Assembly (NCBI RefSeq): GCF_000315625.1
Contig: NW_005434668.1
Location: forward strand, 242,938 to 306,937
DNA length: 64,000 bases
Direction: 5' to 3'
Source of the DNA: Guillardia theta CCMP2712
Taxonomy: Eukaryota > Protista > Cryptophyta
Made by a program: the position numbers and the translations under genes. Positions within the stretch are counted from its first letter, which is position 1. Every line of letters starts with the position of its first letter. Under the pieces are notes generated by a model. That model saw only the letters and a list, made by a program, of their open reading frames with translations. It had not been told where the DNA came from and made no database searches. This document shows, piece after piece, positions 1-64,000 of this stretch.

Positions 1-1042
1 GGAAATCGCCATCAACCACCACGTCGATTACTTTGATCTTTATCTTGATCATCACTTCTCCAGAGGCATTCGCAGGGATCACAAACCGAAGCTTGTACCG
101 GTCATCCAGCCAAGATTCATTGTTGTACCTCTGGACGAGAGACTCGGGAGGGTTCGTATCTGGAATCCAACTTTTGAACTTCCCGTCGATTTCATATTGC
201 CGGTATTGGAAGATTTCACTGCTCTCAACAGGATAAAGGAAGTCCGGCTTTCCACTCGCATTCACAGGCAAATATTTACATAGAATTTCGACAACGATGG
301 GTATGCTCTCAACGGGACTCTGCTCCGAGTTGACTTCAAGTGGGGGAATGAACACAATCCTGTTCTGAAGTGATTCGTCGTAGAAGAGTGCATGACTTGA
401 GATCGTTTGGGATATCAACGTTTCTCCCACGTCCATTGTGGAGTTGAATCTCTCGGAACCTGCCAGGGCATCAAGGCCGGTGAAATACCACTGTCTCAAC
501 GAAAACAACCCTGTGTCCAATTGACGGATATCTGCGTTCATCATGTACTCAGGGAATTGAGAAGCAAAGATGTTCGGGAAGTCGGAGAGCGCGCACGTTG
601 TGGAGTTGGGAACGCAAGAAACATTGAACTGGGCATCCACTAAAGCAGTGAAAAAGGTAACGTTCAATGACCTTTCTTGAGTTACGCACGCAGACAAATC
701 TGAGACTATCGAAGCCGAAATGATGAATTGAAAGTTCCCTCCTATTCTTCCCCGTGAAAGTTTGAATTGCAAATCGCCATTGCCGTTCACTTCTGGCAAA
801 GTGGCGAACGAATCGAAAAAATTGACATTGCTGGAAACACATGAAATATTATACTTTACATCGAAGCCATGGGCATAGGTACTGTTGATATGTACATTGT
901 TGTTGAAGACTACCAACTCAGACGACCAGTTGAAGACAAGGTCGGTTTTCGCCAATGAGAAGAGGGATTCAGTCTGCGAGCATGTCGTACCGAAGGACCC
1001 AGGGGTGAAGAGACTGAGTAGAATGAGCGAGAATATCCTCAT
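1..1042 (-). CDS. Secreted beta-rich glycoprotein, 5' part; runs off the left edge (not in ORF track)
   Basis: Manual translation: ATG at 1042, MRIFSLILLSLFTPGSFG (signal-peptide-like), then an uninterrupted frame of ~347 codons to position 2 with several N-x-S/T sequons and an Ig/cadherin-like LPEVNGNGDLQFKL segment. Confidence 0.8.
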   Translation of the reverse strand, partial: MRIFSLILLSLFTPGSFGTTCSQTESLFSLAKTDLVFNWSSELVVFNNNVHINSTYAHGFDVKYNISCVSSNVNFFDSFATLPEVNGNGDLQFKLSRGRIGGNFQFIISASIVSDLSACVTQERSLNVTFFTALVDAQFNVSCVPNSTTCALSDFPNIFASQFPEYMMNADIRQLDTGLFSLRQWYFTGLDALAGSERFNSTMDVGETLISQTISSHALFYDESLQNRIVFIPPLEVNSEQSPVESIPIVVEILCKYLPVNASGKPDFLYPVESSEIFQYRQYEIDGKFKSWIPDTNPPESLVQRYNNESWLDDRYKLRFVIPANASGEVMIKIKIKVIDVVVDGDF

Positions 1043-1282
1043 CTTCTCTTGCAACTATCTCAATCCTTCCATTCCCTCTCTCGTTCGACCTTCCCCTCGC
1101 TTCAGTCCCCTCCCTCCCTCCCTCCTGCCGACATGACAAATGACAGGAAAGGCCACGCCTCACCACCCCTACCCATTTCTCTCCTTCCCACTACCCCTCA
1201 GTGATTTGATGGATCAGATTTTCAGACAGAGATGTGGGTAAATAATTATATTTGTGCCTCAAAATACTGAACTTCGTGTAAC

Positions 1283-1630
1283 TGGCCAGACCGGGCGGGC
1301 CCTGGCAGGGCCGTGAGCCTCCCAGTGAGGTCACCATCAACCCGGCCGGGCCGTCAAACCATCGGTGACAGTGGGCCCCTCAGTCACTCAGTATACCATT
1401 GGTGAGTTGCCAAGACTCCTTTACTCAAAGTTAAGTGAAAAGGCGCCAGTAGGAGGACCGTGCAATCAGGAGAGTCGAGCCTGAGGCTTGACTCGTGACC
1501 GGACCGTCGGACCCTGGAGGCGATCATCGGATTTCGGACGGCCCGGCCCGCACGGTCACTCAGGTGACCGTGCGGGCCGGGCGCCAAGTGACCGTGACCG
1601 TCGGACGGACTGAGTCCCCGCCGGGAGTTT
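1283..1630. promoter_or_regulatory. GC-rich intergenic island between divergent genes; carries 17-mer TTTACTCAAAGTTAAGT at 1420-1436
   Basis: Dense CCGG/GGCC/CAGT/GTGAC words, no credible ORF, lies between ATG 1042(-) and ATG 2078(+); the motif recurs in two other islands. Confidence 0.5.
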
Positions 1631-1903
1631 CCGAATCAATCGTAACGGTTTGATAACTGTCGGTCGTTTGATTTCAAATCTACACGCCACTGCCTGGCTA
1701 TGCTCCCCCTGCACATGAGCCCACAGAGCAGCCGTGCAAGGCGGGGGTATGGCGATGTCGTTGAAAAGATGCGACAAAGCTTGAAGAGATTGTGTTGAGC
1801 TTCACGTCTATGTCTCTCGTGATTTGCTCTCGATTTCATAGAGATATGGAAAGCAAGAGGTGTAATGCGAACAGCAAGCATGCTGACAGCAAACTCTGAA
1901 GTA

Positions 1904-1934
1904 GTTGTCCAACTTACAAGTTGTCCAACTTACA
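1904..1934 (+). repeat. 16-bp tandem duplication GTTGTCCAACTTACA(A) x2
   Basis: Seen directly; the core GTTGTCCAAC also occurs reverse-complemented at 13164-13173. Confidence 0.8.
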
Positions 1935-2077
1935 TGCGATGACAAGATTCCATACATTCATGATAATTTTCATCAAAATTTAGATAGTTGACAATGCGTG
2001 CAGGTTGAAGGCAAGTTGGGGAGTCAGAAGAAGGTTGAAGCTTCTGTCTACGGACAGAACAGCTTCATCAAGCAAGG

Positions 2078-5000
2078 ATGGTGAATGACAACGGAAAAGA
2101 TATATGGGGAGGGGACAAGAGCTCTGTCAGAGTTGCTGTCAGGGTGAGACTCTCATGATGTTGTCTTGTCTTCTTGCTCGGACTTATCTGCCCTTCACCA
2201 GGCACGACCCTTGTCAACGCGCGAGCGTGTTGAGGAGGCGTCGCCGTGCGTGCAAGCGCTCGATAAGGAGCAGATCAAGCTTGGAAGCAAGTACTTCACG
2301 TTTGATATGGTGTACGATGCCGACTCACAGCAAGAAATCATCTATGATGAATGTGTACGAGAGCTTGTCCGAGGATGTCTCAAGGGTTACAATGCCACTG
2401 TTCTTGCATACGGCCAGACAGGATCTGGAAAGACCTACACCATGGGCAGCACTAGCATTGACGCCATGCTTGAAGACGAACAAGGAATCATTCCAAGAGC
2501 AATCCGACAGCTCTTTGACGACATAAAAGAACAGAAGGTAAAACAGCCTGACGTTCAGTACAAGATCCACGTTTCTTTCCTGGAGATTTACAACGAAGAG
2601 ATCAAGGACCTGTTGGACAACCAGCCTCACCTCCACGGGAAACACAAGAACATCTCGCTGCGTGAAGGGCCCAACGGCAGCATCGTGGTGACTGGGGTGA
2701 CCGAAGAGCCTGTCGAGACCTGCGACGAGATGTTCCACTGCCTCGAGCGGGGGACAGTGTGCAGGAGCGTGGGGAGCACCTCGATGAACTCCGTCTCCTC
2801 CCGCTCGCATGCTATCTTCACGGTCACCATCGAGCAGAGCACTGACATGCAGTTTTCCGGCTCGGAGTCGGAGGGCGGGCAGGAGCCGCACGGCCCGTCG
2901 AGCATCACGAGCAAGTTCCACTTCGTAGACCTGGCAGGGTCTGAGCGGGCGAAGAGGACGCAGGCGGCAGGAGAGCGCTTGAAGGAGGGCATCAACATCA
3001 ACTACGGGCTGCTGGTACCTTCCCCCCTTCCCTGCTGGACCCTCTGGTGACACGTGGCAGGTGCTCGGGAACGTGATCAGCGCGTTGGGCGACGAGAGCA
3101 GGAAGGGGTCGCACGTGCCGTACAGGGACTCGAAGCTGACCCGCATGCTGCAAGACTCCATCGGAGGGAACAGCCGGACGTTGATGATCGCCTGCATCAG
3201 CCCGGCCGACAGCAACTTCGCCGAGAGCTACAACACGTTGGTGTACGCCAATAGAGCGAGGAACATCAAGAACAAGCCCGTGGTGAACAGAGACCCTCGT
3301 GAGGCCCAGCTAGAGGCCATGAAGGAGCAGATGCTGCGGCTGAAGTGCGAGCGAGACGCGGCCTTGAAGCAGGCGGGACTGTCCGTGCAAGACCTGCAGG
3401 GGCTGCTGCCGGAGGTAACGGGAGGCGAGCACATGGACATCGGAGTGGCGGATGAGACGGTGAAGGCGGAGCTGAAGAAGAGCCAGCAAGACAACGTGAG
3501 TGGCTGGGAGGAGGAGGAGGAGGAGGAGAAATAATTGGGTTGCAGGTGAAGCTCCTGCTGAAGCTCGAGAAGGCCGAGAACGACATGCAGCACGCAGTGA
3601 AGGAGGTGAGAGGAACGGCTTGCGTCTGCTGCTGTCTGACGTTCCGGCAGCTGGAGGCCAAGAAGGTTGAGATGGCTGAGGTAGAGTCTCACAGAGACAA
3701 GTTCCGCTTCCTCCTCGAGGAGCACACCGGGAAGCCCTTGGACGAGGCGGCAGAACATGGGCTGACGGTGGCAGCTGCTGCTGCGCGTGCTGCTGCGGTC
3801 CTGATCGCACTGCAGGTCCTGGAGGAGAAGGAGGAGAGGATCAAGAAGCTGGAGGCTGAGCTGCTGGAAACGAGGAGCGAGGTGGAGCTGCTGCGAGCTC
3901 AGAACAAGAAGCTGGAGCAGGACGTTCAGCGGGACCAGACGGTCTTCAGCGCCAAGATGAAGAAGATAGAAGCGCTGTCGAAGAAGAACAAGGCTCTGAA
4001 GCTGGAGAACCAGGGGCTGGCCCGTCTCTCCATGTCCCCTGCTGTGCATGCGGCGTTCTCTCCCTCCCCCGCGCAGAAGACGCCGCACGAGGAGGCGCAG
4101 GCGGAGACTCGAGACTCGCCGAACCTGATGGGAGACTTCAGGAAGAAGCTCGACGACCTTCTGAAACAGCACGAGGACAAGAGGAGGGAGGAGGAGCTGC
4201 CGGAGGAGCTCTGCCTGGACTCGGACGATGAGGGAGACGATCTGCCACCGCTCGAGACGGAGAGCTCGGAGGCTGTGCTGGCAGAGGAGGAGGAGAGGCG
4301 GTGGAGGCAGGGCTTGCTGCAGAAGGAGGTGGAGCTGAGGGATTGGACGGCCACCATCGACAGCAAGGAGAAGCTGCTAGAGCAGCTGATGAAGGAGAAG
4401 GCGGAGAACGAGAAGCTGAAGCAGGCGTACGAGGTGAGGATGCAGGCGTACGCGGAGGCAGTGAAGAGCGCGGAGCACGAGGCGCATACGGCGCTGGAGA
4501 AGTTGGAGAAGCTGAAGACTCAGGACGAGTCGGAGAAGGTGCGGCTGATGAAGGAACACCAGATGAGGGTGAAGGAGCTGGAGGCGAAGGTCTCTAAGCT
4601 GCGGACCGAGGAGAAGGGATACTCCCGCTGGATGCAGCAGCGCGATCGGGATCAGCAGAGAATCAACTCGCTGCAGCAGGAGATTGAGAAGGGCAAGCAG
4701 AGCAAGGCGGAGCTCGTCAGAAAGATGAAGGAAGACGAAACGAGGTGCCTCCTCCTCCTCCTCCCTCCTCCCTCCTTCCTATCCTTCCCATCCTCCTGAT
4801 GGCGTCTCCATCCCCTCCTCCTCCTGTCGAATGGCCCGCTTTCTCTCCTCCTGACCCTGTGGCAGGTACCGCGAGTGGCGCGAGAGGCACCACAAGGAAG
4901 TGCAGCAGCTGAAGAGGACGGCGCAGAAGGCGGAGTACACCATCAAGAAGCTGGAGCGGGAGAACGCGCACTTCAAGAGCGTCCTAAGGAGGAGGGAGGA

Positions 5001-6819
5001 GGAGCGGGCGGCGCAGCAGCGCAACAACCGGGAGATCGCCCTTGCTCATGCGCGGGTGGCGAAGGCGGAGAAGATCAGCGCGCCCGTGGTCTCCTCCTCA
5101 GTGATGGTGTCGCAGGGAGAAGGAGGGCGGCAGGGGCTGCAGATCAGGACGAGGTCGCAGGTGCCGATGAGCGAGAAGGTGGACAGGTTCAAGATGAATC
5201 GCGCCAAGACGCGTCTGAAGAACATGCTGGAGGAGTACGGGCAGCGAGGCAAGCTGCAGGCCGAGCTGTCTCGGCTCAAGGCAGACAACAAGCAGCTGGG
5301 GGCTGAGGTGAGGGAGGTGGTGGCGAGCCGAGACAAGCTGCAGTTGGAGCTCGAGAGGAAGACCGTCAGCGCGGGGAAACGGGCGCAGCCGGTGGAAGCC
5401 TGGGGAGAGCAGCGGGAGAGCAAGGACAGGACGTCGGAGATGTCGTCCTGCTCGTCGGCGGACGACCTGCAGGAGCAGATCGAGTTGCTCAACGAGGGGA
5501 TCGAGGAGAAGAACACGAGGATTGACTACAACAGGGAGAGGATCGCGCAGATAGACAGGAAGCTCAAGTCCCTTCCCGACTTCGAGTCCTCCTCCGGCCT
5601 CTGGGCAGACGACGATACTATGGAGGTGCCCGAGGCATACGCGCCCATCAAGGAGGCGAATGGAGCGGAGGCGAAGTTCCTGCTGCGCTTCCTGTTCAAG
5701 AAGGCCGCGCTGTTCCGTGAGTCGGACCTCCGGCACAGAGCCCAGATCGAGCTGCAGCGCATCGCGATCGAAGAGCAGAACAGGGAGAAGGAGAAGGCGG
5801 TGGGAGCGCTGAGGAGAGCCCAGCTGCAGTTCGAGAACCGATGCGTCCAGCTGCAGTCCATGCACGAGGAGAAGTGCCTGCTGCTCTACTCCAAGGTGAA
5901 CGAGGAGGGAGAGGGAGAGGGCGAGGAGGGAGGGAGGAAGGTCACCCCAGACAAGCTGCTGCCTCCGAGCACGCCGGGCGGGATGCAGGCGGAGAACTTG
6001 AGGGACATCATGAGGATGAGGAACGAGGAGCTGGCGCTGCTGAGGAACATGAACGAGAACCTGCGGGAGAAGAACGAAGACTACGCGAGGAAGCTCGAGC
6101 AGGTCGAGCGGGAGCTCTCCAAGGACACCGTGATCAGCATGCCAACCGCCATCGACCAGCCGTCGGAGGCCGTGAAGGCTCTGTCGGAGAAGCTGACCAG
6201 CCTCAAGAAGGTGATTCAGAAGGCGAGGAAGGAGAGCGACGAGGGTCTGGGACAGGAGGAGGGAGCAGAGCTGGAGGTGCTGGAGGTGCTGGAGGTAGGA
6301 GGCATGCAGCTCAGCAAGCAGACGGTAAGAGATGTCCTGCCCGCCTTGCCTGAGTGCTCGAGCAGGTTGGAGAGCAGGAGGAGAAGGCGGAGGGGACGAA
6401 CCCCAGCAGAGACTTTAAGATCAACGTGTTTGACAGGCTGACAGCCCAGCGCAACAAGGTGGGGCAGAGCAAGTACAAGAGGTTGGAGAGGATCAAAGTG
6501 AAGCTGCGGACGGCCCCGGCCTTCTTCGACTGGCTCGATGTCTGCAAGGAAAGGATCGAGAGCCTTCGGTTGAGAAGCCACGATGAGGCCGATAAGGAGA
6601 ACCTCCTGCGCGCCAGGATCATGGTGAGGAGCAGGTGGGGGGAGCTGCCCAGCTGACGGCTGGCAGGGTCAACTCGACAAGCACGGCCAAGGAGGGGAGG
6701 AGGGCGAGCACGGGAGGGAAGCCTTCGGGACCCCCCGGGTTGACGTCTTCGACCGTCTGCAGGATCCTCGCTCCTACACGGGGATCTGCCGGAGGACCAA
6801 CGTCAACGCGCTGCTGTGA
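2078..6819 (+). CDS. Kinesin-4 family motor (KIF4/KIF21/KIF27-like), multi-exon, long coiled-coil stalk
   Basis: SVRVAVR|ARP after splicing, [14 protein letters not shown]-loop, [64 protein letters not shown]; short GT-AG introns join the ORF fragments; last exon 6667-6819 ends in TGA. Confidence 0.92.
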
Positions 6820-7048
6820 GACTTGGGACGTCCTGCCCCTGTCGAGAGACTGACGAGTCGCAGGAGCTCCACCAACAAGCCCCCAGCTGACACCAAGCTC
6901 AGCTCTGCGATGAAAACTCCGAGACAACCAAGATTCGAGACTCCCGTCCGCCCGCAGAGCTCTTCCTCATAAATACTAACTAGGTGATAATGACTTAAGC
7001 CGCATGCCAATGCACTAAGATGATACTCTCCTCCTTCCCCTGCTCCCA

Positions 7049-10000
7049 TCAGAGGCCGTAGATCCTTGCAAACCCCGGCAGACGATCTTTGAGAAGAGGC
7101 CGAAGAACTTCCAGCACACCCTCGGCTACTGCCGGCTGCAGTGTTTGCATGAAGTTCTGCAGTTTGCGCACACAGCGATCATGTACAGCTCGCTGATATT
7201 GCTGTATGCTCGTCAGTCACACTGGCAACTCCAGCTGAGCTTCACCTCGGAGGTGCCGAAGAACACGTCTGCTCCTGCTGGCTTCTCCACGCAGTTGGCA
7301 ACATGATGATGAGCGTCCTGGTCCCGAGGGATCACGACCAGACAGACCGCATGCGGCTCTCACCGCTCCGCAGTCCAACCCGCACCACGCGCATATCGCA
7401 ACACCACACCTGAGGCATCTGCAGGAGGTATGAGAACCGTAACCTGATACCCGGACGGTCACCGGAGAGCAAAGCATCCCTCGAAGTCATAGTAGACTTG
7501 CCGGCAGGAGGGGTTCGGGCACCTGTAGCCTCAGTCAGCCTCTCCTGCTCCTCCCCGACGAGCTCAGGCACCTGGTCTGTAAGATGTCCTCCTCGATGTG
7601 AGTCCTTGCAGCCAGGACATGCCTCTGCTTCTCCTCCATCAGCAGCAGCCTCTTCAGCTCTGCCTCCATCTGCTTCTGCATCTCTTCTTCGATCTCCAAC
7701 CTCCTCTGCGACTCCAGCAGATCCAGCCGAGCGGAGAGGTACCTGAGGACGAGGGTGAGAGTTGGGCCCTCTCCTCCTCCATCCCTCCGGGAGGATATGC
7801 AGCGCGTGCCTTTCGAAGGTCTTGTGCGAAAGTCGGGCGGCAAGGGCCCCATCGGTGAAAGCAGCACTCTTACACGACATCGGATAGCAGGGGCAGAATA
7901 TCTTCAACGAGCGTCAGGGGATGTGAGAGTTCTTGGAAGAGACAACGACCTTGCCCTCCCTCGCCTCCCGCTGGCGCAGCTCTGATGCACCCATCTCCTG
8001 CACATACGATGCCAGACACCATCTGCAAGACCTCACTTCGTCTCGGTCGACTCGAAGCCCCTCAGCTCACCTGCAAGTGAAGTGTCCTTCCTGACATTCA
8101 ATGCCGACCTCTAAGGAGAGGTTGCGATCTACACATTGATCGCTCGCTCCGATACAACACGCGTGGGTCTGCACGCACAGCATCACTCAGTTGGTCAGCT
8201 CATTGTCAAGCTCGTTCTGGAGACCTTCTCCTGGCATTTTGAGGTCACGGACAGAAAGAAGGGATGCTTGAGCGCGTCCTTGGCTGACAGTCTCTCTCTC
8301 ACAACCGCGGTTCTCAGACCGCTGATCAGATCTTGCAGACACTGAAGGTCGGAGTGACTGTCGCAATCGAACTGGTTCATCTCCTCATGGGAGATGACTT
8401 CATCTGCCTTCAGCTCGCTCGGCTCTTCCTTGTGCTCGTCCACCTCACTCGGCTGTTCAAGGCAAGCATTGAGAACGACCTGGCAGCAATCGATCAGCAG
8501 GAGGCGATCGATTTGAAGGGTTCGTGACCTCAAGCGCTATCGTTTGTCCATACGCGTACATGTCGGTTGCCTTGGACGAGCCCGTCTCAAACAGTTCCGG
8601 TGCTTCAAAACCTGAAGCGAAATCAACTTGGGCGTCACTGCTTCGGCAATCAGTCTGCCTTGAGTGAATCCGACATATGTGGAAATCCTCTTGGCATATT
8701 GGACCGAAACTCTTGCGTTACAATCGACAGAGATGTCAAAGTCTGCGAGTCTCTGAAGAGATTTCAGTTGTCCCAATAAGAATGGTCCGAGAGAACAAAC
8801 TCACTGCTCTTTCTTCTGCTCCGATCAAGATGTTCGCGGGTTTCACGTCGCAGTGAACCACATTATTGTCATGGAGGTGCTCCAACGCCATCAACACGTC
8901 AAGCAAAGCACGACGAACACTCAAATATCTACGTTGTGATGGACAGCAACGTAAACTACAGCAAAGTACAATGTAAATCGGATACTCACCTAGGGTCATG
9001 ATGTCGAATCCAAGCATCCAGAGGGCCAAAGTGATAGAAAGGCATCTGGATGAAGATCGAGTGACGAGTGGGTTCAGATTCTTCGAAGACGGATATGATC
9101 TCAGCAATGGCTGGGTGTCTGCAACGACATCGCGTCGTCAGGAACAGTTCCCTTGCTACAGACTTACCTCAGTCTTCGTAAGAGCGCCGCTTCACGCATG
9201 CATGTTCTCAGAGACCCTTCATCATGAAGCATGAATTCCTTTATCGCGTACATCTTCCCATCCTGGAATTCGAACTCAACCTCAAGCAACAGCAGAGCTT
9301 CTACTCACCTCAAGGACCTGATACACGCGATGCCTTGACTCCGTCTCAATGATGGAGCAACTCTCAAAGTACGAGAGAGACTTTGATGGTTGCCACACTG
9401 GCATCAGCTCCTTTGGTAGGCCGGCTCTGAGATGACGAACAACCTCTGGAAAGTCATCTGAAAACAACTTTCAAAACCCCGTCGATGAGCAATCACGATT
9501 ACAGGAAGATTTCGTCAATTCTTCAATGGCATTTTCGACGGCTCTTGCGGCATCATGTGCTAAACGTCTCTTTGAAGCGACATCGGCTCGGAGCTCATCT
9601 AGGTCCAGACCTCGTCTCATCGCTCGTTTTCCTTTAGTTTTGAGAATCGCTTCCTCCAACTCTTCGTTTGCAATCTTTAAATGTACGTCATGGAGCTGTT
9701 TCAATCGCATGATACATACTTCGTATTGCTCCTGCACGTCTCTGATCTTGACGATCGCGTCTTGCTTCCTTTTGACAACAGATCCGTCTGGATCTGCCAC
9801 TGATTGATGCAGTTTCAGCTCCTGCATAAATGAAGAGCATGCTGAATATATCAGATTCAGAATTTCCTGTGATATGATATCAATGACAGATCAAAGAGGA
9901 CGAGGACCATTACCAGCTTGGCGTTTAAAATCCCATGAAGAAAATCTCCAGCTGAAAACAAAATAGTAGAAGGAAATATGGATATAAGGTCTTTTCGCAA

Positions 10001-12709
10001 CACACTACGTTCGTCATCAATCAAGGTTCCTGCTCTCTCCAACGCCATTTGTATTGCTCCATCTGCACTCCTTGAGGACTCATGCCCGGGCAAGCTTGAA
10101 TTCAATTCGAGATTCTCCATAAAAGAAGTGGCACTGCATTGCGAAGAGGACGATGTGTGTTCCTTGTTTGAAAGCCTAGTGCTCACATTGTTTAGTTCAG
10201 ACGTTGCTTCATCTGTCAGTTCATTTGTTGAGTCATTGTCGCTTTGACTGCAGTTCGTCACGATACAAGGTTCACTGCAACTCGTCAAGTCATTGTCACA
10301 ATCTCCGCTCTTCATATTTTCAGACTTGTCGTCTTCATTTGATCCAGGTTTTCCATTGCAGTCACAGTTTGTAGCCTTGGGAAAAAGCAAATTGTTGCTG
10401 GGCTCATAAGGGAGCAACGTGGATAATGCTTGGGTACTTTGAGATTCCTCATTCAGGCTCATCAAAGCAATAGCATTCTGCGCTATTGTAGTTTCCAGCA
10501 TCTGAATTGCTTCATCCGTATTTCCTGCAATTTGGTCCAACGCACACACCTGATTCAAAGAATGTCACATACTCAACTTGAATGAGATTTCCTGTATACC
10601 TTGCACCATTCCTCGTAAGCTTCAATTGCCTCAATCGCTATGCGATTCGAAAAACTAATCTCATGATTGGATTTCTCTCCCATACCACTCAACATCACCC
10701 CTAGGGTTTTATCATGTCATCAAATCTGTACAACTTTCTTCCAATCACCTGCTTCCATCCAGGCAGCTCGCACCGCAGAATAATGGTCCATTCCATCTCG
10801 GGCCTGCATCATTGCCTGTTTTCCAATTTCAATTAAGCTTCAACAGATTTCAGTGTACGAGTGTACTTTGACAAGGTGAAATCTTCGTGTATCTGCCCGA
10901 ACTATACGGCGCCTGATGACATCAGCTACTATACTAACATCGGTTTGTGCCTCCACTTGATCAGGTTCATCTTCTTCATTCTCAATCAGTCTCAGAAGCT
11001 TTTGAATGGCCTCATTCAAAACCTTTCAGCACAAGAATCACCAAACTCATCTCCCTTCAACTTAGAATATGCATCACCTCGCAAAGACGAATGCGACCAT
11101 TGTCTCTCTCGTTCACAACAGACTCCAACTCCAGGTGAGCTGCTTTGCTCTCGGTCAAACTTGCAATTGATCTTGTCCTCTTCTGAAGCTCGTTGAAACG
11201 ATGTCTTTCTTGGGTAACAAATTGCTTGATCTCGTCTATAGAAGTTGACATGTGATCATCGAGGAAACTATGCTGAAAATCTGATCTATCCAACAAAATG
11301 CTCTCGCCCCTCAAGCATTCAACCAGATCAAGAAACCCAGATGTGTAACATAGCTGTCTTCGTTGGAGATTGCTCGAGCGCTCATTCCTGACTGAGTGAT
11401 ATGATGCCCGGAACTGCTGTATAGCGGCAACAAGATTACTAGCTTGTGCACTTGCTGTACCTTCAACTTGAATAGATTTGTCCGAAGACTGCAAGAAACT
11501 TCATTCCTTTTTCGCATATCTGAGTATCGTTACCTGCAAACACGAGCGGACAGATCTCCAAGGCTTGATATCCCATCCATCCGCGAGAGAGAGCCTTTTC
11601 AACGGGCCATTCCCAGCATACCATACTTGCAGCAGCTCCTAAGCATTTTTGTATGAGGATTCATACGAGTAGCAAGCAAAAGGCACCTCTCGCAAAGCAA
11701 GAGCACGTTCGTGTCCATCCACGTTCGAAGGTCGAAGAAAGGAGTACATTGGTGACTCGAGGTCAAAGGCAATATCCAATGAGTCAAGTAATTGAAGTGA
11801 GCCGTGCTGCATCGAGGCAAGCACCAATTTGACTGCGCTAAGAAGCACTGTTCGAAAGAAAGGAGTTTGATCGGCTTTTCAATGCTTAGTCGGCTTTGTA
11901 GTTTCAGGTGCATCGAGAATACCTGCATTTTGTTGCCTTCTGTTTTCGCCACACCAGTCTATAGTATGAGCTTAGTTGTGCTGGCAGAGAAAATCTTTTG
12001 CAGACCATCCCATGCAGACGAAGCTCCCAAAATGGCTGTTGAGCCTTTGCCGCAAAAGACAAGCAAGGCCATCTGAACATGCCGCAGGGCAAAATCCCTA
12101 AGACGTAAATCAAATCATTTTGGAATAATAAATAATAAGAGGCTTCGATTCTTCGAAAACCTGGATTTCTTGGACTGTATGTTGTTCACTGCAGCCTCGA
12201 AGGCGATTGCATAATCGGAAAAGTTCACGATCTGGCCGGCCTGCGCGACCTGGACCATGATATCATGGGTATGGTATAGTGCATACGTGTTCAATATCAT
12301 GAGATAGATGACCTTGAGGAAAGCGGCTTCCATGGCTTCACCACCGTAATCCACCATGAAACCTACGTAAAACGTATTACTCAAAATTTTCTCAAACACT
12401 TTACTGGTGTTCTTACTGACCGTTTGCCCTTGTAATTTCACACCAACAATGCAACGGATGATGAAAAGAAGTAGCACATGATCTTTTCTATCTGTTCTCA
12501 ACAATCTCAATGTTTCAAGTTGCGGCAGCGATCGGATACCAAAACATTTTTCTTGTTATCAGTCGACCCGACAAACCGAGCCTTCAAAATCTATCCTACT
12601 AGATGGACCAAACGCAATCTTGTTGTTTCAAATTTTGTAATAACACTTGAGAACATGAAATAATATTTCGAGTCTGAATTCCATGTTCTGTAGTTTTGAA
12701 AACTTCCAT
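7049..12709 (-). CDS. Large multi-exon protein: helical/coiled-coil N-terminus + protein kinase + C-terminal RING/IBR (RBR-like) zinc fingers; start codon approximate
   Basis: Kinase motifs YAIKE, REAALLRRL, HCDVKPANIL, LADFDIS, RLSAKDALKHPFF (about 9300-8250); then CCIGASDQC...IECQEGHFTC..CL...CP and CPSCRQVYYDFEGCFAL..C..CGVAICAWC..DC..DAHHHVANC; stop TGA at 7049-7051. Joining of the upstream exons (9500-12700) is inferred. Confidence 0.75.
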
Positions 12710-12749
12710 CAGTATTTCAAAGAAAAATAATATGCTAGGTGACAATTTC

Positions 12750-13350
12750 AGTGACCCCCTGAACCGCGAGAGACACCGTGACTGACCGTACTCTCGTACT
12801 GATTTTTAACTTAACTTTGAGTAAACGGACTCGGGTCCGCGGCTGCCACCGGCGTAGTGTGTGAGTCATGCACACCCGGCGTGTGGCACTGGCAACAGTG
12901 GCCAAACGGCGTCTTGACTAGCCGCGCGCCTACTACCGTAGCCGGGCAGTCCGGGACGCTGATCAGCGGCCATACTGGCGGTAGCGACCTGTGCCAGTGC
13001 CTTCAGCGGCCGCACCACGCAGCTCCCGAGTACGGTCACGAGCTGAGCTAGCCGCGCCAGAGTACCGTACCGGGTCCGGGCTGGGGACTCGGGAGCCTGG
13101 GCCGTGTGGCCGGGCCTGCCGGACTCGGAGAGCCTCGGAGTCACCGTGGCACCGTCACGGTGGGTTGGACAACTGTTCATTAGAAAGTTTCAAAGCCGCT
13201 CAGTGATCCGGGACTCGATGCGGCAGTGTGCCATGATGATCAGCGGACCGGGCCGCCGGACAGGCTCGGAGGCCGCCGGGAGGCCTGAGGGCCGGGCGGC
13301 GGTGCACTGGGCCTGGGGGGCCCGGAGTCCGAGCCTGCCGGGCCGCGGTC
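12750..13350. promoter_or_regulatory. GC-rich intergenic island between divergent genes; 17-mer on the minus strand at 12809-12825
   Basis: ACTTAACTTTGAGTAAA is the reverse complement of the motif at 1420 and 31427; same word composition as the other islands. Confidence 0.5.
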
Positions 13351-13442
13351 ATAATAGATTTGGGCAGGAAATAGTGTGATAGCAGAAGAGGTGCTGTCTT
13401 CCAGACGTGGGGGCGCAAGTGGGGGAATTTTTCAGGGCAAAC

Positions 13443-13874
13443 ATGGCTGAAAGTTACGAAGAGGGTTGGCGGCCCATGTTCTTGCCGCTCACATGGTGGC
13501 TGCCGCCTACTTGGAGGTTCGAGATCACTGTTGCACCAAAGGGAGGAGAAGAAAACAAAAATGATGCCATGAGATATTCTCTGTCGTTCGGCTACTGCCT
13601 GTCAATGGGTATGATGCGCAAGTCACTCCTAATCGCAAACATCAAGGAGGGTTCGATGGAAAGGGGGTTCTCGAATTGGAAAGAAAATCTCATGCAGTTT
13701 GGAGGATGGGGTGTCAGATATGGTCATGGGATATGGAACTATAATGCGAAAAATGGAGACTGGTTCGAATTTGAGGAGGCCGATACTGGGAGGAGGTATA
13801 GGTTTGCTTGCAAGCATGCAGACGATTTCGAGAACTTTATGAGGAAGAAATTTCCGAATGTTTTTAGAAAGTAG
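13443..13874 (+). CDS. Small intronless hypothetical protein, bacterial PH-like (GGWGVRYG) type
   Basis: ATG at 13443 (MAESYEEGW...), 143 codons, motif FGGWGVRYGHGIWNYNAKNG resembling small bacterial PH-like proteins (from memory). Confidence 0.7.
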   Translation: MAESYEEGWRPMFLPLTWWLPPTWRFEITVAPKGGEENKNDAMRYSLSFGYCLSMGMMRKSLLIANIKEGSMERGFSNWKENLMQFGGWGVRYGHGIWNYNAKNGDWFEFEEADTGRRYRFACKHADDFENFMRKKFPNVFRK

Positions 13875-14113
13875 TATGCAATATCCTTGAGGGACGTGTA
13901 TGGGTGTTTTCCTTGTCTGAACAGAGATTGTCTATTCCTTTCTTTCTGTGCATCATCATGATGATGATGGGAGTATGTGTGTGAGCATACAGCTTTGTTT
14001 AGGGTTAAGGTGTGCTTTTGTTGTAAATCAACAGATAAGATTTTGATAGAACGTGTATCAATATGATAGAGATGAATAGGAGTGTATGGACTGAATGTTT
14101 GAAAAGAATTGTC

Positions 14114-15491
14114 CTACCTTTGAACCTGCATCCATTTCTTAAGAATAAATTCACCAAACGATTTGGTATTGGCTGTAAATCACATGGTCACAAACGACTG
14201 ACGAACTGTAATCGATCGATACCTGATTCATCATCGCCTGTTGCACGTTCTTCAACGTTCTGATTTTTCAGCAAAGAATACTTCTCGACGTCCTTCTCAT
14301 CTAACGATGGAACAGTGGCATTGAATGCTAGTCGAAAGCAAGAATATCAAATTTGACAAATGACACATCAAATCATACCAGTGTAGTAAAAGAATACAAA
14401 GGAATATCTCTCGCGGTCATTGATTTTCACGCGATGAAGTGGAGATTTGAACCTGGGAAATCTCAGTCTGAACAAACTGAACTAGGGTCGCTTAAGTCGT
14501 TCATACCGCGACTTTGTCATCAAGGAAACATAATCTCCGATATTCACAAGGAGATGACCAGGAATCGGCGGAACATCAGACCACTTCTTCGTCTTGCTAT
14601 CGAACAGTTGGAGTGAAGTTACTGTTGGATCCTGTAGGACAGATAAAAACTTTTGTTTCATGAACAGTTTCATGTACGGACCTGTAAAATGATTGTCAAC
14701 CAGCCCCAGTCAGTATGTGGACTGCTGCCAATCAGTTCCTGAGGCAATCGGCTATCCTTTACGCTCGCAGAAGCCGACAACAAAGGAAGGTAATGGAACA
14801 TCCGCATGAGGGAGATCGTGTCTCCGCCCTTACAGAGATCTGAAAACGAATCCGCCTCGAGGCCCAGAGCTATAGCCATCGCATCTGTGAGTTGTTCAGA
14901 TATCTGGACCTTCTTGGTAAATATGTTTTGCAACGGCTGCCTCCAATCATAGCCAAAACCAGGAAGATCCGGCCAAATGTTGGGTCCTTGCAAGGGGTTT
15001 TCCGGTTTAAGATCAGGATCCCACTCATACCCATAAGAAAATGCTTCTTTTGCTTCAAAGAGGGTAGGAGATCCACTCTCTTCACCCACTGAGAAGTACC
15101 CCCGTGTGAATCCACCTGCCTTCTTACAGGGCAGAGCATTCTTCGTTTCTGCGGGTAATTCAAAGAAATGCCTCGAAGATTCGAAGGCTTTTTGCATTTC
15201 CTCTGGAGAGATCCCATGACCAGTCAGGTAAAACATTCCAGTAGACTCGCATGCATCTCTCAGCTTAAGAGCAAACGACGTCTTGTCTTCTCGACTCCCT
15301 TCCTTGAATTCGGCAAGATTCAAAGTTGGAAGGGATGGGTGGATAGCTTTCCACCTGGAGCATGGAGGCAGAGATCTCTTTTGTGATGGGCAAGGAGGCG
15401 GGGAACTGATCAGCCATGCTGGACCCACTTGTCTCGTCACGCGCGGTATCGTCGCCCAGCATGTCTGCGCTGTAGCTATGGCTGCTATCAT
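14114..15491 (-). CDS. 2-oxoglutarate/Fe(II)-dependent dioxygenase (isopenicillin N synthase / DIOX_N-like)
   Basis: LPTLNL...LRDACESTGMFYLTGHGI, RGYF, KEAFSYG, GPNIWP, LMRMFHY, PHTDWGWLTI (HxD), WSDVPPIPGHLLVNIGD; last exon FGEFILKKWMQVQR* ends at 14114; start uncertain. Confidence 0.88.
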
Positions 15492-15763
15492 TTCTGAAGG
15501 CGCAACATGGGACAGAAGGCCGAGCCCGGCCTGGAATCCCGGGCCGCACCCCGGGCCCGGGCTTTTCAAGTAGTACTAGGCTCAGTGCACTGGCACTGCG
15601 TGCACCGTGACTCTAAAAAGGCTCTTGGCCGCGGCGATAGAGGTACGGTCGAGAGTTCAGGATCATTGTTGGTCATCGACTCGGAATGAAAATCATACAA
15701 ACAGCATACAGTCACGTAGCAGTGTGAGTTGAGAGTCAACTTCATCAGTGTAAAGGGTTTCAA

Positions 15764-17932
15764 TCAATCTAAGAAAGCATTTCTCGGTGGTGGATAAGCT
15801 CCGACTTCCATGGACTGACCAGGAACATCACGAGTGAGTTACAGTCATTCCGATCTGCAGCGAAGAATCCTTACCCTGGTGAGTTTCATAAACAAGGAGT
15901 TCATCATAAAAGCCACCATCGCTAGTGTGCAAAGAGCAGCCTTGAGCGCAAATTTCTCTGCTCAACGAGTGAGCACACATATACATTAAGCGATGCGATG
16001 ATAGGACCTAAGACAATTGCAGAGGCCAGACATATCATTGTAGTCCATTTGCATATCGTTTTGAGGGAGGCTGGGATGAGAAAAATCAAATTTGATGCTT
16101 CAGCACATAAACCGAATATCTTACAGAATAGTTTGAATGCTTGTAAGCACTTTTGACATTTCTTCGTGTGTCGCTGAAACCTCTGTGACTCTGTCAGAGC
16201 AACTCAACGTGGCAGCACAACATATTTCACCTCTACGAGCTCCTCATGCCTCCAAGCCAACTGATTGGAATTCGACTCCGTCGCATACGGTGACCAACTG
16301 GCTCCTTCCCCCCCTGTGTACTTGTCGAGCCATTGACGAAAGGCACCTTAATGGAACATCATTTAAGGCATCACACGTGATTGCTTCATACTGACTAAAG
16401 TGTCACTCTTCGTCGGAAGGAAGAATCTTGTCTTCCAGTCTGGAGAAAGAAGATTTCCCCTCCGAAAGCGGGCCTCTCCTTGCAACAACTTCCCTTGAAA
16501 GTGCAGGAACACGTTATCATCTTCAAGGATCTTGTGGTTGTTCAAGTGGAGAAGGAAGGACGGGAGAGAAAAGGCAAACTTGAATATAAGGCTGAGGGGC
16601 AAAGGCATCTTTGCAGTTTCAAAAACGATTCTGACATAGATTCTCGACAATCCAGGAGATTGGGGAACAGCATAAACCACGTTCCAGTCTGAGAACGACT
16701 GCTTTCGGTTGGTGGCAGATATCACTGTGTTGGGAGCAATGAATTCCACGCTCCCTCCGGTCTTCGACGTATTGAGTGTATCCCCTGCCGTCTTTGTCGC
16801 CGAGAAACCAGAAGGGCTCACAGTTTGCTTCATGGCCAGAGTCAGTGGAGATGCTCTTTCCCTTCGCGAGATCGTCCTGTGATGGGTGAAGGGGAGATGA
16901 GACGGATCCAGCACGTTTTCCATGAGAATGGTTGCATCCATGGGAAGATCTCGGAAGTAATCGACATGCATGATCTATGAGGTCATCATCAGATGATCTT
17001 GATAGCCATGCAGACACAGGAAACGAGTTCTCACTCCAGGGGCTCCTATGCGATCGAGCAGCATGGCGCTCAGTTTGGAAGGGTCCGGTTCGGCCTCGCT
17101 ACCCATCAGTCTTGCCGTCCAACACCATATCATCCCATCTCTGCACTGAACAGGAAGAGTGATAAGCCTTGAGGGCGCTCGCTCTAGTTTCGCTTCATCT
17201 TTGGATTGCGGAATGCAAGTACAGGACCCTTTGACCGCGTCATGCGCTCAACCTCAAATCACAAATTCGACTTCTCATACCGTCAACACCGCGAAATTTC
17301 CATCCATGGTAGGGACACTCAATGTTTCCTGTTATGTGTGAGCTATCCCACGTACTCTTGATGTTACCTGAAACAGGATCGATTCGTCCTTCACTCAGTC
17401 TGACCAGTCGATGAGGGCAGCGATCCAGAGCTGCACGCCAGGACGAGGAAGTGTTCTCGTACCAGAGGACGACTGAAGTACCTAGAATCTATTCTTGTTC
17501 CATAAGTCAAAACCTTAACTCTTGTTCTCTCACCGATACTTGACAAGGCTTCTCCTTGTTGACAAATTTTTCAAATCCAAGGGGATACCATTGATTTCCC
17601 CAGAGTTCTTGTGCTTGAGAATTGCCTTCTATACAGATTCATGTCATGGTGAGCTTATAATTCAAGATTGTGACTTCTCTACCAGTCTCTAAACTGCACA
17701 AGATTCTTCTTTGCGTTGTGGATTTCAACCAGGTCTTGCAAAAACCGCTCGGTCGGAGCAGCATAGGGTCAAACCGTCGACTGATCAGCTTATCAATGTG
17801 GTTTTCTGCATTTAGGCTAGACAGGTAGCTCATGTCTCCATGACCCCTCGGCATGCGACAGCAACTGAACGCTTGCGCCAGGGGCAAAGACATGGCCAAC
17901 AGTACTAGCCACATTGCCACAAACGGACGCAT
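15764..17932 (-). CDS. Plastid-targeted Rieske non-heme iron oxygenase, pheophorbide a oxygenase/Tic55/PTC52-like
   Basis: Leader MRPFVAMWLVLLAMSLPLAQA|F; Rieske DRCPHR and IECPYHGWKF; mononuclear Fe site ENVLDPSHLPFTHH; ILEDDNVFLH; C-terminal YPPPRN. Confidence 0.88.
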
Positions 17933-17984
17933 TACGAGGCCGCGGATGTTGGGTGAACCCGAGGCTCCTGACTGTGGTGCCACG

Positions 17985-18230
17985 GTGCTGCAGACTGTGC
18001 TGCTGCTGGTGCTGCTGTGCTGTCCGATCCATACGGAATGCCACCAGGCTCAGCCAGGTCAGCAGCCTGCCAGGTCTCAGCGGCCCGCCGGGGCCGGACT
18101 GATCCGACGGCGGCCCGAGCGCCAGGAGGAGAGCCACTGCATCACAGTGTATCACCACTAGGAGTGATGGTGAACGGTGACCCGGCTCGGCGCGGCGGCT
18201 TGTTGCCCGCCAATGAAGCAAATCAACAGG
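17985..18230. promoter_or_regulatory. GC-rich intergenic island upstream of the Rieske oxygenase gene (a smaller one lies at 15515-15650)
   Basis: Same CCGG/GGCC/CAGT-rich composition, immediately 5' of a minus-strand gene. Confidence 0.4.
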
Positions 18231-18307
18231 CCCGGATTGTCAGAAAAACTTGTTTCATGCAGAATAAAATTGTGTCCTCTATCTGACAAAGAACTGACTC
18301 TCGACAA

Positions 18308-21050
18308 TTACTCGCTCGATCCCTTGTAGCCAGCAAGTTCGTGAGCAAGTCTTACGGCTTCCTTGCACCCGTCATAAACCTGGTGACAAAGGTCAACCTT
18401 AAACCCTTGGATGGAGGTACGCATCACCCCCTGCTTTCCATTTGCAATGATCTTGTCGTTCATCATGTCAAGTATTCCTGCAGAACTTGAGAAAGGAGAA
18501 AACAAGTGGAACTCATGGTATTACCAGCGTTGTCTTTCATCAACTGAATCCACTCCACAGCATCCTTCACTTCTCTGACTTCAAGAGTTCCATCGCCAAG
18601 CTCCGAGGCACGAAGAGCGGAGTACCTATAAAAAAAAGGAACAAAATAACCCACACAACAAAATTGAGCGTATCATGATGACTCACGCTTCATGGTCACC
18701 AACCCGGCGAATCATGAGTTTTGGGACCTAAGCACACACGTAAGTTCAAAGGGCGAGCAGATCAGGTTGGATACAGGATAGAATGCAAGCTCTGATGGTT
18801 TGCATGCTAAAACATCCACAACCTAGAAGACTGTAAGCACTTGATATATGTCTTCAATACAGCACCCTCGAAAGGAGATCAGTGGCAGCAACTGCCGGGA
18901 AGTAGTCTTTAAAGCTGAACATCGTGACACCCGTCCTTGGTTCCTTGCCCGCTCTCATCCTACACCTTGCTCAACGTATTGTGCGGATCTCAAATGCTCA
19001 TTACTCATCGCAGAAATTATGTACTCCATCAATATCTCCAAAGACGGTGACATCTTCTGCAAAGCAATAATTGAGCGTTTGATTCACCGCAAAAGACTGT
19101 ACCAGAACTTAATCCCATCTTCTTGAAAGACGTTTCAAACGCATCTCTCATGTGAGCATGATCTCCAGCGTTCAACACCACCTACAAAACTCATCAAATT
19201 TCTATGAATTACTGATTCGACATACTTGAACACTTCCAGCTTTGATTTCATCGGCCAAGGCCTCTAGTAACGAGGTGACGAACTAATTCAAAATAAGGAT
19301 GGAGAATTCCGATAAAGGAGAATTAAGACACCTTTCTTTGGGCTCCTGCACCACCAACGGGCAAAAGGATACGCAGTGGCTTTTCCTGGAAAAAAGTCAA
19401 GCGGTGCTTCAGGTATCAGTAAACCATTACATCCTTCAGCCTCTGCCGACGCCTTTCGCAATCAGAATCGATCTGTAAGGAAAGCTGATTCAGCCACAAT
19501 GCCAAGGCAAAACGGGGAGTGAGACATTTGTAACGATGTCATACGGCACCCAGTGCCCGGCCAATCTCAATTCAGAAGTTGGAACACCCATCTTATGGAA
19601 CATGGCGTAATTCGTCGGACCTTGCACCAAATTGATAGCACCTGATGAGGCATAGATCAGACAATTAAACAATAAAGGAATTCAATGATGAGATACCAGG
19701 CACAATCACGAACCACTGCGCGTAATTATCGATCACGAGATTGATCACGTTCTTAAAACCACAAGCCACCGCAACTAATCCAACAAGGGAGTGCGTTGCT
19801 ATGATTGGAATATCCTAAATGATGAATGAATGATCACAAATACCAGAAAACTCATGGCACCTTTGGAATATCGAGCAGAAGAGGCCTCAAATTCTCAGCT
19901 AGCTGTTGAATATGGTCAAAGAGAGAATAATAAAGAAATCCGTACCTGGTATGTACAACGCAATGATGACGCATCTCCACTTTTGGTAATAGATCCCCAC
20001 AGTGCTTCGATAACACCTCCTGCATCCATTGTTATCATGTCACATACAATGCCGAGATGGCAACCTAGCTCTGAAGCAAGTCGTGACCCCTTCGAGTAGA
20101 CCTGAAACCCACTGAATTCACAGCTCCAGAGGGAGAATGATACTTTCGAATACCTTATCTGCTTCTTTGATTAAAGTAGCCTCCTTGGATTCGACCGCTT
20201 TAAATCAAAACTCAAAATTCATTGAGATATGGTGCCTCTCGATCACCAAGGAGGTCGTGGAAAAATGTGAACGATCCAGACGCAAGGCCCCATCTAGAAT
20301 GAAGAGAGGGGAAAGGTCAAGGGACGAAATTCCTTCAGGACAGAGCTTACGAAGCTGCAGAATAAGCAATACGATGATGGCCAAATCCCATCCTTATTGT
20401 ACCAACCACCAGTGGCTACAAACCATGTCAATGCAGTACTTTAGCATTATACCTAATTACTTTCTTCGAGAGATCCAATGACATTGGTGAAAGCCCTTCT
20501 TGCAATCTCTTTGTTGCAACAAGACCTTTCACGAATGGCGATGATTGATATCCAAGCTTGATAGGTTCTAGTGATCTCTTGTGATTGCCGACTGAGAAGC
20601 CATGGAGCGTCACCACCTGTCAGAGTTCTGTTACCGTCTTTTGATGAAAAGCAAGCGAATGACCTTAGCCCTATCATACATCGATGGCCGCGAGCATGTA
20701 TACTGGTCAATGTCGATGGTATTATCAGCAATTAAAGACTGATACTGCGAGGCTTTCCAGTCGAAGAGCGCTGCAGCTACAAGAAATTCGGCCAACAGCA
20801 AACATGGAATAAAGGGAGTTGTGGTCGAAATAATCCCTACGGCCATAGAAGCAACTGCACCTACTCCCAAAGGGATATACAACCTAAGATTTCGAATCGG
20901 TGACTGCTTGGGAGTAGCTAGACATGTTTTGTCCCGGAGACTTTCAGACTTTGCAGGAGCAGCCGAAGTGGAGGGCAGCCCGAGCACACATTCAGCTATG
21001 ATCAGGACGACGAGGGCTGACGAAAAAGCTTTCAAGCTCGGTTGACGCAT
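18308..21050 (-). CDS. Multi-exon GT-B-fold glycosyltransferase-like protein with signal peptide and N-terminal hydrophobic segments
   Basis: Leader MRQPSLKAFSSALVVLIIAECVLG; motifs MGFGHHRIA, ILLPVGGAGAQ, VLNAGDH, KPSELAFYP, IRRVGDHE, RASELGDGTLE; many short introns; TAA at 18308. Confidence 0.65.
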
Positions 21051-21664
21051 GTTATGGAAACGGTTCGATGTCTTTGTCAGAGGAATTCACATGCACTTTC
21101 ACCTGGGAAATTCCAAATAAGAAATACAGAGCTCAACAGCATTACAACAAATGCACTCAGGCCATTCATGGTTCAAGCAAGTTTGGTCCATTGTTCACTC
21201 AGCATTTGTCTACAATCTTCTCTTCTCCTTTACTCCCTCCTCTCTCCCCACACAAGCGCAAGGTATCTTGCTATTTTCTTCCTTTCCCCAAGACATTGCA
21301 TTCCTCATCGCGTTCACAACAACCATTCTGAATCCTGAATACCCCCACCCTCTCTCTATCATACTTTCACCCCCTCCTTCAGAGACCACCCTTCTACTAC
21401 ATTGACTACCCCCCACAACCCGTCTACGTCTAAGAAAATACCCTCAGCAGCATATTCACCCACCCCTACCCTTTACACAACACGTCGCTACTACCCCTCA
21501 CATGAAAATTAGGACCCGGTACTGGACCTGAAAAAGTATTTGGAGCGAGGGTCCCTAATGTGACCTCTACCCTATGATGATTATCACCCCACCTATAGAA
21601 TGGAATAATGAGTACCCCCCCAACCCCTTATGTCTGTAGCCCGTCGCATCTAGAAGGTTCAGGT

Positions 21665-21726
21665 GTCACGTGGTGTCACATGACACAACTTGACAAATCC
21701 ATGACTGATCACGTGAGTATCACGTG
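21665..21726. promoter_or_regulatory. Cluster of E-box/G-box motifs (TCACGTG x3 plus GTCACATGAC) in a divergent promoter
   Basis: gtcacgtgg, gtcacatgac, atcacgtgag and atcacgtgc within 62 bp between ATG 21050(-) and ATG 21964(+). Confidence 0.45.
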
Positions 21727-21963
21727 CTTATTAAATGATTCAAAATGCTGCAAAATGGAATGTCAACTTTCAAATTTTCAGTTCTGATTTCAGCTTGTGG
21801 AATATGCTTGGGTGCCCGACGGACGCAATGTGGTCCGTGGGTGTCAGGGCAGGGCGGGTTGAGATTATGAAGACAAAGTGAAACGTCAGTACAATCTTCG
21901 TCTCGTTTTGGAAGAAAGGAAACCAAGCAAAAGATGAGATGAGTATCAGAAAAGGGAGAGGGC

Positions 21964-23399
21964 ATGGTAGCTTGCAAGTTCAATCTCCTCATTTTGCATG
22001 TAGCGATTTCCTTTTCCTCACGGAATGGTAAGGCGTACTCTAATAGTGGTAGAGATATCACACGATCTACCATAATGCTATATAGATTGCGAGGGGGCGG
22101 AGCAGATGGACAGATCTCACACGGGAAAAAGCTTGTCCACGAAGACGCGTTTTCTCCATATGAAATTAGTGCATTGAAATCTCTTGCTGCCGAGCCAAGG
22201 TTTAACCAGAGTGTCCAAAACCATTCACTCTGGTATGATTCTGAGGATCCAGTCCAATCCGCAAAATATGACCTTGCAAATGGTATATCTGAATCTGATT
22301 TGCCTCGGAAACCGAAGAACGTAAGCCTTCTCTTGAGCAAGCTAGATGTCAATTCGTTTTACCTTCTTCACCTGCAGAAAATACAAGATGTCAACTTTGA
22401 AGACTTCTGTCAATGGTGTAACAAAAACTTTCAAGCGAATGCAAAGCTTTGGGTTTTCTATTGGATTTTCTTGCTTGTTCTGATACTATGGCAGGAGGTT
22501 TCCAAGTTCGGTGACTTTGAAGGAGTTGAAACTGCAGTGAATAAAGGGGCACAGGTGAGTTTGTAGTATTTTGACAATGGTCACTTCAAGAGAAATACCT
22601 TCCTATCTTCCAGATGCTCATGAATTTGCAGGTTAATTCCACAGATCCAAACCACTATGATTGGACTGCAATGCATTATGCAAGCTTTTGTATGTCAGGA
22701 AATGGTGGATCCAATGCTGACAATTCGAACAGATGGAAATTCTGAAGTCGTAGAGAGGTTGACGGACTTTGGTGCAAATCCTAGTCAGAGCGATGAGATT
22801 GGGTGGACGCCTCTACACTATGTGAGCAGGGATTCTTTACTTGTGGCGACAGATTTGATTCATAAATGTGACTCTCTCACTTTCATCACAGGCGGCATTT
22901 AAGGGGCATGCCGATACATGTCTAGCACTTCTTGAATGCGGCGCCAATCCCTGGGCTCAAAATCATTACAACAAGGTAATCATCCTTGATATCGATTAAG
23001 AGAATCGACGCACTGCTGTTTGTAGACCGCTCTTCAAAAGGCTGTCTATTTGCATCATGTCGATACTATCGAAGTCCTCTGCGAATGGATGGGAATTCCC
23101 TCTGAAAGTTTCCTTGCTGGAGCTCCAGTCGATCTCGGTACAGATGGGTTTCCTAACGCTGTTTCATGTGATCCACAACACAGAGAAAATCAAAGCCGAA
23201 ATCGACATGAAGGAGGAAGAAGAGGAAATGCGTGATATAGTAGGTTCAGAATCGAACGTGAATCGAGGTTCCAAGATTCGAGAATCGTGGTCATATTATT
23301 CTTTCTGAGACAAAAGCAGATTCCGCAGCAGAAACAGAAAGGATGATCGATGAAGAAAACAACGCAATGCAGCTCCAAGCTGAGTATGAAAGGAGGTGA
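21964..23399 (+). CDS. Ankyrin-repeat protein with signal-like leader and RLRGG motif
   Basis: MVACKFNLLILHVAISFS...YRLRGG; ankyrin units DWTAMHYA, GNSEVVERLTDFGANP, GWTPLHY|AAFKGH..TCLALLECGANP, TALQKA; short introns. Confidence 0.8.
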
Positions 23400-23479
23400 C
23401 AGACCGTTTACTTTCTTGTTGAAAGTGACTGCTTTTGCAGATACCAATCCATTCGACAACCAAGAGGGTGAAGGCGTTA

Positions 23480-25061
23480 TCCTTGAAATAAATAGTTTAT
23501 CAAATCCAACCACTGATTTGTACCCAAAATGAGTGCACCTACAAATCATTTCGTGGGGAGCTAGTCACCCTTCGACTTTCGAATGACAATATCCTGTGTT
23601 CTTCGTAAGCGAGTCGAGCTGTCGGATCAAAACAATACCTTGCACTCCTTGAGCTGAGAAGTTAGTGATCTCTCCATTTCCTTGAGTGCACGATGGATTT
23701 CTAAAATCTTCATATTCTCAAGCATCAATATTTGAAATGCGATACCGCAATCTGTACCTGATCTCGTAGAACGCTGATTTCCTGTCGAATTTCTTGCACC
23801 TATGGAAATGGATTTAGATGATAGAGTGTATAAATTCAGGCACTTGATCGTCCAATTTTTCTGATTTAACATCTTGAGTCCCTATCACTTCGGTGAATTG
23901 CTCTTGCTATCAAATCATGATCTCACCTGTCGATTGCGGATTGGAGTTAGCCGACTCATGGTGGGAGAGTGAACTCTTTGCATTACGATTGGAGATCTCT
24001 TTGCAGTTCACAACGATCAATAATGGGTATCGCAACCTCGGAAGGTCACCAGAGCTCTTCAGCTGATTTTCAATATTTGTAACATTTCTAAACCAGATTG
24101 TGAGATATGAGACAGTATGTAGAAGAGCACGTTGAGACCTCTCTGGCTTACTGACTTCTTCAATTTTGGAATCAGTGCTTCCTAAATGCACCTCGTGAGG
24201 CTGAAATAAAGAAGTGTACATCGTAGAAACCTTCAGCAGATTCCTCCATGTCTTCAGAATGCTGTATTTTGACAGAAAAAATCAGTGATTAAACAGCTTC
24301 AACGAGTCTTTTCTAACGATTTCAATGTCATCCAGTTCCTCATCCTGTAATTCCTGCAAATTCTGGATTCTAGCAAAAAATAATTGATTTGCTACTTGGA
24401 AACCAGAAGAGATCACACACCTCCGTTCGTCTCTTTCGTCTTCCAAAGTGAACCATTTTCTGCAAGCAACATCATTTTGAGCATTTCAAAACATGTTCCA
24501 ACTGACAAATTGTTATTTTCTGCCAGTAGAATTTGATTCTTTGTATCATCATCCCATTCGACATTCCACCAACTAATAATGAATAGTGTCTCGAGTAAGT
24601 ATTACGAAATCGCAGAGAAACGATGCTGACTTCCGTGTATTTGTTGATGAGATCAATGTCCCAAAGTACCTTACAAATCCAAACAGTACCGAATCAGCTA
24701 AGACCGGGCATGCAGTAGATTCTATACCATTCTTTCCTTGCCCACTGGAAACATATCCTTGACCCAACTTTCACCAGACGGATGTTTCCTGGTTGGCGTG
24801 AGCGAAGACGTCAGGAAACAAGTTAGGAACCTCTTCGGTTCAACGCAGCAACTCTGTCCGTATCTACATTTCACCCATTACATATATCACCAAAGTAAAG
24901 ACAAAGAGCACCATCGCTCTTAGAAGAAATAGATTCTGCAGATGACTTTGGTTTTTGCCTTCGTGCATTCCCACCTTACCACTCGTCAGGTGATGGCAGG
25001 CGAATATAGGATGAGGTGACTTGCCTTGCTTATCTCTTGGTCTCTTGGAGCCTGATGACAT
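23480..25061 (-). CDS. Hypothetical multi-exon protein (3' end approximate)
   Basis: ATG at 25061 (MSSGSKRPRDKQG, NLS-like), series of open minus-strand segments separated by GT-AG-like 45-55 nt stretches; no recognisable domain. Confidence 0.45.
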
Positions 25062-28000
25062 TGCGAGATCTATCGAATCAACTATCAAGAGCACCTCTTA
25101 CATCGGCTCTCCTCCTCCCTCATCTCCTACTCTAGCTCCCCCCTCCCGATATCCCGCCATCTCAAAAAATTTATCTGCGTACCAGCCTGCCCCAGCGAGC
25201 CCGGCCCGGGGCCCGGCGGGGCCCGGGCGGCCGGGCGGGGGCGGCCGCCGGCCTGCCAGAGTAAACTTGAATGAATACAGAGTGATTGACGGAATACAAG
25301 TTTGTTAGACTTGTACTAGTCCAAAGTCACGCAGATATCACATCGACCTTAGTTGTGACAAGACAGTTTTTGCTCAAGACCGAGTTTAATGCACACAAAA
25401 CCAGAATTGAGGAGCACATGAGAGATAGACTGTATGCTAGGATGTGAAACCCAAGCATCCAGACATGAGAGGACCTTAGCAAGACGGCTAGGAAAGTCCC
25501 CTCTTCATCCTGTACTACATGCCGCCGCCCTGCCACGTAAGTCGTCTTGGTTTACAGGAGAGTTTTTGTTAACTCGGCGCTATCTGACTGGCACGGCTGG
25601 CATACGTTCCATCCTCCCCCCGAGTTTCTGAAATAGTACGTTACATCGGACGTCAGAAAGTCACGCAAACAAGAATGTCAGCAGATCCAAGTCAAGATAC
25701 GACGATACAACGTCAAGTTCACAGTCATGCTGAGTGGGCAATAACCATTCCATTGGGTTCTCGACTGGATTTGTTTGTACCAGGCTAGCCTGTTTGTACC
25801 GAGGTATAATTGAGTTTTACCGGGTTCAAGGATTTTTGTATCAGGATCCCCTTTTCCCCTCCGTACTAAGTTTGTACTGTCAATGTCAGCAATTCCCGTG
25901 GGCTGGCAGAGCTCCCTCGACTATCACCTCTACACCACCCGTATGTTTCAGAAGAGATGAAGTCAGGGTAGGTAGTCTGAATTCAGGAGTGGGCGAGAAT
26001 CATAAAAGTCTTGGGCATTCTGGTAGTGGAATTGACGCTGAAAAGCAATCTCTTCGATTGCCGTTAGGATTCGAACGCGTGGTCAAACAGCACCCACCTG
26101 AGCTAGAGTCTTATACTCGAGGGGGGTGGCCGCGATGTGGGTTTGAATCGCCACGCCTTTGACCCCATTATTTCCACTCCAAACCTCCTTGTCGCGTAGG
26201 GTGGGTCACACTCTCGAGCGTTGCGAGTTTTACGGTTCGAATTTGACCAAGGTTCACCCTCTACCCCCCAGTCTCTGAATTTCAAATGGGAAAATGATGG
26301 GTAGGGGGTCCCCCCATTTGTCTCCACTCCAGCCCCCCCCTCCCTCGACGAACAAGAGATGGTGAGATTGTCCCATTGACGCGCGTAAGGACGATAATGA
26401 ACAATGTGAGACTTCGAATCCAACCATGCATTGATATGCAGGAAACGAAGATACGGTTACTTGTCTATTTGTGATGACTTGGTCTCTTCTGTGAAATTCA
26501 TTGTCTCTTCTGTGAAATTCAAGAAGTAGCAAGAGATTTGAACTCAACATCTCTTCCTCAACATAAAGCCAATGCAACATCTCTATCATTACCACGCTGC
26601 CTCAAATTGCACTAAAACCACTTAGATCACTTAGCTTAGGCCGAAGATGATGTCAAAGCTGAGCAAAAAATTCAAATTCTTGCACAATGACGATTCATTC
26701 AAAATGTTCAAGTGTAATTTCAGAATGGACAGAAGATGGCATAGCAACAGCCGATCTCAGCATGTATTTTGAAACTGTGATGGTAAGCAAAAACATCATA
26801 CGAAATAGTGTCTACCTTGTGTTTCTCTCTGTCTCATGGTCTACGGTATCCTTCGTGGCACAAACCCATGTGGCCAGTGAGTTGCATCGGGAACACTGTA
26901 GATGTGCTGATTGGACAATGGCAGGTACATGATATGGTTGGCGATATTCAGAGTTTTAAGAAGATAATCGTTTGTATCAGATGCTTGCTTCAGACGTGTC
27001 GATATGAGATTCCTTTCTACGCTGATAATCACGGCAGTGAATCGTATCATCGTGTTACTGCGGCATTGCCGATGATGTTGATGAAGCATGTTTCATGACA
27101 ACCCGTGCAAATGCTTATTCTCTCTGCAAATCCTGTCTCGCAATTGCTCCAACCATGCAATTTCAGGAAAGTGTCTTGCACACTCCGAGATAGTATTGCA
27201 TGTTTGACATCTAGGCTGTGATACCAGGGATCAAGCGATATATAGAGTAGGCAGAGGCTGTATCAGTCATGCAAACTTGAATCTGCGTAACAACAGTTTC
27301 TGAAGATTGTTTATTTGTTTATTTGCCAACAAATAAAAGATTCTTCACCATGATGGTGATTACTGTGGTCCCTTGTATACAACAGCTCTGAAGCAGCACT
27401 GTCCTGGTAGTAGCGGCTCACAGAACACAAAGCACGCAAAGGACAGGAGGAACTTCGGGAGGATGTCACAGTAGACCGTATAACACTCTGAGATACACTT
27501 TTCAAAAGAAGGAGATGCAAACAAATAGAATGATGTTGCATGCAAATCGAAACAGAGGTGCCAGGATCCTAAATGAATCATGTTGGCAACAAGGTTTGAA
27601 TTTTCACCAAAGATAATTGAAACTCTACTGATCACAATAGGGATGACAATGAGGATGTGTAAACAATCACATCTGCTAAGCGTTGCTATTTGTTGCCAAG
27701 CAGAAACGCACTTGTGAACAACCTGGCATAGATCACCGTGATCTTCATGATAGCGGATTCAACAACCAGGAGTTAAAAGAACCCGTAAGCCCAGGGTGCT
27801 ATTTGTCCATCGAACTTCAATCGAACTCTGAAGTTGAGATAGGAAGGAACTTTGAATCTTCAAGATCAGGGGTTTATGTAAACTGGAAGGTGGCACATCT
27901 TGAAAGTCAATGTTTTCATTGGAGGACATATTATCTCCATTTCTTCTAGTCTCGATGCCTCTCAACGCAGCTGATTGTGGGCTTATGCGTGTTGCAACCC

Positions 28001-28121
28001 CAGGAAACAATCATCGTTGGCGCGACATGTGTGCCCGACCCATTGCGTCTGATTATAAAATGTAACCAATCTGATTTCACACATCCAAAATATTTGCTAA
28101 CACTTTGAAATTTGAAGGGAA

Positions 28122-28370
28122 TGTTTGTTTGTTTGTCCGTACTGTTCGTTTGTTTGTTTGTCCGTACTGTTCGTTTGTTTGTTTGTCCGTACTGTTCGTT
28201 TGTTTGTTTGTCCATACTGTTCGTTTGTTTGTTTGTCAGTACTGTTCGTTCGTTAGTTTGTCCGTACTGTTTGTTTGTTCGTTTGTCCGTACTGTTTGTT
28301 TGTTCGTTTGTCCGTACTGTTTGTTTGTTCGTTTGTCCGTACTGTTCGTTTGTTCGTTTGTCCGTTCTGT
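28122..28370 (+). repeat. 25-bp minisatellite, ~10 copies (GTCCGTACTGTTCGTTTGTTTGTTT)
   Basis: Unit starts at 28135, 28160, 28185 ... 28360, an exact 25-bp period. Confidence 0.95.
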
Positions 28371-28581
28371 ACATGACAACATGGCGGTCATGGAGATCTA
28401 CTGGTACACTCGTTGTGTAAGTAAGTGCGCTGGTCTGACTGTATGGTCTGAGCACTGCAGCTTGCGCATGCACATCAAGAGCATGGACGCTGAGTGGAAG
28501 CACAACTATGGGTAAACGGGTCAGTACAGAGATAAGATCAGAGATGTCATCGAAGAATGCAAGCTCGACGCTGAAGTAAAA

Positions 28582-28595
28582 TTGTTGTTGTTGGT

Positions 28596-28633
<38 letters not shown>

Positions 28634-28692
28634 ATCATGAGGATGAGGATGAGGATGAGGATGAGGATGAGGATGAGGATGAGGATGAGGAT
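28582..28692 (+). repeat. Adjacent microsatellites (TTG)n and (GATGAG)n
   Basis: Seen directly at 28582-28632 and 28636-28692. Confidence 0.95.
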
Positions 28693-28921
28693 GGTGGCGG
28701 GAAGCCTGGGGATGCTACCATTCGAACGGCATCTCAGCTATGCCCTGACCTTATCAAGCTCCCTGAGCGCGAAAGCGGGAGGCAAGGGCTGGCTGGTGGT
28801 GGAGGAGAAACATGCGATCTGGGACTTCCTCAAACGCCGCTGCCTCGATATCGATGCCCGCACGAGGATGACTGCACAGGAGGCTCTGAGGCATCCCTTC
28901 CTCGCTAGTGGTATCAAGTAA
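28693..28921 (+). pseudogene. Orphan protein-kinase C-terminal fragment (subdomain XI) inside the inner element
   Basis: WDFLKRRCLDIDARTRMTAQEALRHPFL* with no upstream catalytic motifs. Confidence 0.65.
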
Positions 28922-30784
28922 ACCGCCTCTACCCGAAGCTTTCTCCTTCCTCGCCTCTCCTCCAAGCCCTCCTCCCTTCCTCGCTAGTGGTCTTGAGTGA
29001 ACCGTCTCTCCTCTGGCATCTCCCAGTCTCTCGCGATCAGCATATCAATAATTCCCAGGCTTCGCTTTTCCTTCCAACCCCTCCTATCCCCTCTCCTTCC
29101 CCCCTCCCCCCTCCCCTCATCTCTCCTCCCCCAGCCTCTCAAACTCCAATGACATGTTACAACCGCCATGCCACTGGCTGTTGAGAGCATTTCACAAGAC
29201 TCAAACTGTTGTGGAATGCGTTGGGAGAAGCCTCAAAAAACGCAATCATGGCAAAGCACCAGCAAGTCTCTTGAAATATGTTTCATATACAACCGACGAA
29301 GCATTCTGGTACAGGAAGCTAGGCCGTCATCGCAATAAGGAGAATCGCATTTCCTTTATGTCTTCGAAGGTTGCCTCTCTCATCGATTCCTTTCATGTTT
29401 CCCTTCTGAAAGTGTGAAAACAGCTGATCAGGGCTTTGGAACATCAGAATTGAGGTGTTTCAGTGCAAGTATGACAAGGAAAGTCACACAATTATTGGAT
29501 AGCGTGAGCATGCAAATTTGAATGCGTACCTTACAAGTCAATGCACAGTTACAACTATGCTCACAATGCTTCAAAGCATATTTGCATTTACACGCAACTC
29601 AACGAACTGAGATTCAAATATTTCCTTTCCACAAAATTCTTATTGCAACATGATATGCATCATCCTCAAAACACTCTGCTTAAAGGAAATGCAGTCGTTT
29701 TCCCACATGATACATTCAAATCTGGTCAAATTTGGCATCAAAAGATGTTCTTGTCATCACAATGATGTATTTATCTCACAACATGGTGCCCACAGGGCGC
29801 GATCTGCTTGAACGTGAGTCTCCCAAACTGACACCGTGTACAACATTGGTACATTCTGTACAACGTTTAAATTCTAGAAATGGCACGGTGCTGGCAGGAT
29901 CCCACAATTTGAAATGGCGTGGTTTGACAGAAGTAAAACATTTCAAGGAAAATTTTCACTTTGAAATCCAAAACCTATTCATTAAGAAAAATCCAGGTAG
30001 AAAAAGACCCCGCCGAGACGGAATAAAATCCAGTTGAGAACCCAATGGAATGCATTCAAGGATTGTCCATTCTGAAGAAGATTTTCATGCAGGGCTATTA
30101 GATGTGCAGTAAAGAGATAAGGGAGATGCATAGCGAGCGGGTGCAATGAAGAGAGATAGAGTATAGGATAAGAGAGTCTGAAGAGAGAGAAGATAAGAGA
30201 GATAGAGAGAGAGAGAGAGAGAGCGTGCCCGCCGGCATTTGAAGACCAAAAGATAAATGTTTTGAACCGTAAAGAACTTGTGACCAGAGATTGCTGCCGC
30301 GAGATTGGAACATCCGTTTCAAGGCATCTGAAGATTGTTGTGCAGTAGTACCTTGTTCGCCGATCCAGAAGTAGCTCCAGTTATGCATGCCACAGCCTAG
30401 CTCCATGACATGAAACTTCCGCCAGATCTCCTGGTAGTTCCATTTGATCCTACTCAAAGATCAAGAAGATTAAAATCGAATCAGCTTCAAGTGCGTTTCC
30501 ACACGGTTAAGCAGATATTCGACCGACCAATCTGGCTGGGGAAGGCTTGTTTTTCCAATTCGAAGATCAATCAAACAAATTGAGGCTGAGATGAGAGGCC
30601 TAAACAACTTGCGGCTAGAGAGAGAGCCTGATTGAAGAGAGGAGTCATCCGAATTTGTAAGGCTTGAATTGCATGAATTTTCGACAGTAACGAAACGATG
30701 CCAAGAAAGAAAAAACTCCAGTAAACAATTCAACTAACCAAATATAAGATCAACATGATTGAGCATGTAATCGGGGCCCATAAC

Positions 30785-31372
30785 CGACGGAATACTAGTT
30801 TGTTAGACTTGTACTAGTCCAAAGTCACGCAGACGTCACATAATCATCTAATAGCCCTGCATGAAATTCTTCTTCAGAATGGACAATCCTTGAATGGTTA
30901 TTGCCCACTCAGCATGACTGTGAACTTGACGTTGTATCATCGTATCTTGACTTGGAACTCTGCTGACATTCTCTTCAAGCTTGTTTGTGTGACTTTCTGA
31001 CGTCCGATGTAACGTACTATTTCAGAAACTCGGGGGGAGGATGGAACGTATGCCAGCCGTGCCAGTCAGATAGCGCCGAGTTAACAAAAACTCTCCTGTA
31101 AACCAAGACGACTTACGTGTTTGGCAAGGCGGACGATGTAGCGTGTGGGACGAAGAGGGGGGCTTTCCTAGCCGTCTTGCTAAGGTCCTCTCATGTCTGG
31201 ATGCTTGGGTTTCACATCCCTGCATACAGTCTATCTCTCATGTGCTCCTCAACTCTGGTTTTGTGTACATTAAACTCGGTCTTGAGCAAAAACTGTCGTG
31301 TTACAACTAAGGTCGATGTGACGTCTGCGTGACTTTGGACTAGTACAAGTCTAACAAACTTGTATTCCGTCA
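30785..31372. mobile_element. 588-bp MITE-like unit with 57-bp TIRs (forms the right arm)
   Basis: 30785-30841 versus 31316-31372 are inverted, 55/57 identical; no credible ORF; no TSD of its own (flanks ATAAC / GTGAT). Confidence 0.8.
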
Positions 31373-31790
31373 GTGATCCGAATACCTGAGTGAATACAGT
31401 GATCCACGTGTTTTCTACTCAAAGCCTTTACTCAAAGTTAAGTTAAAGCTCGCAGTGCAATACGCACTGGCCCGCGGGGCCGGGCCGCCGAAACAAGGGC
31501 TCCGAGCCTGCCAGTGAGTTGCCAAACCCGGGCGGCAGCAAGACGTCACAGACGGTGATTCGACTTGCAAACGCATCCAGTCCAGGATCTTTCGTCAGCC
31601 GAGTAAAGAAGAGGGGGCCCTGTCAGGGCCAGAGGCTGCAGCCGGGGCCCCCGGCGGGGCCGCCCGGCCGGCCCCGGCCCTGAGAGTATGATTCTCCGGC
31701 CACAGGATCGCGGCTGTGATCTCCGGGATCCGGCACGATCAGTGGATCAAGTTTATCGTCTGTTGTGGGGGTCAACTTGAGTAAAGCTTA
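31373..31790. promoter_or_regulatory. GC-rich island (other half at 25185-25286, split by the transposon); 17-mer at 31427-31443
   Basis: CCTTTACTCAAAGTTAAGTTAAA plus partial copies TACTCAAAG (31416) and TTGAGTAAAG (31777); GTGAGTTGCCAA shared with the island at ~1402. Confidence 0.5.
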
Positions 31791-31935
31791 CTAGTAGTAT
31801 GCTTGTATGGTAGGTCCTGATAGCAAAGCCGCTAGCGATATGGTGACAGGGGATCGAAAGGAATTCAGATCACCGGGGGATGCACAAATCGGTCATCTTG
31901 ATGTACGATGACGTTCTCCAGCGCTTCGACTAGAC

Positions 31936-34900
31936 ATGAGAAGGCTTAAGATGAACAAACGCTTTTGTTGTCTGGCATGTTTGATGATGGCAGCCTACAG
32001 GACAGTAGCTGGCGAATTTTCGATCAAAACAATTTCACAATCCAATCCTTTGATCGGAGCATATAACACAATCACTGTCACTCTGCAAACAACAATCAAT
32101 CTGTCATATACAGACAACTCCGTATTGACTATATCTGGATTTCAGAACGCAACTGTTTCGAATCCGGCTGATCTCACAGCACTGGACGCAAATGCTGTAA
32201 ATCTTTTTTCGAATGGCACAACACCAAATACAGGACTATGGAGCAATGGTAACCTTATCCTAAACTTGTATGATGGGAAGACACTTGTAAATGGAGACAC
32301 TTATTCTTTTTCTTTTGTATTACAAAATCCTACAAAACCTCAGGACGCAACCTCAATACACATCTCATCAAGCGGAAACGTGAGCATTCCTGCCAGTCAA
32401 ATGACATCGGACAATTCAACAGCTCTTGGTGTATCATCCGGTGCTTCTCCCTTACTAGTAGTGCAACCAACATTTGAGTTCACTTATGTACAGCAAAAAT
32501 ATTCTCTGCCAGACATTGAAAACACCATAACGTTGACGGTACAAAGTAATGTGGATTTCATCCAGGGAACTATCATATCTTTGACGGGCTTCAAGAACTT
32601 TCAGACTCAGACAGGAAACATAACTTACTCCAGCAACTTCAACATATATGCCGACACAGCGATTTGGAATTTGACAAGCCAAAGCTTCCAATTCAAAATC
32701 CAAGGTCAAACTACCTCATACACAAACTACTACATAAGTTTCAATTTACAGAGTCCGAGCTCTTCACAGTTGGCAAATGACATCCAAATTCAAGCCGAGA
32801 TTCCGAATAGAAACAACCCGATCTACACCACAACACAAACGCTCAGCCCCAGCAACGCAAGCTCCTTGGGAGTTCAGGACGGACAAAAGCCAGGATACAT
32901 AGTAACCCCTATATTCGCAACAAGGTCTATCCAGCAGACCACGCCGGTGACCGGGGCGACAAACACGCTGACGGTGACGCTGGCAGCAAACTACGACCTG
33001 GCCGCAGGCTCCACCGTGACGATCCTCGGGCTCACGGGGTCGCAGACGGGCGACAGCAGCAGCCTGGCGGTGAGCTCTACGAGCGGAGTGCTGGGGACGA
33101 GCGGGGCGTGGGTACAGGCGAGCGGGACTCTGGTGCTTACCAGCTCGGGGGGAGGCATGGTGTCGGGAGCGTCGTACGAGGTGACGTTCAACCTCACCAA
33201 CCCCTCGTCAAGCCAGTCGTCGCCGGGGGCGAACGTGAGCGGGGTCATCGAGTCCGGAGGGTCCGCGGTGGGGTCGATCAGCGGGGAGGTGATGGACACG
33301 AGGGGGTCTACCTCACTGTATGGGGTGTCGAGCGGGTACTTGCCGCTTGAGGTACTGCTGCCTAGCTTCAGCACGAGGTCTATCCAGCAGAGCACGCCGG
33401 TGACCGGGGCGACAAACACGCTGACGGTGACGCTGGCAGCACCAGGGTTATAATATTAACGCTAATAAATGACGATCCTCGGGCTCACGGGGTCGCAGAC
33501 GGGCGACAGCAGCAGCCTGGCGGTGAGCTCTACGAGCGGAGTGCTGGGGACGAGCGGGGCGTGGGTACAGGCGAGCGGGACTCTGGTGCTTACCAGCTCG
33601 GGGGGAGGCATGGTGTCGGGAGCGTCGTACGAGGTGACGTTCAACCTCACCAACCCCTCGTCAAGCCAGTCGTCGCCGGGGGCGAACGTGAGCGGGGTCA
33701 TCGAGTCCGGAGGGTCCGCGGTGGGGTCGATCAGCGGGGAGGTGATGGACACGAGGGGGTCTACCTCACTGTATGGGGTGTCGAGCGGGTACTTGCCGCT
33801 TGAGGTACTGCTGCCTAGCTTCAGCACGAGGTCTATCCAGCAGAGCACGCCGGTGACCGGGGCGACAAACACGCTGACGGTGATGCTGGCAGCAAACTAC
33901 GATCTGGCCGCAGGCTCCACCGTGACGATCCTCGGGCTCACGGGGTCGCAGACGGGCGACAGCAGCAGCCTGGCGGTGAGCTCTACGAGCGGAGTGCTGG
34001 GGACGAGCGGGGCGTGGGTACAGGCGAGCGGGACTCTGGTGCTTACCAGCTCGGGGGGAGGCATGGTGTCGGGAGCGTCGTACGAGGTGACGTTCAACCT
34101 CACCAACCCCTCGTCAAGCCAGTCGTCGCCGGGGGCGAACGTGAGCGGGGTCATCGAGTCCGGAGGGTCCGCGGTGGGGTCGATCAGCGGGGAGGTGATG
34201 GACACGAGGGGGTCTACCTCACTGTATGGGGTGTCGAGCGGGTACTTGCCGCTTGAGGTACTGCTGCCTAGCTTCAGCACGAGGTCTATCCAGCAGAGCA
34301 CTGCCATCTATAGTCACGTTTCCCACGCTGACGGTGACGTTGCAGCAAACTACGACCTGGCCGCAGGCTCCACCGTGACGATCCTCGGGCTCACGGGGTC
34401 GCAGACGGGCGACAGCAGCAGCCTGGCGGTGAGCTCTACGAGCGGAGTGCTGGGGACGAGCGGGGCGTGGGTACAGGCGAGCGGGACTCTGGTGCTTACC
34501 AGCTCGGGGGGAGGCATGGTGTCGGGAGCGTCGTACGAGGTGACGTTCAACCTCACCAACCCCTCGTCAAGCCAGTCGTCGCCGGGGGCGAACGTGAGCG
34601 GGGTCATCGAGTCCGGAGGGTCCGCGGTGGGGTCGATCAGCGGGGAGGTGATGGACACGAGGGGGTCTACCTCACTGTATGGGGTGTCGAGCGGGTACTT
34701 GCCGCTTGAGGTACTGCTGCCTAGCTTCAGCACGAGGTCTATCCAGCAGAGCACGCCGGTGACCGGGGCGACAAACACGCTGACGGTGACGCTGGCAGCA
34801 AACTACGATCTGGCCGCAGGCTCCACCGTGACGATCCTCGGGCTCACGGGGTCGCAGACGGGCGACAGCAGCAGCCTGGCGGTGAGCTCATCTTCGATTT

Positions 34901-37900
34901 ATTTCAGTTCCACTGGTGAATGGAATTCCTACTCTGGGAAGCTTGTTATTTCCTTGGTTTCATTGATTTCTTCGAACTCCAATGTTTCTTTCTCGTTTCA
35001 GTTGTTGAATCCTGCTTTCGATCACTCTGCAGATAATGTTTCTTTGTCGGGTACTTCGCTATTGAACGGAAGTTTGATTTGCACCTTCGATGTTCGATCA
35101 TTTGAGTTCAACTATAACTTTTATCTTGGCTTGCAATATGGTTACCTTCCTTTCTTTGTCATCACCCCCACGTTTGAGACTGTGGTGATGGTTCAGAGGT
35201 CTCCGTTTGTTGATTCAATCAATGTAGTGACAGTGTCGATCCGAGCGAACATACAAATCCCTGCTGGCTCCCAATTACAAATAAGTGGTCTCGACGGCGC
35301 TTACGCTGATTCCTCTTCCGCCCCCTTGTCTTACACAGCTGGATATCTCCCATACTCCAATGTTACCTATGCCCCGGTTGCCTCAAACTATACCGTGTCC
35401 TACAACTCTTCCAGTCTTGATTGCACCCTCTCGAACTGCTCCTGCACCGATGGTATACCTGCTGGCCCTGCCTCCTGCGGGTGTCAATGTGTTGCGGTGT
35501 GTTCGAGCGACATCTGCTCTTGCTCTCTCTCTGGGTCGCCGAGCGGTCCTGCACAGTGCGGCTGTCAGTGTGTGAGGCCCTCCTGCGGCAGCTGCAGCTG
35601 TGATGAGAACGGGAACCCTTCTGGGAATCCCCTTTGCCAGTGCGGGTGCATGGCGAACGCTACTACCGATGCAGTCGACTACTTTTCGAATGGCACAACG
35701 CAGTCATTCGGTCTGTTTACAGCGAGTGCCCTTACCTTGACTGTGGTGAAGAGTCTCTACGTCAACACCTTGTATTCTTTCAATTTCCAGTTCCATAACC
35801 CGTCTGCGCCGCAGTCAGCTCCCGCGGTGTACATATCGGTGAATGGGTCAATCACTTTTGGGTTGCAGCGGATCTACAATCAGAATCTCACGATATTTGG
35901 CGTGAGCAACGGAGGAAATGTACTGGAGATCATCCAGCCGAGCTTTGTACAAGCTCTGATGACACAAGCCACACCTGTAGCCGGAGTCTTGAACTCCTTG
36001 ACTTTGACCTTGCAGATGAACTGCAACCTTCCTGCTGGCTCTGAAGTAACGATCTCTGGACTGTATGGCGCAAGCACAGAGAACTCTTCCCTGGCCATCT
36101 CATCAAGTCCGAGTCACTTCCAGCAAGTGGGGGTGTGGAGCCGAGCGAATGGTACTCTGGTGATGACAAGCGCAGGGGCATACTCACTTACTAGTTACAC
36201 GATCATTTTCAACCTGACCAACGGGGGGATCGATCAGACATCGCCTTCGCAGTATGCAAGTGGATATGTTCAGCTAGGAATGTACGGCCAGTCTATGTTT
36301 GATTTGAACAAACTGCACGAGAGCATCCTTGGGGTGACGAATGGCTCCGATCCTTTACAACTGGTTACGCCAGTTTTTTCCTTTGGGTACATTTTCCAAA
36401 ATTCTCCTTTGCCATCTGCCTCGAATTCTATGTTTGTTAGTTTCGAAACCAACGTCAACCTTGAAAGAGGCTCAATCATTACGCTGTCGAACCTCATTTA
36501 TGCAAGCTTCGATAAAGCTTTCATTGAGATATACAACTCTACTTTTCAGCAGGATTTTCATTTTGTGGCGAATTCTACAGGGGGGTATGGCTCAGTCCAA
36601 CCCGGACTGTACAACACCATTCTTTTGACAGTCGAGACTGCAATACTTTCATTTGAACAGATACACTTTTCATTCGATATCCGAAATCCCAGTATCTCAT
36701 ACCTTGACATCCATTCAAACGAATCTGCATGTGCGGATGCCTCGAGCTGTACGTGCAGCAGCTTGTGCGGATGCAACCAATATCAGAGTTTTGATGGGCT
36801 CTTGCAATTTGCTGACATTTTTCTCCACAATGATTTGATTTGCCTCTGGAAGATTAATCTTCCAATCCCCGGGTCGCTGAATGTATATGTTGACATCAGT
36901 TTTTTAAATTTGCAGTATTCCTCTATCACGCTTTCCACTCCATTTCTGATTGTATATCAGTGCTATGATGTATCTTGCAATCAAGCAGTTATTGTCAAGT
37001 CCATTGTGCAACTTACTCCTCACATATCATTTTCGATTAGCTCTCCAACTGGATTTGTCCAAATCAAGATGCCAGGAAATTTTTCGACAACTTTGTCACT
37101 GCAATACAATATTTCGATCTCATGGAACAGTACTCTACATCCTCCCGACATCTTTGTTGAAGCTCAAGGTACTCTAAATTCTTTCCCGCCCGGCGCTCCC
37201 TTCTTTCCCAGTGTTCTACTCAACACTTCGAATCAAAACGCCCTGGGAGTTAGAAATGGGTCCCAGGCACTTTACATCATTGTTCCAGAATTTGTTGTGC
37301 GGAACATTGGCCAAAGCAATCCTCTTGCTGGAGCTTCAAACAACATCACTCTGACACTTTCTACAAACTGTGATGTACCGTTTGGTTCAAATTTGACCAT
37401 ATCTGGATTGAAGAACACTTCAACTCCGGACAATTCTGCATTTCAAATAGTAGGTGGTCAATCGATCAATTCGCTTGGATCATGGATAGCAAATACTGGC
37501 ACTGTCGCTATGTCTTTAAACAACACTGGGCTCACTTCTTATTCTATTTACACAATAAGTTTCTCTGTGCAGAATATTGACATTGCACAGGCAGGCCAGC
37601 AAATATTTGTACATGGGCAGATCGAGTCTGGGAAGTATGATTCATACTTCCTCATTGGAATTCCTGGTGTTGGAATTCCTAGCAGCCAATATACCGATCT
37701 TGGTCTGATGAATTCTTCTACTGAGCCTGTGCAAGGCGTGTATCAAGGGAGGAGCCCAATGTACGTTATCATCCCACGTTTCCTTACTGCCCTGCTGAGT
37801 CAGAGTAACCCTCTTACGTCTGCAGAAAATGTTCTATCAGCAACTCTCAAAGCAAATTGTGATATAACCTCGGGTTCGACAGTAACACTGGTTGGCCTGA

Positions 37901-40900
37901 ATACCACACAAACTTTCGATTCAGCTAACTTTACACTGTTCTTTGATGAATCGACTGCAAATATTACGGGGTCGTGGATTCAGAGCCCTGGAATTCTTGA
38001 GATCAAATTCAATTCACTTCTTACATCCGATAACTATCTCTCCTTTTCATTCCATGTTCAGAATTCACAGACTTGGCAAATGTCTCCTTCGATTTCAGTA
38101 TCTGCAACGATATTTTTTGGAGCTCATGATTCCTTCATTCATGTAGCGGACATCGAAAAGGACAATGCTACAGTATTGGAAATAGTAGGCGGAAGATTGC
38201 CTCTATTCATAATACCACCAGGTCTCAATTTGGACACAACTCTGACCTGCAGTAGGTACTTTTCTGGATTACTTGCAGACTATGGTCGAGGATACAGCGA
38301 ACCATGTATCAGCCCTTTCTCATGGCCCTCACGAGTATATGATGGTGAGGAGGTCTTGTTAGACTACTCGAAGACAAGCTCGAAATGGTTCTCCTCCTTG
38401 GTCTCTCAGACGTGGCCATTCATCAATCAATCGAACAATCTTAGTCTGAGCATTGTTCCCAACTGCACCATAGCGAATGGCTCCTGGCTCGAGTTCAGCG
38501 GATTTTTGCAAACCCAAACTTTGACCAATCTCTCCTTTCCAATCGGCGGACTTCATGCATACCTATTTTCGGATGGGACATTTCCATCATCTGCCAGGTG
38601 GTTTCAAAACAATGGTACCCTGAAGATTCAATGCATCCAAGATCTCTTTGCCAATCAGAGTTATGAGATACATTTCACGGTAACCAACCCAAGTAATGGA
38701 CAGACATCTCCCACAATTTCTGTTTCCGGGCAAATAGCTGCAGGCGCATACTTCTCTGCTTTTCAATTCCAAAATCTGTCTGCGAAGACGAGCTTGTCGT
38801 CTGTATTCTCCAATTGGTTTGGATATTCGCAAGCATATCCCATTGAACGCCCGCTTGAAATTGTAGAAATCTCTTCGAGCGCAAACATAACCCAATTCAC
38901 GCCATTGACATTTGCTGATAACGTTTTGGGTGTATCATTTGTTTTCAATCTCCTTGCTTACTCCGCTCAGAATTCGCTTGGAGTGTGGACAGGCTCGTCT
39001 GCTTACGCGTTGACGGTTCGCTTTCCTTCGCAAAGTGTCAATACACTGACGACTTACACTACAATATCGATTATGGGTCTTACTGGGACTTTGACCCGAA
39101 GCAGTGTTTCAGGCCTCAGCATTTTACAAAGCCCATCCAATTCATGGACATCAACGTTGTTCGTTCAATCCTTCGGAGTATTTCTTTTGCAGACTACCTC
39201 TGGTTCTGTGTTCTTGACAGGTCGCACTTATCAAATATCTTTTTTGGTGCAGAATTCACAAGAACCCCAAGGTAAGAACTTCGAATGCGAAAGCGTTCAA
39301 TTTCTAATTGTCTTCTCATCAGCTTCGCCTCAAATCAACATGTATGCCAATTTGAATTTCGGGACATTTGTTTCAAGTTCAAGATCCGTTCCAGTCAAAT
39401 CCACAAACACAAGTCTGCAAGGCGTGCCATATGCTTCAGCGGCATTGTTTATCACACAGCCTTACATCAGCTTTAGCGCCATTGAACAAAGCGATCCTCT
39501 TGCTGGAGCCTTGAACAAGATATCGGTATGATGGCGCAAGCATATATGATACTTTAGTTCGTAATCCTATGTTTTTGCTTAGGTTAACATCTCGATGTCT
39601 TGTGACCTTGCGCCTGGATCTTCTCTCACAATTTCTGGAATCACTGGTTCAGCGACTTTGACAGTTGGTATTCTTCTATGACCTGACCCTGGCTCAGTCT
39701 GACTTTCATTGGACAGGATCTGGTTTTGAACTTGGGGGTCCCAATTCCTCTCTCTTTGTGGATTCTCAGAATCAAATCGGAAGAGCAGGGTGGGATCAGG
39801 TTACCGGCAGTCTCATTCTTCTTCTTGATCCTTACGGGAACACAGTAGCTTCCGAATCAGTTCTCAGAATCTTTTTCTATCTGACAAATTCACTCACACC
39901 TCAGATTTCACCTTCCATAGCTGTACGAGTGTTTATTCGTTCAGGGACGGTATCCGGCTTTTCCTTTACACACTTTTCCAGCATTCCTTCAACACAGCTC
40001 AATCCTGTGAATGTCTCTAAAATAGGTATCCTTGCGGGATCTCTGCCAGTGTACATTGTTGCAGCCACTACTGTTCTATCTCAGATTGTTCAGAGCAACC
40101 CGCTTGCAAACGCTGACAACACGCTGTCGGTCACGCTCAGGACGAATTGTGACCTTCAAGCCGCCAGCACCATCACGATCTCAGGGCTTGTCAACAGTCA
40201 GTCAGCAGATAGCGCTTGCTTGTCCTTGTATGGACCTAGTGCCTCACTGCTGTCCAACGGTACCCAAGCCTCATGCGGCATCTGGAACCAAGCTCAAGGG
40301 TCTCTGCGGCTTACTCTACTCAACGGTACTCTCAACTCGGAGTCAATAATTTTCTCTTTCAGCCTCGTGAACCCTTCCTCAGCGCAGGCCCCTCCGGACA
40401 TCTTTGTGTCAGGCTCGGTCGCAGGAGAAGGCAGCAGTGTTGCTCCCTTGTCGCAGGTGCTTATGACAACCTCCAACAGCAGCCGTCTCGGTGTGTCCCA
40501 GGGCGCTGGTGCTTTCAGGACGGTGCTCGCCTACTTCCAGGAGGCAGTGGTGGTACAGAGCAGCCCGCTTGCAAACGCTGACAACACGCTGTCGGTCACG
40601 CTCAGGACGAATTGTGACCTTCAAGCCGCCAGCACCATCACGATCTCAGGGCTTGTCAACAGTCAGTCAGCAGATAGCGCTTGCTTGTCCTTGTATGGAC
40701 CTAGTGCCTCACTGCTGTCCAACGGTACCCAAGCCTCATGCGGCATCTGGAACCAAGCTCAAGGGTCTCTGCGGCTTACTCTACTCAACGGTACTCTCAA
40801 CTCGGAGTCAATAATTTTCTCTTTCAGCCTCGTGAACCCTTCCTCAGCGCAGGCCCCTCCGGACATCTTTGTGTCAGGCTCGGTCGCAGGAGAAGGCAGC

Positions 40901-43900
40901 AGTGTTGCTCCCTTGTCGCAGGTGCTTATGACAACCTCCAACAGCAGCCGTCTCGGTGTGTCCCAGGGCGCTGGTGCTTTCAGGACGGTGCTCGCCTACT
41001 TCCAGGAGGCAGTGGTGGTACAGAGCAGCCCGCTTGCAAACGCTGACAACACGCTGTCGGTCACGCTCAGGACGAATTGTGACCTTCAAGCCGCCAGCAC
41101 CATCACGATCTCAGGGCTTGTCAACAGTCAGTCAGCAGATAGCGCTTGCTTGTCCTTGTATGGACCTAGTGCCTCACTGCTGTCCAACGGTACCCAAGCC
41201 TCATGCGGCATCTGGAACCAAGCTCAAGGGTCTCTGCGGCTTACTCTACTCAACGGTACTCTCAACTCGGAGTCAATAATTTTCTCTTTCAGCCTCGTGA
41301 ACCCTTCCTCAGCGCAGGCCCCTCCGGACATCTTTGTGTCAGGCTCGGTCGCAGGAGAAGGGATTTATGTGGCTCTCATCAAGACTTCGCTTCTTCTGCC
41401 GTCAAATTTCTCGCTTTCTGGATTGAATGAGAATCAAGCTCCCTTCTTCATCTTGATTGTGAGATTGAAAAACCTGAGCGCATTTCAAGAGAATCCTTTT
41501 GTGGGGCGATTGAATACATTTCATTTTTCTTTTGAGCCCAGCCTTCCATTGCTAGAGAACACGTCTCTGAAGATTACCGGGATGAATTTAGGATCTTTGA
41601 AGAGTGAATCGTCTTCTAACTTGACGATCTCTGCTTTCAATAGCACGAATGCTGTCGCTCAAGTTACAGCACTTTACAGCCAAGCTGATTCAACCATTTC
41701 GTGGGAACTTGTCGAGACATGGTATGTGGATTTGTACCATTTTACCTTTCAAGCCTACAATCCAAATTCTCCTCAACAATCGCCTAACATTAGTATGTGC
41801 GTGAAAAACGTTGTTTTTGTATGTTACAGCGTCACCAAGAAACTAAATGATGTTTTGGGTGTGACAACTGGTGCTCAGCCTCTGTATGTCGTTCAACCAT
41901 TTCAAGTTCGGCAAATTTATGGGTCAAGCAATTTAGCCGGAGGGCTCAATAATATCAGCGTTATGCTTCAAACCAAGATCAACTTTGCAGTACAGGACTC
42001 AATCTACATCTCCGGACTTTATGGAGCTGGAATTGTCACCACTGAAACGATTCCGATCTTCGATGAGGCAAACTCTGGCTCGACTTCTGCATTCGGAAAC
42101 AGTGCTGTCTATGATGGAACCACAGGCACACTTCGACTTATTGTCAACCATCTTATGGATGGAAATCATCTGTACTCCTTCTATTTTCAATTGAAAAATC
42201 CGTTATTTCTTCAACAAACTCATTTGACAATCTATGCTGTGTCAAGTGTAGCCAACGTTTCATCACTGACAATGAGTTTTTCCAACGCAACTGCACCTTT
42301 ATCTGTCTATGGCATACCGACATTCCATTCTCTTTCATTTGGAAATCCGAGAGCTGGTGCAAAGAGCAATATCACGATGGAGTTTACAGTTGGAATCGAA
42401 ATTGAATATGGATCATACATTTATTTCTCACTTCCATTCACAGCAAACCAGCATGTGTATTATCCAGTGTACATCAAAGCTAATGCCAATAGCCTTAATG
42501 TTACTGAGATTCTCTGGATCTCAGAGTCATCAAAAAGTTATCTAAGATTTGAATTAGGTCTGAATACTCCGTTCCCTTCCTCTGTAACACAATCGATTAC
42601 ACTGGAGTCGAACTTTTGGATCCCTGCATCCGGCATTCCCGCGAACAATTCTGATTTCAAGATGTTTATTTTCTCTCAGTCAACGACCCCGTTTCCTGTT
42701 TCAATCTCTCCATTCGTTGCACCTCTCTTCGAAGCGCTTTACGTCAATGCATTGTCTTTTGCCGTTCAGGCTTATGTCCCACAATTCAGCGAAAATCAAT
42801 TGACTTTGAAATCTGTCACTGAAATCGCGTCCACTAGTGACGAAATCCAGCTGGTCACTGAGTATTTAGCTTGTTCGACTGCTGCGTCACTGCAATCGTT
42901 GGCAATAGATTCGAACTTGTCATTTCACTTGGATTCAAGTTCCATGTTGACCGGAAATTATAGACTTTGTTATAGGAATCGATTTCAAAACTCAACAGGT
43001 ATTTCTACATTTTTTGTTGTGTCCATTTCTCAAGAATTTGTTTTTTCCAGATTTATTTACGGATACAGGACTTCTCGTATACATTCAAGGCATCATATCT
43101 AGTCTCTCCTTCTCCAACAGCACTTCTTTTGTTGAGGCCTTTGCTCCGAGAAATTCATTCACGGTAACCATCAACTCTGGTGCAGTTGTGAAAGTTGAAA
43201 ATCATTTTGTGACGCTGGTGCATGCGAATTATACCTGCCAAGACACTCCTCTACTGGTCCAAGGCGCTCTTTTCCCAGGGTTTAGCGTTGTGTCCTCATC
43301 GCTCTCAGCATACTTCGACTGGAAAGGTTGCAGTCCTCAAGGCACCCCTAAGATTTTCTCCGGAGCATGCCCGATCGAAGGGTTCTACCGTCTTTGCTTT
43401 TCAAGTAACTCTATCTCTACGAATGAGACGGGAATTTCTGTTCGAATCACTCAAATGCAGTTGAGTCTGAAGCCTAATTCCTCCATCATCAGCAATGTCG
43501 ATGGAAAATTTTTTCCACAGATTTCAATTCTTGTGGGAAGTAGCTTCCAGTCGTGTTGTTTTGATACCTTGGTATATGTCACTTTGATTAAGGATGGTCA
43601 AACAGATTTGGGGACTTTTTTGTATGGCAATTACAATTCAAACGAAGATGTCTTCAAGACTCTTTCATGCAACCAAATTTGTTTGTTTCCATCCATCAAT
43701 GTACAGCATACTGGGGGCAACGGTTTCCAGCTTTTGTTCAGTACCCCTGGAGCTACTGTAATTTCCAATGAATTTTCAATTTATCCCAAGGGACTAGCAA
43801 TTCTCACTGCAATACCTTCTCAATTGATAGTGCAGAGCAACCAGACTGTGTTGCTGCCTGATCCATTGGTCGTGTCAATGCAAGGCCTGCAGGAGAATAT

Positions 43901-46900
43901 TAGCAGCTCAGGCAGTTTTGATGGGTTGCACTTGGTTGTAAAGCTTGTGACAGGACAAAATGGTACAGACTCGAATTCAAACAACTCACTGGCGGAAGTC
44001 ATTTATCCGGATGATATGTTGCCCACATCAGCCAGAGTGAACGGTACCTTGATTCAGAACGGATTAGCGATCTTCAATGGAAGTTTGTCCTTGAAAATTC
44101 AGCATCAAGCGGGAAAATATTTTCGACTGCTCTTTCTAATCCGTGAATATCCCAACATTTCTGCCTTCTCAAACTCATTTTCTATTGTCCCTGCAAAACT
44201 CGGAATATCGATAGGTTCAAACTTTTCGAAAATTGCAGCGGACTCTTTGCTTTCGGTTGTAAAACTTGATGGCACAAGCAATGACACATTCAATGTCAAT
44301 GGGCTGCCTTCAAGCCTGCATGTGAGCTTGTTGGATAGTGAAGATCAAACGATCCAACATGCGTCTTGCTCAGCTTGTGTCATTGCACGACTGATGAAAT
44401 GTGATAATAGCACCCCCTTCTCGACGGCCAACGATTTCTCTGGAAGTTTGCCGCAGTGTCAAATATCCCTGACGGACTCTGAGCCTGATCAAGTTCTTGG
44501 AGCAGCTCAAGCCAAATGTGCTACCTCGAATTCTCAGAAAAATGCTTGTGTGAGCGCAAGTGAGAGCTCTGAACAGTTCCAATACACCTTGTCCAACTCA
44601 TTAGGACACATCAATGGAACCGTCTCGAGTGTCTCTCAAGGTATTGCCAGTTTTTATGACCTCCAGGTCCATTTTGTTGTTGGCGCTGGCTATATCTTGC
44701 GCTTTGTTTTCAGTCCAACCACTGAAAGTGCGAATTCCTTTAATGTTAGGTCAAGCTTTGCAGCTGAATATGGCAACGTCCTCCTCCCTGATCCCAGATT
44801 CTCTCCAAATTCTAACTTCTTCATCAGACCATATAAGATGGTTATGATTCAACAACCGGGCGGTGACGGAGTCGATGTTGGATTGGAAGGTGGAGATGGT
44901 ATACAAGGCACTCCTGATGGGGTAGGGAACAATCATGTCTTTCGTGTGCAACCAGCCGTGGCCATCAGTGGAGATGGGTACTTGTTCAGTGTCGCTTGGA
45001 ACACTCACGGCTATACCCCTCTCGTTGCAGTGATTAAGGATTCCTCTTGTGGGGGAAGTTGCAGTTTGTTTGGGCTTGTACTATCTGGAAATGTGACTCC
45101 GGTTTCAACTTTCCACTCGCAGTATCGATCGATGCCTTCCTCGCAAGGCAACAGGACGGCTTATTTCGGCGGATTTCCAGCTGCGTCATCGACGGTGTCA
45201 TTTGGTTTCAATCACGTGTGGTCGGTAACAGTCAATGATACGGCATTTGATTACAATATCAGTATTTCAGCTGTTGCCTTCACCTTTGTTGACCTTAAAA
45301 TTGCTACCATGAACTCTATGCTTGGAGTGGAAAATGTTCAACTATCTTTTCTATGTGGTATCAACACCGAAGTTGTTTCCGCAGCAGACAACGGAAATGG
45401 AGGGCTTTTTACGATTGTTGATTCCACGTTCTTTGACATTTTCTCAAATCCTTATCCTCCAACCAATGTCAAGTTTGTAAATTATGATTCCAATTCATTC
45501 AGATTAGAGTTTGATCCGCCTGTAATTTTGAGACAAAATCCTTTGTCTGGATTTATTATCGAGGTTATTTTGTGCAATCAGTCTCAGCCTGGACTCTTGA
45601 ATCTCCAGGATTTCAATGGATCTTGTCCCAAAGCAAAAGATGTATACTCAGAAGCATTTCCTCTGGCTACAGAGCTTGGCACCGACTATTTTGATGGCGG
45701 TGGATTTTCCATACAGGTTTTCATGTCATACGACAATGTATCAATAGGATCAAGGACTTCAATCAAGATCGATTTCATTCCAGATCGAAGCATTCATCCA
45801 GGAGACAAAATAAAGATAGATCTCGGCCTTTTTGGATCTCTCAATGACAATGTATCTGCTCAATTTGAGGTCTCCAGCGAGGGGTCAGGCTTATTTGTGA
45901 CCGTTTTCAACCAAACGTCCTCAACAATGACCTTAACCGTCCCAGACTCGTTGTTGTTGGTCGAGTCGATTCCTGTCTCGTTGGTTGTTCCTTCCTTTGC
46001 AGGATTTGTGATTCCGGACGCAAACGTGTCGAGCTGGTATCCGCCCAGAAAAGTGGTGGGACAAGTGATAGGATCCCAGAATAGTGGAAGGTTTGATAAC
46101 TGCAAAGGGAATGGGTGTGTTGCAGTATCTTCTTCTTTCCTGCCCATCCTGCAAGACTCCAACTCCATGGACTTGACTTGGTCGGGCCCGTTGCAGTATG
46201 GAGGTGTAGGGACTGTCTGCTCAGAATCAGTGGATTTGCTGGGGTCAGGTCAGTTCCCAACCAATGACATATGCTCAATTTTTGAAGCCTCCGCGCAACG
46301 AATTCCATCTGGAATTGTCGGAGATAGCGGTCAAAATGGTGCGCCTGTTGGAGATTATGGAGGTTCCTCGCACACCAACACTATATTTCAGACTAGCACC
46401 GCAGACTGCTTGAGCACGCAAAGACCAACAAAACTGTGTGCGCTGAGTGTCGGCATGGGACCGATGCAAACCATAGAAATACAGTACCAAAAATCGTCAA
46501 ACCTATCAAACTCTTCACTTGTAGAGTTAAAATTGGTACCATCAGTCTCGCTTGGAACCACAGATACTCTCAAGGTTCCCCTTAATGGTCTCTTGGATGG
46601 CCAGATCTTGTTGGAAACGATCAACTTCGACGTGTATGTAGATGACCATTTGGTCGGATACTGGAAATCCTCATACAGTTCGGCTGGCGAGCTTATCATC
46701 AAAGTCAATGATAATGTCTTTGCTCATCAAAGTGTCGTCATGGTGACATACACATCCAGACTCATCTCGTCGCAGTCAACAAACATTTCCACAGTACTGC
46801 CCTGTTACCTCTCATTTGATTCGAATCGCACGACTCTTCTCTTCAAGGATGGATCAGTCGCAAGTAGCTTGACTCAGCGTTATGGCATTCCTGTTGCCGA

Positions 46901-49900
46901 TTATTCACAGTCGGGTCAGCTCGATCTGCAATCAGGAAAGATTTATAAATTACGTGTAACTGCCTTCAATGGGCGGTTCAGAAGCAGTGCTGTTGAGGTT
47001 GACTCAAGTGCAAGAGCAATTAATATTCCAGCATCTCCAACAATATTTTCTTCGGTCAGTCAGGACACTTTGAATGTCTCCGTGAAATTTTCTTCTCAAA
47101 TCCCATTGCAACCAACTCAAATCAGCATAAGCTTTTCTCCATCGTTTGATTTGCCTCCAGCATCTTGGATAAGTCTAAAGTTAAATCAATTCAAAAGCGC
47201 AGATGGAAGCGCCTTGTCCTTTTGTAATAGGAATGATTGTCTGCATAAACTTTACGCGGATATAAACTATACAACATTTAGCAACGAGATCAGCTCTGCA
47301 ATTTTCAACTCCTTCTCCGAAGAATTGATTTTATTTACCAATCCCAACTTTTCTTTGTTATTTGGGTCTCAAATACAGGTTGTCATCTCTGATCAATCAG
47401 GAATTCTTTATCCAAGTTTCAACAATCTTGTCTTTGACGCTACAACATCCAGGTATCTTGTATTGGCTTCATTGTCTTCATTCAAGTTGCAGTGGGTTTC
47501 ACAGTTTCCTTTTGCGGATACGCCCAGGAAGGGATTTCTGCTGCAAATGTCGTCAGATCAGTACTGGAGATATGACATCCAAACTGTTAGCATCCCAGAT
47601 GACCTCAGCCAATTCCCTGGAGTTGGGAATAGTCTGTTCTGGCTAGATGCAGATTTGTCTTCAACTTCGACAATGTTGAAGACGACTTTGAATATTCCTG
47701 CATTGCTTGATAGATATGTCAGAATTGAGAGCGAAATAATGAGAATCAAGAACATTACTGTTGAGGGATGGGTTGTTGAACGTGGAGTGTTGAACACAAA
47801 AGCTGCAAATCACAGCTCTGTCCTGGGAGGTGGTACCTGTAGTTGCTTCACAAATGGGACTCACAGTGGAATCCCTGGGGCAGGTTACGATGCTTGTGTA
47901 TGCCAAGCTGTGAAATTGATTCAAATATTGGCAACGGACTTTGAAAAACCATCGTCTGGTGTAGTCATTCAGAAAGGATGGGGATCAGGTTGCGATTTAA
48001 AGTCATCTTCTCTGAATTCTTGGTGCAATCCCCTTGGAAAGTCATTCACGGAAGACATCAGGACTTATCAAAGTGCCCAACTCCTCAGTGGCTTCACAAA
48101 TCTGGTCACGTTCATCTCACCTTGCAGTGGGTCAGCACATTACGATCAGTGTGACCTTGGCTTGAGCGCATGCACGTGTCAAGCCCCTTTCGTTGGAAGC
48201 CTGGACTACTTGCAACTTCTTCGCAAGTATCAGGACATCAAGATAAATCCTTCCGGGTACCCACTAGACTATCCTTCCATTCAGATAGGAAATTTGATTT
48301 TTGCGGTCTCGTCTGCAGATCAGAATTATATTTTCCTGAATCAATCTGTATCAACTTATTTAAGTTACGTCAAAATTGATCAAGAGGTTATGCTGGTAAG
48401 TTCCATCTCATCGTCGATTTTCAATATTCAGATCGTAGCCCCTGGATCTGGTTGTTTGCAACCTAACGGGACCCTTGTCGTCTTGAATCAACAATCAAAT
48501 GACTTCTTTGCGCAGTATTTCACAACTGCAGGTCAAATATCTTCAATTCACATAATTCACCCTGGGTATAACTTCAACACACGGCCAGATATAGGAACGT
48601 CCGACCCAAGTTGTTCGAGTTATGCTCTGAGGGCAGTATTGCTTAACAATGTATTGGAATGTAATAGAGGTCAGCTAGGCACCGTGGGTGCCGTACATGC
48701 AAACGGATCAAACGTCTTCTTCGTCTTCTCTGTGTTTCGCCAGTCTTTACAATATTTCTTTAGAATCGCAGCTTACAACAGTGCTGGCATCAGCAACTAT
48801 CTTTACTTTGACTTCCAAGTCCTTTCAATTTCTCCCACAGTTTTAAGCACGACTGGAGGAATAATGTACATTGAAATGTTAGGTGGTGGATTCACTGCCA
48901 CAGGGTTGACCATCTGGATTGGCTCTTTGGCTACTGCAAACAGTATTGATCTGTCAAAATCTAAAATGTGCAACAATGTTGTCACTTTGGACGACGCAGG
49001 AACTAAAGTCACTTGTACCTATCGCCCATGGGTTGGGAGAAAGCATTTGGTTATAGCAATTTATGAGAGTGGAATGATTTCACGAATATCAGCTGGTAAA
49101 AGTTCGATTTCGTTTCAGGCACCAGTTATAACACAAATAGTGCCATCATACGTTGAACCGTTTACTTCCCTTACTTTGACAGTGATTGGAAACAGCTTCG
49201 GTCCAAACGCTTCCGATGTTGCCGGAGCGCTGATTCTCAACGATGGAAGCTCATTGCCTTGCAACCCGATTACACTGGTTTCAAATTCTTTGCTGTACTG
49301 CAAAGTTTCAAGTAGCAGGAATGTGTCTCAAGATTCATACGTGCGACTCACAGTTGGATCTATCTGGAGTGGTGGCGGGCAAGTGACTGCCAAGTCACAA
49401 GCAGCCGGCCTGGCCATAATCGGCCCTCCTTCCCAACTGACCGTGAATTTACAACTTGACTTCAATGCAAGTGTGTCGAAATACGGTCTGGCAGTCTTAG
49501 TCAAGCAGCTTGAAGTTGAGTTTGCTCACTTGGTCGGGATACCTGTTACAAGAGTGAGAGTAGTTTCAATCAGACCCGGCAGCATAATCGTGACCTACGA
49601 GATATCATGGGGGTCACCAACGACGACGCTTGCTTCCCCAGCTGCTGTCATCCAACAGTTCATCAATATCCTTCAAAATCAGCCTCAGGCTGGAGGCAGC
49701 TTTTTGAATTCAGCAAATTCAAGCAATATCGTCACATCAGACCCTACTCTGTTGAATCAGTTAAGCAATGCAGCAGCATCCTCCCAGGTGACAACATATT
49801 TGCAGATATGTGCGATCAGCAATGTTATCCTCGACTATCAAGAGTGCTATCTTTGCTGCATATCAACATGTCCAGTCTCACCTTTGCCTGTTCCGTTTAA

Positions 49901-49976
49901 GAGCCTGAATAGAGAATTGAAGACGATTTGGTGTGAACAAAGGTGTTTTGAATTTTGTGGTGGATTTGTCACATGA
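31936..49976 (+). CDS. Giant secreted repeat glycoprotein (~5,940 aa): many ~150-aa beta-sandwich repeats, Cys-rich inserts, CUB-like, FN3-like, IPT/TIG-like and C-terminal Cys-rich regions
   Basis: Signal peptide; four GT-AG introns (39272-39322, 39526-39582, 39668-39716, 42999-43050) join the ORF pieces in frame (17,832 nt = 5,944 codons); recurring QSNPL.GA.N.LTVTL..N.DL..GS.ITISGL unit. In-frame stops at 33451-33468 lie in an anomalous 28-nt patch (see findings). Confidence 0.8.
32923..34889 (+). repeat. 453-bp (151-aa) coding tandem repeat, ~4.3 near-identical GC-rich copies
   Basis: Identical shadow ORFs at 33108, 33561, 34014 and 34467 (period 453). Confidence 0.95.
40091..41361 (+). 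repeat. 465-bp (155-aa) coding tandem repeat, ~2.7 near-identical copies
   Basis: Identical shadow ORFs at 40273, 40738 and 41203 (period 465). Confidence 0.95.
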
Positions 49977-50007
49977 GATCATGTCATTATGATTCTTTTA
50001 TCATTTA

Positions 50008-53000
50008 TTACACAACATCAAAAGTTGCGCTGTCTGCAGATTCCACCGACCAAGCAAAGCTTTCACAAGAAAAATTGATAATGTAACCTTGGAACGGGCC
50101 GGCTATCCCTAAATCAGTGAAAGTATACAACTTTGGAAGATTATTCTCGGCATACGATTGCACAACAGCAAACTTATTTCCAAAAATCATTCCATTTCTT
50201 GAACCGCTACCGATTTTGATCTCAGCAAGTACCTTGCAACATCAATCACCCTGCCCGCCTGACATTCATAAAGAACAAACACCTTTGCAGTTTGATGCGT
50301 TGGGATAGAGTTGTTATGCGAGTCAAGAAATACAACTTGGGGTTGAACGCTGAAAGCAACCTAAAATCGTTGACACGTTCAGCAATCTCGCTATAGTGCA
50401 TGAGACATCACCCCAGATTTGATAACAAGATCATTCGACCAGATCACCTTGATCTTAGTCGGTCCTAAAACTGCAGGAGCATTCAGCAAGTCTCTGAAAG
50501 GGTTCCAAAGTACCTTCGAAGGTCTCGCTGTCTGCAGAGAAGAGGGACGGAGCCGTGAAACGGATCTTGTATGTCATTCTAGGCTGTGAAAAGACTATAT
50601 CTGTGAAGACTGCTATCCCATTCCTTGTGATTGAACTCTTTGACGACAACTCCTAATCCAAGGCGATAAGATTACGTCAAGTCGTCCAGAGTCCCTTATA
50701 CCATTATCTCAGAAGCCCCATAGCCGTCATAGATAATCGCCAGTTGAACGATGACATCGTTGGCTCGTTCAACGACCTGCGCATTGATGTCTGGTTAGTT
50801 CAGATCGCTTGCCACCCTTCTCTTACTCTCGCATCAGAATCATGTATGAAGACGATGGGGGGAGGATAAATTGCTTTGTCGATGAAAAAAGTTCCATTGG
50901 TAAATTGCAGGTAGAGCTTTTGCGCAATACTGGTGACAGAAAACCTCCTTGATTCTGCCATCTGCAAGTCTGCCGACGAAAATCGGAGGAAATAAAAATT
51001 TCCTGGGCTAGTCAAAAGGATTGATATTAGGTAGATGTAATAAAGTGGAAAATTGATTGTACGTGTTGATTTGAATTCGTGTGAACTCAGCCAGTCCGCT
51101 TTGAACTGATGCAACCAAAATGCTGGAGTTTGAAGCTTCTGACTAAGCAAAGATTACACATTCGTTGAAGAAAAATAACAATCAAGTAAAATTACTTTTT
51201 CGATCAGATTCGCGTTTTGCTTGAAAACTTCGACCTTGACTAGAGTATCTTTCCTTGGCCTTAAAAATTCAGAAGTGGCAGAATAACTTATGTTCCAAAT
51301 TCGATTTCCCCCCTCGTCCACGACCTAATTCAAATAGCTGAATGAAATTAACGATCACTCGATAGAATCGAATTACCAGTACAGATGGCCTCGAGTAGAT
51401 GTACTCTCCTGCCATCGCCCCGTAGGGTTCGATGAGAATAGCTAACCTTGACGGACGGCCTGATTGACAAGCTTTGAGCATCAAACTATCCCTTCACTTC
51501 CAAGCAGACCTGTGGTGATAATAACAGGCAAGGAATCGACAGACTTGAGGTTCAGACTTGAGAAGCGAATGGTGTAGTCTTGCCCTGCTCTATCGATGCG
51601 TAGCCCTGCAAAGGAAGCATGGCCATCTTTGACCTGAGAGATTTTCAATGTCTTTCAAGTGGTTGGTCGTGATGCATATTCACCTCTGCAGTCAAAACCT
51701 CGCCTGGCTGCTTCTCGCAAAGTTGGCCGTCAACATCGACTCGACAATCGGGTCTGCTGCTGTTGAAGAACTTTGACAAGATCATTCATACACAGGTACT
51801 TTTCAACGACATGATACCATGAGAAATGACGTTTTGCTTCCTTTGAGTAACTCAGCTCTTATGTGATCTGTCCAGTTTGCAACCACGTTGTAGCCGTCAT
51901 CAACTACTTGAATCTGTTTATAGAGAGTATGACTCCATTTGAAAATCAATGATCCAATAACAGCAACCTCAGGCTGTTGAGAAAACGGATAGCCAGGTGA
52001 ACCCAAATTGGGTTGAACGATGACAAGTAGAGCTTTTGCCAATCCAGTGATTACCTGCTCAGTATTATGCATCATCCCCGCTTGACCGAATTATTCACGC
52101 CGCAATACCGAGAAAGCTGTGGAGGACATTTGAAACCCAGCTCCGTTGGTAGTGAAAAAGTTGAAATAGAATGTTCCAACAGACATAACACGCAAATCCT
52201 TGAAAGACGCTTGCCCGTTGACGTACTCCACCTGCAGAAATCATGAGGATGAAACAGCAAGTAGCGGCAGCTACCATGAGATTCCCTGATAAGGCTGCGG
52301 TGACATCCTTGCCTTTGGAATCCGACAATGAAACATGGAAGTAAGATGATGATGAAATGACGTTGTTCCCTCCCTCGTCCACAATATGCAAGATTGGCTA
52401 ACAATGTCACTATGAAAGGAGTTTGTTAAGTTGAAGTAGGTCTACCTGCTTGCATACTGTTGTTCCTGCAACAAATCCCTGGAGCGAGCAAGGCAGCGGT
52501 TCTTGCAGGAATTTTAAACCATATGGTATGCCAGGATAAACTGTTACAAATATGAGGAAAGATCTCGATGAATTCAAAGATTCGAAACCTGAAAAGATGT
52601 CGGAAACTGCTTCTTTCAATCCATCACAAGACCAAACAATCCGATAACAAGACCCAACAGTCCAGATTCTGACTTGGGAGAAGGTGGCGACACCTGCTAC
52701 TGGTAAAGCTACATCGCAGAGTCAATCGTTTTTCTTTCCTCTTGCAAGATTGAAGTACCGATGTCTTGTGTCTCCATCAACGCTTGGTTGCTTGAGTTCA
52801 GATTGATTCTCACTGGGTATGAATTCCCGCTAAGAGTTTTGATAATATTTCCTCCGGCATCGGCGACACCTTCTTGCTGTCAACATCTTCACAACCTCCT
52901 CAATGTCCACCTGCAGCGCACGAGAACGTCTTGCCTGCCGCAACTGAAATCGGTTGAGAAGAAACGATGAGCTGAACAGCAGATCCCTGCCAGGCGTTCA

Positions 53001-56000
53001 GAGCAACAAGAGACACCTCAGAGTTTGACCTGTTGGACTGTGATGGCGACAACTGCAGGCAAGATCCCATCGGTGATGAAGACGATGGACCACAGGCCCG
53101 GGTTGTCGATGTGAAGGTCTGTGAACCTCACCGCACCTTGATCGAACTGTTGGACTGTCTGCCCCAGCAAGCCGTTGAGCTGAAGACTGATGCAAGTGCT
53201 GGCGCTGGTGCTGCAGCATTGAGGCATCGACCGGCAGATGTCGGGCATGAAGAGCGCTGCTGTCACTGTAGCTACCGAGGCTTCTTGTCGCTGATCCCGG
53301 ATTCGATTGCCTCCTGCATCCACCACAATCACTGCCGGCTGAATTGACAAAGGCTCTCCAGTGCTCGCGGCTGCAGTGATCTGATAGAGATCAATGCGCG
53401 AGGGTGTGTTGATCAGGATGTATATCCACTGTGTCCTTTGAACTATCGAGCCATCACGTAGCCTGCAAAAAAACTGCAGTAAATGTCTTCCAACCTTGTC
53501 GATTCTCAAGTCCGTGTATGTTCCAATTCCCTTTTCAAGTAGAATTGAGGTTGTTCCATAGATCTTTGCATCCGCGTAGTCGTAACCTACGTATCCACAA
53601 CAGCTTTGTGATGAAAGTATCGAGACATTGACAGGGATGGTGTTCTCCACGTCTACGATAACATCGTTGATGTCCATACTGGCAACCTTGGGCTGGATAG
53701 CAAAACTTGCATTGGCAAGATTTTCATTTGAGACGAGTTGCACTAAAGTCAGGCTACGGGCTCCAGCCGAGTCGGAAACATTGAAGTAGTCAGACTTGAG
53801 TTGTGCATCGTAATTGCTGGAGGCAAACAGAAGTTGTGCTTTCACCACACTCGAGGCAGAACTTACCGCCAAGTCTGTGAATGCAGCGACTCCTTTCAAG
53901 AAAGTTGCTGAGCTGGTGCCCACAAGTGTCACATCCGCAGCGGGTTGAGTTAAGAGCAACTGAGCCGTTACCCTCCCTTCATTCACCGGCACCAGGTTCC
54001 CTCCCGCGTCAACGGCCGTCAAGGACGGTTGGATGCGGAAGGGAGCGGAGGATCGGAACCCTTGAGCTGACTGCAGGAAGGCGAGGGAGCTTGGCTCTGA
54101 AGCAGCAGTCACTCTGAACACACCTGATTGTACAGGCTCAAGGAGAGGAGTCGAGAACAGCAGGGTAAATCCGTCTCCCGCAGCCTTGCAGTACAAGTCA
54201 GTGAACTGAGCATATCCATTGACAACCGAGATGTTCGAATTCCCATAGATCAGAAACTGTGACCGAGCTGTCCCTGCTTGTAGGAGCTTACACGACATCC
54301 AGGTTGAGACAGGAACGAGGTTATTATATGAATCTACAAGTGAAAGTCGAGGCTGAACTTTGAAGGAAATTCCCGATAGAATGTCATTCTGTGAAGGCAT
54401 GGACTCTACAGAGATTCGATGTGGATCTGAAGGCAATACGGTGAAATTTGACGAGAGAGCGGAAATCGTCTCATTCAAAGTGAACATGATCCTGAATGTT
54501 TGTCCATTGTTTGTGTTGAGCAAAGACAAGTCCGTGAAGATCGCCAGTCCCTTCACAACAACCACTTGGGTTGTGCCCTGCAATACCGGACAGGACTCAG
54601 GAAGCTTGCATGTCAAGGAAGCATTGACAGAACAAGTTTGAAATGGACACCAAGAAGCTGTGAGATTGTTTGTGTCGATGACTCTGATGACTGGCTGCCT
54701 CACAAACGGTGCTCCTGCTCTCACATACCTCTCTACATTCATCTCCACAGAGAGATTGTAAGGAGCACCAGCCACGTCGAACTGATCTGAGAAGACGGAA
54801 ACAATCTCATCATACGCCCATGAAGAGTCTAACAATCCCTTCTGAGTGGTGAAGGATAGCGAGACATGTTTCTCCTTCCCCATGATCACTATATCAGTGA
54901 ACACAGCCACACCAGCCTCAGTAAGAACTGTTCGATTTGAAAGTGACAATGATACAAGTGTCGATCTCAGTGCGACTGTTATCGGAACTCCTGACAATGC
55001 TACCAGGTTTCCTCCTTTGTCTCGAATGGCCACGGCAGGACTCCTCTGCAGCCTTGCCATGGACATGATTCCGTCAGGTTGTCTGAGCATGCTAATGTCC
55101 CATGCGGTGGAGGGAGTGAGAGTCAACAGGTTTGAAGCGACGGAAATGGCCTCGTCCTCATCCACCGTGAAATTCAGTCGAAAACTTCCGGCGGTGTCAA
55201 CTCGCAAGTCAGTAAAAGCTGCGTATCCGTCTTGAAAGCCAGCAGTCTCTTGCCCCTTGATCGAGATGCTTCTGGACGAGTGATCGATGGTCGCAGTCAC
55301 TTTGACTTGCGCATCCACGCATAGATTCCCAAACTTGTCCTTCAATGCTACTCTAGGTTGAGTCCCTAGCGGCTCCCCTGGTGCAGGAGCAGCTGGCTGT
55401 TGGACAAGGAGGAGGGAGGAAGGGGCCGCAGGTTTCACAAGGAAATGATCTGAGTCAGCGGACGCGAGTGGAAAGCTACTGAATCGCAGGAACAAGCATT
55501 CCCCTGCTATCGTAAGTACCAGACGAGAGAAAAAGACAACTCCGCTCTGAGTGAAGTCAGCAAGAAGGTCGATGAGGTTGTCGTTCTCAGCGCTGATCAC
55601 TGAAGCTGTCACCACGATCGAATCGCTCGACTCGATGAGGTTCGCAAACTTGTCCATGACGGCAACTTTCGGGGGAACTTGGCACTCAGCTCCCACTGAG
55701 CATCTTGCTGGCTGTTGCAGGACCTGCAACCGACTTGATTGACCGTATCGGATCTCGAAAGGTAGTGAAAGAGCCTCCATTGAAACCGACTGAGGTAACC
55801 CCATAGCGACGAACTTGATCAGAACGCACTTGCTCGCCTTGTACACTACAAGGTCTGTGAAGCGAAAGATGCCGTCCTGAGATGAAGGGAAGAAGCGACT
55901 GACTCCTTGAGTTTCATTGTTCTCATAGACAATCGCTTGCAGTAAGGCGTTGGTGCTGACGACCTTCCTTGCCTCGTCCAACATGGCGAGCTGGGGCTGT

Positions 56001-59000
56001 TGGACAAGGGCTACTCCTGCCTCGCCAGACAGTAGGAATGATGAGGGTTGAACGATGACCTCGAGGCTAGACGCGTCCATGGTGACGTCGAAGAAGTCGC
56101 TCGTAATCCCCAGCTCGAGCTCAACTGCCAAAAAGCTTAGCGCAAAGGTCCCGTTCTTGGAAAACATCAGATCTGAGAATTCGAGACTTCCGGCGAAGAA
56201 GGGAAACAGATTGGTTCTGGGGAGAACATCGGACGTGACGTCAACATTTGAAGATGAAAAGACTGTGACTCTCAAGTTTCCCGACGTTTGAATCTTATTC
56301 CCACCTGCGTCACTGACATCCACTATCGGCTGCTCTAGACATTTTTGTTGGGCTACGCATCGACCGATCATACGACGCAATAGGAGTTGTTGAGCATTTC
56401 CCTTGCGAATCTGAAAAGGTTTGGAGAAGGCAATGAGTACTTTGGAATTGTTAATTCCAAAAGCTATGACTAGGTTGTCAGCAGCAATGTTGATTTTGAT
56501 GTTTGAAAACTTTGCAATGCCTTGAATAGATTTGGTAAGGTAAGGAAAATCTCCATCTGAGATACTGGTACCATTCATATACAGATTTGCAGAGACAGTT
56601 GTGTAGAAGTCGTCTTCAACGAGATTGTTGGCTGCATCCACAACTTGTAGAAGGGGTTGGGAGTTGAGAGGATAGCCGGCGACCCAGTCTAGCGGCTCTT
56701 GAACAAGGAGGAGGTTTGAAGCAAGACCGGGCGAGACAACCAACTGACCGACGTCAGACACGATCCACCCACATGTCACGCGGATGATGAAGTTACCAGC
56801 AGCTAGTGACGTGATGCGGAAGGAAGCTTTTCCGTTGACAGACACGTTGTCAAACCTGTTGACCTCCACTGCTTGTTCTCGAGACTGGCGGATGAGAACG
56901 GCACTGATTGCGTAACTTCCGGACGTGGCAACGACCCCGTACTGATCCAGCAGCTCGACAACAAGAGAAGGGGTCATCGTCTCATTGAAGGCAAGGCTTG
57001 TAGGATAAGTGAGGGGCCTTATCTCTACAGGCCCGTGGGACATCTGAAACCATCGGGAAGTGACGGATCGTATGGATTGTGTTGCACTCATAACGGAAAA
57101 TCTCAGGGACATCTTGCAAGGCTGAGCTAGAGAAACATTCGAGTCCTCGAGACTTTGGGGATCAAAGAACCCCTTGTGCTGGGCCTCTATCATCAGACCT
57201 GAGAACTGTAGCCTTCCCATCGTTGTGTTCCGCAAGAGAAATCCAGTCGTCGTCGTCAAAGTCGGCACTGATCCAGCAAAGAAATTGATCCCTGATACTC
57301 TCGGCGCACTGCCCGAGCTGGTACCCAGCACTCGCACAATGACCTTTTGGACCGCCGGAGAGCCTGTGCCGATGGTGAAGATGGAAACGGCCGAAACGTT
57401 CGATTTCTGATCCATCAACGTAGGCGAGTTTGACAAGGTTGAAATGGCAACGGGGGCAGTACCATCGTTTGAAAGCAGTTGGACGCTCGTCAAAGTGATA
57501 TCCCGACCGTTTGCCGTCAGCATGTACTTGATCATCACCTTTCGGATGTGATAAAGAGCCCCCAGATTGAACTTAAGGTCCCACGTCGAGAACAAGGCAG
57601 GCTCATAATACGTCAGATCGTTGTTGTCGACTAGAGGCTGGAATTCAAGGTTCTGGAGGATCCAAGAGATCTGCGGTTGTAGCCAGAAGTAGAAGGAAGT
57701 TCCATTGGTGATGAGCTCTGCAGTGATAGTAAAAATCTGATTGTCCACCACATTGTTGCCGGTATCGACAACGTGAACAATCGGCGGAACATCGAACTCC
57801 TTGGAGTATAGAAGTCCACTAGGCTCCTGGAAGAGGAGGAGCGATGAGGGATCTCCATACATCACCTCCAGCGTAAAGTTGAAGCCCAAGAGGTTTTGAG
57901 ACGCAAAGATGAGGCGAAAATTACCGATTCTCTTGAACAACAAGTCTGTGAAGGAAGCAACTCCAGCGACGAAACTGATCCTGCTGTTTCCAAAGAGCAA
58001 CGTATCTCCATCTCTCAAAGGATTGAAAGCTGACTGATTTAATATTTCTGCATACGCCACAACAGGAGGAGGCCATGATTTGTTCTGGTTGCCATATTTG
58101 TCCACTAAGATGAATGTCGGTTGAGGAGCCATTGCAATACCCGCCTTCGAGACCCGTGGTGGGATAAAGTTTGAAGGAGAAATCGCATATGCTGGACCAG
58201 GAAGAACGTTAAAAGTCCCCGTGAGGACAGTTGGAAGTGAGATATCTATTCCATCCAGGTTGAAAGCAAGAGTAAAGCGGAAGTAATACACGTAGTCTAC
58301 CTCCATTAGTGACACTTCGTTGGAGGCAAGGCCATCATAATCGACTGTTGCGTTCTTGTTGCCTTCGAAAGGCGCTTCTGTGTGAGTTGTGAACTTGATT
58401 CTGAAGAGTGTTGCCTGGACAACAGCCGGACGGCGATCAAACCAACCGAACGGCTCATCATACCTAGCTGACAGTTGAATCAGGAGCTGAATGGGAATGC
58501 CAGCATACAAGGGGAAAGGCAAAGCTTTCACCATATTGATTCTGTACGGATTATATCCCAAGACCATTCGCATTTGTGCCGTCGCTAACGGGTATGACGT
58601 AAAAAGCATGTTTGCTGATCTATCAGCTGTGTATATTCCCAAGTTTGAGTTTTGAAACGCGGATGATCCCTGTATCAGTCGGAATCTCAAAACGTCTTGA
58701 TAGATCTGAGTTAATGTCCCATTTGAGAACCACGATCCGAGCCTGCAAACATCTCTTGGAAAGCAAACTGCCGTAACTTCAAGGGCAGCATTCAGTACAA
58801 GATTTTGTCCAACATCTACTACATGTACTACAGGTTGAAGTTTGAATGGATAGCCAATCCTCAAACCTCTGGCTGGGCTCTTTATCACAATACTCTGAGG
58901 TTTGCCGTATGAAACATGGAACGTTTGAGAGGTAAGCCTTATGTCCTTCAATGTGCTTTGAGAAGGATAGAACGCTATTTCGACTTTCAAAAGATATGTC

Positions 59001-59887
59001 CCAATACGGTCAATGCGCAAGTCCGTGTAATAAAGGACTCCGCACCTTGTCTTTGCCATGAGATTCCCTTGCAAGGTGACAGATTCTGATTGGTTTCCTA
59101 CCGATTCCAAATTAATGGCAACGTCAGCGATTCCCATGCTGGTCTTGCTGTTACTACCAGACAGGGAAATAGCTGGCTGAGGGACCAAAACGTCGCTCAC
59201 AAAACCCATGCAAGGCATTTCCGCAATCGAAATGTTGTTACTTGACATGATTGTCTGGCCTTGCCCTGCCTTCGAATGTATCGTAGAATAGTTGGCACTG
59301 GATAACTCGCAGACTTCTAAAATTCTTGAGAAGACATCCAAGCAGAAATTACATCTTGAATCCTGACACTGCTGCAGTAAGTATGCCTGGTTGCGGCACA
59401 TGCGGTAAACCGTATAATAGCCACTTGAGTCAGGGATACATTCTTGTTCCTTCTGATACAGTACAGAGATTGGCGTCGAAGAGCACGACTCACTCAAATT
59501 CTTTGCATCATTCAAGAAAGTCTTCCGTACGTAGAAGTTGGTGTCCGGTCTCGCGGTCCAAGTGGATTGGCAGCTAGCAGAAGAGAAGTACCCTTCCTGG
59601 GTAGGCGTACACGAACTGATGACAGTTTGCTCGGTTTCACATGACTTGCACGACTCGTTGCAGAATCGTCGTATCACCACTCCCTGCTGACATGTCTCGA
59701 GTAGCCATCTTGCCTCCCTCGACTGATAGCATCGAGAACGAAGGAAGGAGCTCATTCGTACGACACTGGCCATGGAGCAATCAGAGGAAGAGTGCACGAA
59801 GCTTGTGAAGCCAGAAGTAGTCATGTCTTCACTGCCTTCCAAGCACGTGACCAGGATCAGCATCAGCCATATCAACCTCCCCGCCAT
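50008..59887 (-). CDS. Giant secreted protein (~3,000 aa) with tandem invasin/intimin-like Ig repeats and a Cys-rich N-terminus
   Basis: Signal MAGRLIWLMLILVTCLEGS; exon 1 is 59887-53030; recurring unit L...QP....G..L..QP.V.V.D..GN.V...G.A.FTDL.ID..G...L.F, which continues through many short exons to TAA at 50008. Confidence 0.85.
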
Positions 59888-60085
59888 TGCCTTTACTCCC
59901 GCTCAATCGCCCTCGCCTTCTCTTTCCTGCCCAAGATCACAGGTTTCACAACGCACCCGGGTTTGACTTTTTGTTTTAAGCAGGAAAAGTTTTTTTTGGG
60001 CTGTAAAACACTTTGAGAGGCGGGTCAGATGATTCGAAAATGCCTTCCAGGGATGAAAGTTTCAACATGAAGATGATGCCGAATA

Positions 60086-60137
60086 GGAGAGGAGAGGAGA
60101 GGAGAGGAGAGGAGAGGAGAGGAGAGAGAGAGAGGAG
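60086..60137 (+). repeat. (GGAGA)n/(GA)n purine microsatellite in a divergent promoter
   Basis: Seen directly. Confidence 0.9.
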
Positions 60138-60171
60138 AATTATTCCTTGCTGACCCTCCTATGCGCTGCAG

Positions 60172-61008
60172 ATGGAAAACGTTTTGGCGTGCTGCGATTC
60201 TCGGTGCTGCGGTGGAAACTCAAATGCAAACAGCCAAAATGTTGTCCTAACGCAGCAGGGATGCCAACCGCCCATGATAGCCGTTCCTTCTGCAAGGTAA
60301 GATTGGGCGCCCGACCCCAGCATACCGATCTCTCATGGAGTCTGCAGGTTGTGTGGGGTGGGGATCGTGTTTGCTGTTGATATTGAGGGTGCGCTGGAAG
60401 TGGCTTCTGTCATTCCAGGTGGACCAGCGGACGAGTGTGGGCTGATTCAGAGGGGAGAGTGAGTGCTGGAGCTGATGCTTGCTGTGAGCTGATGTTTTGT
60501 CCAGCATTCTTCACAGAGTGAACGACCTGGATGTTTGGTGCAAGTCACCTGAATTCGTTCAGAAACTAGTCGTCGGTCGTGAAGGGACCTCTGTCAGGCT
60601 CGGCTTTTCTCTACAGGTCAAGGAGATGGAGGAGAGCGCAGGATTGTCACTATTGAGAACCAGGGCTCCGAAGACATCGTATATGTGAATTTGAAGAGAT
60701 CACCAGTGAACAATTCAAACAACCAGTCTGATGGTGATGACTCTCACCTCTCTGCATTCCTTTGTCTTTGCCTTCTTTCTTGCCTGATACTTTGGTTTAA
60801 GGCTTCTCAAACAATATACGAAATTCTCGCCTTTCACCATTGCAAGATTGTACGAATCGAATTGTTCCGATTGGATTTGTGGGAGCGTGAAGACCGGCAG
60901 AAAATTGTCACTATTTTTCCATTGTGGATTTGTTACCCCAAAGACATTCATGTTATCTCTGGTTGCTCAGTTAGTTTTCAAAGTTGTTTACATAGATATT
61001 TTTGCTAA
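60172..61008 (+). CDS. Small PDZ-domain protein (3' end uncertain)
   Basis: Spliced reading MENVLACCDSRCCGG...|LCGVGIVFAVDIEGALEVASVIPGGPADECGLIQRG|ILHRVND...VQKLVVGREGTSVRLGF|..VNLKR. Confidence 0.75.
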
Positions 61009-61088
61009 TCTCATTCTGTTTTTTTTCATGGTGATAATTCAATAGAGTGCATGTCAAGAACTTGATTCGTCCATGAATAATTTTGAGC

Positions 61089-62755
61089 TCACAGTTGGTA
61101 CCATTCTGATTTTGTCCTGCTGACAAACTTCAAGGGCCCTGCGACGAACATCGCATTGTCCCACAATCCCGCGGCCTCCAGAGATTTTCTTGGATCTGCT
61201 TTTGGGTCCTGCAAGAGATTGAGATGGACAGAAAGTCAGGTATCAAGGATCAAAAATCCTCAACAGCAGCTACATACCGAGTGCAAGGCATAAGTCGTCG
61301 CCCCGCTGCCAGATAACAAGACAGTGTGGAAACCGTCTTTCTTCAGTGCATCCTTTATCTGACTCAGCTTGGGGAGGATCTGCTGTGAGCGTCACTCGCG
61401 TTCGGAAATTCGATTGGTCCTACGACCTTTTGTGCGGGTGGCTCAAGATCGTTGACACAAACCTCCTGACTGAGCCCTTCCCTGACGAGTCGCTCGCTGT
61501 GGTTCCATGGGAGCATGTAAGTGGAAAGTGCGACCGTAATCTACATCACTCTACCGCAGTGCGACTGGGTCTGGACCATTAAGAGCTTCTCCAGGCTTCA
61601 ATCCCAGAGTCTTATAGACCAGGGGAGTGGGGCAACCCTGAAGCAATCTCAGCTGCTAGCGATCATACCATCCACCACGAGGTAACCTCTTGGGGTTTGA
61701 CGACCCAGAAAGCTCCTTGAGGCGTTTGAAGAGGAGGCGAGACGTTCTCCACAATCTCTCCGCGTCCAGTGCAGTAGGCTGTGCCTTCTGAAAGGAAAAA
61801 TCCCACGTCGCTTCCAAGGAGTTATTGATAACCTGTAAGGAGTTTGAAACGTATACCTCCCGAGCTCGCCTCCCCATTCGATGAGCTGGTTTGTTGAAGC
61901 CGGACTGCCGCACAGCTCGTTTGCAGCCCTGGTTTCATGCTAAGAACAAGACTGAAGGAAGGGGCATCACCATAATGCTGTAGCGCAGTTGCTGCTGCCC
62001 CCTCCCATACCGCCTTCCAAGGGCGTTCGTTTGTCGATCTCACAGTCAAAGAACTTGTTTTGACCCGTTCGTCTCCTGAACCTGCACACGGAGCAGCTCA
62101 GAGCAGAGCTTGCACTGACTGTGGTTCCTCACAAGTTAAATGCCTTCACGATCAAGTTCGACTCGTCCAGGGGAACACTGTCCACGTTGCACCGCAGTAC
62201 ATCTTTCCCCCCCGACTCCTGGGCGAGACGTCACCCGAGGTCTACCTCAGACGTGGAAGTAGGCATGACAGGCACCTCCAAGACTGAGACTTTCAAAGTA
62301 TCTCCAAGGCTGAGAGCCTGGAACACTGACGCCAGCTCATGGAAACCATCATCTCGCTTCTTGGTGATACGCAGGAAGATGTTTGTCTTTGCCGGGCTGA
62401 GAAGGCGTGTCATTGACCGATCATGGTGGTTAGACATCGTCACCTGAAGTATGTCGAAGGTTTTGCCATCATCTGAATCGCTGGGCACATCCACCTCGAG
62501 TTGTAGAGCCTGGAAGGAGTCATTCTTTCGCCTTCACAGTAATTGAAATCTGTCACCCGTTTGCGGCGCTGCGGTCGAGACATCTTCCTGTTCCCGTTAC
62601 AAATCCGAAGAGATCTACCAGTGTGGGATGTCAAACATCACGATCACGTGAACCATGATCCATACCTTTCCCGCTGACCAAGAAAGGACAGAGCGCAAGC
62701 TCTGTAAGGAAAACGAGCTCCAACGAAAGCAGTCTGCCCTGAGACGAGGAGTCAT
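61089..62755 (-). CDS. ispE: 4-diphosphocytidyl-2-C-methyl-D-erythritol kinase (MEP pathway); 5' end uncertain
   Basis: SPAKTNIFLRITKKRDDGFHELASVFQALSLGDTL, KRTPLEGGMGGGSSNCATAL, CTGRGEIVE, LLSGSGATTY; TGA at 61089. Confidence 0.92.
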
Positions 62756-62960
62756 GTATGAGGTATACACACCGCCGCTCGCCTCGCTCGTATCAGGACT
62801 GAGACCACAAGCTCCAACTGAACTTGTCTTGCATGGAATGTTCTTCCCTCCCTCCTTCCCTCCCTCCTCCCCTCTTTTCCCTCACCATTTTCACGGCCTC
62901 CTCGGATCCCAATTTGTATCAGATCCGTAACAAAGTTCTGGGTCGGGGGGGGGGGGAGCA

Positions 62961-64000
62961 ATGCAGTCAAGCAAGGGGCTGTTGATAGTGATGTCGTTGT
63001 TATCGACAGACTTTGCTTATGTCACAGGCTTTATGCTCTCTATATCTCATCTGCGCCTGCACACTTCTTCCTTGAAGCTGCGTCCCGCCACCTTGTTGTC
63101 ACCTGGCCTAGCAATGATGAAAAGGAGTGAAGTTTTGAGCAATAGAATTTCAATGAGCTCGCAAGAATCGCGTTTGTCTTCGAGAGATCCTAGTGTCTTG
63201 TTTCCAATATTCTTATGCACTGCAGTTGTCAACAGGATTCTGTACCGTGTGCAACTGGTGCCCATGAAAGAGTACACCTACTTCATTTCCCAGTTTGCAA
63301 CTCTCAGCTATGTGCTTGCTTACAGCATCTTGTTGGTTCAACGGAAGTCAATAGGAAAGGTGAATGACTCAATGATCCAATACGCCAGAAACAATTGGAA
63401 CATCTTCGCCATCATAGGTGCACTTGAAGCCTTGACTTTTCTCCTTGCATTGTACTCCGCCGCTCGCCTCCCTGGCAGTCTCATCAGTGTCATCGGCCAA
63501 GGAGGAATTCTGTGGTCTGTGCTGTTTGCTCGTCTTCTTCTCAAGAAGTCTTTTGACAAGCTGCAGCTTCTCGGCGTTTTCGTGGTTCTGATCGGTGTGC
63601 TCACTTGTACTGTCCCACAGCTGCCAGCAGGAGCCCTTGTCACACAGCAGCATCGTATAGAGCTCTGGGCATACTCAGGATTATACCTTCTCTCCTCTGC
63701 ATTCTCCGCTATTTCTTTCACGCTCAAGGAGAAATGCCTCAAGGAGGGTGAATTGGACATCATCATCGTCAGCTGCTTTGGTTCGTTGGCACAGTGCATA
63801 TTCACGTTTCTGCTGCTCCCCTTGACTCTAGCGATTGCGACCAGCTTGCCTCCACAGGTTTACTTCCAAAAAGGTCTTGCTGCCTTCAGTGGAGCAACAC
63901 ATTCCTGCATGCCCTGGCTATTCTTCGCGTATATGATCGCAAACTTGAGCCTGAATCTATCTGGGATTGCCCTTACAAAGAGGGGCGGAGCAGTGGGAAC
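62961..64000 (+). CDS. CRT-like (CLT) drug/metabolite-superfamily transporter with bipartite plastid leader; runs off the right edge (not in ORF track)
   Basis: ATG at 62961, MQSSKGLLIVMSLLSTDFAYVTG|FML..., then VVNRILYRVQLVPMKEYTYFISQ, IGALEALTFLL, LPGSLISVIGQ, QLLGVFVVLIG, TLKEK; multiple TM helices; open to the end of the window. Confidence 0.85.
   Translation, partial: MQSSKGLLIVMSLLSTDFAYVTGFMLSISHLRLHTSSLKLRPATLLSPGLAMMKRSEVLSNRISMSSQESRLSSRDPSVLFPIFLCTAVVNRILYRVQLVPMKEYTYFISQFATLSYVLAYSILLVQRKSIGKVNDSMIQYARNNWNIFAIIGALEALTFLLALYSAARLPGSLISVIGQGGILWSVLFARLLLKKSFDKLQLLGVFVVLIGVLTCTVPQLPAGALVTQQHRIELWAYSGLYLLSSAFSAISFTLKEKCLKEGELDIIIVSCFGSLAQCIFTFLLLPLTLAIATSLPPQVYFQKGLAAFSGATHSCMPWLFFAYMIANLSLNLSGIALTKRGGAVG

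What the first reader, a model, noticed from the sequence alone, without database searches (positions are those of the whole stretch)
31936..59887. Convergent pair of giant secreted Ig-repeat proteins that share a module: candidate uncharacterised cell-surface structural system
Seen: 28 kb is taken up by two tail-to-tail genes (~5,940 and ~3,000 aa) with stop codons only 31 bp apart (49976/50008). Both have signal peptides, many N-glycosylation sequons and no obvious C-terminal TM anchor. The repeat that builds gene 2 (QP.V...G.A.F.DL...G...L.F) also appears within gene 1 at ~43500-45400 (e.g. SQGIASFYDLQVHFVVGAGYILRF, HVFRVQPAVAI). Inference: the two proteins are related and may be co-expressed subunits of an extracellular filament or coat (periplast surface layer, scales or flagellar hairs). 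I do not recognise either protein as characterised.
Basis: partly seen in the sequence, partly recalled or inferred. Interest (0 to 1): 0.8.

Follow-up and report, generated by a model that had tools for sequence, protein, structure and literature searches.

The report
Two adjacent giant Ig-repeat surface-protein genes
Two very large secreted proteins built from antibody-like (Ig-fold) repeats sit tail-to-tail in the alga Guillardia theta, but each belongs to a big family of such genes in this genome and nothing shows that they work as a pair.

Summary
The window is Guillardia theta CCMP2712. A plus-strand gene of about 5,960 codons (31936-49976, 4 exons) and a minus-strand gene of about 2,900-3,000 codons (50008-59887, GUITHDRAFT_100931) end 31 bp apart. 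Both have signal-peptide-like N-termini, enriched N-glycosylation sequons and no membrane anchor.

- **Gene 2:** about 21 Big_1/invasin-type Ig domains, by profile link to bacterial giants and an AF2 model (pLDDT 91.6).
- **Gene 1:** about 23 copies of an unnamed 150-aa beta-sandwich repeat (AF2 pLDDT 94.7; similar to AgI/II and integrin calf domains). It also has 3-4 divergent Big_1-like domains, weak fn3 and TIG matches and a Cys-rich tail.
- **Shared module:** real but generic. It occurs in at least 26 giant reading frames at 14 other loci sampled, and is a conserved part of gene 1's own family.
- **Pairing:** not supported. Three paralogues and one metagenomic relative of gene 1's C-half have no gene-2-type neighbour. 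Transcript contigs show gene 1 about 100 times deeper than gene 2. Gene 1's roughly 1-kb 3'UTR appears to run antisense through gene 2's last exons.

Both have orthologues at about 70% identity in Hanusia phi, and neither is characterised. The scan had already noted similar giant genes elsewhere in this genome. Verdict: new members of a known kind.

The parts
31936..49976 (+). Gene 1 coding region, 4 exons (31936-39525, 39583-39667, 39717-42998, 43051-49976), about 5,960 codons
   Evidence: ORFs; splice sites read; Hanusia P0097 bridges introns 1-2; Hanusia P0096 is 70% identical over the last exon
31936..32016 (+). Gene 1 signal-peptide-like N-terminus (MRRLKMNKRFCCLACLMMAAYRTVAG)
   Evidence: direct reading; no predictor was run
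32017..42316 (+). Array of about 23 copies of a roughly 150-aa beta-sandwich repeat with no Pfam model, interrupted by Cys-rich inserts (e.g. 35425-35646)
   Evidence: self-HMM gives 23 domains; AF2 two-unit model pLDDT 94.7; closest folds are YcnI, AgI/II C-domains and integrin calf, Z about 10
32923..34889 (+). 4.3 near-identical (94%) tandem copies, period 453 nt, GC-rich; a second block at 40091-41361 (2.7 copies, 99%)
   Evidence: composition
33442..33469 (+). 28-nt AT-rich patch of the same length as the repeat sequence it replaces, with four in-frame TAA codons; unique in the genome
43500..44768 (+). Three divergent Big_1-like Ig domains in gene 1 (the 'shared module'); a possible fourth runs to about 45460
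   Evidence: the same module is present in paralogues and relatives
45456..45566 (+). fn3-like stretch, below the Pfam threshold (23.7 bits vs 25)
49122..49388 (+). IPT/TIG-like domain, below the Pfam threshold (17.6 bits vs 20.9)
49806..49973 (+). Conserved Cys-rich C-terminal tail, a hallmark of the family
49977..51061 (+). Inferred 3'UTR of gene 1, antisense to gene 2's last exons; AATAAA at 50993 and 51041
   Evidence: contigs of three runs are collinear from 47600 to 51003, 51048 and 51061 with no joints across gene 2's introns; sequence; exon map
49977..50007 (.). 31-nt spacer between the two stop codons
50008..59887 (-). Gene 2 (GUITHDRAFT_100931): exon 1 at 53030-59887 plus at least 17 short exons, stop at 50008-50010
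59822..59887 (-). Gene 2 signal-peptide-like N-terminus (MAGRLIWLMLILVTCLEGSEDM)
   Evidence: direct reading
53030..59203 (-). 15 Big_1/invasin-type Ig domains on exon 1 (about 6 more on the tail exons 50014-52983)
   Evidence: AF2 pLDDT 91.6; fold matches; link to bacterial Big_1/Invasin_D3
56678..57685 (-). Roughly 330-aa non-repeat insert in gene 2; discoidin (F5/8 type C) plus Ig is a lead only
   Evidence: language-model feature hits of 0.88-0.89; no Pfam hit

Best explanation
These are two separate genes for giant secreted glycoproteins that happen to lie tail-to-tail. Each belongs to a different, heavily expanded Guillardia family of Ig-fold repeat proteins.

Gene 2 is a string of about 21 Big_1/invasin-type Ig domains behind a Cys-rich head, with one non-repeat insert that may bind ligand. 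Gene 1 is a longer mosaic:

- about 23 units of a 150-aa beta-sandwich;
- 3-4 Big_1-like domains;
- fn3- and TIG-like domains;
- a lineage-specific region;
- a Cys-rich C-terminal tail.

By inference, both are exported through the ER, N-glycosylated and act outside the cell as long rod-like stalks, in a surface coat, matrix or adhesion role. With no membrane anchor, they would be held by protein-protein or disulfide contacts. The shared Ig module reflects domain shuffling within a common pool, not a specific partnership.

The close spacing makes their transcripts overlap at the 3' ends. Gene 1 is the strongly expressed one in the runs seen.
For: - **Organism and gene identity:**
- **Gene 2 repeats:**. 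Bacterial relatives carry Big_1, Invasin_D3 and Glyco_hydro2_C5. An HMM built from Guillardia (plus Hanusia) repeats finds 27 domains in bacterial P0003 that coincide with those Pfam stretches. AF2 gives pLDDT 91.6, and fold matches are GH2 C-terminal Ig domains, intimin D0-D1, InvE and S-layer proteins.
- **Gene 1 repeats:**
- **Both repeats are genome-wide families:** at least 138 and at least 150 matches, on contig sets that overlap only at this one.
- **Gene 1's C-half:** three paralogues keep the Ig module but have no gene-2-type neighbour within 10 kb. The same is true of metagenomic L055.
- **Architecture conserved elsewhere:** relatives P0103 and P0106 show 150-aa repeats, then Ig, then the C-half with its Cys-rich tail.
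- **Unequal transcript depth and collinear contigs** running past the stop codon.
- **Sequon enrichment and no TM helix:**
- **Orthologues of both genes** at 69-72% identity in the Hanusia phi transcriptome.
Against: - Immediate adjacency of one member of each family would be uncommon by chance. My rough estimate is a few percent, given tens of loci among roughly 25,000 genes (a figure from my recollection of the published annotation), so a functional link is not excluded.
- Localisation was not shown.
- The RNA status of runs X1, X2 and X4 is the tool's guess, and contig depth is a poor measure of expression.
- The in-frame TAA patch in gene 1 is unexplained.
- Own-genome hit lists are capped at the 150 best candidates.
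Confidence: 0.6

Rival explanations
1. One reading: the two proteins are co-expressed subunits that co-assemble into one extracellular structure (surface periplast layer, scales or flagellar hairs), perhaps through the shared Ig modules.
For: - Adjacency with stops 31 bp apart.
- Both are secreted-type Ig-repeat giants.
- A shared Big_1-like module.
- Both are conserved and transcribed in Hanusia.
[quoted passage not shown] 1997, seen only as a title in the reference list of PMC12223506).
Against: - The module is generic.
- Paralogues and relatives are unpaired.
- Depth is 431 against about 4 in X1, and gene 2 is absent from X2 and X4 over 52.5-53.5 kb.
- Convergent overlapping transcription does not favour joint expression.
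Confidence: 0.12
2. The tail-to-tail overlap is regulatory. Gene 1's long 3'UTR is antisense to gene 2's last exons, so high gene 1 transcription suppresses gene 2, by transcriptional interference or double-stranded RNA. This would give alternative rather than joint expression of two surface proteins.
For: - Contigs from three studies run unspliced from gene 1 through the spacer to about 51.0 kb, across at least four gene 2 introns.
- AATAAA motifs lie on the plus strand next to the contig ends.
- Gene 2 is about 100 times lower or absent.
- The only gene 2 contigs are collinear with the genome across predicted introns.
Against: - The strand of the contigs is not known.
- Only 40 raw reads from the one true RNA run were laid.
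- Low gene 2 expression may simply reflect its own promoter.
- No small-RNA data were available.
Confidence: 0.15
3. Gene 1 is broken. The four in-frame TAA codons at 33442-33469 are real, so only a 505-aa product, or none, is made from the first start, and the rest is a decaying or separately initiated gene.
For: - The stops are in the assembly.
- A second unrelated patch of nearly equal length sits one repeat further on, at about 34302-34324.
Against: - The remaining 5,400 codons or so are open.
- They are 70-72% identical to Hanusia proteins.
- The 3' part is abundantly transcribed.
- The patch replaces exactly 28 nt inside a 94%-identical tandem array, where assembly errors are likely.
Confidence: 0.08

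Closest known systems
Bacterial giant Big_1 / invasin-intimin-type Ig-repeat surface proteins (Gemmatimonadota, Myxococcota, Planctomycetota)
   Same: Gene 2's roughly 105-aa repeat is homologous (summed E down to 1e-128 at about 25% identity; reciprocal profile hits). It has the same predicted fold and the same long tandem-array layout.
   Different: - It is a eukaryotic gene with introns and a eukaryotic-type signal peptide.
- It has no inverse-autotransporter beta-barrel or other bacterial anchor.
- No repeat reaches a Pfam threshold on its own.
Gram-positive antigen I/II C-terminal domains and MSCRAMM DEv-IgG domains; integrin alpha calf domains; YcnI
   Same: They share the predicted fold of gene 1's 150-aa unit (Z 9-10, rmsd 2.6-4.4), and both are used as tandem stalk units in adhesins.
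   Different: - No sequence similarity (7-14% identity).
- No LPXTG motif.
- Isopeptide residues were not examined.
- Z of about 10 may reflect only a common beta-sandwich.
Other giant secreted repeat-protein genes of Guillardia theta noted by this scan (s1-433779, s1-430499, s1-437342)
   Same: Same genome and the same theme: secreted proteins of thousands of residues built from Ig-like modules, conserved in the sister genus and uncharacterised.
   Different: The domain mixes differ. Here the unnamed 150-aa repeat is combined with Big_1-like modules, and two such genes abut.
REJ-domain giant gene on metagenome scaffold L001 (P0098)
   Same: It carries about 25 gene-1-type 150-aa repeats followed by fn3-type domains.
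   Different: It continues into a REJ-domain reading frame, whereas gene 1 has no REJ match. No gene-2-type Ig domains are present.

Membership tests
Big_1 / Invasin_D3 / Glyco_hydro2_C5 / Ig_SMCHD1_6th bacterial-type Ig-like domains (gene 2 repeat) | Sequence match to the family profile | tested here: inconclusive
   Direct Pfam scans of the window protein give nothing above threshold (best single repeat is Big_1 at E 0.12). PF26198 is listed as a precomputed hit for P0001. The link through other sequences is strong: relatives carry these domains, and the Guillardia-built HMM hits them at 27-62 bits.
Big_1 / Invasin_D3 bacterial-type Ig-like domains (gene 2 repeat) | Beta-sandwich of about 100 aa of the intimin/invasin type | tested here: met
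   AF2 pLDDT 91.6. Foldseek finds GH2 C-terminal Ig domains, intimin D0-D1 and InvE. The best atlas match has TM 0.86 to an Ig_SMCHD1_6th cluster; the Big_1 and Invasin_D3 clusters themselves score about 0.58-0.65.
Inverse autotransporter adhesins (intimin/invasin proper) | N-terminal outer-membrane beta-barrel and C-terminal lectin-like tip | tested here: not met
   No such Pfam or NCBIfam match. The N-terminus is a eukaryotic-type signal peptide followed by a Cys-rich region.
Big_1-like Ig module in gene 1 (the 'shared module') | Significant match to the gene-2-type domain profile | tested here: met
   Three near-full-length hits of 13-17 bits, repeated in the Hanusia orthologue. They exceed all 1,000 shuffles. 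Paralogues score 14-25 bits. hhalign with a two-sequence profile was weak.
Fibronectin type III (gene 1) | Pfam PF00041 at gathering score | tested here: not met
   23.7 bits against a cut-off of 25, and only a partial match.
IPT/TIG (gene 1) | Pfam PF01833 at gathering score | tested here: not met
   17.6 bits against 20.9, although the match is full length, 1-83 of 84.
Polycystin-1/REJ-type receptors | REJ domain, GPS site and transmembrane region | tested here: not met
   No REJ hit in gene 1 and no TM helix. Only the relative on L001 has REJ.
Cryptophyte surface periplast component / flagellar hair proteins | Presence of the protein in that structure | not testable with these tools
   No proteome or sequence for these structures was found.

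The most novel reading that the evidence does not exclude
Gene 1 is abundantly transcribed, secreted, anchorless and has a Cys-rich tail. It could encode the secreted high-molecular-mass polypeptide that self-assembles into the cryptophyte surface periplast. Its convergent overlap with gene 2 would then act as an antisense switch between two alternative surface proteins.
Probability: 0.07. Interest if true: 0.65.

Novelty: new member of a known kind. Interest (0 to 1): 0.3.

Why it matters
The molecular make-up of the cryptophyte cell covering is still unknown. Guillardia encodes dozens of giant secreted Ig-repeat proteins that the public annotation models poorly.

This locus adds three things:

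- Corrected gene models for two of these proteins.
- A confidently folded roughly 150-aa repeat with no Pfam model, which is very abundant in this genome and also present in other protists.
- A concrete case of 3'-overlapping convergent giant genes that could be tested for antisense interplay.

It is not a new kind of system.

Tried and rejected
- **Database scans.** Direct Pfam, NCBIfam and PDB-sequence searches of both proteins gave nothing above threshold. ESM Atlas feature search of gene 1's C-terminal 1,520 aa gave no usable hit.
- **hhalign.** Comparing the gene 2 repeat profile with gene 1 gave probability of 7% or less. It was superseded by the family-wide HMM with a shuffle control.
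- **Synteny in relatives.** Two metagenome scans with gene 1's C-terminus found no relative. Only transcriptome-derived Hanusia proteins turned up in these searches. The exact look-up of P0001 was not on record.
- **Structure prediction.** I rebuilt it from window and own-genome sequences only.
- **Phage-like motif** in gene 1 (about 47.7 kb). Only 17-bit, 40-aa PHROG tail-fibre hits, so I treat it as a short motif, not a phage domain.
- **Literature.** No paper mentions GUITHDRAFT_100931 or bacterial Ig-like domains in Guillardia.
- **Complex prediction.** Not run, because I do not claim that the proteins bind.
Full report
**Identity of the window.** The 2,289-aa minus-strand ORF is 100% identical to the hypothetical protein GUITHDRAFT_100931 of Guillardia theta CCMP2712 (P0001, 2,813 aa). 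The window is G000:C6:242938-306937. Upstream genes are unrelated: a kinesin, a dioxygenase and a PaO-like gene.

**Gene 1 structure.**
- Four long plus-strand ORFs join through three short GT-AG introns, each consistent in phase: 39526-39582, 39668-39716 and 42999-43050.
- The Hanusia phi transcript-derived protein P0097 (72% identity) bridges the first two introns. P0096 (70% identity) covers the last exon from 43455 to the stop.
- The CDS is 17,883 nt, about 5,960 codons, ending in TGA at 49974-49976.

**Gene 2 structure.**
- Exon 1 is 53030-59887. The public model adds 16 short exons and then a last exon at 49500-49538, inside gene 1's coding sequence.
- Repeat-profile hits show two errors in that model. 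It skips an Ig repeat at 50929-51324. The frame after 50152 also simply continues through a well-matching repeat end (50014-50127, 17.5 bits) to TAA at 50008-50010.

**Sequence features.** Both N-termini look like signal peptides by direct reading. Sequons are enriched about 1.5-fold over shuffles in most pieces. The only hydrophobic 19-mers lie in repeat strands, not at the C-termini.

**Gene 2.**
- A repeat of about 105 aa occurs 15 times on exon 1 and about 6 more times on the tail exons.
- Word-indexed search found a Hanusia orthologue (69% identity) and about 90 long bacterial or metagenomic proteins with summed E down to 1e-128 at about 25% identity. Many carry Big_1, Invasin_D3, Glyco_hydro2_C5 and PF26198. 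PF26198 is named Ig_SMCHD1_6th.
- An HMM built from Guillardia (plus Hanusia) repeats finds 27 full-length domains in bacterial P0003. These coincide with its Pfam Big_1, Invasin_D3 and Glyco_hydro2_C5 stretches.
- A two-unit AF2 model (pLDDT 91.6) matches GH2 C-terminal Ig domains, intimin D0-D1, InvE and S-layer proteins. It also matches bacterial Big_1-type clusters in the ESM Atlas, with TM up to 0.86.
- No single repeat passes a Pfam threshold.
- The insert at residues 735-1070 has discoidin plus Ig as a lead only.

**Gene 1.**
- The first 3,500 residues or so hold about 23 copies of a roughly 150-aa repeat. These include two blocks of near-identical GC-rich tandem copies.
- A two-unit AF2 model is very confident (pLDDT 94.7, pTM 0.87).
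- Each unit is a beta-sandwich closest to YcnI, antigen I/II C-domains, integrin calf domains and pilin domains (Z about 8-10). In the Atlas it is closest to an unnamed, mostly eukaryotic cluster (TM 0.89, 155 members), then to DUF11/isopeptide fimbrial proteins.
- The repeat has no Pfam model.
- Relatives include metagenomic P0098 and P0099. P0098 lies in a gene of at least 8,300 aa with about 25 such repeats, followed by a REJ-domain frame.
- The last exon holds 3-4 divergent Big_1-like domains, a sub-threshold fn3, a sub-threshold but full-length TIG and a conserved Cys-rich tail.
- An exhaustive search with the last 1,200 residues found only 63 relatives (20 at E<=1e-30). Every source name found for the top hits was 'hypothetical protein' or a bare transcript id, and they come from Hanusia, MMETSP and metagenomes.
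- Two relatives, P0103 and P0106, show the same order as gene 1: 150-aa repeats, then the C-half with its Cys-rich tail, with Big_1-type Ig hits in between in P0106. The architecture is therefore conserved beyond Guillardia.

**The shared module.**
- With a profile from gene 2 alone the match in gene 1 was marginal.
- With a profile of 160 domains from 14 paralogous loci, three near-full-length hits appear in gene 1. The same three appear in its Hanusia orthologue and exceed all 1,000 shuffles.
- The module is real, but it is generic. The genome search gave at least 138 matches on 14 contigs. The fetched paralogous loci hold the domain in at least 26 reading frames.
- The three paralogues of gene 1's C-half carry the module too.

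**Is it a pair?**
- Gene-1-type repeats give at least 150 scored matches (533 candidates) on about 20 contigs. Gene-2-type repeats lie on about 14. The two sets share only this contig.
- The three paralogues of gene 1's C-half have no gene-2-type domains within 10 kb downstream and no 150-aa repeats within 10 kb upstream.
- The metagenomic relative on L055 likewise has no gene-2-type neighbour.
- Orthologue synteny could not be tested.

**Expression.**
- Contigs of three runs from three studies are collinear with the genome from 47600 to 51003, 51048 and 51061, with no joints. They run past gene 1's stop, through the spacer and across at least four predicted gene 2 introns. They end beside plus-strand AATAAA motifs at 50993 and 51041.
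- The simplest reading is a gene 1 3'UTR of about 1.0-1.1 kb that is antisense to gene 2's last exons.
- In X1 this contig has mean k-mer depth 431. Gene 2 is seen only as two short contigs at depth about 4, and these are collinear across predicted introns, so they could be pre-mRNA or DNA carry-over. X2 and X4 have nothing over 52.5-53.5 kb.
- Caveats: the tool only guesses that these runs are RNA, contig strand and local depth are unknown, and the one definite RNA run gave only 40 reads.
- Both orthologues do appear in the Hanusia transcriptome. The Hanusia gene 2 contig reads into the first intron.

**Conclusion.**
- The sequence observation is confirmed.
- The reading as two related, co-expressed subunits is not supported.
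- The broader reading, uncharacterised extracellular Ig-repeat proteins, stands.
- Other agents of this scan reached the same kind of verdict for other giant genes of this genome.
- A periplast role remains an untested possibility. [quoted passage not shown] 1997, in the reference list of PMC12223506).

Noticed in passing
window 33442-33469: Inside a 94%-identical 453-nt tandem array, one copy has exactly 28 nt replaced by unrelated AT-rich sequence. The patch reads TAA four times in frame and is followed by ATG. It is unique in the genome. It could be an assembly artefact or a real disruption of gene 1.
   Followed up: partly
window about 34302-34324: One repeat unit further on there is a second patch of unrelated sequence, of nearly equal length. 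It changes 13 residues (AIYSHVSHADGDV in place of PVTGATNTLTVTL) without breaking the frame.
   Followed up: partly
window 49500-49538 and 50774-51373: The public model of GUITHDRAFT_100931 places its last exon inside gene 1's coding sequence on the other strand. It also treats 50774-51373 as one intron, although that stretch encodes pieces of a further Ig repeat.
   Followed up: yes
window 49977-51061: Probable gene 1 3'UTR of about 1 kb, lying antisense over at least six terminal exons of gene 2.
   Followed up: partly
L001:950-25666: A metagenome scaffold (GROS21) carries one plus-strand gene of at least 8,300 aa, read as four abutting ORFs. It has about 25 gene-1-type 150-aa repeats and an fn3-type stretch (weak Pfam hit), then a REJ-domain frame. 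The repeat is thus also used in polycystin/REJ-like giants.
   Followed up: partly
window 50008-53029 versus 53030-59887: Gene 2 has one 6.9-kb intron-free exon followed by at least 17 exons of about 60-140 nt, separated by introns of about 45-55 nt. This is a sharp change of gene structure within a uniform repeat array.
   Followed up: no
window about 47700-47810 and about 48500-48700: A short motif of about 35 aa (a form of E-I-M-x-I/V ... R-G-x-L-x-T-x-x-A-x-H) occurs twice in gene 1. It gives weak PHROG tail-fibre hits (E about 2e-3). It appears to correspond to another first-reader note, s1-444118.
   Followed up: partly
G000 contigs C10, C79, C165, C72, C41: Own-genome hits for the two repeats fall in stop-free frames of 6,000-11,000 aa, so there are further very large repeat-protein genes.
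   Followed up: no
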